Assembly (NCBI GenBank): GCA_051530055.1
Contig: CM121342.1
Location: 13,965,480-14,029,479 of the forward strand
Source of the DNA: Neoechinorhynchus agilis
Taxonomy: Eukaryota > Animalia > Acanthocephala
Reading direction: 5' to 3'
Length of the DNA stretch: 64,000 nt
The notes beneath the pieces were generated by a model. That model was not told the origin of the DNA. It saw nothing but the letters and a program-made list of their open reading frames with translations, and made no database searches. The translations under genes and the position numbers were made by a program. This document shows, in pieces, positions 1 through 64,000 of the stretch; the stretch's first letter is position 1; each line of letters begins with the position of its first letter.

Positions 1-111
1 TTTCGAAGGTGAATACTAAGAAACCGACTAAAGATTTACTCAAATCGGATAGTGAAGCGACCACGAAGGAGAATCGGGTTTTGGTAGATTCCATCAGCAT
101 GCTAAACTCGA

Positions 112-3100
112 ATGAAGATTTGTTGGAAACGAATGGTTGTGGAGGAGTATAATATTGTGGTTGGGATAAAAAGTAACGATAGGAAAAACGAAAGCGATCC
201 AGCTGAAGTAATTACCATGAAAGCTACGGTCGAACAAAAGGTCGAAATAACACCTGAACGATTAGAAACAAGAGCAAAAGGAGGAAATCCGTCAAAATCA
301 ATCAACCCTTCGATTTATTTCGGTAATGATACGCCTTCTCCACCCAGGTCATCATCCCTCGTTGTTCTGAATTCGCCCCATCGCAACATGCGCTCCTACA
401 TCGAGGATAGAAATCGCAACATATTTATTTCTGGTATACCGGAAGCCCCTGTTACAAATCCTATCGCCGCTGATGCACACAACCGCCTGCCGAGATTGCC
501 AATCTTCAACCGCAACTTTCGGTGCTGTGCGAACGAGTCAATGAAGTATCTTAACACGATGCTCTATTCCTGATCAAGAACACTCTCTTCATTCCAAAAC
601 TGCTGTATAAGCTGCGCACAGTACCTTTCTGTAGACACAAGAAAAGCTGGCAAAATTAGACGATACTGTAAAAGCCTCTCTCGATAAAATTTTAAATATT
701 CAGCTGTCAGAGGAGGCCTAGCGTCAAGCGTCCTTGCCTGTGTCGTCCGGCGGTTTGGTACCCTAAATGCAGTAGACATTTCTCTGCCAGCTTATTTAGG
801 GTCTAATGAAGCAAGGCGCAAAATTGTTCAGTGTTTTCTTGGCGAGGATTATAGGTTGGATGGAGATTTAAATCATCAGTTATGCGCATTCCTTCAAAAA
901 TCCCTTTAGTCCGAGACAACGTTTCCTCAAGGTAACTTTTATTTCACCACTCGCAGCCTCCTTTCTTAACAGGAGATACAAACTTCTCACATCACACTTT
1001 CTTTTCGTCTCATCACAAAATCTTTCCACCGGCCCTCCATACTCAACCCAGAACTCATCTTCCCGTGTAACCCGTCAATCTTATCAAAAACCCGCGAACA
1101 TCTCCCGCATTCCAAAAAATGGAGAATAAGCGACTTCCCATTTTTTTGATTACGTGGAACAACACCGGTGCCCGAACAACCACAAAGGTCAATCTACTAG
1201 TCCTTCCACATTAAATACTCTTTTTTTCCCGAACCAAGTAAATAATTATCTCTCTACCCCTACTCAAAATCACCATAAATCGGCCCATCCAAACGTAGCT
1301 GATCCATGCGAAGTCCCAACCCTAAACTCATTTCTATCATTACCATTCACTCATACCAACTCAAATTTTCGAGTCGCCCCCGAACTTCTCTCTCTGGGAT
1401 AATCAATCGTTCTCTGTCGGCATCCCGTAACGATTCCTCCCTTAACATACCACCCGCAACGAACAATGCAACCCCAATCTCAGTCACTTCCTTCCTCGAT
1501 ATCCCGAAATCCAAAATTCCCTTCCCCACCGTTTTCTACTCCAATACTCGTAGCCTCCTTCCTAAACTCGATGAAATTTCAATCATTTCATCTACATCAA
1601 AAGTCAACGTAGTCATCTTAACAGAAACGTGGCTTACCAACTTAAACAGCGATTCATCCATCCTTCCTGGGTACTCTTCCTTCCAAACATGCCGCGATGA
1701 CCGTCTAGGGGGTCTCAGTTTACGTACGACAATCGCTACTTTACTCTTTATGTCTCACAGACTCTCTCCAAAACTCCGATTTAAAATTCATCGCAGTTCA
1801 TTTCATAGCTCCTCTGAGAAACGACCTTAGAGAATTCACCATTGCTGACGTCTATCGCCCTCCGGCCTCCCGACCTGAGTCCTGCTTGCTCCAAATTGAC
1901 TGTATGATGGAGCTCATAAACTCCACAAATTCTCACCATTTCTTAATTGCAGGGGACTTCAATAATCTATTTCCTCTCCTACCCTTCTCCGAGTTGCGTC
2001 GACTTATTGACTTCCCAACTCGTCTTGACGCTCAACTCGACAAAGTGTTCACAAATATCGACGCCTACTCATCCGCCTCTAGACTCCCTCCCCCCGCGAA
2101 CTCTGACTATTCCTCTGCCCTTATAACTCCCTTAACTCCACATCAGCGTATGAAATCTCCCCGTTTTCCCGTCTGGGATAAACGTGTAAAAAATTATTCA
2201 ACTCGAACATCTTCAAATCCCACTCTGACAACACAAATAACCCTTCCTTGGCCATGTCCTGCCTAACCTCAATCATAGAAAATTCCCTAGCTTCGGCAAT
2301 TCCCAAGAATTTCATTAGGATCTCCAACCGCGACCCTCCATGGATAACCTCAATTCTGAAACTTATACAAAGGCAAGCTTCTAAGGTCTACCGCAATAAC
2401 TCCATAGACTCTCCCCGTTTACAAAAAGCACTAACTAACAAAATACTTATCGACCGCAAAAACTTTCTTTCCTTTAAAATTCGATCAGGTTACAACTCAA
2501 CATCATGACGGGCTGTCAAGGACTCCATTGGTCTACGTCACCCGGATCCCTTCCCTAATTTGTCCTCCACTGAACTAAACAGGTTCTAGATTCCATTAAC
2601 CAGAACCTTTGCTCTGACTCAATATACAATCACTGCTCAACATCAGTCACCGCACAATCTTCCACGTCCACACCCGAAACTTTTGTCAACTCGCCGATAC
2701 TCCCCTTAGTTTCATCATATGAAGTACTAAAGTATCTCATGAAATTAGTTAAACATTCGTCCTCTCAATCCGAAATCCCAAACTGGGCTCTTCGCTGCAT
2801 CATCTCCGAACTTCTTGACCCTCTTACCAACATTATAAACCTTAGCTTTTTATGTGGCACCTACCCCTCGTGCCTGAAAACTGCCAAAGTTATACTCGTT
2901 CCAAAAAACGAATCCCATTTCGGCCGAATCATTCCCTCCAATTTCCATTCTACCAGCTCTTTCAAAAATCATCGAAAAATGTTTTAAATCTAGCCTTGTT
3001 TCACTTCACGAAAAATTATAGCCACTACAATTTCGCTTCCGACCCGAATTTTCTGCTAGCGATACCCTACTTTGAATTTATGACACGCTTCTACGTAACA

Positions 3101-4333
3101 TCGACAATAATCCCTTCCACGTCACCCGTCTCATTCAACTTGATTTATCTTAAGTATTCGACTCAGTGGAGCATTAACTCCTTCTCCGGGCCTGCACCGA
3201 TTTTGGTCTCAACTTGTGGCAGATCCACTGGCTCGAATCTTATCTTCACAATCGCAAACAATACATTCACTGCCGTTATACTTCAACCTTTTAGGTGGTG
3301 TGCTGTCATCACTTCTATTTAATATTTTTAAACAATCTCAGACCTCTCCTCTCAGTCGAAACTCTTCTTATACGCCGACGATATTACCATTATCACCCAT
3401 TCACCACCCCACCTCTTCCTTTCTTTAACCTCTAAAGAAATCACGCACATAAAAGATTTCTGCACCAATCAAAAACTCGTCCTGAATTTCTCTAATTGCT
3501 TCGAAATGATCCCCTCTCCTTCGCAACTCCACATCATCCTCTGAGCTTCTAAATGACATCCTACAAGTAACCTCCCTGAGAATTCTGGGTATCCAATTTC
3601 AATCAAATTTGAAATGGGACTCGCACATCACTCTCTCCCTCAAGCACAACACTTTTAAAATTTATCTTCTCAACCGCCTCAGACATTTAGGAATCCCTTC
3701 ACCCGACCTCTACAAATTTTACTTCTGCCTTATTTTACCTTCCCTTATTTACAGTAATCCCGTATGTTGCAACCTTTCCAAATCTCAAATCCGCCGTCTT
3801 GAAATTCTTCATAAAAGAGCGTCTAAAATTTGCACAGCTGACTTTCCCCCACTCACCGAATGCCTTGATGCTATTTTCATAAAACAATAAAAACGCCTAT
3901 CAACCCTACCACCACAATTTCTTTTACATATCGCTCCCTTTTCACACGAGTACAACACTCGTAATCCTAATTCGTTTCACTCTAGTATACCTCGCACATC
4001 CCTATATCTACGCTTCTTTTTCCATGCTGCCCAGTCTTCTCGGATAACCTGAAATGATATTGAGGAAAGACCAACCTTACAAGCGCTCCTGCAAACAATA
4101 TCCGTCAATTCCCACGATAACGGATATCACATTCCCCGGTACCTCACATATCGACATAACAAAACCTGATATTCCCACCCGAACGGACATTCCCGACCGG
4201 AAATTCCCACTCGAACGGACATCCCCACCCAAACGGACATACAAAAAACAAAATATCTGTGTGTTTATGAGGACCCAAAAGCACATGGGCCCTCTTCTTT
4301 GTGAATCAACAAATAAAACGTGTTATTATTAAG
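112..4333 (+). mobile_element. Decayed near-full-length L2/CR1-group non-LTR retrotransposon (ORF1, APE-RT ORF2, 3' UTR with TTA tail)
   Basis: ORF1-like DRNRNIFISGIPE. APE motifs YSNTRSL...VILTETWL, IAGDFN and PTR..QLDKVFTN. RT LFLYADDIT at about 3365-3385. C-terminal LKWDSHI...IYLLNRLRHLG. 3' end reads gtgtttatgaggaccc...ggg...aaataaaacgtgttattatt. Many frameshifts and stops. Confidence 0.9.
513..870 (+). mobile_element. CRE-clade non-LTR retrotransposon fragment (RT C-terminal region) nested in the L2 ORF1
   Basis: Translates as HDALFLIKNTLFIPKLLYKLRT...QASLPVSSGGL/GTLNAVDISLPAYLGS. It resembles 12349-12573 at protein level and 31075-31227 at DNA level. Confidence 0.75.
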
Positions 4334-4962
4334 AAAAATAAGCAAAAGAAAAGAATAAATTCCATCCAAGACCTACTTTGGAAACTGAGTTGAGGCGGCT
4401 AGGGCTTTTTATCAAACAAATAAATCTTCAAACGAAAAAATAGTGTTTTAAACCTTTTTTAATCGTCTTAAAATAACTAAGTATAGGTAACTTTTGTTGA
4501 ATACAATTGAAGTGGGAAAACATTTATCCTTCTCGATTCAGTAATTCAATACTATGACGAATTAGGTAGTCGATAAAGTCACGAGCCTTCAAATATTTAC
4601 TAATTGGCATTCATCTATGGTTCAAACGGCCCTAAAAGCTATCCGCTTAAAATGACATTTGAACTTAGTATCGAAAAGCACAATTAATAAAATCTAATAA
4701 TTAAAAAGATTAATTTTCTATCGAAATGTTCGATTATTTAAAAGCACTAAGGATTCTGAACTTAATGATACACGTCAAGCTGTAAATTAATAAAGTCGAA
4801 AAATTAAAAGGATATTGATTTTCTCTCAAAATGTTCGATTATTAAAAAAGATATTGGGGCAATGTAATGTCATGAGAATAAAAATTTTATCCTAAGATTG
4901 TGAATTACCACTCACTAGAGAATCATTTTGATCAAGAACTAATTATTTCTCTTTTAAGACGG

Positions 4963-5705
4963 TCAAAACAAACGAAGTTTAGCAGCCAACTTTGCGCCAT
5001 AGTAGAAGGCAGTTCCTATCAGAATGGCATCGGATATGGCGAGGCATCCGACGAATGCTTTAAGATGTCTATCGAGCGAGTTATACTCGGCACTGATATC
5101 ATGAAGTTCCTGTCTTCGTTGGCGTGCATTCTCGTCGCTTCCATCAATGTTTTCTTCACGTTCGAAATCCTTGAATTCCCTGACATAGTGAATTACGCGT
5201 TGATTAACGTAAGTGAGGCTGAATAAAGAGCTTGCCAATTGAGCAAATAAAGAGCCTGCAACGAGAGCGTTGGTCTCACTCCAAGTGTTCATTGGATGCA
5301 GGAGTGTATAAGTGGCCACGGTCGCAAATGAGCTGATCGAAATGAACGAGTAGTAACATGAAAAGAATGTTTCAACATCGTCGGTATCCTTTGTGAGTAG
5401 CTTTGCGGACCAGTTACATGGATAATCAAAGAAATTGACCCAAACGGATGTCCCGGATGTGAAGGCGAATCCCATCAGATGGACGGCACTAAGGGTTCGA
5501 CTGGGCCAAACTGGTTCTTGTCGGGCGAGGCAAGCCACAGTACCAGCGGTTATACCAGCAGCCAACAAGTATCGAGGATTTGCATACCTTTAAAGAATGT
5601 GCGAACTTATCCTAAGCATGAGAAATGAACTCACTTTGATTTAGGCCAGTATTTTTCGTAGAGTCCGCACCCTCCTGCACTGCATTTGCTTTGGCAGACA
5701 CCCAT
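4963..5705 (-). CDS. TMEM205-like (DUF4149) membrane protein, probably 2 exons (predicted intron 5588-5634)
   Basis: Hydrophobic segments AVHLMGFAFTSGTSVWVNF, FFSCYYSFISIS and LASSLFSLTYVNQRVI, plus an acidic loop and a YNSLDRHL tail, follow the TMEM205 layout. A 47-nt GTGAGT...AAAG intron joins an upstream MGVCQSKC exon in frame. Confidence 0.6.
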
Positions 5706-6055
5706 CTTTGGAATAGGAGGAAGGAAGAGCGTTGGCGGTTCGTGTGAGGAAAGCGAGAAAGAAGGCGAGCGAGAAATGCATAATGGTGACGGCATTCGAG
5801 TTTGAAAGATGGTCTTTTGTCATTCCTTAGAACTCTACGGTTGTTTGTTCGGCTTATAAATGTTCAAAATAAAACGTTATGGAGTATTGCAAAAAGGTGA
5901 GAGAGAGAGAAGCCAATGTTGTAAATGTTTTGAAGAGAAATGGAATTTCCACTTCCAAACATGGTAATAAAAACAAAGAGAAGGGTAGTTTTGCTTTGTC
6001 CAATAGCTGTTTTTATGCAATAAACAGTGGTCGCCATTAAGTTGTCCAGTTCTGA

Positions 6056-8288
6056 TTAGGCATAAACGTGTATCCACTTTCTGGGTGTAATTTCAAATGT
6101 TGGCAAATGGGTATTGAATCTTGGTATCAAATAGTTCCATCGTTTGCTTAGATCTCCAATATCGTAAACCCGCGGTTCATGAATCGAAGGCTCAATTATT
6201 CTAAATGTATTGTTTGTCCATTTTGACCTAATCATAAAGCATTGATTTGTAAGACACCATCGTCTGAACAAATCCGGACAGTCAAGACGATCCATGTGAT
6301 CTCGGAATCGGTCGTAGGTTACGAAATGAACATTTGACTTGCGTTCATGCATACAAGCATACAAAATAAATATGTCGTCCAAACTTCGATTATTCGTATT
6401 GAACGTATCAATCGATTGGTATTTTAGACAGCCAGTAGAGAAGGATACCCGTGTAAAATCTATCGACTGTACATTGGAAATCGGTCGCCTATTACTTGTC
6501 GAACCATCTTCTTACTTACTCTTAAATGATCTTTACACACGAAAAGAATAAGATTGAACCTTTGAAGAAGACTCGTGCAGATCGCAGAAACTGTTTCTGG
6601 ATTGCTAATTGTTCGATATCCAGTTGTGTGATCTCTTAAAGCGTAGGCAACGTTTGACACGTCGACAACAATATCGTAGGCGTTTTTATGAAATCCGGAT
6701 TTTATGAACGCGTCCATATCTCCACCAAATAGACTTTTATCTTCGGTCGAACAGTTGATGATGTTGGAGAAAATGCTGGAACGTAGCGCGGAGTACTCGT
6801 CTGTATTTATGACACCGGTATTAAGCCATAAAGGGTTCCTTTCAGAAGAGTATTACAATGCCGCTGGCTACTCTCGTCCAGAAAACTTGGTTGCGGTGCA
6901 CAGCCGAAACTGTTTTGAAATTAACTATCATCGAGTTCACATAGCAGACAAATTCGTAGTACTCAACGTAAAGAAGACAGTTTTCACCATGCGGGTTAAA
7001 CAAATGAGATTTTTTTACCCAAAAAGTCTTCTGATGACAATAGATGGATCACCTAAAAAAGTACCGATGTAGCAGAAATACTAAATGCAGTCTGGAAAGC
7101 GTCTGATTCCGATATAAGGGCTCAAGAAGTATTCCCTTTTGATGTATGCTGATAGACATGATGTAAAACGGAGAAATTCCTCACGTGGAAACCATTTGCG
7201 AGCTACACATCAGTACGCCGAAATGAGGTTGTGTGCTAGAGCAAGACGAAGAATTCGTGCAAGTTCTGTCAACATCTCCTAAGTAACGGACCCCGTTTCC
7301 TAATAGTTAATATTTCGCATACACATAAAATTCTTTATAATGAGATTCTTAAAAAAAACAGAATGATAAATTTCCGTTAGAGACTGAACACCGGGTGTCT
7401 AGATGACAATCAGGCAATTTTCGGTACTCATTTTGGATCTTATAAACACCATCGGATCTAACAGTAATCTCCTGTACACGAGCGCCAAAACTTTGAGCCA
7501 TTAATAAAATTGCATCGATGTTTTGGGCACTTGGGAGCTGTTTAGATTTCTCCATCATTTTTAGAAATGTTCCTAGTTGATCGATTGTCTTCAAACTCAT
7601 TATTACCCTATGTACGACATCTCGTAGACTATCAGAAGGGCTTACATAGCCGAGAAAATCAAGAGCATCATGTCAGCAGTGATTTAAAGCATTTTCCTTG
7701 GTCTGTTCCGCCTTCAGAAAATCACTGACCTACATCGCCATGGTCTAGACATCCATTTAGACTGGCAATAAGCACTTCATTCGATCCATTTTGTTTCAGA
7801 GATGTCATATACTCTCCAGCAAGTCCCAGCCGGAACAATGCTCTAAACAAATCACCGTCCCGCAACAAATGTCCCGTTTGCGACACTTGTGATGCATATT
7901 CACGCAGCAGGTCTCGCCTTTCTTCAACTCCGCCCACTTGGGAACATAATGACAAATACTTTTTCATCAATGTTTGACTTTTGGGACGCTGCCCAAGATA
8001 TGCGATTAGGTCGTCCGCACTAATCAGACAACGAGCGGCTTCACAAGCACCCATCGCCAATGAGTCAAACACTGCAGTCACCTTCTCGGGTACTTTACTC
8101 TCAATAACCGACCACTGGGATACTCTAACGGGCTCTCGATCCAATAAGATTTGTTTACGAAGGAGATCAGAAAATATTCGTCCAGTCTGTCGAGATTTGG
8201 GCAACTGAAAGTAAGGTGAATTCAGGAAAGCTTCAACGTTGATGAAGCGGTATTGTTGGAGTAAAAGTTCTCGAATTGGGGAAAGCAT
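6056..8288 (-). CDS. PRORP: Proteinaceous mitochondrial RNase P catalytic subunit (PRORP/MRPP3-like), multi-exon
   Basis: NYN domain: DEYSALRSSIFSNII, YDIVVDVSNVAY, SLDDIFILYACMH, HFVTYDRFRDH, LFRRW and FEITPRKW all match PRORP motifs. A 53-nt intron (6467-6519) restores the frame. Upstream ORFs 7349-7600 and 7722-8288 are assigned as the N-terminal region by position only; those junctions are unresolved. Confidence 0.8.
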
Positions 8289-8509
8289 CTTGAATGTATA
8301 GGGCGCTTTTTTAAGTCACAGAAGATCAAACCTTCAAAACTTTACAATAAAAAGATTACATCGGCGGTTCAACGTTTTTCTAAGGTTGCGAAACGGCAAA
8401 CAACAAAAAGAGGCAATGAAGAACCACTAAACTTGCAAATCCATCGATAAAAAGTTCTAGAAATTAATCGGCAAATCAGCTCAAAAAAATAACATCAGAG
8501 ACACGACCA

Positions 8510-8600
8510 ATTAGAAGTGTGTTTTATAGAAGCGTCAACCGGTAAAAAAATCGATTATAAACGTTCTGCGAACATCGTCGAGATCATCATCAGTTTGTTT
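8510..8600 (-). repeat. Penelope pLTR-like arm with a degenerate hammerhead motif, inverted relative to the adjacent array
   Basis: Reverse complement reads aaacaaaCTGATGAtgatctcgacgatgttcGCAGAACGTttataatcg..., homologous to 25453-25664 and 63396-63475. Confidence 0.7.
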
Positions 8601-8603
8601 CCG

Positions 8604-10785
8604 AACTGTTTATGAAAACACTTTTCGTGGTTCGCAGAATGTCTTTAATCTAAAATATTATTTACTGGGTGAAGACTTCTAAACACAATAATTCGCTAGT
8701 TATATAATCCCTTCCCTCCCGCGGTACCTCCTCACATATCGACATTTTTAAAAATGCGAGCCATTTAACTGATTGAATTTGTTTTTCCATGCTTTTAGAA
8801 TAAAATTCTTTTTACTGTTCAAAAGAAGAAAACATACAAACAACCTCGTAGAAAGGCACACGATTGTGCTTCCGAAATATCAGATACAATAGGTATATTC
8901 CTTATATTTTCCGCCATAAAAATTTATTGGTCGTTATATCAAAAAATGCAGAAAAGTGAGGAGGTACCGAGGACTATATAATTAGAGAATTATTGTTTAG
9001 AAGTCTTTAACCCGGTTAACAAACTGTTTATGAAAACACTTTTCGTGGTTCGCAGAACGTCTTTAATCTAAAATATTATTTACTGGGTGAAGACTTCTAA
9101 ACACAATAATTCGCTAGTTATATAATCCCTTCCCTCCCGCGGTACCTCCTCACATATCGACATTTTGAAAAATGAGAGCCATTTAACTGATTGAATTTGT
9201 TTTTCCATGCTTTTAGAATAAAATTCTTTTTACTGTTCAAAAGAAGAAAACATACAAACAACCTCGTAGAAAGGCACACGATTGTGCTTCCGAAATATCA
9301 GATACAATAGGTATATTCCTTATATTTTCCGCCATAAAAATTTATTGGTCGTTATATCAAAAAATGCAGAAAAGTGAGGAGGTACCGAGGACTATATAAT
9401 TAGAGAATTATTGTTTAGAAGTCTTTAACCCGGTTAACAAACTGTTTATGAAAACACTTTTCGTGGTTCGCAGAACGTCTTTAATCTAAAATATTATTTA
9501 CTGGGTGAAGACTTCTAAACACAATAATTCTCTAGTTATATAATCCCTTCCCTCCCGCGGTACCTCCTCACATATCGACATTTTGAAAAATGAGAGCCAT
9601 TTAACTGATTGAATTTGTTTTTCCATGCTTTTAGAATAAAATTCTTTTTACTGTTCAAAAGAAGAAAACATACAAACAACCTCGTAGAAAGGCACACGAT
9701 TGTGCTTCCGAAATATCAGATACAATAGGTATATTCCTTATATTTTCCGCCATAAAAATTTATTGGTCGTTATATCAAAAAATGCAGAAAAGTGAGGAGG
9801 TACCGAGGACTATATAATTAGAGAATTATTGTTTAGAAGTCTTTAACCCGGTTAACAAACTGTTTATGAAAACACTTTTCGTGGTTCGCAGAACGTCTTT
9901 AATCTAAAATATTATTTACTGGGTGAAGACTTCTAAACACAATAATTCGCTAGTTATATAATCCCTTCCCTCCCGCGGTACCTCCTCACATATCGACATT
10001 TTGAAAAATGAGAGCCATTTAACTGATTGAATTTGTTTTTCCATGCTTTTAGAATAAAATTCTTTTTACTGTTCAAAAGAAGAAAACATACAAACAACCT
10101 CGTAGAAAGGCACACGATTGTGCTTCCGAAATATCAGATACAATAGGTATATTCCTTATATTTTCCGCCATAAAAATTTATTGGTCGTTATATCAAAAAA
10201 TGCAGAAAAGTGAGGAGGTACCGAGGACTATATAATTAGAGAATTATTGTTTAGAAGTCTTTAACCCGGTTAACAAACTGTTTATGAAAACACTTTTCGT
10301 GGTTCGCAGAACGTCTTTAATCTAAAATATTATTTACTGGGTGAAGACTTCTAAACACAATAATTCTCTAGTTATATAATCCCTTCCCTCCCGCGGTACC
10401 TCCTCACATATCGACATTTTGAAAAATGAGAGCCATTTAACTGATTGAATTTGTTTTTCCATGCTTTTAGAATAAAATTCTTTTTACTGTTCAAAAGAAG
10501 AAAACATACAAACAACCTCGTAGAAAGGCACACGATTGTGCTTCCGAAATATCAGATACAATAGGTATATTCCTTATATTTTCCGCCATAAAAATTTATT
10601 GGTCGTTATATCAAAAAATGCAGAAAAGTGAGGAGGTACCGAGGATTATATAATTAGAGAATTATTGTTTAGAAGTCTTTAACCCGGTTAACAAACTGTT
10701 TATGAAAACACTTTTCGTGGTTCGCAGAACGTCTTTAATCTAAAATATTATTTACTGGGTGAAGACTTCTAAACACAATAATTCT
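8604..10785 (+). repeat. Tandem array of about 5.2 copies of a 418-bp unit, each with an internal imperfect inverted repeat
   Basis: The anchor cccggttaac recurs at 9011, 9429, 9847, 10265 and 10683 (418-bp period), and units differ at only a few sites. In unit 1, 8664-8735 and 8956-9016 are imperfect inverted repeats. Confidence 0.97.
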
Positions 10786-10788
10786 AAT

Positions 10789-11155
10789 TTTTCGCTCAGC
10801 GAAAAAAACGTCACTGTATTATTCTTTTCGTTCAACGTCGTGTCGTACCGAAATATTGGAATCAATAAATTCTTTCAATTTTCACGACAAATGCGAACAA
10901 ATATTGTTCATATTTTGTAATGGTACAATAAATTATCTATTGAATCCGATATTTCGGAAGCACAATCGTGTGCGCAGGGCATAAAACATAAGCTACCTTC
11001 TAGAAAGACACACGATTGAGCTTCCGCAATATCGGATTCAATAGATAATTTATTGTACCATTACAATATATGAATTTCTTTGTCGAAAACTAAAGATTTA
11101 AAGAATCGATGTTTTTGTGACGTTTCTCACCCGGGTGAGAAACGTCACAAAAACA
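10789..11155. mobile_element. Non-autonomous fold-back element (MITE- or Helentron-associated-like) with terminal hairpins
   Basis: Central inverted repeat 10915-10972 / 11009-11066. Left end ttttcgct-c-agcgaaaa followed by aaacgtcac. Right end is a perfect 46-bp palindrome at 11110-11155 containing gtgacgttt. Confidence 0.6.
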
Positions 11156-11649
11156 ATCATGCTATCCACCCAAGGCAACAACTTGACTTTATTTAAAGAA
11201 TCAATTTCCAAAAGAACTGGGTAATTTCGGCGATTGAACCTTTATGAAAACAAGATCAATACAATGAAATAATGTAGCGAACCCACAAATACCCATCTAT
11301 ACTCAGAATACTCACTAGAAACACTTCATCGAACAATTCCACGCTTAAACGAAATTCTGGATGAGAGCCAAGGAAACTCGAGAAGTTTCTTGTTCTTTCG
11401 AGTTTTGACCTACTGACGACGTTGAGACTTTCATAAGAGGCACCGAGGATCTGCCGCTCCGTTTGCCTCGTCATTGTTGTGGTTTGGGCAGCCGAAAAGA
11501 CTTTACCGGGTTTTTTTGTGTTGAAAAAGCTCCGTGACAGTCATCTGACAATCATTTTGTTCGGTCAAGATAAAAAATGTTTTAGAGATTTAAATTTTTT
11601 TTGTTTTTTTAATGAGACAAAGTTTATATTAAAAAGGCGCTACAAATTT

Positions 11650-12640
11650 AATTTAATTATGACGTACCGGCGTTGCCAGTATACTGGCAGCGTTCCCTCG
11701 CTGTATCGCAATTCGTTGAGCGAGGAAATTTCTAGAGCGCGGTTCCCCCGTCATTCTTTTCGTCCCAATTCGTCGAGGAAAGTGAGCGCTGACGGTCCCA
11801 AGGCTCCATGCGTTTCCACGGCAAAAGGGACGAAATGGTAATTCCTTTGGAGCTCTCTATATTTTGAACGCTTTCGTTCCTCAACTACGACCGCTGAACC
11901 TCCAGGGCTCTTTTTAGAAAACTGAAAATTACTGGGGGCAAGCGTGTCCACGCAAGTCGCTTCCCATAAAAGAGGTTTCCCCTCCCGCCATGGAAAAACC
12001 GTGAAACCGCCAGGTCGCTTGCGGTCTAGGCGGCACAAGTTACTTGGCTCTAAAATATTGGGCACGTGAACGGAATCTAGGGCTCTACTCAAAATTGAGT
12101 TCAACTCTGCGTGTCTTGGAAACCACCCTCTGGACATTATACAACAGAGGCCGTGTCTGCCATTGGCTTCAACTATAGATCCGCAGCGACAGCGTTGCAG
12201 GATACAAATATCCTGGCCCAATCTTAAAGAAACTGCGGTTCATCATCATCAGTTTGCTAGTTTGAGCGTCTTTTAATAACTAACAAACTGATCAGTTGAT
12301 GGATTGTCGACTGATTTCTCAACCGCATGTTATTCTTCTCGGTATTCCTTATTTGCTCGCTCGATTAGATGCGACGAACGCTGGAAGGGCTAAATTAGAC
12401 ACTGCGCGGATGCCGAGGCCGCTAAAAGAGGTTGGGAACGTAGCCTGCCGCCAGCCCGTATCCGTAATGTTAATATTTAAAATTTTCTTTAAAAAAGAAC
12501 GTAAAACTCCGTCAAGATCCGATAAAACTCTTTTCTCCCCGAAACACGGAGCAGTTCTCAACTTATACATCAATTTGGGATAGAAGGCTTCGTGCGCCGA
12601 CAGCTCACATGCTCTTGTACATAATAATTCGAGCTACGGT
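11650..12640 (-). mobile_element. 5'-truncated CRE-clade retrotransposon (RT C-terminus, CCHC zinc knuckle, RLE endonuclease)
   Basis: PKLMYKLRT...WRQATFP..GLGIR..LALPAFVAS, then CRCG..GRHGLCC..RH, KRPGG..PW, E.RKRSKY, FVPFAVETHGALG and a frameshifted QRGNA end. Confidence 0.88.
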
Positions 12641-13215
12641 ATGTGGGCCTCGAGGTCGCGAAATCCTTTTTCCACGTTAGACGATCATCGCAGATTTTCG
12701 GCAAGTTGCTCCCGGGGGGGGCTCGAGGTTACAAAATACGAATTTTATCTCTTCGGATTTAAAATTGCAATTTGAACAAAATTAAAATCTTTTTTTCTTA
12801 CGAATCACATTTTTTCGGCATGAACAATTCGATTTTATATCGTGCGGGGAAAAGATACTTTCTTTTTCTTTGTAGTTTTGTCATCACTCGGATTCTAAAA
12901 TTCACTGATCTATGTTTCCGCGATATTTCACCACACGGATAATTGTGACATTTTCCCAAGGTTAATCATTGCTAGGCAGCATTGCTTGCTCAAATATTTG
13001 AAAACTTACAAGCAATTGACTGAAGAAAGCCAACGAAAAAGCCGAAAATTTTCAAGATAAATCTATTTTCTGAATCAAAAATCGCTAATCGAAACCGAAA
13101 CTATAATGAATAATTTATTTACATTGGGAAAATATCGGAATTATTCCAAAAGGTGAAATATCGTGGAAATAAATTAGTGAATTTTTGAAGCCGAGGGGTT
13201 TTATAAGTACTTGTT

Positions 13216-13436
13216 TTATATGGCGTAAAGAAATTAAATGATGATTTTGGTTTTGAAATCCGATTGGTTTCGGAAGTACAATCTTGAACGCCTTTATCAG
13301 GATTTTTTTGCAAGTGTTTATCTAACGTCGTAAACATTTCTAAACAACCTTGATCAAAAGGCGTTCAAGATTGTGCTTCCGAAACCAATCGGATTTTAAA
13401 ACCAAAGTCATCATTTAATTTGTCTACGTCATATAA
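13216..13436. mobile_element. Fold-back/MITE-like element with about 85-bp arms
   Basis: aaattaaatgatgattttggttttgaaatccgattggtttcggaagtacaatcttgaacgccttt is mirrored by aaaggcgttcaagattgtgcttccgaaaccaatcggattttaaaaccaaagtcatcatttaattt. Confidence 0.75.
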
Positions 13437-13817
13437 AATAATCAATATGAGCAATTCAATCTTCAAGTTGTATAACTACCAAAAGAAAATTCTAAATCAT
13501 ATCGCTTAGAATTTCTAATGATGAAAACTCACACTTAATGCTCGACCAGCGACCTTTAGACCGAAAAAGACAATAAAAGTGTTATGTGTGTTGATCCGAT
13601 GTTTTTTGACATGGGGTGATTGATCATTTGAATTCAATGTTTCAACGGTCAATTATACATATTCGTTATTTTTGAGGCTCTTAATATCGATTCCCGTTAT
13701 GAAATTGCCAATTGTATTACTTAGTTTTTGAATTAAGCTCAACTTTTCCTTACAAAAGCACATATCGTAATGACTTTTACGCCAATTGTTTTTGCTAAAT
13801 ATTAGAGGTCAATTCAG

Positions 13818-16800
13818 ATGGAAGAGGAACGCAAAGTCGATTTTAATGAATCATCCGCCGATGATTCGGACTCAGAAGATGTGGAATTCGATACGCGTCC
13901 ACTTTTAAGCGATTCGATCTATGAGAAACTCAATCAAATTCATCCAGATATCTTGAAGAACTATGATATTCTTAAAGACGACTTCGGGCATACTGAACTC
14001 ACTGAAGAGGATGAAAATATCTTGAAAGTTGTAGATCTGGATAGATCGGATTTCAATGTTGTAGATGCGGTCAATCGTTTGTTTCCTGATCCGGAATCTT
14101 TACAAAATATTGACACAATCTTGTCTACCTTGAAAATTGAACTCCTTTCTCTCAACACTCAAACCGATCAGCTATTGTCTGAGTTTTACAAGACTGACTG
14201 TACGTCGTTAACTGAAGCTTTATCAGCATCACATAATTCAATGAATCGCCTTGTTGAAACGTGTGAAACTGTAAGCTCGCAGATCCGTGAAACTGCAAAC
14301 AGTGCAGAATCAGTTACTGCTGACATTAGAAAACTCGATGCAGGGAAGCGTCAATTATCGGAAACACTTGCTCATCTGAATCAATTTGAACAGTTTATTG
14401 AGGGAATCGAGGATATAAAAAAAGGTCTTACTCAAGGTGATCTTCAAAAGGTTGCTTCTACATTATCGAAAACTAATTTTGTTGTCGATACCCTCCGATC
14501 ATTCTCATATTTAAATAGTATAAAAGAAAAGCTGGACGAATATGATGAATTGCTCAACAAAATCCGACAAACTGCCAGAGATGCATTTGAACGGGTATTT
14601 ATTCACAGAACGAAATATGGAATCATATCGGCGAATTGCGGCGACGAAAAGGACGCTGTTTGCAATTTGCTGGATGCAATTGGCGAGGAAACTCAACATG
14701 AAATGACTGATAGATTGATAAATCACATCCTAAAGGAGTATGTAGCACTCTTTGATAAGTCTCAAGAATGCGCTTGGATCGATAAGGTCGAACGACGCTA
14801 TATTTGGCTAAAAAGATCGATAGTGGAACTTAATGAGCGGTGGTATGGAAGTAAAAAGGGTATTCAGCACTTCCCAGAAACGTTTGTGGCTACTGACAAT
14901 TCAATGGAAGTTATTTTTATGCTATTTTTATATCGAGCGTTTATTGAAGTCCAAAGGTAGCAATAAGCAACAGGTTTTTATTTTTTTAAATAGTCCATTA
15001 TTGTTTTGTACTTAATCCATACGGTTTTAAGAACAAGAAACTCTCCCATGTTCAGGATTCGAGTTGTTTTTGATCGTTCTTTTAACTCTTTCTCTACTTT
15101 ATGTGTTTAACAGTTTCCGGGAACAATTTCGTTTCAGATATCAACTTGTGGCTCGTTATTGAGTGCCTTTTATCTTTATCGGTAGTAGTTATCATAAGTA
15201 ATTGCTAAATCATTTGTGCTCAGACGTGATCTCAAAGTGGTTTACATTGAAACTGAAATTGTGAACTTCACTTTGCTCGTTTGACAATCTAACGAACAAT
15301 CAATTTAAGATCAACCGTTGTACATTTAATATTCTGGTATTTGCGGTCGGCATTCTTCGCTATGCGCGATATCTTTAAAGAGAATATAGGAAGATGAAAT
15401 CGAGTGCCGAGGTTGAATTTTTACATGATTTTGTACTCCGATTTCAAATAACAAACTATAATTCAGTAGCCGCAGAGTTTAACTGGCATTTGGCTGAACG
15501 TTTGACGGACAGATTTTGTTGTACAACTGCGAATGAACTTTGCGAGATTATGAAGGAGCGAAGATCTGAGATAAACGTTAAACTTTTAAGACTATTGATT
15601 GAGCGAACAACTGCATTTGAAACTGCCCTGGACAAAACATTCCGCGGTGAATCCCAAGGATTTGTGTTCAGAAATGCGATATCAGGAAAGCTCAGTCAAT
15701 TTTTTGACATTTACGTTCAGTCGATCGATGAAGGCCTCAATGAGCTAATTGACAAATTCTCAAGTGAACTAAGATCGATAACATTCTCTCCTTCGCCTTT
15801 CTACGAATCAGATGAACTCCAAACAGACGACGAGGGGCAATCGACGTCGATATCAGTGATCCCGAGTGCTGCCGATCTATTCATTTTCTATCGGAATTGC
15901 ATTCAGCAAACTGCAAAGTTGGTAAGAATAAACAAAGAAAGTGAATCCAAAAATGGTGATATTCGACTAATGCTAGTGTCAGTTTTTGATAAATATTTGA
16001 ATGATTACCGCAATCGGGTTTTGATTCAAGCTGGAATTGGTGACCTTCTGAAAACGGATAGCACGGCTTCCCGATTCGGCGCGATAAGTGAATCTTTGAA
16101 TGTGTGGAAATGTTAAATGGAACATAGACACTTGTTAAAATTTCCATTCCAAACAATCAACATTTTCTAAAGTATCCGATGACCAGAAAGATTCCGGAAG
16201 TCCGAGTTCAATTATAAAAATTTGTCGCGTTTTGTCAACTTGTGAATACTGCATCGAAATGATCGATCAACTGAAGTTGAAAATTGAGCAGGTTTTTCTC
16301 ATTGGAGACGTCAAGGAGAAATCTTTCGATTATGCAAAACAAGAATTCAATTCCTTGATTGACAAATGCGTCCACAAACTTGCTAATGTTGTTTATCAAG
16401 CTGCATGCGGACAATGGGTTGTGGCTATGAAGAAGATTCATTGGCAAGCTATCGAAAATGTTGGAGACCGAACCACTCATATTGATAATCTCGTTTCACG
16501 GTTACATAACTTTAACGAATGGGTTCTCGAGGCGATTTTGTATTTTATTTGATGTATTAATTGAGCGCGGTTAAGTATTTCGAAATGATATATTCGCAAA
16601 TTGAACTTTTCATCATACATTTGCCTTCCTATTCTTGCTGAATCTCAATTGTCCTGTGGCTATAATCCCCTATTTAGTTATCAACTAAATGCATTGTTCA
16701 ATTCATTTAGCGTTTTAAAAAATCTGACTTCGTGCTTTGTCCCTACTCCTTATATTTCTCCCTTTGCTTACTGTTTAGAGAAAATCAATTTTACTTTTGG

Positions 16801-17402
16801 CAGAATCTAATTCGCCTCCTCCATTAGGAATATCCATGCACCTTGAAAATGTTGAGATTATGTGATGCACTAGACCACCTTTCGCCCTTTTCCTTTTAAT
16901 CGAAGAGAATCCGCCGGATATTCCTTTACTCAGAAGTGAGCTTGACTCCGCTCGCCGTTACTTTACCCAAATCTGTTTGGATCTAACAACCGCCACGCTT
17001 ACGACCTTTACTCAGACAATCGCTACAAATTGCCGCCCGTTGACTCCAGCTGCAGCCGAACAATTGTTGCTGGACGCTCACCATCTAAAAGGTGTTCTTA
17101 TGAACCTGCCGAATTTAGAATCCAATGTTCAACGAAAGTGCCCGATAGAGTTGACGAAATACGTCGAGGAGGAAATGAGCCAGTTGGAAATGACTCTGAA
17201 GATGGTAATGAGCGTTCATGAACCGGCGGATGCGTTTGTTGAGACTTTCCTGTGTCTCATGTCGAAGCGGAATCGATCGAGTTCGTTGTTACAAAGGATC
17301 CTTGACATGAAGGGTGTAAAAAAGACGGAAGCTCAACAAGTGTTAGAGTTGTTCAAAGCGCGAGAAAAGGGTTTCGATTCAGAGAATACATTTGCAGACT
17401 AA
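13818..17402 (+). CDS. VPS53: GARP/EARP complex subunit Vps53, multi-exon (ORF blocks 13818-14960, 15394-16116, 16232-16552, 16977-17402)
   Basis: DFNVVDAVNRLFPDPESLQNID, DIRKLDAGKRQLSETL, CAWIDKVERRYIWLKR, LIERTTAFE, MSTCEYC, WQAIENVGD and AAEQLLLDAHHLK...QRILDMKG match Vps53. Confidence 0.92.
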
Positions 17403-20400
17403 GGAAATCAATCGAATTCGTTCTTACTTTTATGCTGCCGGATCTATTGCTTACACAAAAAATGACTAAAACACCAAGTGGTTATATAAAAACATTTCCT
17501 TTGAAGTAACGATCACAATAGGAAGCAAGTTTAGCTTTTTGTTTAACGTGCTAATTCTGAACCAATCTTTTTGTCGCTCTTTTCCACTTTGAAGGCGGTA
17601 ATGTAGTTGTCAAACTTTCAAATCGAAGATTTAAACAACTTCCTAAATGTCGTTTTATCTAAATTGACACATTAAATATGCAAAAAAAGATTGAACGAAT
17701 TAGCTTCTAGAGAAATGTCATTGAACTAAGCACCCATGTTATATGATCCGATTTGATGATTGCTTAGGTGAACCGACGTAAAAAAATTAAATTGCAAGTA
17801 TTTACAAATTTTTAGCGGTTCATCTTACCAAAGTTGCTATAGAAATTTTAATTGCGACATCCATGGTTTTTATTAGAGAGCTCAATCTCTTGCTTGTCGA
17901 TAGAATGTTTTGTAGCCAGTCTTTCAGTCCTGGATTATCGTCAAATGTTTTCCGTTACTTGTTACAATACTAGCGACGAAGGAAATACTCACGTTAATCG
18001 AAAAAGTGCGTACAAAAATTAAAAAGCAACATGAAACTTTCGTTGAAGATCACCTCGATTACTGCCCTTGTTTTCAAATTCATAAAGAGCTTTTGCAATC
18101 GTATAACTAACAAGATCTTCCGCTCCAGTTTGAGGTACCTGTGGCTCAGATCAATCCCTAGATGGACGGAAGCAGCGCTATAGCCGAAATCTTTAATTTC
18201 AAAAAAACAATACTACAAATGTAAATTGTCCATTCGAGCGATATAGCCGATAGGTTGCTCGAGTTTACATTGATCTTGATCGTATTTACACTCCCTTATG
18301 ATTTGATCGTTAAGATCGATTTTCCAATGAAAAAAGAATTTACGCTCGATTTCAGTTTCCCCCAGGGATGCGATTTAGGCGCGCCTATGCAGCAATCTTC
18401 TATTTAATAATTACAATGGATTTGATTTTAAGAAGAAAATTGAAGCTGCAGGTAAGATTGAATGCAAGTGAGTTCCTAAGACTGAATTAATCTTTTTTGC
18501 AGAGACTGATTTTTCAAACTCCAAGATAATACTTATTTTAACACATTCTGCGATTTGTCAGTACGGATCTAAGGGCACGTAGTCCGACTGGTTTTCAATT
18601 AATGCTTTGCTCCTGATGCTAAATAAATCCTGAGACGTCTTCGAACGAATTATGGAGATTTAGTATTACAACCCATAAGAAGAAGACATTGTCTACATCT
18701 GGCGATCCCTTGGTAAAAATATTGAATAATGTGGAGCACAAAATTACGTGCGTCTTTTTGACAAGCGATGCAGAAGCAATGATTAAAACAAACATCGCTT
18801 CATTAAGTGCAAAAATTTGAAGATATTGGCTAACGCTTTATAGGAAATTTTTATTTTAATAAATGTGATTGAACATAAAAGACCTTTTAAGTTTTTTTAG
18901 AAGATCCGATCTGTATTAAAAATCAGAATTTCACAGAATGCCTTAAATTCGATTATCCATGTCAAATCATCAAGCGAATCCACTTCTACCTCACCGGTGG
19001 AATAATTAATAATTAATGGTGAAAAATAAGAAAGCTCGTCAATATTCACATGTATCCGCTGGAAACATTAATTTTTAATGCTTCACAGAAAACAGTAGAA
19101 GTGCGTTCATTCGCCTCCCTTCAACAACACAAAGCTATCAGAACAAAAGCCACATTTCCCCATAATTCTTTTCGCAACATGTCCCGAGCTTTCTATTAGT
19201 CCTGGTATTTTAATTTATACTTATAGATAATGGTCCCGAATACAAAGAGGTCATTGCTAATGCTTCGATCAAGACAAACCTGCAATTTGCCTGAGACTAA
19301 TACCAAATACGATTGGAGAAAATCCGTCTCCCACTCATTGGTCATTGTATTCTTTAAATTTCCCAAATTTAAATTTTGATGACAGTTTGAAAGACCTAAA
19401 TAATTAACGTACTTCGACGGACATTCGAAACAATGGCATCTACAATCAAATTATGACTTCCTATTGTGATGATCGCGTGTGATCAAAAACGAGTAATAAC
19501 CTCCAACCAATCAACGTCCGCTTTTTTGTCCATAATGACCGTCAGCTGATGCGACTTAAGTGGGCGTTTATTTTAAGTGGTCTTTTTAGGTGTTAAGGAA
19601 AGGTATTCAACCCATCATCTCTGGCTGATAATTACAACAATAATTATCAGGTTTCGTATGCTCAGAATGAACTAGCTAGAGGTTTTATCGGTTTTGTTGC
19701 ACTGATTGCGCAAAGGGTGTGGCCAAATCCAGACATGTAGGTGCTATCTCGCTCCCCAACACTTTCTCATACTCCGACGATAGCAAGATCCACCAATATT
19801 AAATCGAACTTGTAAATTAATTTCTTTTATGAGAATTGAATTTTATGCTGATACTACGTTGCACACTTTGAATCGGGTCAAATTATCAATAGATCGAATT
19901 ACTGTCAAGGGGATAAAATTTAGGCACTGTATACATGCAATTCTTAATATAATTTTTTATAAATTCCCCCGCTTCCCTAGTTTTACTTAAATTAGAAAAA
20001 TCACTAGTCTATGTCTTTGGTGTCCATTTTGGATTTAAACGTGTTTAAAAATCCACTCGAGACTCGTCGAACTATTTTAAGACATTAAACAATTTAAAAT
20101 GTTTTTAGTGTGTCTATATAGGAAAAAAGCCGACAATTTATACAAACTTTTGGTGGTTTCATAAATTACACAGATTTCTTTTTTTGCCTACAAGAAAAAG
20201 GATAATTAATGTCGAAATTAGCAGTCCCATAATCTGCTGTCATTAATTTCCTTAGGTTCCAAAAATACCCACATTTATCAGCGCATTAATTCGAATATTT
20301 CTCAGGCGATGTTCATCTTCCCTCAGGCATAATTTATTTCCTTTGATAAGCTTAGATCTACTTAAGGGCCACTTGAAAAGCATCTTTTCTGCATTTTAAT

Positions 20401-20890
20401 TACATTGGAGGACTAATTTAATTAGCCCTTTCACTTATAAGCATCATGTTCATCAGTTGATCGTATTGAAAACTGCCACTCCAATATTCCAGGTCAATTT
20501 GCTTGGAAGCAGGTGTTTCGAATCCCGTAAATCAATTGTTTTTCTCATTGATTCATGAACGGTTGTGGCCAATCATCACATCTCAGCTGTCATTGGTGGA
20601 AACACGTTTTCGTCTACGTATATAAGACTATATTGAGCACTCATTGATTCAGACGTTCAATCCCACTCTTCACCACCTCCCTATGTGACGGACATAATTT
20701 TTGTCTAGAAATAAGGCGACATTAGTGTGCCAAACTGTCATTAGATTGTCATGGGTCATAGAGATCCGGGATATGGTTGCATTACAGACGCCGCACTCTC
20801 CGCACTGCTTCATCTAACTCAATTTTTAACCGACCCTTTAAACCTTTTAAGAGAATCTCGACTATCGCTATTTAGAACTTTGACGACGAA

Positions 20891-23497
20891 ATGATCAGCC
20901 TACATTTTGTTGTTCTCTTGTTATTATTAAGAATCTTTATTGGAAGTTCTCAAGACGTTTTGGTCAAAACTCGGAACGCAACACTCGCAGACGTGAGCGA
21001 GGACGCCCCAATCGGATCGGAAATACGGAACAAAAGCGCTTGTCGTCACTCTAAATGTGATTTTCACATTAGTGACCTTTATGGAGTTCATCTCAAGCGG
21101 ATGATTGATCTAGACAGGACAACCGGATCCATTAAAGTCAAAAGTCCATTGGATAGGGAATTGTTGATTCGATCTAACATGTGCAATAACGATGATTGTG
21201 TCCTCAAGTTCAATATAATCGACCGATTAAATAATGAGAAGGAAGTGGTGAGGCTTAAGGTGCTGGACGTAAATGATAATCAGCCGGAATTCGAGCAAGA
21301 GACGTATGAAATTCATATATTGGAAAATGCGCCAATTGGATATCGAGAGAGACTGCCTTCTGCAAAGGATATCGACCAAGGCGATAACTCAAAAATCACT
21401 TATTATCTTTTCGATCGCCCAACGGATGCAAATTCAATAAGTCATACATTTTCTTTTTCAAATCTATTCTTCGTTAATCAGGGCAATCCAAGTCTTGAAG
21501 TTATTGGCCCCCTTGACTACGAAATTCAAAAAGAGTACAGGTTCAGGCTTGTAGCGGTCGATAATGGTGCACCCAATCTCCGTTCGGAAATCAACATCAC
21601 AGTGATTATTGATGACGTCAACGACAACAGTCCACAATGTACCTCAGTGAAGCAACAAGTCTTCCTCCGGGAAGATGCCAAAATTGGTGACTTTGTAGGG
21701 ACTGTAAGTGCAAAAGACAACGATTCGCCTAAATACGGAACACTTCATTATTCGATTTTTTCTGTTTCACCCAAGACAGAAGAGCCGCTTTTTGAGATTG
21801 ACCATCAAAACGGTTCCATCTTTCTTATCGGAAAACTAGATTACGAGAAGTCACAAAGATATGATATTGACGTGAAAGTGTCTGAAGTGTCCGGGGGATC
21901 ATTACCTGCTGTGTGTACTCTTGTAGTAACCATCATCGATGTGAACGATAATCCTCCTATCATTGAGATAAGCTTCTTCGATTCGGAACAACTTCCGAAC
22001 GAACGCCAAATAATTAAAGTGAGCGAAGATGTGCCGCTTAATACTCAAATCGGTGAGATGGTAATTCGTGACTCTGATGGAACATCACAAAACTCTCAAT
22101 TTGATGTGGAATTTAAATGTGGCGCGCTTAGAGCAGTAGCCGTCAACAAGGGGGAATATTCAATCGTTACGGAACAATTAGATCGGGAGATGCAATCTTA
22201 CTATGAATGTAGGATTTGTGCGACCGATCGGTATTATCCTTTTTACAATACTACTGTGAAATTCGATGTAATGGTCTTGGACGTCAATGACAATAAACCC
22301 GTTGCTGATTTCCCTAGTCAAATCGATTTCAAAGAGGATACACTAATCGGATCAGTCCTCGTTAGACTCCGTGCAACAGATAAAGATCTATACTCAAATA
22401 TTACTTATTCGCTAACAGAAAAGAATTCTGGGTTCAATTTAACTAAAAGTGGAGTTCTAATGACCACACGCGAGTTCGACAGAGAAAAAAACGATACCTG
22501 CTTTGAGGTTGAAGTCGTAGTGGACGACAACGGTCATCCCCCAATGAGGACAAGCAATCCTCTAAGACTTTGTGTCCTCGATATTAACGACAATAGTCCA
22601 TCGTTTCGTATAAAGTCATATACTTTCAAAGTGAGTGAAAATACACTTCCTGGGACGGTTGTTGGAAAAGTGTCGGCTCGTGATATTGATTCCGGTGACA
22701 ATGGAAGATTGAATTTCAGTTTCTGTTCTCCGTTAAAGAAACGCAAAGACACTCATGGATTCCTACCATTCTCAGTTGATCAAAATGGAACCATCCGGCT
22801 ATCTGAATTTATTGATTACGAAGATATCGCCATGTACGACACCGATGTATGTGTCCGAGATTTCGGTTATCCACGAATCCTTTCAGACAGAGCACGAGTG
22901 CGATTTTTTGTCCAGAATGCTAACGATAACAACCCAAGGTTTTTCTTCAAAAACAATGTTCATTTTGTCAATCGAGATCTGAAACATAAACAACCTTATC
23001 AATTCATAGTTAAAGACATGGATGGCGATCGAGTTGTCGTAGATGCGACTATTTCTGCTCATTTTACAGAAACAATGAGCGTCTCTTTCATACGGAGAGA
23101 AAACAATTCGCATATATTCGAGCTTTTCTTCTCAGAGAAAATTCCTCAGCCTGGATTTTACACGATTAAATTAGAAGCAACGGATATTCCTTCGGTTTTA
23201 GGTGCACCAATGCTCAATTCAACCGCTTATATCATCTTTGCAGTTGGAGACAATACGAGCAATAGGACAAAAATACTTTCTACTGCCAAGGAGCAACTTA
23301 AAGAGTTCACAAAACGAGTGATGGACGATGGATTGGATTCTGGACCGATGAAATATCTACAAAAAATCTTGGTGATATCTACCGGTATTTTTTTGCTGTC
23401 AATTACAACTCTATTTATCACAATGTGCACTCTCAAAATGCGAAAACCTCGCCCGTCCCTCATTGAACCGACAGTTAAACCTACCATTCAAGTATAG
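20891..23497 (+). CDS. Protocadherin-like protein (signal peptide, 6 canonical plus 1 degenerate cadherin repeats, TM, short tail), one large exon
   Basis: Six DxNDNxP linkers with LDRE/LDYE and AxDxD motifs. Hydrophobic N-terminus. TM segment ILVISTGIFLLSITTLFITMCTL. An uninterrupted ectodomain plus TM exon is typical of protocadherins. Confidence 0.9.
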   Translation: MISLHFVVLLLLLRIFIGSSQDVLVKTRNATLADVSEDAPIGSEIRNKSACRHSKCDFHISDLYGVHLKRMIDLDRTTGSIKVKSPLDRELLIRSNMCNNDDCVLKFNIIDRLNNEKEVVRLKVLDVNDNQPEFEQETYEIHILENAPIGYRERLPSAKDIDQGDNSKITYYLFDRPTDANSISHTFSFSNLFFVNQGNPSLEVIGPLDYEIQKEYRFRLVAVDNGAPNLRSEINITVIIDDVNDNSPQCTSVKQQVFLREDAKIGDFVGTVSAKDNDSPKYGTLHYSIFSVSPKTEEPLFEIDHQNGSIFLIGKLDYEKSQRYDIDVKVSEVSGGSLPAVCTLVVTIIDVNDNPPIIEISFFDSEQLPNERQIIKVSEDVPLNTQIGEMVIRDSDGTSQNSQFDVEFKCGALRAVAVNKGEYSIVTEQLDREMQSYYECRICATDRYYPFYNTTVKFDVMVLDVNDNKPVADFPSQIDFKEDTLIGSVLVRLRATDKDLYSNITYSLTEKNSGFNLTKSGVLMTTREFDREKNDTCFEVEVVVDDNGHPPMRTSNPLRLCVLDINDNSPSFRIKSYTFKVSENTLPGTVVGKVSARDIDSGDNGRLNFSFCSPLKKRKDTHGFLPFSVDQNGTIRLSEFIDYEDIAMYDTDVCVRDFGYPRILSDRARVRFFVQNANDNNPRFFFKNNVHFVNRDLKHKQPYQFIVKDMDGDRVVVDATISAHFTETMSVSFIRRENNSHIFELFFSEKIPQPGFYTIKLEATDIPSVLGAPMLNSTAYIIFAVGDNTSNRTKILSTAKEQLKEFTKRVMDDGLDSGPMKYLQKILVISTGIFLLSITTLFITMCTLKMRKPRPSLIEPTVKPTIQV

Positions 23498-25216
23498 ATC
23501 AAACAACGTGTTTATAGATCCGTAAAAAAGTATTGGAGACGTTTATAGACAATCGAATGTGAAGAAAAACGGGTCGAACTTCAAAATGGCTCAACTAGTG
23601 TACGGTCTCAGTGCAATGTAGAACAATTGTTTTTGTAAATAAAAAGCAAATCACATTTTTTCACTGGATTCAGTGTAATTTTTCATCTATTAACAATATC
23701 AAACCTCACGGCACCAAATTTTTAAAATAGTTTGTAAGAAATTAGTACCTAAAAATATCTCTCAAAGAGCATTTCTATTTTCCTAAAGAAGCAATTTTTA
23801 TTTCCATTTTTGCCATTACTGACTTCGTGAATCCGAGTGCTCACGAAGCGCTGAATTATTTACGGAATATTATGAACCTTCAAAGCACTAAATTTTCAAA
23901 ATCTCATGGTTTTCTGTTTATTAAGTAGAAAGGATATAAACGCTTCATACAAAATGTTAAGGTTCTTATAAACAATTGCGTTCTCGCATTAAAATTAACA
24001 ATGAAGACTGGGAAGGATGACAGCATTTATTTCTACATATATTCTCCACAAAACTGCGGCAAGTATTAGCGGTAAATTATTGTTTACACGATTTTTAAAA
24101 TTTAAAACGCATCGTCTAGATATCACCCCAAGCGCATAACAAATCAATTATATCTTAAGTTTAAATGCCTATTAAGTTTTGTTTTTTGATTTGTCTAAAT
24201 ATTAATGCTTTGTGCGAGCGAGCCATGAAATAATTCTGCTATAAAGTGGCAAGTTTGAGTTTTTAACCAGGTTTCAATATTCGACGAGCGCAATGAAGGT
24301 TTTGGCGAAATCATTACGTTGATTTATATCTTGGATAAATCAATACTAATGAATTAAGCATTTAACATTTAAACCGACACATTTTTATATCACCAACGAT
24401 GACTCAAAACATTTAACATAAATAAAGTCTAAGCTTTTTTATGTAAGGTTTTCGACCTATTTGAAATTTGTAACTAATGCAAATGCAATCGCATTGAAGG
24501 AACATCTTTCACCGAATTGTTTTTGACTTCATAGATGTAACTATTTGGTCATTTAACTAAAAAGCGTAGAAAATAGACATTTCGTTTTAGCTGAGCATTT
24601 GATCGTTTTAACTATAATCGCTGCAATCTCATTTACGGCTTAAAATAACCGACTTTTTATTTTCATTTCACATTTGTCCTTATGTTCCAATAAAAAACTG
24701 TGATAATTTAATCGTATTGCCCTTATAATATTCCATGGATTTGAAACTATGATTGGAAAAACCTACAGCCAAAAAATGAATTAATTTGATTCGAATTTTT
24801 GCACTGTTGAAATACAGATAAGATCGAGAATGATTGGCGTCAATGCTAAGGAAATCTCCTGTTGAAAAAGACGCCGTGTAAACTGAGTGTTTCGATCAAT
24901 ATTTTCAACGCCTTTTTTTCTCATAAACTGTTTAGACATTTGCAAATACCTGTAACGAAGTATTTATCCTCTAAAGACGCTCTCGTGCAAGAAATACTAT
25001 GGGGCGAATGAATAAAGGAGCAAAGCTATCAAATTTAAGATTCCTTTGAATACGGCACGTCGAATTGAAAGGAATTCTGTTTTTCGATGAATTATTTTTT
25101 GACATTATAGGTCAGTTACTTTTTGTGCTCTGAGAAATAATTATTAACGTCCTTAAAGAATGGCTAAAGATCGCTTCAGGTCATTCTTTGGTGAGCTTTG
25201 TTTATTTGGTTCTCAA

Positions 25217-25270
25217 GTGTTTATGAGGGCCCAAAGATGTTAATTAACAAATAAACGTGTTATTATTATT
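25217..25270 (+). mobile_element. Isolated 3' tail of the L2-like family
   Basis: gtgtttatgagggcccaaagatgttaattaacaaataaacgtgttattattatt matches the 3' ends at about 4260-4331 and about 62469-62537 (minus strand). Confidence 0.7.
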
Positions 25271-25452
25271 TTAAGTCTTCATGTTAGCACCCATACCAGA
25301 AAGAGAACGTTATAATTTGATAATAACTTTAAGCTAAAGAATCGAAGTTTAACAATTTAAGGAATTAGTTTTTAATAGCTTAAGCTAATCGTTTGTAGTG
25401 TCCATTTGAGATATTACAAAACCTGTAAATGAACCGGAATACTAACGAATTT

Positions 25453-25703
25453 GGAATTATTATTTAGAAGTCTACGCCCGCGGTAAATGATTATTTCGAT
25501 TAAAGACGTTTCGAACCTCGTCGAGTTCATCGTCAGTTTGTTTGTTAGTATCGATAGAGTCTATTACTAACAAACAAACTGATGATGAACCCGACGAGAT
25601 TCTCAGAGCGTTTTTAATCGAAATAATCATTTACCGCGGGTGTAGACGTCTAAACAATAATTCCAATCACATTCCTCCCGGTACCTCAAATATCGACATT
25701 TTT
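25453..25703. mobile_element. Head-to-head pair of Penelope pLTR-like arms forming a 212-bp imperfect palindrome (25453-25664)
   Basis: Arms of about 95-100 bp are reverse complements around a short spacer. The right arm continues into ttcctcccggtacctc..atatcgacattttt, which is shared with the 418-bp unit. Confidence 0.85.
25500..25545 (-). ncRNA. Minimal type I hammerhead ribozyme motif with intact core
   Basis: Minus strand reads aaa CUGACGA u GAAC ucgacgag GUUC GAAA C GUC uuu. Core nucleotides, the G10.1-C11.1 pair and a GUC triplet are present. Helix III is the loopless palindrome ACGU. Helix I is only about 3 A-U pairs. Activity untested. Confidence 0.65.
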
Positions 25704-26164
25704 AAATAACGAATTCTGCATCATGAGTATTGTGAGCAATTTAACTGTTACTTCGTCTCACATGTAAGCTCGCTTCTTTAAAGTGAACAAGAAATAAGTT
25801 ATTTTCTTTAAAACAGAGTAGTTTCACATTGTGGATTTTTTTAATATCGCCTGAAGTACGTCTCATCGAGTTCCAAAGCGATCATTTACGACATCTACAC
25901 AAACGAAACAGTTTTATCGAATTCTTGAAGGCAAAGCTTTATTTTTTTAATTTAATGACAATAATGCATCTAAGCGAACGCCTTCGAAAAATGTTAATAA
26001 ATCAATTTTATTTAAAACCCGTGTTAATCTTCATCGAATGACTGGGCATCTTTATCTAATGAATTCAGTTCAATTGCATCTTTAATAACTTTTATAGCTT
26101 CCTCATAGTACAGCTTTCTTGCAAAAATTTTAAACCTCCTTTTAAAATTTCAGCAGCGCTGCAT

Positions 26165-26749
26165 TTAGTGATCTTTCAAGTCAAAAGCACGATAAAGCAG
26201 TTTCCCCTTTTTCCATAGATCGATTACGGGAAGGTTTCGTATTTGGTTACGAACAAAACTGAAGTACGGATAGACGGAACAGTCGACGATTATTACCATA
26301 ACCATCGAGTGCTCGTCGTTCAGGTCTTTTAAATACTTAAATAATTTAACCGGAAGACGGTTATCCCCCACCTTCGATTCTGGTCCATTATTTTCACATC
26401 CAAAAGTCCATGTAAAGTAAACTACTGTAATTCTCCTGCTTTTAATCGATTCATTAAATTGATCCCATCCTTTAAACATTGCCACGTTCGAGAGTTCTTT
26501 TATTCCTTCAGGAAGATAGTTATTTTCAGATAACGAAACCAAGTTTCTTGACTCCCGTGGAGGTGGAAAAGTCGGCCTGCAAGTGTTTTCCACTTGAATG
26601 CCATTTGAACTTTCGACTGAGAAATCTGAGATTTTTAGGTCTTGAATCAGTGGTCTTACTTCTGGGAATGAATCATTTTCCATTTCCTGTGCTTCGCATA
26701 AATGCCATTTTAACTTACTTATTTTCATATCAGTTACCATAGTGATCAA
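26165..26749 (-). CDS. Divergent thioredoxin-fold protein without CxxC
   Basis: WDQFNESIK..ITVVYFTWTFGC...VIIVDC...IRNLPVIDLWKKGK follows the thioredoxin beta-alpha pattern, with a cis-Pro-like LPV. Confidence 0.45.
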   Translation of the reverse strand: MITMVTDMKISKLKWHLCEAQEMENDSFPEVRPLIQDLKISDFSVESSNGIQVENTCRPTFPPPRESRNLVSLSENNYLPEGIKELSNVAMFKGWDQFNESIKSRRITVVYFTWTFGCENNGPESKVGDNRLPVKLFKYLKDLNDEHSMVMVIIVDCSVYPYFSFVRNQIRNLPVIDLWKKGKLLYRAFDLKDH

Positions 26750-27004
26750 AAAGCCAAAAATAAAGAAGTTGAAACGATTTTCAAATCTTATAGGGTCAAT
26801 TTTATGAAATATTTATTTAAAGTTTAATTTTACGAGTAGGTGGTGCTTCCGCACCTTGAGGTTTGGTTGGTGAATTCGGGTTTAAGCACATAAACCACCA
26901 TCCTCACGAATTCTGTTAATTTTGTTATGCAGCACGGATCCCATTTCCGACAAAGTGCATTTATGAAGATGTCTACAAATCAAAGAAATCGCAAATCATT
27001 TTAC

Positions 27005-27628
27005 TTAGTGAAAGAATAAAATGAACAAACTGAACATTTTTAGAAAAATCCCGAACGTGATTTGCAATGTTCCGTCATGCACGGGGCACACTGATCCACT
27101 TGCGCCAACTCTGTATACCATTCCCTCTGATAGTTTGGTTTGAAGTTCATAAAATTCAGTAAAGTTAAAATTGGAAGTATTTGTTACGTTTGGATATTTG
27201 ATTTCGTTTGGTTGTTCATAATAAGCCAACATATAATGGTGAGTTCCGTTGTTTGGAATAGTTCTTGTGTAGTTGGTTATCACTTTTGATGAAGCAACTT
27301 TGAAATTCACGGCCAAGAAATGTAACTTGACGGTTTGATTTGGATGAAACTTGTCTGGGTGATCTGGATCGTAAATAATTAATGAATGATACATTGATTT
27401 TTTGTTTATTGGTTCCGATATATTTGGTTCTTGAGATGTAAAGTGGGGATTGACACATTGATTCAGTGAAACATTATTGCTATTGAATCTTACTTTTATC
27501 GATGGAACCTTCTTGTCCAATATTATTCTCATATGATCGATGGCCAATTGAACCGAAGAAATACTTTTGACACTGGAGACATTGAAAAACGGCAGTATGA
27601 AAATGGTTAGAAAAAAACGAGCTGACAT
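27005..27628 (-). CDS. PEBP/RKIP-family protein with signal peptide and hydrophobic C-terminus
   Basis: YHSLIIYDPDHP, LHFLAVNF and NYTRTIPNNGTHHYMLAYYEQP correspond to the PEBP DPDxP, LHWL..NI and GxHRY..Y.Q motifs. Confidence 0.8.
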   Translation of the reverse strand: MSARFFLTIFILPFFNVSSVKSISSVQLAIDHMRIILDKKVPSIKVRFNSNNVSLNQCVNPHFTSQEPNISEPINKKSMYHSLIIYDPDHPDKFHPNQTVKLHFLAVNFKVASSKVITNYTRTIPNNGTHHYMLAYYEQPNEIKYPNVTNTSNFNFTEFYELQTKLSEGMVYRVGASGSVCPVHDGTLQITFGIFLKMFSLFILFFH

Positions 27629-29148
27629 CGAAAACGGTTAGAGCGACTATCTCATTAAAACGGACTTTTTATAACCCCGTTTTTATTTTCACGCCGTAAA
27701 TACTTGACGAAAACAAGGTAAAAACTTAAAAATTTAATTTAAAATGATCGTGACGAGAACAGTTCAGTAACTAAAAATCGGCGCAAATTGCAGCATTTTT
27801 AGAGGAACTACGTTGTCGCAGACATCACGTCGGTGAGCTACATGATCGGTAGAGACCTCCATGAGTAGTTATATTTCAAAGATCAAACATCAGCGCTGGA
27901 CTTTGTGAAGAAACGAGCAGAAGTAATGAAATTGATGGAGAAAACAACGAAGCGAAGAAGCCAGAAATTTAATAAATGCGAGACGGGATAGCCTCGTAAA
28001 AGGGAATTGTTATGTAAAAGGTTTCCTTGGCCTTCAAGAATGAAGACTGCAGATCACGATTCCATTTAGGTCTGCGAATATTGATGGTCGCTTGTCCAAT
28101 TACGAAGCGAGAAGCAAATCGATATTCGATGTTCTGTCCATGATACCAATGAAGGACCTGTCGCAATCACGATTAGGCGTTATGCTTGGTCTGTGAATTA
28201 GAAGTCGGACTCCAAAAATTAGATAAATTTCCTTACTGTGCAGGATTCCGATAGATCAGCTATCAAAAATTATACTAAAGATCGATTATGTCTGTCTAAT
28301 CGATACCTACGCAATACTACCGATGATCAGATATTTGAAAAGTGACGATATTAAATGGGGAAATAGTAATACAACATCGAGCTTAAAATGTTCATTTTCT
28401 AAATAATTATCGTCGTTCGTTTGAGGAATTGAAACAATTATAGCGAAAATAACCATTTGTAGTGAGGTTATCGATTATTTTGTTGGTTTTTGGTGGTGCC
28501 ATTTCGAGGCGAAGGAGAACTTCAGGCGACGAAAATGATATTAAAAATTTTACTTGAAAACAGAACACCTTAAGCTGATGCCGTGAAGTTTTAAGAAATA
28601 ATCACGTTCATGCCAGAACAATAGTAGTCCAGTCCTCAGAGTACTTTTCCTCGGTTTCTTATAGTCGTACAAAAAATCTGCATCTCTTGTAGTGAAGTTC
28701 GAAGGAATGCGAAACTTTACAGTCTCGCGTATTATCAGTCACTTTTACAAATAAAAATGAAGAAAATCCGCGGGAAGCTCTTTTAAAATCGCAATCCACA
28801 GAATAACTCCATGATGCTTGTGGTTTAGACGACAATCCTAGATAATGTCGGAATTACCGGACGAAATATCGGTAATCAATTCGTCAATTTAAATTCGAGG
28901 GCGATCATAAAGCAGTATGTTGAAGACTATAAAATTTGAGTTCAATGTGAACTTTTTACATTCGAAAATTCTCCACTCATCGATAACTTGAGTTCTCGAC
29001 TGACATTAGGAAGCTATTAATTTTTTTAACAAAATTGCAGTTGTTATGATTAACCGAAAATTCTAGTCTCAACTTCGGGGCTACACACAAATCTTTGGAA
29101 ACCGAAACCTTTTCAAAATGTATTAACATTTTTCTCAAAACTTGTGCA

Positions 29149-30786
29149 TCAATGTTCTTTATTAGCGAATGCTGCTGCCAACGCAGCACCGATTCCTGAT
29201 CCGCCTCCAACAACAGCAATCTTATATTGTATTGATTTGTTCAAAAGAAGATTACAGTAGAACTCGACCGTCTGCATAAATTTTGGGTGCTTCCGATAAA
29301 AGCTGCCATCTATTCCGATAGTTTGATCGTCTCTTTTCATTTTTTCGAGAGTAGCAGCCATTGTGGCAGCCAATAGTTTGGCCGCTCTCTGCGTTACGGA
29401 TTTGCAGACAGCGTGAAGGATCGCATAATCGTCTATTGCAGCTTCCTTGAGACCTAATAAATCCATTATCATCTTTGTCCTCTTAAATGAGACGCCTCGG
29501 TCCTTTTCGATCTCACAGATATAATTTGCACTAAAACCCATTGGAGTGTAAAGGACAGACCTATCGAACTTATTTACCATTGGTGTCTTTCAACAAAAAC
29601 GATGTGCTTTCCAAGAAAAGACCTCAATGGTTTACTTGTTTTCCTTATTGGCGTATTTGAAGCCGAAAAGATCTTTTTCATAAAGGTCGACTAAAACCAT
29701 TCGGACAATTTCACCAAGGTACATTCCATATATAAGCTTTCCGAACTTTTGTTTCCCTGGATTTATTGAACTAAGGTCGATTTGCCGGTCAAAATCCGTT
29801 GTTATTTTTTCGAGGCCACAATCTTCGTCAGTATCACCATAACCTCCCAATTCAATATTGACTATCATATACCGGTCATCGGAGTTAAGATTGTCGAAAT
29901 TTTTGATATTTTTTACTTCTTCGATATAACAAGCGTTTGTCCCTGTTCCCACAATCATCCCCATGGAACAGTCAGGATACTGAAATGCTGTTGCCATCAG
30001 AGTGGCAACGGTGTCGTTGACCAGAGCAACGACCTTTATGTTCAAACCACGCTCCTCAATAGATTTCTGAAGCCATTGAACAACATCGGTACCTACCACA
30101 TCCTGGCAATCAAAGTTTTTGGTCCATTGTATAAGATTCCCACTATTGAGAGATTTCTGGAGGCATGGAAATGAAAACGTAAAACCCAGATATCTTAGTT
30201 TTTCCCTGTCCATTTTGTGAATCCGCATAAACTCATCTATTTTCGAAGAAATAAATCCGAATAGCGTTTTGCCGTCACTGTGCATAATCGATAAATTTAT
30301 TTTGCACTTCATCATCAGTCGTTTGGTTTCAGAACTTCCTGTCATGGATAATAGAAGTACCCGAAAGTTTGTTCCACCAAGATCGATGGCTAAATATTCT
30401 CCAACCTCGGATCGATCAAGCGGCTTAGTAACAAATGTCGGTATCATCTTTAAGTCAGAGTGACCCTTTTCAGGATCTAAACCCCTGTCCATTGATCGTT
30501 GAAACTGACGTTTAATCATGGATAGATCAGAAAAAGATATGTCAAACTTCTCCAGGATATTGCATATTTCGGTGGCATTGTTTGGCAAATAAGTTCCTTG
30601 AATCTGGTGTTTGAAAACGTAGCACATGTCTTCTGCTAAAGGTCCGAGTTTTCCAAAGAAGTTGGTGCCACGCCGGAAATTTGTGATAACCGATTCATTT
30701 CTTGGCGGCAGGATTCCTATCGACTCACAAATGGTAGATAGTTTGTCCTTAGTATAGTTTTGCACCGCAAGTAGGTTTGGGAGCAT
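29149..30786 (-). CDS. Hexokinase (single module), 2 exons (predicted intron 29561-29635)
   Basis: LKMIPTFV, YLAIDLGGTNFRV, LGFTFSFPC, WTKNF, VNDTVATL, IVGTGTNACY, GMYLGEIVR and IGIDGSFY. A 75-nt GT-AG intron gives an in-frame ...KENKSVLYTP junction. Confidence 0.95.
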
Positions 30787-31049
30787 TGTATAATGAGATG
30801 GTGGATATGCTGAAGTTGGTTGAGAAGTGTACTATACAGTCTCTTTTATAGTCCCGGCTCGAAAACTATTTTTCACGCTCATCACGTTGTTGTCAAACTG
30901 CCTTTATCTGGTTGTTAAGACTTGTTTTCTTGTTTTGATGCCCTTTTTGAAGCGGAGTTGGCACTTTTTCTAGGTAAGCTACTTTTTCGAATTGAAATAA
31001 TCCGACAAAAAAGCAAATTTTCCTTCTCAGTCCTCCGTATCCCAAAATT

Positions 31050-31960
31050 AAACGAACATTTGAAGGATTAGGTTTGGCGTCAAGCGTCCTTGTCTGTGTC
31101 GTCCGGCGGGATAGGTGCCTTAAAAGCATTAGATATTTCTTTGTCGGCTGATTTGAGGTGGCATGAAGCAAGCAGAAAATTGTTCAATGTTTTCTAGACG
31201 AGGATTACAGGTTGGATGGAGATTTCGTTTAGGCTCTTTGTCCTTTTCGATGTTTTACTTCCCCATTGCATTTTGGGACACCTCAATGGCATCCATTCCA
31301 TATTGTAACGAGTAATGCAGTCTCCGAATCTCAAGTTTTAATTCTGTAATTCTTTATTTTTCTCTCCGAAGAGACAGTAAGGATTGCAGTGTCCTTGAGA
31401 CTTGGGATACCGATGTGCACATCCCATCGCTGCCGTTGCGGAGTGACCGTGGATCCATCGGGGCGTCGTGGTCTCGTCTGTCGGCAATCAGGCGGGAGGT
31501 ACCCAGGACACTCCGAATTGAACGCAATTCTCTTAGTCGTGCCTTGAATACTGTGAATGCGCCCAACATCCTAGAGCCGAGCAATCTTTGCCTACTTGAT
31601 GGCCGCCGTAGACCGGGCGGTGTCACAGTATTCACGTTCATGGAAACGCTCGCAGCTAACAACATATAATTCTCCGCTGTTAAAACGGGGGAGCAGAAGC
31701 ATCTGAAGCTGAGGAACGCAAAAAAACAAAAAACAGAGACCGTAATCGAAATCATTATTTTGTTCCCTTTGGCGTCGAGACGCTCGGGTCGTTTGGTAAC
31801 GCAGGACCTGGTCAAGCGATTGTCTAAGAGATTGAGACGAACCACTGGCGATCCGCGATCAGGAGCATTCCTCCTACAAAACATAAGTCTTGCTGTGCAA
31901 CGAGGGAACGCTGAATCCGTCCTTTGGAACGTATAAATCAGGACGAACAGCTGAGTGATC
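31050..31960 (+). mobile_element. Decayed CRE-clade retrotransposon 3' fragment
   Basis: WRQASLSVSSGGIG, EETVRIAVSLRLG..CRCG, VETLGSFG and LAVQRGNA pieces in shifting frames. Confidence 0.8.
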
Positions 31961-32199
31961 CATATTTTAAAAATGCCTATCGTTTCTAATCTCTGCAATC
32001 GTTTACAAACGAGATAATTTTTTGTTTTCTGCAAAGAGTCCGATTATTTGTTTCCTGCGAGGAAACATTTGTGCAATCAAAAAAGCAATAAGATGTTTCT
32101 TACCCGAGATATTTGACTATCTCAAGACTAAAAATCGACTCCTCACACAATGCTTATAACTTTACAGAGAAAAAAATTCATCTGATGTCATTTATGTTT

Positions 32200-33392
32200 T
32201 CACACACTTTCTTAAGCTTCTCCCTATTCTGAGTCGCTTCAATATCCTCACGCGGTCACTAATTTAGGGAGACAGTCCTTCCAACGCTTCTTGGGTCGTC
32301 CTCGCCTTCGTACTCCTGATATCTTTATGTTTGCAGCCACTTGCTCCAGTTGGTTAGGATCCTGTCATTTTATGTGTTCGTAGAATCTTCAATGCTGTTC
32401 GCAAAAATCAAGTCACCGATTTTGTCCACATGAGCAGATCCTCGCACATATTTGTTTTCGATCCTATCCAGCCGGGTAACTCCTGCCGTCCAGCGGAGCA
32501 TGCGCATTTCCGTCGTTTCGACGCACTTGATTCGCAGACTCGTGTTGCGTTCCACGTTTCGGCCCCGTAAACCGGGTCTTCTCGCGACTTTGTAAATATG
32601 TCATTTCAGCGATAATGGGATTCGACTGTCGCAAATTACGCCGCTGAGGCTCTTCCATTTCAACCACCTGCTTTGAATTCGAGCCGTTACCTCTGCACTC
32701 ATATCGTTCGCAGATTTGACTATGGAATCCAAATAACGGAAGTGGTCTTGACGATTTAGGGCTCTTTCCTGAAGACTGACAGCATCAGGTCCCACATAAA
32801 CTGTCTTTTCCCTGCAAATCTTTAAGCCATTATCTTCGAACGACTCTCCATTTCTCGAGATCCTCGTTGAGGTCTTTGCGGGAGAAACCTCTCAGAACGA
32901 TGTCGTCCGCGAACATCATGTCCCAAGGGGGTCCTCTGCTCACGCTACTAATTATCTCGTCCAGTAAAGTACAAACAGGTACGGACTAAGAGAATATCCT
33001 TGGTGCAAACCAACATTTACTTGGAAAGCATCAGTATCCCCAACAGGCGTTCGGATGTTTCACTTTTGTCGTACATATCCTGAATCGCCTGAACATACTT
33101 TCAGCACACAGCTTTCTCCTCAAGCACGACCAAACCAATCGCCTCGGTACCGCGTCGAACGCTTTTTCGAGATCCACAAAAACGCAATGGAGCTTTTTTT
33201 GCTTTTCGTGGCATTTCTCGACAGCTCCTTCGGGGCATAAAGCCCCTTTGGTCGTCCCAAATGGTTGTCTCGCTTCTTATCCGCTTATCGGTGATCCTTT
33301 CGAACAATTTCAGTGTGTGGTACATTAATTTTATCCCTCGATAATTGGTGCATGGCTGAATATCACCCTTCTGCTTAAGTTTAAAAACCGCT
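32200..33392 (-). mobile_element. 5'-truncated, frameshifted RTE-clade LINE (RT and C-terminus)
   Basis: KGDIQPCTNYRGIKLM.HTLKLFERI, QRGFMP, FVDLEKAFDAVPR, VGLHQGYSLSPYLF, MMFADD, HFRYLDS, WLKWKSLSG and TTEMRMLRW..GVTRLDRIEN. Confidence 0.92.
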
Positions 33393-33572
33393 TTGGATCG
33401 CTCAGCTGCTGTCCTGATTTATACGTTCTAAAGGGCGGTTGCATAGTTTCCGTCCGCTGCATGAAGCAGAAATGCTAATGCCCTCTGATCGTCAGTGAAT
33501 CGCCTGAGTTTCTTGGACAATTGATTGGCCAAGTCCTGCGCTGCGGTACCAAACGACCCGAGTGTCTCTCGC
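33393..33572 (-). mobile_element. CRE-clade 3'-terminal fragment
   Basis: Reverse complement aligns by eye to 31775-31960 (gagacactcgggtcgtttgg...tagaacgtataaatcaggacagcagctgagcgatcc). Confidence 0.7.
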
Positions 33573-34866
33573 TAGTGATTTTATTAAGAAAACGTTCGTA
33601 CGGTATACTCGAAATTACGGGAATTCCTTTAAGCTACCTTCAAAATGTAACATTTCAATATGAATCATTGAATCTGTTTTTTAGTGAATCTCGATATAAT
33701 GAGTGAAATGCATTTATACCTTCGTAACTATTGTTAGTGTTGAGAAAATTTAAAGATGGATAATTTTAATTGAATCCTTTTTTATAATTGTGAGCAATCA
33801 ATACTTGTTTAGTGAAAAGACTATTGTTCAACGTGGGAATGATGACAACAATTGATCAACGACTATAATTAACCTATTTAATTCGGCCGTATGATCTAAA
33901 CTGAATAAGAAAATAATTCTAATATCTTCAATCAATGAGGCAAAATACATTAAGACAGTTTGTCAACATGTCATTAGTAAATGTTTATGAAATTACGTTC
34001 AGTTCGAACGAATAGACCATTCTGACATTTAGCAACTTTTAATCGCAATATTGAAGTTGAGTATCAAAAAGATTTAAGACTTATCCAGCGAAATTCTCGT
34101 GTTCTTACTAAAGATGTACGTTTATTAAAATTCTCGTTTGACAGTTTCATCAGCTTTCTTGTATGCGTCGATAGATCTTCAATTAAATATTTTGTGCAAT
34201 CGCAGGGAAATCGGCAGGCAAAAATGAGCCAAGTTCGTTTCAATTCTATTTCAATTCATGTTGGTTTAAGTTCATTTTTGATGATGTGAATGATGCCGTT
34301 TCAGCCACTACAATTTTTGACTTCGTTGCAAAAATGCATTCGAACTAAATACTTTAAGCTTAATAAGGTAATTTAAGAAGATCAAGATATCCCTATAACG
34401 TGGGCGATGGATCGAAAAAGCTCGCAGATGAGTTTAAAATGAGCATTTTCATTTGACGTGCGTCCGGAGTTGGAAAAACAAAACATACGTTCGCGATGAA
34501 TATTAATGGAAGGAGATAGCTAAGGACAGAGTAGTTCGACATTATCTGTTGGTTGCATTAGACGACGGCATTCAAATCAAGATACATTCGAAATCTTTTT
34601 GAAAGCAGTTATATAACTAACGAGATACGAAAAGAAAAATTAAGAACTAAAAAGTCGATTTCTACGGTTTAGAAATACAAATAGATTCTATGAGGCCATA
34701 GAAGTTTCTCTGTTTTCGAATATATTAATGGAGCATTTCGATGCAACACGGATCGTGGATTTGTGGATTCTGTAGAAGTGTCGTTCTATCCACGTGAGTA
34801 ACTCACGTTCTTTCATTTTCACAACAATTGACGTCCATCTGAACTCACACTGTCGTAAATTTTTAC

Positions 34867-35127
34867 ATGAATTTCGAAAGCGCAGTTGAAGCAGTGAGAA
34901 GGATCACGTCTGGTCCAACAAATGAGGAGCTGTTAAATCTTTACGGGCTCTACAAGCAAGCCAATGAAGGGGACTGTATTCAAGAAGTCCCCTCGCTTTT
35001 TAATTTTAAAGCAGTTAAGAAGCATGAGGCTTGGGTAGGAAATAAAGGGATGACCAAGGAGAAAGCCAAGGAGTCTTATGTGAAACTTTCCCAGGAATTG
35101 ATCAGTCGATATGGCATCTCGGAGTGA
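34867..35127 (+). CDS. Acyl-CoA-binding protein (ACBP/DBI family)
   Basis: PTNEELLNLYGLYKQANEGD...KHEAW..NKGMTKEKAKESYV in an 86-aa ORF. Confidence 0.95.
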   Translation: MNFESAVEAVRRITSGPTNEELLNLYGLYKQANEGDCIQEVPSLFNFKAVKKHEAWVGNKGMTKEKAKESYVKLSQELISRYGISE

Positions 35128-35529
35128 AAATTAAAATGATTTGAATAAACTTTTGGCGTCTCGTTTGCTGTCCAGGGAAATTAGCATACGGCACTCTTAG
35201 TACCATTCAACGAAAATTAAAATTTGAAATTTACAGCGATAAATTTTTCTTAATCGAACAAAATCTCTTTTTTTAAGATCAACTTCACATAAGTTAAGTG
35301 ACTAAGTATCATATTTTCAATACCATTAAGTTGCGATCATATACATTTTTAGCAATCGATCATTAGTAGGTTTGTCGAGGAATTGTCGTCTATTTCGGTT
35401 CTGCCATCCTTCTTTTGGGCATGTTAATGAATAAAAACGAGTGTCTTCTCTTTAGTTTTAAAATAAATTTTAACGTTGAACAAAAAAGCTGAGATTTCTT
35501 TTAATACTGTACTTTCATTCATCAACATC

Positions 35530-35835
35530 CCCTACTCCCTCGAAATCGCCGGTGGTACCGCCAGTGCAGCGGAAGGGAGGAAAATACGGAAATATATTCA
35601 GTTATCGAGGGCTCACTATTTTGTCCCCTTCGGAGTAGAGACGTATGGAGCGCTTGGCAGCTCGGCACTCTCTCTGCTCCAGGATCTCTCGAAGAAATTG
35701 AGAGAGGCAACCGGAGACTCAAGAGCAGGCGTATTCCTTCGATAAAATATCTCGCTAGCAGTACAACGGGGCAATGCTGCTAGCGTGATGGCGACGGTCG
35801 AGGAAGGACAAAAGCTGGAATTTGGCGAGAGGTGG
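35530..35835 (+). mobile_element. CRE-clade RLE 3' fragment
   Basis: AEGRKIRKY..HYFVPFGVETYGALG...*NISLAVQRGNAASVM. Confidence 0.82.
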
Positions 35836-37117
35836 TGAGTGTGTTAATTGTCGAGAGATGAAGATTGATTGAATAATATTTTTTGACCGTTAAAAAAAAT
35901 TTTGCAGCCACCATAAAAAATTAATTATGATATAATAACTTTTAAAACTCAAATGTGCGAATAGCAACGAAATTTGAAAAAGCAAAAATAATAGTCATGT
36001 CTTCACGGCCAATTCAGGATGCTTTATGCGAATGCTCTAACATATTTTTGAAAAACTCATACTACAATCTAACTGGGCATTTTAGTTAGATGAAATTATT
36101 TACAACCTTTAGTGCAAGTCAAACTTCAGAAATCTGTGATTTTTGGGAAAAAAAGGCGAGAAGTGATCTTCGATGTACGGTTGCATGTAGCAGTCTTCAG
36201 CATCAATGTAACCTTCAATTTACGAGGTTTTACGTCTTGGTATATGATCTCTCCATGTTCATTAATAAGTTCGTTCCTCGATGCACATCAGAGCCCTCTT
36301 CAGTATGAAATATATAAGAGCTTATGGGGAATACTTTAATCTTTGAATCCTTGAGAATTTTAGACGGATGGTGTTAAGTTATCTGGCACTTGCTAGGAAC
36401 TAAAAACATAGGTTCCATTAGCTATAATGCACTTTTTAACGAATTCTGCTGACAAGGTAATCATTTCCATTATTGCTCGTTTCAGAAATCGCAATTCGAA
36501 ATGTATCTGCCATGAATATTTACATCGCGGTATCGCATTTATTTCTTAGAGGTGATTGTTGTATTCCAACTAAAGGCAGTTTGATTATAATTTGCAATGA
36601 ACTAGAAAAAAGAATACAGCGTTCTTAATGTTAATCGGCAATATCTTCTATAGTAGTTCGCACAAAAAACACCAGATTAACCTTGCCGAAATATTAGATT
36701 AAATAAATAAATTGCTTCCGTTTTTCCGCCATATAAAAACATGAACAATGCAATATTCGAGCATATAATCTATGTGTTTAGCGCGGTTTAAATTACATGA
36801 ACAGACAGCAAAAAATTAGCATGAACTTTTAGGAAATGAACAACTACAATTGATAAAGATACAATGTCTTAAATTAATAACTTTAAATTTTCAGTTATGC
36901 TGTTAAACGCAGATTGAAAATATTCCGACTTTGAAAATGTTGTTTTTTGAAAGTCATGTGAAATCAAATCTGCAATAATTGCACTTAAGGTTAAAAAATT
37001 GAGGATGTTTCTCCAGCTACATTTCGCTGATGCTCAATGTAAACACCAAGATAAAAAAATTTGTTTGTTTAAAAAATTATGAAAAATCATACTAAAGCGA
37101 AAATAGTTTTTAAGGCA

Positions 37118-37739
37118 CGAGGCTGGATAATCATTCCATCACCGTCGCTGTGGGACTTCGGTTGGGCATCGAATTCTCAGGCTCATATACGTGTCGGTGC
37201 GGTGAGACAGTGAACGGATCGGGAACTCACGGCCTTGACTGCAAGCGTTCAACTGCTCGCCACGCACGGCACTCAGCAGTCAACCGCATAATCAGGGAAG
37301 CCCTCTCAACGGCCGGTTTTCCAGCTCGATTCGAACCAGTTGGACTCTCCCGGGACGACGGTAAGCGCCCTGATGGAGTGACTCTCCTTCCATGGTGCTC
37401 CGGGAAAATACTGGTTTGGGATTTACCTGCTTCAACACGCTCGCAGCATCCTACCTACGGGATGCCACCTCAAAGGCGGAAGCAGTCGCCAGCTTCAGCG
37501 AGGAAAAGAAGCGGCAGAAGTACTCGCTCGATGGGCATCAATATATTTTCATCCCGATTGCGGTGGAAACACTGGGATGTCTAGGAAAAGAAGCCGATTA
37601 TTTCCTCTCACGACTGGGAGGGATGCTAAAACATACCACCGGCGATATGCGATCCAGCAGCTTCCTGTTGCAGCGAATCAGCGCGGCGATCCAACGCGGC
37701 AATGCCGCGGCCATCAAGGAAGCTGCCGAACAATCATAA
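37118..37739 (+). mobile_element. CRE-clade zinc knuckle plus RLE fragment with a single frameshift
   Basis: TRLDNHSITVAVGLRLG..CRCG..THGLDC..RH, KRPDGVTLLPW..WD/FTC, EEKKRQKY, FIPIAVETLG and QRISAAIQRGNA. Confidence 0.88.
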
Positions 37740-38439
37740 CGTATGAATCTGTATTATGAATGTCGGACAAAATGTTTAAACTTTAAGCAAAAGCCAGCTG
37801 CATAGCAGAATATATCGCAGACCAATCGCGTGTGATTTAATTTATGACAGAAAAATAATAATGTCTTAAATGGAGTATTATTAGATTGGCAATTATTTAT
37901 ATCTCGGGTTCTGATTGGCTGCATTCCATATTGTAAAAATACATTAATTAACATCGAGAATTATTCATTATTATCTAATGCTCTTCTAAGACGATCACAA
38001 TGAACTAATATTTTTGAATGAATCCTTATGATAAGAATTACCAATATTCGTGTTGAAAAGACCGACATATGCTGATATAACCAATAGTCAATAATGAGAT
38101 CAAGCGCTCAAAAATACCTCAACAAACGCGTTAATTCAAGGATTCTACAACAAGGAAACATCTTCACACTCTGTTTTGCGACAACACGGTAAGTTTACCA
38201 GTGAACAAGGAGTATTTTCAAACGTAGGAGATAAATGTTTAGTAAATAATTTACACTTATTGTGGAGTACAATTTCGTTTGTGCTCCATCAACTGTGGCT
38301 TATATGCCCGCGATCTTGATCTCTAACCTAGAGGTTCAGTCATCACCTTAGATAGGATAAGTTGCGATTTTAACCGCCCCACTAACTTATCGATTAACTT
38401 TTCTAACCTTTCCTTTTTACAGCAAACCAATAATCCAGT

Positions 38440-39390
38440 TTGAGCACCTGTCAATCAATGTCATTGCTGGAACATATGGAGGAAATCGGCGCTCAGCCGA
38501 CTTTGCCAGACAAGATTCACAGAGAAGAGACCGTTAATACTATTCGCTCTTTTGTCTCAGCGGCCCTTCCTGAGGTTGTTAGTTTGTTGACGGGATCAAC
38601 GTTTTTGTCAATGGAAATGAGTTCATCAGATATCGATATGCTTCTACTTGGTCCAGTGACTCTGCAGGAATGTGAGGCGATAGAAAGACTCAGGATATAT
38701 TTTCAGCGGGAACAATCAATTGTGCCAAGGATAATACGGCGTGGCCCCTTCGCCGTATTCTCAGCGTTCATTAATGGAATCAAAGTGGATTTCACCTACG
38801 CTAGACTCCAAATTACCGCTGATTTCATGGCTCTCCCTTATTATCCAATAGATTTCGTCTGCCTCGGCGCAGATGAAGGATCCAGGCCATTGATTGCAGC
38901 ATACGAATTTAACTGTGAAGTTTTACGACTAACAAAACCGGAATACGATAAATTCCGATTGGTCGTCCGGGTTGTAAAACTTTGGGCACGTGCACACGAC
39001 ATCGTGGGAAATATCCGATCTGTGCCCATGATCGCTTGGCTCATAATGATCGGAAAGGTGTTTGTGCTATACAGTAAACACTCATTCCTCGTCATAATGA
39101 ACCGATTCTTCAAATTTTATAAACTGTTCGACTGGCGGCATCGGACAGTTATATGGTTGAGCAAGAAAATTCCATTGTGTGAATTCAGAACGGATTCGAG
39201 ACCGATGGAGGTTCAGCTCCCCTTTCCACCATTTTCAAATCTCACAGGAAATGTGCCTATCGAGAAGTTCGAAATTATAAAGCGAGCATTTGCTAGTGGT
39301 CTACGATTCATCGAGGCGAGACAAAGAGGAGAGGATGTCAAGTGGCCGGACCTATTCGTGCCCAGCTACATGGCAGGAGCTAGTTTTTAG
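38440..39390 (+). CDS. Divergent canonical-type poly(A) polymerase paralogue (catalytic and central domains only)
   Basis: LTGS..SSDIDMLLLGP, IKVDFTYA, FRLVVRVVKLWAR.H.I.GN, FFKFY..FDW, PMEV..P..PFSNLTGNV and a terminal WPDLF. AATAAA at 39438-39443. The start codon is uncertain (ATG at 38458). Confidence 0.78.
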   Translation: MSTCQSMSLLEHMEEIGAQPTLPDKIHREETVNTIRSFVSAALPEVVSLLTGSTFLSMEMSSSDIDMLLLGPVTLQECEAIERLRIYFQREQSIVPRIIRRGPFAVFSAFINGIKVDFTYARLQITADFMALPYYPIDFVCLGADEGSRPLIAAYEFNCEVLRLTKPEYDKFRLVVRVVKLWARAHDIVGNIRSVPMIAWLIMIGKVFVLYSKHSFLVIMNRFFKFYKLFDWRHRTVIWLSKKIPLCEFRTDSRPMEVQLPFPPFSNLTGNVPIEKFEIIKRAFASGLRFIEARQRGEDVKWPDLFVPSYMAGASF

Positions 39391-39600
39391 ACTCGTAGGA
39401 AATGTAAGCGCAGTTATATGCGCTTTCGTATTGGCAAAATAAATTTTTGCTCATTGCAGTCTGGGTTTTGTAGCAGCGTACTCTGAAGTTCAAACATCTT
39501 GGCTTCAAAAAACAAGTCTTACATTAGTTTAAATATAAAATGAGATTGTAAAAGCAACATCCAAATCAAACAAAAAATATGATAGTTTGAAAAAGTAATT

Positions 39601-39800
39601 AGAACTATTACTTAGGTCTTCACACGGTTAAGAATCTTTTAGTAGAGATGTTTCGAACCTCGCTGGATTCATCATCAGTTCTTAAAGACGAGAGGAATGC
39701 GTTTCACCTCTCGTTTTTTTGGAACCGATTATGAACTCGACAAGGTTCAAAGTCTTCGTTAAAAAATTATTTACAGAGTCAAAACCCAAATAATAATTCT
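39601..39800. mobile_element. Second head-to-head pLTR-like pair with hammerhead-like motifs
   Basis: Left arm (minus strand) reads CTGATGAtGAATccagcgagGTTCGAAACATC. Right arm is degenerate (ccgattatgaactcgacaaggttcaaagtc...aataataattc). The spacer holds its own hairpin acgagagg...cctctcgt. Confidence 0.7.
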
Positions 39801-41561
39801 TGAAAAAGTAAACCCAAGCTAATTTAAATGCATATTTTTGTTACATTGCGACGTCGAAAGCTGATTGGTTCATGCCAAGTAATTAGCCGGTATGATTCGT
39901 CTACGTTGACGGACTTATCATGCTTGTTTTGCGACACTTTCTGTGCTTTAAACGTGCAAACAAACGTTCATTCTGCTTGGAACATTTTTTACAAATACAA
40001 AATCCATTTAAACTATAAAACAACAGCAAAAAAGTGTTATTTTCTTCATAAAACCTTTGCCAACTTTTTATTTATAAATTCAAATGAGAAAAAAGCAACT
40101 AGAGCAAATTACTTAACACAATCTTCGTTTATCTCAGTTATAGAATTATGAAAAAATCTTTAGACTTTAATGCTGCCAATAACTTCACAACAAGCATCAA
40201 CATTGGAATGAATGATAGTCACGATTTCAATTTCTCTTCCAAAGATGAACTAAACGTATACTTGTGCTTCACAGTTTGCTTCTATAGATTCCTATATACA
40301 TTAAAGTGGCAACTGATTTCCATTGCTTACAATATGTTAAGATATTACTTCTAGCAAAAAAATATCAAAGTAATTTTTTTACCGTTTTTACTTTTTATTT
40401 GCAGATAGCCTTGCCTGATCAAATTTTCGTTAACATCCTGTGCTTAGCCCGTATAACACTTTCCACTTTTATAAACCTTGAATTTTTCACATTGCAACTA
40501 ACAAATCATTAGAAAAATTTGGAGTTGAAATTATATGTGCGAATTTGCCGAGTTCCTGTTTCGTATAGATTAATGGTCTCCAAATTGAAACGAAATGGTT
40601 TGATACCGTAGAACACTCAACACACATCACTGGATATCCTACTGATGCAAATTTTACAATTTTGAAGGTATTTTTGAGTATGAAAATTTTAGCGCATAGA
40701 CAAATCCAGTGTAATTTTAACTAAAAATACTGGCATGAGGATGATTGTCAGATTTCAGTGTTGCGCTGCAAGATTTTTTGCATGTACCAGTAATATGACG
40801 GCATTGAAAGCTGATAGTTTTCATTGGTCCGATGGCGCAAATCAAAAATCCTGATAATAGAACCAAGCTTTTTCTGTACGATCGTTTTCCTACTTTATTT
40901 AGGCCTAATTTAAGTCCGATTTTTTTAAAATGAGCAAAAAAGGACTACAAACATTCAAAATAACAGATCGCAGTTTTAATTATCTCCTTGTAGTTTCTTA
41001 TTTTTACCCTTAATGTTTCCATTTTAATGTAAGTGAATACCGACAAAAAATTGTCGAAAAACAAAAGGTATATGGTGTGCATTCGCTGTTCTCTCACTTT
41101 CTTCATGCATATATTCACTCGTTTACTTTAAAGAAATAACGGAATTAAATATGTTTAGAGTTTTATTGTGGCATTTGGTTATTTGCGTCCACGAACTGGA
41201 ACTAAAATGCTTTGACTTGTGATCAGTTTTACAGGTACAATGTTGTGCTTGTTTCTCTTTAGTGTCAGACCGCTCATCGGGCGCAATCAACACAATGAAT
41301 TAATATCTATTAATCATGCGATATTAATCAATCATTTTAAAATTGTACAGAACAAATAAAGGCAACATTTGTCAGTCAAAATGGATATTAGAAAAGTCGT
41401 AAGACTTAAGTCATATTATTAACAGTTCTTCGCACGTCTTTAAGAAAGATCCGATTCTTTAGAAAAATTCCGTATCTAAAGCACTTACAAAACTCTTCTT
41501 TTCTTATCAAAAACGGATGGATTTCCACGTACACACAAAGTAGAAAAGTATCACATCCAGA

Positions 41562-42559
41562 CTATTGGGTTCTTCTTTGCTGCTCCTTATCAATGTTGGG
41601 CTTACCGTCACCATCTATCGTGTACCTGTCTCTCGAAAACATTGTAGGACGACCGCTAATATTGGCATCTTCGTCAACATTGTACAGGTTTATAAGATTT
41701 GCGTATTTATGCTGGCTAAGCGTCTTATGTCGTGGTGGCCGAACTCGCGGTAAGTCTTCATTAAAACTGACAGATTTTAAAGACTGCTTCGAAATCTCGC
41801 TGCTATTTTTCTTAAGGGCCGTTCTGAGATCATTAAAAGGTTTTTTCTGCTGTTCATAGTCCTTTAAAGGAACTTGGACGTCACGGTACCTCCGAATCGA
41901 AGGTTGGAGTCGCTTAGTACTCAAGGCGACTGTTGTTTCCTTAAATATAGGAGTGACTGGCAGATGATTAAGCATGGCTTTGACGCTAGCATAAGAAGGT
42001 CCATTGGTCGAATCAAAGGATTGTGCATCGATTGATAATGCCCGTAAACTAGGAGGACGGTAGCGTCCGCTATTCCTGGTCAAAATGTTGTAACGCTCAT
42101 CCATTGCTCGTGAGAATTGTCTAAGTTTTACGAGCGGAGAATCATCATCGTCATCATGAGCACTGCTGGGCGTTACCGAAGAGCCACGTCTATTCGGATT
42201 AATCCAAAGTTTTCTGAGATTTTCGCTTTCGTTATAGCATGAAGTTTTGTTTTTGTGGATACAACAATTCGATCAAAACCTCATGCTCCAGCATGTTTTA
42301 GCCGCATTAATCTAATTGATTCGTCCTGTGCGTCCATCCTTTCCTTCAAGCTTTTAAGTTTCTGTTCACGTGCCATTTGGATAGCCTTGATTTTTAGTTC
42401 ACTTTGTTGGTCTTGTAGATTTAGAGACTCCATTTTGTTTTGAAACCTCCTAAGATTATACTCCCGCCATTCGGGTCTTTGCTGATGAGCCAACAAACTA
42501 GCTGGTTTTTGTGACGTGGCCCTCGGTTGAGAACTTCGGATGTCTTTATCATTGTCCAT
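41562..42559 (-). CDS. Hypothetical protein: two collinear ORFs (coiled-coil-like, then low-complexity) with an unresolved frame break near 42270
   Basis: Charged, protein-like ORFs 42281-42559 and 41562-42104; the second stays open upstream to about 42270. No family recognised. Confidence 0.4.
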
Positions 42560-44199
42560 GAATGAATACGGACGATCTACGCCGAGGATTTCTTTGCCGA
42601 TGGATGATCACAATCACACAAAAAGAGACAAACACGCTTTTTGTTGTGTTGCGAGACTGATGGTAGAAGGAATGAAGGCGAGAAAGTGGATGTGTGTGTA
42701 TGCAGCGAACTAGTAATAGGCGAACAGTAGAGGCATCAGCACCGTGAGACTCCATGGCACCGTGGCGCGCCCGAAAAATACCTGCGAATGCCGTTGAAGA
42801 GCGCACATACTCTTTGGTGTATGTGTTTGTAAGAGATAATAAGCAAGACAATGCAACGTAGGAAGCTGAAGGCTGATAGATATGGCATGTCGCCGTAGCC
42901 AAATGTGGTTGGCAGATATTCTATTTGTTCCAGAAACAACTAGTTGATCGTCTAGTGAACATTGAGAGAAAATGTAGAAAAAATCAAATGTTGATTCATA
43001 TGGAACGAAGCAATAAAAGCGTTCTTTTGGTTAAAACTCATATTAGCGAACGGTATCTGTAGTTATCAAATATTCAGCAGAATAAATGAAACCTTAAAAT
43101 GATAATGTAACGAGATAAAAAACTTTTCTGTGCGGTCATTACTTTAAGAAATCCAAATGGAGGATATTATTCGGGAAGATGGAATAACACATATCGTAGA
43201 AAATCCAGAAGCAAAAAGAGTTGACCTTTTTATAAATAGGCGCCTAAACCGGCGTTTGTTGTAGCTTCTATAAAAAATTAGCAACTATGAATGGTCCATT
43301 TAGTGGATATTGATAAAAATTAATGTGAGAAATAAACATCTAAAAATTCCCTTCATTGACATTCAATGTGCATAACTCGACAATTTGACATTCTTCAAAA
43401 GATAGATATGGTAGATTAGACTAGTGCAGATGGAATATTAATCGTCTTATGCGGTTTGATTGGCGTTACTTTGTTTTATAACGGCATTCCTGGTTAGATA
43501 TCTTTACAGCGTGCCTTTTTGACGAAATCTTATAGCTTATAATTTTTTAAGGGGCATTTCTAATCGAAAAATTATGGTACGACAATGTTTGGGATGGAAT
43601 TGTGAGTTTTATTCGTAGACATTAATTGTTTTAGTGATTTGGTCAGGAACCAATGAACGTAGAAACTTTTAATTTTAAGCTTTTAGCATTTTCATGGGTA
43701 CTTCTGCTGGAGAACCAAATTAGAACCATTTAATGAGAACTAACAGTCGTAGTGAGACAACTTTTTTCGAAAGTCAAAAAGAATATTTCATTATCAATAC
43801 ACGATCAATTCGATTAGCGAATAATTGATATAAATCCGACTGTGGCGTACAAAATGTCATCAGAAAGTGCATATTATATTGTGAAACTCGTTCAATTTCA
43901 ATCATTTCGTATTTTATCAAATACAAAACTGTGAAGCTTCATTTAGTTAGGGCGTGATTTGCTAATAATTCAAGAACATCCGAGAAAAAAATCGAATTAT
44001 AAGAATCAGTTTATATTTCGTTCTACATGATTGAATTTTTCAAGCGTGTAAACGACGAATTCTTAACAATTTGTGCTTTCAACAATTTTTTTGAAAAATA
44101 ATCGTTGTGATCAAAGTATTCATTACAAAAAAAATAGACTTCAATTATGATTCCAAAATTTAAAATGATGCTAATGTTATTGTATAATCGTATAGATCA

Positions 44200-44305
44200 G
44201 TGTTTTTAAGTGTGTGACTTTTTTCATGGCTGATAATTTTTCCTTGGGCAGTATTTCTTGGGCAAAATTATCAGCCATGAAAAAGGCCACACACTTAAAA
44301 AACAC
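44200..44305. mobile_element. Small MITE-like fold-back, family shared with 53879-53978 and 60063-60165
   Basis: tttttaagtgtgtgacttttttcatggctgataatttt is mirrored by aaaattatcagccatgaaaaaggccacacacttaaaaa. Confidence 0.72.
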
Positions 44306-45498
44306 AAAATAAAAGTTACCGGTTAGACAAACTACAAACAAATTAAAAGGTTTTACTTGAATCGTAAAGCAAGCTTGAAAATGATAATTTGAACTCACGC
44401 ATCGTTCAATTTCTCTCATCAGGAAGGGAATAAAGCTTCTCCTATTGATTATTAGCTTTTAAGGAAAAACTATCGGACTTTTAATTCCGTGGTCGTATTT
44501 ATTGTGACAACTCCCTTTCTTAATCGCTGATTCTCTTGTAAAAATAGTTGGATGCACGGAGACCATCTTTTAACCTTGGTGGCACCATTTATCTCAACGG
44601 TGAGATATTGGAAATTTAGAGCGATTGATCGATGCATTTCTCCCTTTTTCATCTTTTCGTCAACCTGCTCGTCCCTGAAACTGCACGGGAGATCTAAATA
44701 AAACAAAGTTAATTCGCAATTTAAAATTTAAACGCTTTCATAATTTCAATTTGAAATGCTGTACTGAACAATCGTTTATTATTACGGCCACATTCAAAAA
44801 TATCATCAATTTAATATCGACTCATTCTTGATTTTCAAGTCGATTTTTCATTGGTTAATTATAATTCTTTAAATTGCAAATTAGAGAGGAAATGAATACT
44901 TTGTCCAAACGCTCGAAAGAATGAATCTTTCATTTGTCGATCGCTTTTAAAATGAACACACATCGTAACTTCTGATGTTCATATTGGAAATACCAATATT
45001 TTTTATCTGGGACGCGCTTAAGATACGTTTATGTTTCGGTTAGATGTTGAAGTAGAAGGCACTATGAATAAGTACTTTTAGGAGTTAAGTCTTTTTATGA
45101 TCAATAACGGGTATCAATGATCAAATGCAATACTCAGTTTAATCTTCTTAAGACCGTTTTCTATTCGTTATGTGCTTCATTATGAAAAAAATTAAGTTTA
45201 TAGGAAATTTAAGTAAATCTTTTCATGTCCCATTCAAAATAATGTTTGTTAATATTTTTCCAATGGCTAAATTCGTTTTAAACTGAACCGGATAATGGCA
45301 TGTCGGCTTACCGTGACTTTCACGCAAACGTTGGCAATCGAGACGACAAATCTTGACAGAACGTTCAAAACGTCGCTATACGTTCACTTTAAAAACACCT
45401 AGATGATGTCTCATTGAACCATAGCCTAGATTTTGATCTTTTCGAAAAATAACCTTGCGTTTGAGATTAATTTTTCTTCAAAAATTCCAGATCTTAGA

Positions 45499-45825
45499 AT
45501 GCTTCGTTATTGCGAGTATTGCGGAAATGTACTTTCCCTCGACACACGTTCCCGTGGAACGAACCGACTTATTTGTCCAACGTGTCCATTCAATATTTCT
45601 ATAAACTCCACAATGGCTTACGAAATCGACGTCGGTCTGGAGGTGGACGTTGAAGCTCAGAGGAAAAATGACAACAGCCCAGTGCGTTTAATTGCACAAA
45701 TCACATGCAAGGACTGCGGTCATGGAACTGCTTATTATCAGCAAATTCAGACTCGATCCGCCGATGAACCAATGTCCATATTTTATACGTGTGCGAATTG
45801 TAAAAAAACGTGGAGAGAAGATTAA
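45499..45825 (+). CDS. POLR3K: RNA polymerase III subunit RPC10/C11
   Basis: CEYCGN..CPTCPF zinc ribbon and C-terminal CKDC..QIQTRSADEPM.IFYTC.NC..TWRED. DEPM is the C11-type motif, whereas A12 has DEGQT. Confidence 0.9.
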   Translation: MLRYCEYCGNVLSLDTRSRGTNRLICPTCPFNISINSTMAYEIDVGLEVDVEAQRKNDNSPVRLIAQITCKDCGHGTAYYQQIQTRSADEPMSIFYTCANCKKTWRED

Positions 45826-46597
45826 TGATCTAGAATATTTAAGCGAAAACGAGTTAAGAAGCGAAATCGGGGAACTGTAATGTTTCATTCAAAGCTAAAA
45901 TGTGATTTTTCAAACATTTCCAATGAAAGCATTCACCTAAACGCGTTATATAGTCGATCAAATGCCTTTTATATGCCTTTGAAAAATGCATTGATGTGAA
46001 CAATAAAAATATTGATGTTGAATACTAAGATAGATAAATCACAGTTTTCTATCTACTACATAGAATTCATCAAAAAATCTTCGAAGCAAAACCAGTTTTA
46101 CAGAAATCGCGACTAATCCGTTGCTTTTGAAATCGCGAACACAACGAATCTATTGCTTTCCTGAATAGCAGTAAAGTAGAAATATCTAAGCACAATCTCG
46201 GATTTGTTAGTAATGTCCGTCCTTGAATAGTAAAGGAAATCTTAAGTTCGGTTTAGGCGTTCGTTACGTTTCTTTATCAAATCCCAGTGGAGCATTTGAA
46301 TAGCGACGAAACAAAAATGTGTTTATATGCTGGCAACTATATTAGAATAATTGCTTAGATGAGAAATACTGCCCTTAGCAATCAATCATTCCTAAAGACT
46401 AAGAAAATATTTTATGAGAGTAAGCAACGATAAATGTGTAATACGAACAATCGTTAATGTCTCTCTTTTTACTTCTTTGCATTTGTTCACGCCTTAAAAG
46501 ATAAGGTCACGACTGAGATGAACGAATGTTTGTATCGGACTGGCATTGCATCCAATGTTTGTTGCTGCCTAAATCCTTCAAACTTCGTGCATTCTAG

Positions 46598-48633
46598 ATG
46601 GATCTCCAAGACGAAGAACTACATGGAGATGTCGAAATGGAGGAAAGTGTTAAATGTGAAACGTCGTCGGGCGACCAGCCAGAGTGTCCTTTTGATGATG
46701 ATATAGCGAAGTCATTTAAGCTGGTTCGTATTTTTCAGGAAAATTCGGAAATGATAAATTCAGTGGATTTATCACACGATGGTCGCTTTATTGTTTCCAG
46801 TAGTGCGGATGATCGAATCGTGATATACGATTGTTTTACAGGGACAAAAAAACGACTCATTCACAGTAAAAAATACGGCGTTGATTTAGCTCGATTCACT
46901 GTGCAATCGAACATGGTTATACATGCTTCTTCTAAAGTGGACGGTATTTATGATACAACATTTTTCTCTAATCAAATTTTGTTTTAGACAATATTCGATA
47001 TTTGTCTCTTCAGGACAATAAGTATATAAGATACTTTACCGGACATGAAGCGAAGTATGTTTCTGTGTTAACAACTTTTTAACTCCATTTTATGAATTTT
47101 AAGTATCTGGGTTTCGTGATTTCAAAGTGCGTTCGCCTAGGATTACCGATGATATAAAATGTATTTCAATTTCTAATTTTTATTTATTTTATTTATCCTT
47201 ACAGTCAGACATACGCATGGTTATGTTCTTCAGATTGAGTTGATTGGTCTTACGAAATCTTCTTTTTGGGTCTCTCGGCTAAATTTTTTTTCGAAGCCTT
47301 TCGGCTGACTTGCACACATCGGATGCACTTAGCCGCACTCGAAGGGACAGGACCAACCCACTTTTTGGGGGGGCCGATGGGTGATCTCAAACCTAAACCC
47401 ACCCTTCCAGCAGCCTCGCACACCCGTGGAACCCAGCGACCGGTGGCGTTGAGGCATCGACATATCGAGCGCATTATGAACGCGCACACCACACGGCCAC
47501 TGGGTCCCCAGTTTCTAATGGATAATCATTTGTGAATACTTATTCGAGCACTTTTGGAAAGAATTTGTTCTTATTGCTCAAAGTCGAAAACACCAACTGA
47601 CCACTAAAAATCGCAATTATGCCTGTTTAGAAATATTATTCGACTCTCCAGTCACATGATTGATCAAGTTTTGTTCGGAGAAAGCTCGAAAATAGAGATT
47701 TTATCATTAAACCAACCCGGCTTGAAAGGTTCCGCAAACTTTTCTTACACTGCCTACTTATACTGATCATTCATGACTTTTAGTTGCGTCCATTGCCCCA
47801 AGAGTAGAATGCACTGATTCAATGGCGACAATCATATTCCAAGCCACGATGGTTTTTTGCCTTAATAGCAATAACCTTTTTAAAATTCGCCATCTTCGAA
47901 GTCTAATATATTTAATGTATTTTTAGTGATGGCACTATTTATGTTCCTATTTGGATTTTAACACACTAAGCGATTTTTGTCTCACACTCCTCTTAGAGTA
48001 ACATCAATAAGAATAATTCCCGGAATAGAGGGATTTGTTTCTGGTTCTCATGATGGTGCAGTAAAGATTTGGGACACAAGACTTGAAGAACCCATCCGTG
48101 AGATATCGACATCTCAGTGTCCTGTAGTTTGCTTCGACCCTGAAGGAGTTGTCCTTGCGCTCGGACACTGCGGATCAGTGGATTTGTATGACATTCGTGA
48201 CAATGCAAGTAGCTCATTTGCGAACTTCAAAGTAGACAATGTGGAAATGTCGGACATTGTGTTTAGTCCTGATGGTCAGTCGATCGCAGTGACATCTAAC
48301 GACTCAAGTGTTAGCGTTATCGACGCATTTGATGGAAAACTCAAGTTTACAATTGCTGGTTTTGGTAAGGATAACAAAGCGGCTCACCGTCTTCGATACG
48401 AATCGAGTTTCTCAGCCGGTGGAGAGTATTTGATTCGGGGTGATACAAGAGGAATTATCCCTTGTTTTGATGCTAAGACAGGGCGGCAAATCACTCATTA
48501 TAATTCGGGTTTCGATCATCCTGTCAATTGTGTTCGATATCACCCGCAGAATTTAATGTTTTTGTCTTGCTCAACCCACATGAACTTTTGGTTACCTGAT
48601 ATGAACGTAATCGAGAAAAAGATAAAAAAGTGA
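46598..48633 (+). CDS. WDR82: WD repeat protein 82 (Swd2), 3 exons (introns 46944-46987 and 47055-47996)
   Basis: FQENSEMINSVD, YDC..G..KRLIHSKKYGVDL, DNIRYLSLQDNKYIRYFTGH, FVSGSHDGAVKIWD and FDPEG. The splice sites restore the frame. Confidence 0.93.
47276..47510 (-). other. GC-rich, highly base-paired island of unknown class inside WDR82 intron 2 (SINE or structured ncRNA candidate)
   Basis: Minus-strand stem gggacccagtggccg/cggtcgctgggttcc with G-U pairs, stem cggctaa/ttagccg, and hairpin agcc-GAAA-ggct. Confidence 0.4.
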
Positions 48634-49159
48634 ATGTCTTTGTTTCCTTTGTTTCTTGTGCGTATGGTAACGAAATGGAGTTGAGTCAAATGCTCGTGGT
48701 AGTGTCAGAAATACTCATTGTATCAAAGGTGTTCAAAGTACTTAGAGACACGCAAACACGAGTGAAAGCGCACACTAATGCAGTCAAAGAGATTGATTTG
48801 TGTCGAGGTGGAACCACAAATATCGCTGTCCCTGCCCTACGTTCATAATGATGCACTGTTTCCGTCTTTGGAAATAACGACATTTGCTTGTAGCGCTCAC
48901 TGAATTAGTTCCTATTAACATTATATCTTAGTTTTTATGAAATTCAACTTACGACTTTGTGGGGTTGAGTCAACATCCGCTTCTAAATTATGACTAGGAA
49001 AAAATAACGAGCTGCTTTTTGGACACTAAAATAGCATTATTGCTACAAAAACCATGGGAAGTTTCAGAGTCTTTGGTTAAAAATATGGTGACATATAAAA
49101 GTAAACTTGAGAATAAAACGTAACCTTAGAAGGCTTTTTACATGTATCAATAAAAAAAG

Positions 49160-50233
49160 TTGAAATCCTTAGAATATACACCAAATTTTCGACCTATGCC
49201 AAGTCCACTAAAGCGAGATAACTTGTTTCAAAAATATTTTTACCGAGAGATTCTCCTTTTGCTGTCTTTAAAGCTAAACCCTGCATATTGTCTAAATGTA
49301 AAACGGGAACGCTGCAATATTCCGAAGAGATCATCTTATCCACTATTCGACTATCGGCCACGAGCACCTACATACCTACCGCCGTTTATAGCAGCTGAGA
49401 ATTATAGGAAATCATTTGACACATTTTCAACAAGACCGACTTACGAGCCCAGGTATGCACAACATTACGCTCCAGTGCAACCAACGATAACTACATCTCA
49501 TGTTGGACAGTTAAAGCCGAAGAACTACGATTCCCAATTCCAAGCACAAAGACCAATGTTCTATGCACCAAGACTTATCAACACTGAGACCTATCCAATG
49601 CCAGTACAGCAGAGACCGTTTATATCACAATCAGTTGAAAAACCATCCACACCATTTAGATTTAATGTTCAACCTTCGCCACCAGTAAAATTCCATCAAA
49701 TACCACCTTTAACGGTTGAAACTCGACCACCACCGCCACCAATGCCAGCTCAAAACAACCAGGCTCAGATGCCAATAATAGAAGAGACTACAGGAAAAGT
49801 CGATGACCCACATATTGTCACTGAAAACAATATAAAGAATATTTTCCCGAAAAAAGGAGAGCACGTGATCGTGCTTAGAGATGATGGAATATTTAGCATT
49901 TCGAGAGTGACAGGGGAGATAGCCTTTCAGTCGTCCAAGTCATCGGGAGGTAAGAGTCGTAGATTATCTTCTCCACATGAACGAATCCGCGACCATCCAC
50001 CAATATGTTCATCCCACCGGTCAAGTCACCATCCGTTTCAGTGGTACACTGGACCTCCAGGTTCATTTTTAATTCACGAAGATGCAGCTATTCATTCCGA
50101 TCGATTCGATGGGTGGGTACCGATAGATCAATTCTATGGTATTGATGGCCAAGCTCAATATGTGCCTCAAATTGCAGAAATGTCGTCGTCAGATGAAGAA
50201 CTTAATTATAACGGCACTAAGAACTCCTCGTAA
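49160..50233 (+). CDS. Hypothetical proline-rich protein (true start uncertain)
   Basis: 357-codon open frame in AT-rich DNA with a Pro/Tyr/Gln-rich centre. No family recognised. Confidence 0.5.
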   Translation: MKSLEYTPNFRPMPSPLKRDNLFQKYFYREILLLLSLKLNPAYCLNVKRERCNIPKRSSYPLFDYRPRAPTYLPPFIAAENYRKSFDTFSTRPTYEPRYAQHYAPVQPTITTSHVGQLKPKNYDSQFQAQRPMFYAPRLINTETYPMPVQQRPFISQSVEKPSTPFRFNVQPSPPVKFHQIPPLTVETRPPPPPMPAQNNQAQMPIIEETTGKVDDPHIVTENNIKNIFPKKGEHVIVLRDDGIFSISRVTGEIAFQSSKSSGGKSRRLSSPHERIRDHPPICSSHRSSHHPFQWYTGPPGSFLIHEDAAIHSDRFDGWVPIDQFYGIDGQAQYVPQIAEMSSSDEELNYNGTKNSS

Positions 50234-50283
50234 TTTTTTATAAAAACTTTTATACATATTTGTAGTGGTCTCTTTTACACTGG

Positions 50284-53200
50284 TCAGCTGGTGAATTCAA
50301 TTATTATGCAAGCAGCCAAGTAGCACACATAAATGGCAATCAATGAGAATCCCAGTGGTTTTGAAAAGTGGAATCGACATAAAGGAAGCACGATGAGGGT
50401 AAGCGCGATAATTCCAACTAGGCTGTAAGTCACGACTATTTGAAGGAGTGATGTTTGTATGTACAATGGAATTGGGTACATTTGAACAGCCAAATAAGTC
50501 AACGGGATTCCCATTCCGAGTAGAATATCTAAAAGTTTTGTTCTAAGATGTGCTTAGTGTTTAAGTGGTTCTTACTTAGAAGTGGCCCCGCGTAGCATGC
50601 TGAAATCGCCATGTTAGGCATTCCATTCCGTGCCATTACCACGTCTGATACTGAATCTGTGATGTTTAAAGAATTTTTGTCTATATATTAATCAAATATG
50701 GTTTTTCTAGATTTAGTTCAGCTTTATCGACAAATACTAAACAGCTGAAAAATCGATTTCATCACTTTTCGATACTAAATCACCAACATCGAATCATGAA
50801 GACAGAAAAATTAAATTGAGATTTTGATTTTAAAAACGAAAGCCATTGTTTGTCGATGAACTATAACGGTCTTGAGTCCAAAAAACACAACAAATCTTTG
50901 AAAAATATATCAATATATGGGCTTTAATCAGCTCCGTTCCAATTCGCAAAGTTTAAGAAACTTTCCATGCTATTAAGAATTAAAAATTTAAGCTAGTTAA
51001 TGCCTTGATCTATGTAGTTTTTAAAACGATAACTGAAAGTGTCACACAATCCCTAGTAAAATGCTTGTTAATTCGAATTTCTTGGTCTAAACGCAACATT
51101 TTGAAAAAACTCTTTTCGATCATTTCAATCAATTAATAAATTAAAATTGGAACATCAAATCAAAAACTTATGGCACTGACATACCTGCCATGCTGTTTCC
51201 GAATGCAAGAAGAGTCATTCCCATCAATACTTGACTGATATTCAATATTATTCCAATCGCCTATTGATTTCCTGTAATTACCGCATCTTGCAAAAACTTC
51301 AGCCTTACATTTAACAGATTGACGACATTCTCTGCAATCACATATATCCAAATCATTGACATCGGAAAGGAAATTAACGCAAACACCTAAATAGCAAAGA
51401 TTATCAACATACCAATGGCAACCTTTCGAATTTTGAAGATTTAAATATATCATATATCATTGTCATCGAGATAAATTTGATTGTACGTTGGCGAATCCTG
51501 TCCCCGGTGTTATCGATACTCATGATTAGATTAATTTACAATAGCGACTGAAGAGGCAAGGAAAACCTTGTGAAATATTTCTCAAATAAATGAGTATCGA
51601 TAACATCGGGGCAGGATTCGCCAACGTACAATTTAAAGATATGGTATAAAATCATTCTAAACGATACGTCCTTAAAAACGAAGAGTAGCAATTTTTCGGT
51701 TGCATTCGGTTAAGACTGCAGCACGTAGGATTTTTCAGAAAAAGTATTAAAATTGGACTTACTTTAAAACCCAAAGTTTGAGTCCAATAATTAGGATTAA
51801 TTTTAAAACAGAGCTTTAAATACCATTGATGATATTAACGAGAGTCTATTAAAGTGTTTGCAATGAAATTTGCCTATAAGGATCCAAAGGATTTTATCGG
51901 TTACACCTATACATACCCAGATAAATCTTGGTTCTTCATTATAGAATGTACTTGCAAAGACGATGAGAAAAAACGCAAATCCAATTGGTAATACTATCGC
52001 ACCCAGTGGTACTTTTGCGCTTCCAACTTTGTACATCAAGGTTCCGGTAAGCAAAAGACCAGTTAGAGGAGACAACAAGCAGTGTAAGCTGTTAAGAACC
52101 CGATTCCAATTGTGATTTTCAACATCGTTCATAATTTGTGGACACGACAGGCGAAATAGCATCACGGGAATATACTAAAAATAAAATGAATGTTGTCGTC
52201 GTTCGATTTAGTACCCAAAATAGTTACTTTTCCCGAACCCAAATTTGAATTGACGATTGGAAATTTTTTAGTTCAAACTATCGAAATCGGTTAATATTAT
52301 TAACACTAGTTGTTAGACATCCTTTAAAGCAACTGTGAAACTGTTTCGTATGAATCGAAATAGAATATTTTACGAAATGCCCTAAATTAATTGAACTGCA
52401 AAAATAAAAACCTTCGGAACAATAGACTGAAGAAGGCCTACACGAAGGTCGAAAACGATCAAACAAATCAATTATTATAATTCGCTATAAAAAAGTAAAT
52501 GATGAACATCTTTACAAAAATAGATATGCTAACTCCACTTATATTCTTCTTTTTTAATAAGACACTTCTTCCACTTTAGGGTAAGTTATAGTGAAGAAAA
52601 TAGATAATTTAGGTAAGCCATAATAGACTGGATGTGATGTTTTTAAGAACACAAAGAAATAGTCATTTTTGGTCCGGGAAAAGTGAAATATAAAATTATT
52701 TGAATAGAATACCTTTATGATTGCCAATATCAGGCGCAGAGTGGTAGGTTCTCCGTCGTAAAGGGAGATCATTGCAATGATTTTCGAGCACGGAACAAGA
52801 GATAGCATCTTTCTGATAACCATTGCTTTATTCTATGAATACAAGTCTCAAAGTTTTGGTGAGTATATGGCGCGGATTGATCGCTCGAAGTCAGTGATGC
52901 TGATAATGCATCTAAGTCATCCGGAGATCTCCAATTATCCATATCTTCACTATGTATGTCGTCGGCTGGTTCTGCAGTTCCGATACGTTCATCAGGTTCT
53001 CCCACAGAAGAGGATTCGTCTATTAAAAGGTACTGTGCTTCATTCAAAGTTGATGTATTGCTTCTTGACCTGGGCCATAGATCAGCTCTTCTCCAACTTC
53101 GAATGCCATTAACGAGTGCTTTTACTATCTTGGTCGAAATCACAAACAAAACGTACGAGCCATAGACAACCAATAGGGCTTTTTACGAGCAAAAAGTAGT

Positions 53201-54559
53201 TCTTTAAATGCTTCCTTATTTTGTTTTAGTGCACTAACCTATGGCATCTTGTAACCTAATTTGCTGCCGGTAGATAATTGTTGAGATTAAGAAAGATGCG
53301 AGGAGCAAGAAAGTAATGTCTCTTAAAAGCGGTCGTTCGATTGATTTAAACGGGTTTGTCACTGATACTAAGCCAACTACTCCTGTGCATATGAATATTG
53401 CCGCTCCTGTTTTAGCAGTTTTTAGCAAATAAATTCACGGAATATGCTCACCTAATAAAGCTCCGAAAGCTAGTCCAGTCGATTCACCCAGCATAGCTGA
53501 TGGATCACGAGAAGACGACTTTTGCTTGCTGGAAAAAACTGCTAATGATGCTGATATGATATCTGGAGCTCCGTTGCCAAGAGCAAGTAAAGTTACACCC
53601 TAAAAATATTTTTTGATTTAACTTGATAGACAATAAAAAAATCAGAATAATGGCATTTCCAATAAGCGATAAGAGTCGCATTTACAATGAAGTGTTTCAA
53701 TGTAAAAGTTAAGAATCGTTTCAGGCTTACTAACTCCATAAATTAAAATTATATACAAAAGGAAGAAGTCTCAAACTTCTTTTGCGGCGCTTTAGTGTTA
53801 GAAACAACCTCTTAAGCAGTAGCGCTGAAGCACTCAAAAAAGCTGTTTTAATCTGACTTGCCGGTTACATTAATATTGTGTGTTGAAGTGATGTCTTTTC
53901 CATGGCTGATAATCTTTCCTTTAGACTGTGTGTCAAAGGAAAAAATATCAGTCGTGGAAAAGGCCTCACCTCAACACAGAACTCGAAGAAATATTTTCTC
54001 AGATTATGGTCGCCAAATTTATGAGGCATTAGTCGAAACATAAAGGAAATGACCATTAATAAGTGCAACTTTTTGACCGGAAACATTCAATAAAAAGAAT
54101 TTTGAAATGATTCAATGCGGCTAGGGTTCCATACTGACCGCAACGTTTTCACTAAGCCGCAACAACTCGGATATGTAGTGAAGTGATGGACAGAAGCTGA
54201 AAACGAGATGGATGGATGAATTTTAGCACACGTTGAACCTACAATTCATCGGCACAGATTCCAACACAAATGAAAAGTATGATAAGACAAATACCCTAAA
54301 CGATAGAATGAAGTTTTTTAACGGAAATGTTTTTTTTGTTGCTTACCAATGGTAGAAGGCTAAGAGGAACTAGTCTTTGAGAAAAGTTGCAATACACAAA
54401 TGCAAGGATATTGGCATATCCGCCTTGATGGCAGGTTGGTTCGTTTTTAGTGAAATCGCAGATCGCGCTGTAGTTTGCGATTGAATGAAGGTCACGACAA
54501 ATGAAAGATCGGCTGTCCGAATGTCTGTAGTGATTATAATCGATTGCAGATTGGTTCAT
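50284..54559 (-). CDS. SLC8B1: Na/Ca exchanger of the NCLX/NCKX6 (CCX) type, many exons
   Basis: CHQGGY.NIL..VYC, alpha-1 repeat GVTLLALGNGAPD, RDITFLLLA, WNRVLNSLHCLLSP, alpha-2 repeat GMTLLAFGNSMA, GMANMAISACYAGPLL and a terminal TM ending IIEFTS. Confidence 0.88.
51480..51632. mobile_element. MITE-like element with about 44-bp near-perfect terminal inverted repeats, in an SLC8B1 intron
   Basis: attgtacgttggcgaatcctgtccccggtgttatcgatactcat is mirrored by atgagtatcgataacatcggggcaggattcgccaacgtacaat. Confidence 0.78.
53879..53978. mobile_element. MITE-like fold-back (same family as 44200-44305)
   Basis: tgtgttgaagtgatgtcttttccatggctgataatctttcctttagac is mirrored by gtcaaaggaaaaaatatcagtcgtggaaaaggcctcacctcaacaca. 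Confidence 0.7.
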
Positions 54560-54889
54560 CTATAAGAGAGTATATCCGAAAAGCGTGATTTTTTTCAGTG
54601 TGAGTATATGACTAAGTGTGACAGTTAGATGCGTGAGTGAGTTGTAGATGGGGAAAGAGATGATGTTGCAGCGAATGAAAAATCCGGTGGCATGTTTACC
54701 GAAAGAAGTGGATGCAGGTGATTTGGGAAGGTTCCATTAAATTCGCACTAAAATTAGAGTGAATAAGCGAAGATTAATTACTAGCAGCTTTGATGCTTCT
54801 CATAATGTTGTTATACATTTTAAGATTAGAGTGAAGGTTTCAAGTGAAAATGATACGTTTTGAACATTATATTACGACTTTTATTCGTG

Positions 54890-55462
54890 TTAAGTGTTCA
54901 TTAGAGCTCGATATTCTTTAGCAAGTGATTCAATCGACTTCTTGTCTTCGACAGGCATTTTGAATTTCATTGGAACCATCTCGAATCTAATCCGATTTCT
55001 GCTCAAAGTTATCTCGTACTCTTGCAATTGTTTGAAAAATGATCGATTCGGATTTATATAAGGTCTTCGTGCTCTTATGGCATCCAAGGCCATGTCCAGG
55101 GAAACTTTACAACTCCATAGCAAATACGCTGCAATAAAGGACGGAGCGCGCGATATCCCAGAAGCACAATGCACGAGGATATTCTTTTTGAAAGAACGAG
55201 CTTCATGAATGTATGAATTGCTTTTGCTAAAAAGATGGGCAATATCGGTTTCCAGATCATCCCAAACGAGCAATTGGTATTGATTGACTCCTTCAATCGG
55301 ACGGTTATCTTTGAGACAGTACGAAAGGGTTGTTTCTATTCGATTTTTATTATCCTTTCGAAGACTGTTGAAGTCATTCAATGATCCAAGATACAAATAC
55401 GGCAAGATTTTACTCATCGAGAGATTGTCAGACTGTTGCGACATTCGTTTGTTGAACTCCAA
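54890..55462 (-). CDS. Atypical dual-specificity protein phosphatase
   Basis: ILPYLYLGS, WPD-loop Asp (VWDD), VHCASGISRA and RRPYINPN.SF.KQL.EY. Confidence 0.92.
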   Translation of the reverse strand: MEFNKRMSQQSDNLSMSKILPYLYLGSLNDFNSLRKDNKNRIETTLSYCLKDNRPIEGVNQYQLLVWDDLETDIAHLFSKSNSYIHEARSFKKNILVHCASGISRAPSFIAAYLLWSCKVSLDMALDAIRARRPYINPNRSFFKQLQEYEITLSRNRIRFEMVPMKFKMPVEDKKSIESLAKEYRALMNT

Positions 55463-55532
55463 TACATCGATTTTTTCAGACCTTATTGGTTGCTATGGAC
55501 ACTTTAGTGGGGAATTGAGTAAATGATATAAA

Positions 55533-56020
55533 AATCTCAAGTTTTAATTCTGTAATTCTTTATTTTTCTCTCCGAAGAGACAGTAAGGATTGCAGTGTTC
55601 CTGAGACTTTGGGTACGGATGTGCACATCCCATCGCTGCCGTTGCGGAGCGACCGTGGATCCCTCGCGACGCCATGGTCTCGTCTGTCGGCAATCAGGCG
55701 GAAGGCACACTCACGACACTCCGAAGGGAACGCAATTCTCTTAGTCGTGCCTTGAATACTGTGAATGCGCCCAACATCCTAGAGCCGAACAATCTTTGCC
55801 GACTCGATGATCTGACGGTGTCACAGTATTCCAGTTTTGTCTCGGGGACGCCGTTCGTATTTAGCAACATAAAATTCGACGCTATTAAACTGGAGGAGCA
55901 GAAGCAACCGCCGCTGAGGATCACCAAAAGAGATCAAATACAGGAACCTGAGTCGAAATCATTAGCGTCGTTCCCTTTGGGGTCGCGACACTCAGGTCGT
56001 TTCGTATCGCAGGACCTGAT
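55533..56020 (+). mobile_element. Decayed CRE-clade fragment, sister of 31327-31810
   Basis: The first 66 nt are identical to 31327-31392, and further identical blocks follow (for example gaacgcaattctcttagtcgtgccttgaatactgtgaatgcgcccaacatcctagagccga). Confidence 0.8.
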
Positions 56021-57571
56021 CCCATTTTACTTCAGTTTGGCATTTGCCAAAGATGTTGCAGTAAATGGGACCAGCGATTCGCTGATTAATAATTGCTGTA
56101 GAATGCAAAAACGGATATCATCTTTGGGGTGCAAAATCAAATTTTGCATTATAAGTTTTTATCGCTTTTTGAGAACAGACCTTTTAAAACGCGTTGGCCA
56201 AAGAAGCGGATGATGATCGGAAATTTTCTGCTTCCATTTGGTCGACGACTAAAATTCTAAGCAGGCATAAGATTTTCCCCATAGATGTAAAGATTACAAG
56301 TGTTATTTAGATCCTCACCCGGTAAATTAGAAGTTAATAGGCGTTGAATAGACCGAGAAAAATCTAGGTAAAACTATGGTTTATTATGCACACTAAAATA
56401 TTTTCATACCTCCAAACGCATCGTTTTATCCCCAAAAACCCAACCATTCCGAAATCTAAAATCAGAGCCAAGAGAACGTCTTTTCAAAAGTCGTGTTGTC
56501 GCTTTGACTCATTTTTACGAAACATGTAAACCCCCTCAGCGACGTTTACGAGATTTAAGTTCGCATTTTAGCTCTCTTAATTTTTGTCAATTTGGTATTT
56601 GCTCGTTTTTTTTGTCAAGTGCAAAACAATTCGAAGTCAATTTAGTGGCAAAAATTAAGAAAATCATTGCTTTGTAGCTTTTCGTGAAAAAGCAACAACT
56701 CATTTATGTAAAAAGTCATGTAGACGTTTACGGTGCTCGTGAAAGTTTACTTAATTTATGGCAAACGGCAATTATTCTTAGCGATAATGATTTTCTTGAT
56801 CTCGATAAACTCTACGTAACTAACAAAAAAGTGTTTTTTATTTAAAAAAGGATATCAGGACTACGCTTTGTATTCATCTGATACTCAAAGCGAGCTAGAA
56901 ATCATTGGGAAATGTTATGCGATTGGTGGTCAGAGCTTCGAAGACGCAATTAAAGGAGAAGATTTGAATTGATGACGACGGGAGGCAATTATTTAGTTGT
57001 TTCCCATCCTTCTATCGACAAAAGATAAAAAAAAATATTATTTTTACAACAATGACCTTGCTTCTCTATGTGCCATGTGAAAAGAAAGCTGTTACTAACT
57101 TGCAGAGATTTAATTGTTTTTCGTTCTTTAGAATGCAATTTGTTAATATTTACAAAGTGAAATTTTGAGCGATTCTCTTTTTACTCGAGTTCGCTTAAAC
57201 TTTCTCTCAAAAAAGGGTGTCAAACTGCATTCTGGCTTAAATTTCAATCCGTTTTGGGATAAGTTGAAATTATCAAAACTTAAAAAAAAAAGAATCTGAT
57301 ATGAACACCAAATAAAGGTGGCTATGAGCCAAACCGTGATTTTCAGAAGCACACGTGCGCACCTCGATACACGCCGGTATTTATGGCTCCATTGCTGTAT
57401 TGAATCGAGCCGTAGAGCAACAAAATGTGCCTCAATTCTCTTTATCGAGAGTACTTCACCTATTTCCCTACTCCCGACATTACAAATACGTTCATTGTAG
57501 ACGTCTAAGACAATTGCACGTGCACTATAACCGGATTTTCTATTTGAGAACTCTATGCTGTTCATTGAGAC

Positions 57572-58282
57572 TTGTTAACTAAAATGAGAAGATCAGCGAC
57601 AAATATTAAACTTAACCAATTGATAAATTTACACGCGAATTCCGAGATGTTGGGAAGGATGACCGATCAAGTTGTTCATGAATACAAAGAGGAAACAGAA
57701 GCCTTCGACAAAATCGCAAGAAGATATAAGATCGGAATGTGTTCATATTTCGTCGTCGTTGGTCTACTCCAAGTTTGTATTGGTACCTATACATTTGTTA
57801 AAATTAATGAAAGTGAACGTACGTACGAAGAATTGAGCCGGTATTTCCAATTAAGGAAATGGATTTTCGTAATCGGTCGTGTCCTAATCCTAAAATTGCC
57901 GCATATCTCGTTTTTCACATTAGCAACTGCGAAGGAAATATACTCTATATGATTTTTCTCCATTGAATAGATTACAAAATCCATTTCTAGAGACATTTAT
58001 GTGTTATGCACAGTATACATAATATTCGGATGCGTTTCGCTCATAGAAACCCTCATAATCTTCATGGAGAGTTTGGTCTTGTTCAATAGATATATAAAAA
58101 AAATTCAAGTGGTCTTCACCACTGTGGATGGCTTGTTGCAAATGGCGGTTCATCTTACAATTCTATCGTTCTCTCACAGAAAAGGGACCTATTGGACGAT
58201 CAGAGGACTCAATGCAGCTTCAGCCTATTTTCTAGTGGGCTGTTTTATTGCACAATGTGGAAAAATTGCACTCATAATATAG
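57572..58282 (+). CDS. Hypothetical multi-pass membrane protein (two ORF blocks, probably spliced)
   Basis: Several hydrophobic stretches in 57572-57952 and 58001-58282. No family recognised. Confidence 0.4.
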
Positions 58283-58676
58283 CTTTGCATAAATGGTATT
58301 TCTTACTTAAATAGAACGGCGCTTTTAGGAGTCTATACGTGAGCAGAATAGCGAATCAATGGTACATTTTCATTAAGACTAATCAAAATCAATAATGCCG
58401 AAGTTTAAAATCGCAGCATCAATCATGACCATAGTTTAAGGGCAGACTTCCTGAACGGCCCATAAGTGTCAACCCCAAATGGACCACGGACGCAACACCT
58501 TACAGCACCGAGGACGCATTATTTGATTGCTTGCTACCAACGAATCGAAGGCATTTACCCTACCACCAAGGGAAAATTCTTATTTCATCTCGGCATTTGC
58601 GCGGGGCACATTTGGGAGGAGACCAAGCCGAAGTAAGACGGCGATCATCACTGTTTCGTTTTCAAACACGATATCG

Positions 58677-58991
58677 CTACTGGTCGTGATCGGGAAACTT
58701 CGTCGAAGCGACCTTTAAAAAAATCGTAAGCTTAACATTTGAAATCGGATCACATTTTCCAATATTATTCGAATAAAGTATTTCGCTGTCTGGCACACAG
58801 TGGATTTTCCACTGAACATAATAGGAAGGAATTTTTGATTTATTTTTTTGATCGAGTATACTCTTTTGATGGGTTCTATTGTTCCCCGGTACGTTGTGTG
58901 GCAGCTCGTTCATCGCTGACCCTTTCACGAATGTTAAAACGCTCATGAGTAACAGTAGATTTGTTTTGTTATTTTGGTCGCTTGTCAACAT
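58677..58991 (-). CDS. Possible exon of a secreted hypothetical protein
   Basis: Signal-peptide-like NLLLLMSVLTFVKGSA and two Cys. Continuation unresolved. Confidence 0.25.
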   Translation of the reverse strand: MLTSDQNNKTNLLLLMSVLTFVKGSAMNELPHNVPGNNRTHQKSILDQKNKSKIPSYYVQWKIHCVPDSEILYSNNIGKCDPISNVKLTIFLKVASTKFPDHDQ

Positions 58992-60062
58992 TCGAGGGGG
59001 ATTATTGAAGAATAATGTATATTTCGACTGATTGTATCAGTCATTATCAATTCAATTGTTAGTAACATTCTTATGCGTGGCTATGCCGGTAATTTTTTGA
59101 TCGATATGTATAAGATTATTCTTTTTCACACCGAAATCGATAAATTGTGTATCCATTCAGAAATGTATGGTGAAAAAGAATAATCTTTTACATATCAATC
59201 AATTGTCAGTAAGTTTTACACAATGTGTGCACTCAGCTGGGTAAAACTTACTAACAATTGAATTGATAATCACTGATACAGTCAGTCGAAATATACATTC
59301 GTCTTTAATAATCTTCTCGGGCATCGGCAAGCGAACAAAATAACAATGCATCCATTTAACTCCGATTCCATTAGTTGCCATAAGTGTAATTGCTCCACTC
59401 CCTGTAGTTTCATGGAAATCACGATTTTCGTTGGCAAAGTTGATTTGGATAACACTGTGGAGCGTGCATGATTTTCGAACAAATCTGTCAAGACGCTCAA
59501 CTTTTAATCACTGATTCATTTCGATATTTGGTCCTAAGATCGTCTATCTTTGGTTGAGATCACGGAACTGTGCCAATGGTAATAAACGTCGGAATGATGA
59601 TTGTAGTGAGCGCTTTTTGTAGGCATCCTTCTAACTCGTCCGCCAAACATCGGGATGATCTAAAAAAAAGAAACAGCATCCAGGAAACATTTTATGCCCA
59701 ACTCTTTAAAACTGCGTAACGCTTAAAAGGCAACGACGTTGGATAGAAATCTAAAGGGCGGCGAATAAAGTCTTTGAGCGTTTTATAAGCACTTACCCTC
59801 CACATTAGGCGAATCTGGATAAACCCTGGGAAGTTTTCGATGACAAAGTTATTGATATAAAAAAGACAGCGTTGTCCAGTCCGTAAGCTAAACGGTGTTT
59901 ACAAGGAAGTTGTGCGACTCGTTGAGACGTTAAGATAATCGATCAAAGATGATTGCCTTGAAGTCCTTGCGTGCACGTCCACTAATTGGTGAATGATTTT
60001 CTACGGCTCTTATAGACAAAAGTTAATTTTTTGTAGTTTAGCTAACCGGTAACTTTTATTTT

Positions 60063-60165
60063 GTGTTTTTAAGTGTAGCCTTTTCCATGGCTGATAATTT
60101 TTCCTTTGGCACACAGCTTAGAAAAACAGTCCGAATAAAAGGCACACTTAATTCTTTAAAAACAC
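60063..60165. mobile_element. Third, partly eroded copy of the 44200-type MITE family
   Basis: Left arm gtgtttttaagtgtagccttttccatggctgataatttttcctttggc. Right arm degenerate (aaaaggcacacttaa...aaaaacac). Confidence 0.6.
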
Positions 60166-60615
60166 GAGAACTTAACACATTTCGATTTTGCCCAAATTTG
60201 ATCTTAAATTCGAATAAACTTCTGAGATTTTCTGATTAGAAAAAACGTTTTCTTCGACGACTAGAATTTCAATCATTGTTGATCAAAAACAAAAAGATTA
60301 GTTTTACACTCAGAAACAAAAGCGCTAGAGATTAAAATTCTACAGAGAATCCTAATCAAAAACAAAACAATTTTCAGGTGTACTGGGTAGTTAATAGATT
60401 GAACAAAATGTGTTACCGTTGCTGTGCTTCCATTTGACCAAAACCGCTACTGTCCCCTTAGAAGCCATTACGTTTTATTGATTATGATCAGTGAACCAAT
60501 TCTTCGAAGAAAAATCTATCCACATTAAAACACTCATGACTAAATAAATTTGAGTGGATCAAAATTTTAAGTCTAAGACTAAGCTAATTGGCCTCTGAAT
60601 TTTTTATTCAGCGTT

Positions 60616-61649
60616 CTATGGTCTATGTTGCACGTCTAAAGCGATTGCTCCTTTTGAAATCGTCCTTGAGTTCAACGCGTTCGGTCGTTGACGAAATAAA
60701 TTGAGATCGTTTTGATTTATTTGTCCTTGGTTCATTTGAGCATCGTTTGACCGCTGAAACGGTGCTCGAACATTCTCATGTTCAGTTCTCCAAGTCGAGT
60801 GCTGCTGAATGTGAGTTTCCAAACCGAAATGACTATTACTTGCGCGATTCGAAATCCACGCTAAATGATCATCTACGGTTGGTGAAAGTCCGTGATGAAA
60901 ATTATTGCTTTCTCGAGGAGGTTGGTTTTGATGCGTAGAAAGATGAGTGATTTGAGTGTACGATTCTCGAACAAATTCTGATCGGTATTCGGTATTTTCG
61001 AATTGAAGATCCGTAGCTCCTTGTGATGGAAACGATCGGTTGCCTGTTGGTCCATGGACGACTTGAGTTCTACGACGAATAGTGTCTCCAAAAACTAAAC
61101 GACTCTGAACTGGGGGTGCTCCGACCCCATTTCTCCGTACGTTTCTTGTATTATTTCGCTGGAAAGGTTCTCTTGCCAATGGATTCCGTGGACACGCATA
61201 ACTACGTAACCTGCTTGTTCGGCCTCGAAATGTCCGATTTATCCTGAATACTTGACAATCAGAAATCATTGGGTAGTCGATTAATTCAAACTGATTGCCA
61301 GTAAAGAGGCAGCGACGGATCGAACTCTAAATACCAAAAAGAGAATACTAAAATATATATTTGGCTAACAAAAATCACAAACCCGCCACATTGGACGCCT
61401 TCGCGTTAAATCAGGATAGTTTTGCGAAACATAATCGTAAATTTCATGGATGCAGCATTGATTAAAAATGCTATCCTCGATGGCATTCCGTACGAGTGCA
61501 GAGAATGTCCCATAAGGCAAACGAGGATCTTGTGTCATCGCTTCGGTCGTAATCTGTTCGGCGTTCAATCTCGACAAATTGTAAGACGATCGCGGATTAT
61601 GCTTTTGCAATGGCGATATCAATTGCTCAATTCTTCGCCTTTTGTACAA
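60616..61649 (-). CDS. Divergent forkhead-box protein, 2 exons (intron 61327-61382)
   Basis: RLPYGTFSALVRNAIEDS...IHEIYDYVSQNYP...W, spliced in frame to SSIRRCLF..NQFELI, is the forkhead H1-H2-H3 pattern. It is followed by an R/Q/N-rich tail. Confidence 0.75.
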
Positions 61650-62182
61650 AAGATGTTTTCAAGACATGTCAAAGTTTGGGATATACAATCACCGAACGAT
61701 TGTAGAAAATCGATGACCAATATGCTGTAAAATAAACAAGAGATCTTAGGGTTCTCAACGTTTGATGCAAGACGTCAAAACAGAGCTCAAAACGTCCGTT
61801 CTTGAATTAATAAAGAAAATTAAGCGATACCTTACGAAACTGTAACTTCGATATAGAACAAAAAAGTAATCATAAACTGAGTTTTTCACTCAACGGCAAT
61901 CGTCCTCGTCTGATATCATCAGACAATAGATCCATCAAAAATATTGTCTTTAGGAGAAAAGACAATTTAAAGTAAAATTATGCAAACCTGTTTAAACCCT
62001 CAATGAAACGTTTTATTTGGTAAAATACAAGCTACCGAAACATGCATCTCAGGCATCTAGTGAAAATTGTAACTTGTAAACTTTAGGCGGATTGTTCCAT
62101 CTTTGCCGCTCATAAACGTTAAGTTGTAAGATTGATGTTGTTTTCTGTTCTTTCCTGCGAATCAATTCACATTTGGAGGATT

Positions 62183-63365
62183 TAGCGGTGGAGAACCAAG
62201 AGCGAAGAAACGGCGGACTGTAAGGCGGAAAATGTTGGGACGGCACGAGTGTTGTAAGTGTGAGTAAAATGAGAAATGTGTGGTAGAAATGGAGGAGGGA
62301 GAGAATGAAGAAGCTCTGAGTACTTTTGGAATATTAGAGCGAGGTGTTTTCCTAAAGGCATGAGTTTGAGAAGCAGATTAGAGCACATCGCTTGTGAAAG
62401 ATGTTAGATTTTTGGAATAGATAAGAAGAAAAATTGCAAAAGATTGGGTATGTGCAGGTGAGCGTTATAATAATAACACGTTTATTTGTTAATTAACAAA
62501 GAATAGGATCCATGTACCTTTGCGTCCTCATAAACACTCGAGTTCTGATTTGTTCAATGAATGCGTTTGTTGATTTTGGAGTGGATTACGAGTTCGATGG
62601 GGTGGGAATATCCGGTCGGGGAATGTCCGTTCGGATGGGGATTGGCGATTATTGTTTGCATGATAGCTTGTGAGGTTGGTCTTTCCTCAGGTTCATTTAG
62701 TGCTATGATATTTGAGAATATGGAAAAAGGAGCGGAGATGGAGGGAGGTGCGAGGTTGAGGGAGGATGAAATAAATTGGGATTACGGGTGTTGTGCTGAT
62801 GTGAAAATGGGAATAAATTATGGTAAAAATTGTGGTGGTAGGGCAGAGAGCTGTTTAAAAATTTTGAGGTATTCAGTGAGAGGGGAAATCATCTGTGCAA
62901 ATTTAGAATATCCTCTATGAAAAGTTTCAAGGCGACGGGTTTGTGATTTGGACATGTTGCAAAAGGTGGAATAGCCGTAAAACGAAGGGATTCTTAAATG
63001 GATAGGCGCTTGAGGAAATTCCAATTAAGATTTGATTGAAACTGAAAACATAAAATTCTGAGGAAGGTGACTCGTAGGATGTCATTCGGAAGCTCGGGAT
63101 AGGATATTGGAATGCGGGAGATTGAGGGGATCACTTCGAAGCATTTAGAGAAGTTCAGGTAGAGTTTGTGGTTGATGCAGAGATCTTCGATGCGTGTGAT
63201 TTTGTTAGAAGTTAAAACGAAGAAGGGTGTGACGGTGATTGCGTGGCGAGGATGAGATCGTCGGCACATAAGAAAAGTTTAGAGTGAGACCAGAAGGATT
63301 TAAGTTCGTATAAGAAAATATTAAAAAGAAGTGGTGAAGGGGACGGGTGTCTTTGGTGATGGTGT
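62183..63365 (-). mobile_element. 5'-truncated L2-like LINE (about 62466-63365) plus a second tandem 3' coding fragment (about 62183-62460)
   Basis: SPLLFNIF..LFLCADDLI, LNFSKCFE and LNW. The 3' UTR and tail are homologous to 4050-4331. The second piece has the HTYNTR motif. Confidence 0.85.
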
Positions 63366-63395
63366 TCGAGAAGGTAACCCGGCAATGAGTTTATC

Positions 63396-63720
63396 GGAAT
63401 TATTGTTTAGGTCTACACCCGGTGAATGAATATTTATTAAAGACGCTTCGAACATCGTCGGATTCATCATCAGTTCTAAAATATAAGTGTTTAAGTAATT
63501 ATTACGCTCTCACACGTATTTATGGCCCATAGTGTTGTTTCATTTCGGTTAGCTATGAAGACAGAGTTTGTAGCTTCGTTGGTCATTCATGTCCGGTTTC
63601 TGTTCTTTAATTAAGAAGGCTCGAAAGTTATTGCGTTCACTTGCTATAACCAATGTTTGCTCGTAATTGACCACTGGCCAGTTTGTATATTGTGTAGTGC
63701 AATATTCGACGCTATTACCG
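63396..63720 (-). mobile_element. Penelope-like element 3' end: GIY-YIG C-terminus (stop at 63549-63551), hammerhead-like motif (63442-63473), AATAAA and pLTR tail
   Basis: NWPVVNYEQTLVIASERNNFRAFLIKEQKPDMNDQRSYKLCLHS* resembles the end of PLE GIY-YIG domains (..IL..E..R..E..LIK..KP.LN). About 75 nt downstream lies CTGATGAtGAATccgacgatGTTCGAAGCGTCtttAATAAA. Confidence 0.75.
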
Positions 63721-63732
63721 GGTTGCGCGGCA

Positions 63733-63950
63733 AGTTTTGACTTCGATGGAAAGTATTATGTGTTCAAAATAGCCAAGGGTTCACCTATTGCCCCAGCTTT
63801 CGCTAATCGTTTCATGGGTCACTTGGAAAAAGCGCGCCATGCGTTTAGACCGAAATCGGAAGAGGCCTGGAGGAGCAGTGAGCTCTTTACGGAGTCGAAT
63901 GCTTTCGATAAGTCCAGTACTTTCGAAGTATTTAGGATCTTTGGATGACA
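63733..63950 (+). mobile_element. Penelope-like reverse transcriptase fragment, inverted relative to the GIY-YIG end
   Basis: SFDFDGKYY...AKGSPIAPAFANRFMGHLEK matches the PLE RT motif F.F.G..Y.Q..G.AMGSP.AP..AN.FM..LE. A degenerate LDDI follows in another frame. Confidence 0.8.
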
Positions 63951-64000
63951 TTCCAAGGAATCGGAAGCGCTTATCAATTAATCACAAACCCAAAAGTATT

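Follow-up and report, generated by a model that had tools for sequence, protein, structure and literature searches.

Inverted insertions and a 418-bp tandem array built from a hammerhead module of probable Penelope/Poseidon origin in the acanthocephalan Neoechinorhynchus agilis

In a 64-kb stretch of the Neoechinorhynchus agilis genome (64,000 nucleotides of contig CM121342.1, analysed as a whole and hereafter called the window), a short module recurs in dispersed palindromes and in a tandem array. What is this module, by which route was it inserted, and did its hammerhead motif play any role in building the array? The original prediction held that a hammerhead module derived from a Penelope-like element (PLE) had been redeployed as a non-autonomous family, which spreads as fold-backs and can amplify into arrays. 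Descent from a PLE was borne out by the hammerhead traits, a layout similar to that of Poseidon_Ac and relics of reverse transcriptase (RT). We consider it likely that the module is the 3'-terminal insertion unit of an N. agilis retrotransposon of the Penelope/Poseidon type, the palindromes being its insertions and the array a later product of DNA-level copying.

Module copies, insertion anatomy and hammerhead decay

BLASTN and nhmmer searches of the window located the module, 95–140 nt in length, at 8.5, 25.5, 39.6 and 63.4 kb and in the 418-bp array with E-values between 1e-16 and 1e-25 (Table 1), in agreement with the recurrence predicted at 8510, 25453–25703, 39601–39800 and 63396–63475. 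Fainter traces of the module occur at 4.1, 12.2 and 56.3 kb. The copy predicted at 12237–12293 stands as a short degenerate palindrome with a CTGATGATGA half, although nhmmer gives no match to it in the window at E<1. The copies at 4118–4167 and 56283–56352 were absent from the original prediction; the former, a tail fragment, matches by BLAST with 91% identity over 34 nt (z=13).

Table 1. Module-related features of the window and their immediate context
Feature	Position	Strand	Module match (BLASTN, nhmmer)	Details
Tail-only micro-fragment	4118–4167	+		inside 3' region of plus-strand LINE copy; nhmmer E=4.5e-09
Inverted short arm	8511–8603	-	8500–8603(-)	head-to-head with first array unit; nhmmer E=7.5e-20
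Tandem array, 418 bp x 5.2	8604–10784	+	every array unit(+)	TRF, 99% matches
Reference array unit	9022–9439			plus arm with dead hammerhead 9022–9118; tail 9119–9173; spacer 9174–9354; inverted tail and half arm 9355–9432
Degenerate mini-palindrome	12238–12305	.		each arm with hammerhead 5' half only; read from sequence
Complete PLE-type insertion	25452–25706	.	25451–25545(-)/25570–25710(+)	minus arm 25453–25545; centre 24 nt; plus arm 25570–25664; 42-nt tail 25665–25706; duplication and tail read from sequence
Canonical minimal hammerhead, sole one in window	25505–25536	-		CUGACGA-U-GAACUCGACGAGGUUC-GAAAC-GUC; descriptor match; zero core mismatches
Second complete insertion	39599–39799	.	39599–39690(-)/39716–39804(+)	minus arm 39599–39690; plus arm 39716–39799
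Partial arm, 3' half only	56283–56352	-		nhmmer E=9e-05; aligned
LINE 3' part hosting the 63.4-kb insert	62468–63337	-		BLASTN to LINE at 3306–4331; context, outside module
Single short arm	63393–63485	-	63390–63481(-)	nhmmer E=4.1e-25; inside LINE, head-to-head with PLE RT relic
PLE RT motif 4(B) relic	63736–63833	+		FDFDGKYYVFKIAKGSPIAPAFANRFMGHLEKA; tblastn with Poseidon_Ac protein

The arms of the module are mutually 59–88% alike, and the head-to-head pairs at 25.5 and 39.6 kb are true inverted repeats. At 25.5 kb, the arms are 86–88% alike, only one of them (25R) carries a tail, and the insertion is bracketed by a 9-bp target duplication, TAACGAATT, at 25443–25451 and 25707–25715. At 39.6 kb, both arms are of the tailless short form (nhmmer E=1.6e-22 and 3.1e-17), and a 12-bp duplication, TTGAAAAAGTAA, was read at 39587–39598 and 39800–39811. 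Both duplications occur at AT-rich sites; there is no clear target duplication at the array or at 63.4 kb. An ATG is formed by A9-U-G10.1, and the two 3' ends of the module are located 78–80 and 122 nt after it, the tail being the 42-nt stretch between the two termini. Besides the tail of 25R, there is one each at the 4.1-kb and 17-kb loci of L041, and none at 39.6 kb. An inverted 5'-truncated copy abuts a direct copy at 25.5, 39.6, 8.5 and 63.4 kb and at two L041 loci. Because the A9-U-G10.1 start codon, the two termini, the one-arm tail, the head-to-head arms and the duplications are all PLE-like, these loci are standard, severely 5'-truncated PLE insertion footprints, as had been proposed for the head-to-head pairs.

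The consensus of seven arms, CUGAUGA-U-GAACUCGACGAGGUUC-GAAAC-GUC (in sketch, with helix II, CUGAUGA-U-GAAC..GUUC-GAAAC-GUC), is an intact minimal type-I hammerhead, and at this level the predicted ribozyme motif is confirmed. A strict minimal-hammerhead descriptor matches 25536–25505(-), compared with 0.085 matches per shuffled window. This copy and the consensus have the type-I box order (CUGANGA...GAAA...UH with helix II between), which is lacking in the array units, 25R and 39R. The unpaired extra base expected between A9 and G10.1 is U in all copies, and the G10.1-C11.1 pair is present in 8/8. Helix III is absent; the palindromic ACGU at 15.2–16.2 is retained in 25L, 25R, 63, 8510 and N4R and replaced by ACAU in 39L and N17L. 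The left arm at 39.6 kb has intact core bases with G16.2 changed to A, the core of the right arm is destroyed, and the relic at 63473–63442 carries A15.1 to G.

One canonical hammerhead remains among about nine. The core is not better kept than its flanks (conservation of 0.85 versus 0.80 for the other columns), which by the comparison put forward in the original prediction speaks against function. No pair changed on both sides among the copies, and the observed covariation values were not above those of shuffles. The Rfam search suggested at the outset found no hammerhead in the window, neither at the gathering score nor at E<=10; this negative is uninformative because control minimal hammerheads with perfect cores, including one at a PLE ORF start, were likewise missed. 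The copies were dead on arrival and then decayed neutrally. The 25.5-kb palindrome folds into a hairpin of about -145 kcal/mol, compared with -9 kcal/mol for the hammerhead region alone; if transcribed, the palindromes would be predicted to form long hairpins, not hammerheads.

The 418-bp array and the route of insertion

The predicted array was recovered with a period of 418 and 5.2 copies, and the module is indeed present in every unit, with its hammerhead boxes mutated to CUGUUUA and GCAGAAC and the core broken at A6, G8, G12 and A13. The descriptor finds no intact hammerhead in the array on either strand. Within the spacer, positions 9247–9313 are a fragment of a dispersed, unrelated hairpin family. 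The units differ at 0–5 of 418 positions (at least 98.8% identical), whereas the arms are so much more divergent; the units are far younger than the arms, and this contrast points to a recent local DNA amplification and not to a retrozyme. The suggestion of a retrozyme-like array was therefore not upheld, given the broken core, the composite unit with its inverted arm and foreign hairpin-repeat fragment, and the youth of the units.

The borders of the array have features of their own. Its right end falls exactly on the short-form 3' terminus AATAATTC, a position that also fits the insertion of a multimer. On the left, the abutting minus arm, with a hammerhead relic at 8593–8560 (CUGAUGA...GCAGAAC), is only 67% identical to the plus arm of the array, while the first and last plus arms are 99% alike; a simple origin from two insertions must invoke later homogenisation.

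Insertion might have proceeded as follows. The module would begin with a few bases of 5' leader, followed by the minimal hammerhead overlapping the ORF start (A9-U-G10.1 as AUG), the first 80 nt or so of coding sequence up to a proximal reverse-transcription start site (...AATAATTC) and an optional 42-nt tail up to a distal one. By analogy with the published Poseidon_Ac mechanism, the element endonuclease would cut both strands of an AT-rich target, and each 3' end would serve as the primer for reverse transcription from one or the other internal start site. Both cDNAs would run to the 5' end of the RNA, 14–20 nt upstream of the hammerhead, and be joined head-to-head, which could yield short palindromes that are flanked by target duplications and carry a tail on a single arm. 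The array would have followed later at the DNA level, likely by unequal crossing-over or slippage between two direct arms, from a founding cluster of such fragments that presumably contained an inverted arm and a piece of an unrelated hairpin repeat as well. Such an amplification would need no ribozyme activity, and the array units appear to have none left.

Random 5' truncation does not predict the uniform ends of the arms, none of which extends more than about 20 nt upstream of the hammerhead, and this uniformity could instead mean a dedicated short template. Along the lines of the original prediction, one might envisage a dedicated, non-autonomous PLE-derived element, SINE- or retrozyme-like, with its own short transcript, spreading by fold-back and forming arrays through RNA that give circular or hairpin RNAs. 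Arms from at least five independent events start 5–20 nt upstream of CUGA, which suggests that the template had a defined 5' end; the array, bordered on the left by an inverted arm, ends on the right exactly at the canonical terminus, as a multimer insertion would; non-LTR retrozymes have been proposed to derive from PLE pLTRs (bioRxiv 10.64898/2026.07.22.740005); and PLE insertion in vitro does not require hammerhead cleavage (PMC11167929). We nevertheless regard such an element as unlikely. The core is dead in every array unit, the composite unit includes an inverted arm as well as a piece of a different repeat family, searches of the window and of about 95 kb from elsewhere in N. agilis revealed the 418-bp unit at no second place, and the divergence of the abutting minus arm implies that it and the array arms do not share a recent birth. 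If the template were the mRNA of the autonomous element itself, its 5' end would explain the defined end of the arms equally well.

A related proposal, which we hold to be rather improbable, is that the short symmetric palindromes did not arise by random truncation but were copied from a defined short template that begins 14–20 nt upstream of the hammerhead, and that multimers of the 418-nt composite unit can be copied with no need for ribozyme cleavage. Such a template might be a dedicated, non-autonomous parasite of PLEs or, alternatively, the 5' end of a PLE mRNA used through its 5'-proximal start site for reverse transcription. If true, this would explain by a general mechanism how the thousands of solitary minimal hammerheads in animal genomes arise, and it would give retrozyme-like arrays and hairpin-RNA loci a route of origin that does not depend on the hammerhead.

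Coding relics and other candidate origins

A Penelope GIY-YIG ORF end had been predicted beside the 63.4-kb copy. No such ORF end is present; the neighbours proved to be a LINE on the minus strand at both flanks and, on the plus strand, a relic of PLE RT motif 4. The upstream part of the LINE spans 63834–64000, with a protein match in the motif A region (score 93, z=23), and the LINE at 1–4331 contains Exo_endo_phos and RVT_1 domains. The RT relic is the best tblastn match in the window (E=0.004), and its local score of 76 was reached by 0/500 shuffles; its significance is confined to this targeted comparison, as database-wide searches give it no support. The relic is short, and Pfam RVT_1 does not detect it. 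Read by eye, the supposed GIY-YIG segment scored no higher against a Poseidon endonuclease than shuffles did, and it had no match in Pfam or PDB.

Elsewhere in the N. agilis genome, a RYVDDTF relic lies 0.5 kb from another module pair, and in a metagenome locus from another organism (L005) a matching hammerhead stands directly upstream of the N-terminus of a Poseidon-like ORF (E=1.6e-14). The window holds no intact PLE ORF, and the full-length PLE (RT and GIY-YIG) carrying the module, which the original prediction anticipated, was not found in about 160 kb of the N. agilis genome.

Another reading takes the palindromes for DNA transposons of the MITE or foldback type, bounded by terminal inverted repeats, in which the hammerhead-like string is incidental. 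Unrelated hairpin elements are abundant in the window (10907–11074, 13211–13441, 44203–44301 and 58966–59346), and one such family adjoins module loci at three places. However, one target duplication measures 9 bp and the other 12 bp, the presence of a tail on a single arm makes the ends asymmetric, and the combination of a fixed-length duplication with symmetric terminal inverted repeats was not found. Solitary arms occur at 63.4, 56.3 and 4.1 kb, PLE RT relics are adjacent, the motif is expected by chance 0.085 times per window, and the full hammerhead, ATG and two-terminus layout agrees with Poseidon_Ac, which together make this origin highly improbable. Equally remote is a SINE mobilised by the neighbouring LINE family and having its tail in common with the 3' region of the LINE. 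Over 34 nt, the tail matches 4126–4157 in the LINE at 1–4331 with 91% identity, and one module copy sits inside the other LINE copy, but the match is missing from that second LINE copy, resembles a 45-nt insertion into the first and lies about 170 bp from the real LINE 3' end, the rest of the module has no LINE match, and inverted twin arms are not a LINE/SINE signature.

Comparison with known systems

A close parallel to a PLE insertion unit is Poseidon_Ac of Anolis carolinensis (Frangieh et al. 2024, PMC11167929), in which the ORF starts at stem II, both target strands are cut and extended, and reverse transcription starts 111–118 nt into the ORF at two sites, the intervening sequence forming a tail of 30–40 bp. 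The N. agilis module likewise has the A9-U-G10.1 start codon opening stem II, GAAACGUC read as Glu-Thr-Ser, and two internal start sites about 80–120 nt into the ORF with the tail between them. The use of both target strands is also common to the two, and the inverted arms would arise because of it. The details differ: the cut site lies 23 nt after the ATG here and 26 nt in Poseidon_Ac, and the start sites lie at about +79 and +122 here, compared with +111–118.

Metazoan PLE minimal hammerheads, as described in the 2014 survey (Cervera and De la Pena, PMC4209133), have a base between 9 and 10.1, G10.1-C11.1, no helix III and a palindromic ACGU, and share with the N. agilis module the box order, the extended helix II, the short helix I and the missing helix III. 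According to the survey, they are mostly solitary or in opposite-strand pairs no more than 100–700 bp apart and highly variable within a genome, as is the case here, whereas the paired arms in N. agilis are only 24–40 nt apart and most copies lack the core. As consulted here, the survey names no acanthocephalan among the hosts.

In another acanthocephalan, Pomphorhynchus laevis, hammerhead-bearing Neptune and Penelope/Poseidon families coexist, and its PLEs form complex tandem and inverted insertions with tails (Craig et al. 2021, PMC8557442); in a 15-kb sample of P. laevis sequence, the module has no match. The inverted 5'-truncated arrangement is typical for PLEs (PMC8557442), and according to published work, PLE insertion by default leaves inverted 5'-truncated arms, a tail at one end and minimal hammerheads that are solitary or on opposite strands (PMC8557442, PMC4209133, PMC11167929), so that a "redeployed" non-autonomous family overstates the case. 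Animal non-LTR retrozymes (bioRxiv 10.64898/2026.07.22.740005) resemble the array as tandem units of a few hundred bp from a PLE hammerhead region. In contrast to them, the array units lack a functional core, include an inverted arm and foreign sequence and are known from a single locus, and the array is best explained by DNA-level amplification. The module is a known phenomenon in a new host, real but ordinary.

Module copies and their predicted folding

The window comes from an animal genome, and its genes (cadherin, Vps53, hexokinase, poly(A) polymerase, a WD40 protein) are compact. Copies of the 95-140 nt module, here called arms, were located over the whole window by BLASTN and by an nhmmer profile made from the copies themselves. 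The main matches reached E-values of 1e-16 to 1e-25, and the recurrence of the module far exceeds chance. The original prediction was right about this recurrence at 8.5, 25.5, 39.6 and 63.4 kb and in every unit of the array; what remains of its copy at 12237-12293 is a short degenerate palindrome with the CTGATGATGA half only, which nhmmer did not report. Two more head-to-head pairs, each with one tail (an optional 3' extension) on a single arm, were found elsewhere on the same chromosome, at 4.1 and 17 kb of the stretch L041. Among the sampled acanthocephalan DNA, the module was present only at these two L041 loci and absent from L001, L002 and L040 of N. agilis and from L039 of Pomphorhynchus laevis.

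Module copies and other repeats (window positions unless a stretch is named)
Feature	Position	Strand	Remark
Module arm	8500-8603	-	BLASTN/nhmmer
Module in array	one per unit	+	second, inverted partial copy also in each unit
Module pair	25451-25545; 25570-25710	-; +	BLASTN/nhmmer
Module pair	39599-39690; 39716-39804	-; +	BLASTN/nhmmer
Single module arm	63390-63481	-	BLASTN/nhmmer
Partial arm relic	56283-56352		absent from original prediction
Tail-only fragment	4118-4167		absent from original prediction
MITE-like hairpins	10907-11074; 13211-13441; 36686-36737; 9247-9313		dispersed family, arms ~66 nt; the last in each array unit
MITE-like hairpins, same family	L041 3918-4086; L001 6625-6692		outside window
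LINE, decayed copy	1-4331	+	18-32 nt tandem motif in 3' region, 4164-4240
LINE, decayed copy	62468-63337; 63834-64000	-	same family
LINE-type second RT relic	~32900-33170	-	VDLEKAFDAVPR, LSPYLF, FADDIVL
Perfect 46-bp palindrome, GTTTTTGTGACGTTTCTCACCCGGGTGAGAAACGTCACAAAAAC	11110-11155		GAAACGTC and CACCCGGGTG within resemble module pieces
Further unrelated palindromic families	44203-44301; 53861-53981; 60023-60116; 58966-59346		one shares CCATGGCTGATAATTTTTCC; another is a 380-bp imperfect palindrome
Dispersed repeat pairs	31327-31813/55533-56021; 721-869/31077-31225		82-83% identical

For the palindrome at 25.5 kb, the predicted fold is a single long hairpin on both strands (about -145 kcal/mol), and for the array unit a structure of -115 kcal/mol, so that palindromes and array, if transcribed, would be expected to give double-stranded hairpins. 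The hammerhead region alone reached -9 kcal/mol, and the hammerhead fold was not adopted in the prediction. The MITE-like hairpin family lies within 150 bp of the module at three places, namely in the spacer of the array, immediately to the right of the array and at the 4.1-kb pair of L041, a proximity commoner than the density of the hairpins suggests.

A minimal hammerhead in decay

In the minimal hammerheads of metazoan Penelope-like elements (PLEs), helix III is absent, helix I short and helix II long, with an additional base between A9 and G10.1, a G10.1-C11.1 pair and palindromic positions 15.2-16.2 (PMC4209133). A descriptor built on these traits, which gave 0.085 hits per window in shuffled windows, matched the minus strand at 25536-25505 (CUGACGA-U-GAACUCGACGAGGUUC-GAAAC-GUC), and seven independent arms gave an intact minimal hammerhead as their majority consensus. 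Together with the PLE-like anatomy, this consensus bears out, at its own level, the attribution of the module to a PLE with a hammerhead. Against metagenomes, the exact family-specific hammerhead pattern found no locus and a looser pattern 36 loci with the same architecture from other organisms, only one of which (L005) has a PLE ORF, the hammerhead lying directly upstream of a Poseidon-like N-terminus (tblastn E=1.6e-14). Rfam, searched at the gathering score and at E<=10, reported no hammerhead, its sole matches being spurious ones of the palindrome to microRNA precursors. This negative carries no weight because Rfam is blind to minimal hammerheads, as follows from their traits in PLEs (PMC4209133) and from a control at E<=10, in which none of seven of the 36 metagenome loci, L005 included, was called a hammerhead.

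The hammerheads of the module copies are decaying. A fully canonical core was found only in the left arm at 25.5 kb. The left arm at 39.6 kb and N17L, a copy elsewhere in the genome, keep the core with ACAU in place of ACGU; A15.1 has become G in the single arm at 63 kb, and the GAAA box is damaged in the right arms at 25.5 and 39.6 kb and in the arm at 8510. The original prediction had set the conservation of the core against that of its flanks: the core columns scored 0.85 versus 0.80 for the other columns, and by this measure the copies are under no selection for cleavage. Covariation in helices I and II among the copies gave no compensatory change and no signal. Elsewhere, a hairpin with arms of ~45 bp (51480-51632) holds in its loop a minimal-hammerhead-like string at 51548-51579, CUGAAGA-G-GCAAGG..CCUUGU-GAAA-UAUU, with G10.1-U11.1 replacing G-C; it may be a chance match at the 0.085 expected per window.

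The tandem array and the 63.4-kb locus

Tandem Repeats Finder delimits the array at 8604-10784 (period 418, 5.2 copies, 99% matches). Each unit comprises a plus arm with a dead hammerhead, a tail, a spacer of ~180 bp, of which ~67 nt come from the dispersed hairpin family, and an inverted tail with half an arm. Between units, 0-5 of the 418 positions vary, as against 59-88% identity among arms from different loci and with the minus arm abutting the array, and neither the rest of the window nor ~95 kb of further N. agilis sequence yielded a second locus of the unit. The simplest reading is a recent DNA-level amplification, seeded by two direct arms in an old cluster of PLE fragments. A minority view is the insertion of an RNA-mediated multimer, with which the exact stop of the array at the canonical AATAATTC terminus and the 99% likeness of its first and last arms would agree. 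With the core unusable in every unit (CUGUUUA ... GCAGAAC, with A6, G8, G12 and A13 altered), a retrozyme cycle driven by the ribozyme finds no support. The predicted amplification of the module into a 418-bp array was confirmed as an array, and turned out to be local, with a dead ribozyme. At the AATAATTC(G/T)CTAG site, units 1-5 read G, G, T, G, T, without strict alternation.

The 63.4-kb copy had been placed behind the end of a GIY-YIG ORF; instead, a minus-strand LINE lies on both sides of it. The segment 62468-63337 (-) aligns to 3306-4331 of the LINE copy at 1-4331, and 63834-63917 (-) encodes LDLSKAFDSVKSSLLLQASSDFGLN, matching the motif A region of the same LINE (score 93, z=23), whose domains scored 26.7 bits (Exo_endo_phos, the APE endonuclease) and 65.9 bits (RVT_1). 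Pfam was negative for GIY-YIG in all minus frames near the copy; a peptide stitched from a by-eye reading of the minus strand was negative in Pfam and PDB, and in a Smith-Waterman comparison with the Poseidon_Ac endonuclease. A LINE or SINE origin of the module was also rejected, its tail matching one LINE copy only.

The two parts of the minus-strand LINE are separated by ~500 bp of foreign, PLE-derived DNA. Its low-coordinate end is the minus-strand arm 63393-63485; its high-coordinate end, 63736-63833 (+), encodes FDFDGKYYVFKIAKGSPIAPAFANRFMGHLEKA, the best tblastn match of Poseidon_Ac in the window (RT motif 4, E=0.004), at a score reached by none of 500 shuffles. Searches of large protein databases with the RT relics gave no candidates, and an exhaustive representative search one spurious match to a repetitive 3331-aa protein. 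On its sequence, the segment is probably, not provenly, a PLE RT motif-4 relic, too short and decayed for database-wide significance. The arm adjoins this relic on the opposite strand and would therefore face, head-to-head in the textbook manner, a longer PLE copy in decay. That copy ends where the LINE resumes, probably shortened by a later deletion that also took ~92 bp of the LINE. A second arm, sought in 63486-63850, gave no module similarity. A clearer PLE RT relic, FWQRYVDDTFILIDKF...LNFNHSNIQ, lies 0.5 kb from an L041 pair. At L041 16470-16830, a tandem repeat of ~115 bp separates a PLE RT motif-5 relic (RYVDDTF, 16359-16460) from a module pair.

Insertion footprint, template and comparison with known PLEs

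Poseidon_Ac of Anolis carolinensis, a PLE studied in vitro, has an ORF beginning at hammerhead stem II, the start codon in its tandem copies (CUGAGGA-U-G) being A9-U-G10.1; reverse transcription starts internally at two sites, 111-118 nt into the ORF, with the optional tail of 30-40 bp as the sequence that separates them, and the endonuclease cleaves both DNA strands, each of which is extended (PMC11167929). The module likewise reads ATG at A9-U-G10.1, its GAAACGUC reads Glu-Thr-Ser, and it has two 3' termini, ...AATAATTC at 78-80 nt past the ATG and another at 122 nt, the distance between them being the 42-nt tail. This common plan indicates that the module is PLE-derived.

At 25.5 kb, a 9-bp duplication, TAACGAATT, flanks a complete insertion whose tail is on the right arm only; at 39.6 kb, the flanking duplication measures 12 bp, TTGAAAAAGTAA, and a tail is absent. 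PLE insertions typically show inverted 5'-truncated copies and one-sided tails (PMC8557442); minimal hammerheads are mostly solitary, and opposite-strand pairs were already described in 2014 (PMC4209133). The arrangement of the module is a footprint already known as the default for PLE insertions, and the redeployment put forward in the original prediction overstates it.

Across all arms, which stem from no fewer than five independent events, the start lies 5-20 nt upstream of CUGA, and within a pair both arms end symmetrically there. Random 5' truncation does not predict such a common limit, and most economically the template RNA would have its 5' end at the arm boundary. The template could be the mRNA of the element itself, copied on both target strands from the 5'-proximal reverse-transcription start site; alternatively, it might be a dedicated short non-autonomous transcript. 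In a single case, L041 4112-4199 (-), the inverted arm starts (CTTCAAT) within ~1 base of the predicted hammerhead cleavage site, as cDNA from a self-cleaved RNA would look.

The shared 5' boundary is the sole feature that could add new knowledge on PLE templates. If a full-length PLE of the module were found, its ORF should start with MN(S/P)T.FE(T/A)SL at the CUGAUGAUG hammerhead, preceded in tandem copies by a GIY-YIG ORF end. Genome annotation should mask palindromes and array alike as fragments of PLEs and not list them as ribozyme genes, microRNA precursors or retrozymes. Neptune and Penelope/Poseidon families are known from P. laevis, also an acanthocephalan (PMC8557442), and N. agilis joins the hosts of hammerhead-bearing Penelope/Poseidon-type elements. 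Its module provides a coordinate-level example, from a distant phylum, of published PLE features: the overlap of hammerhead and ORF start, two internal reverse-transcription starts, the tail on one arm and insertion on both strands.
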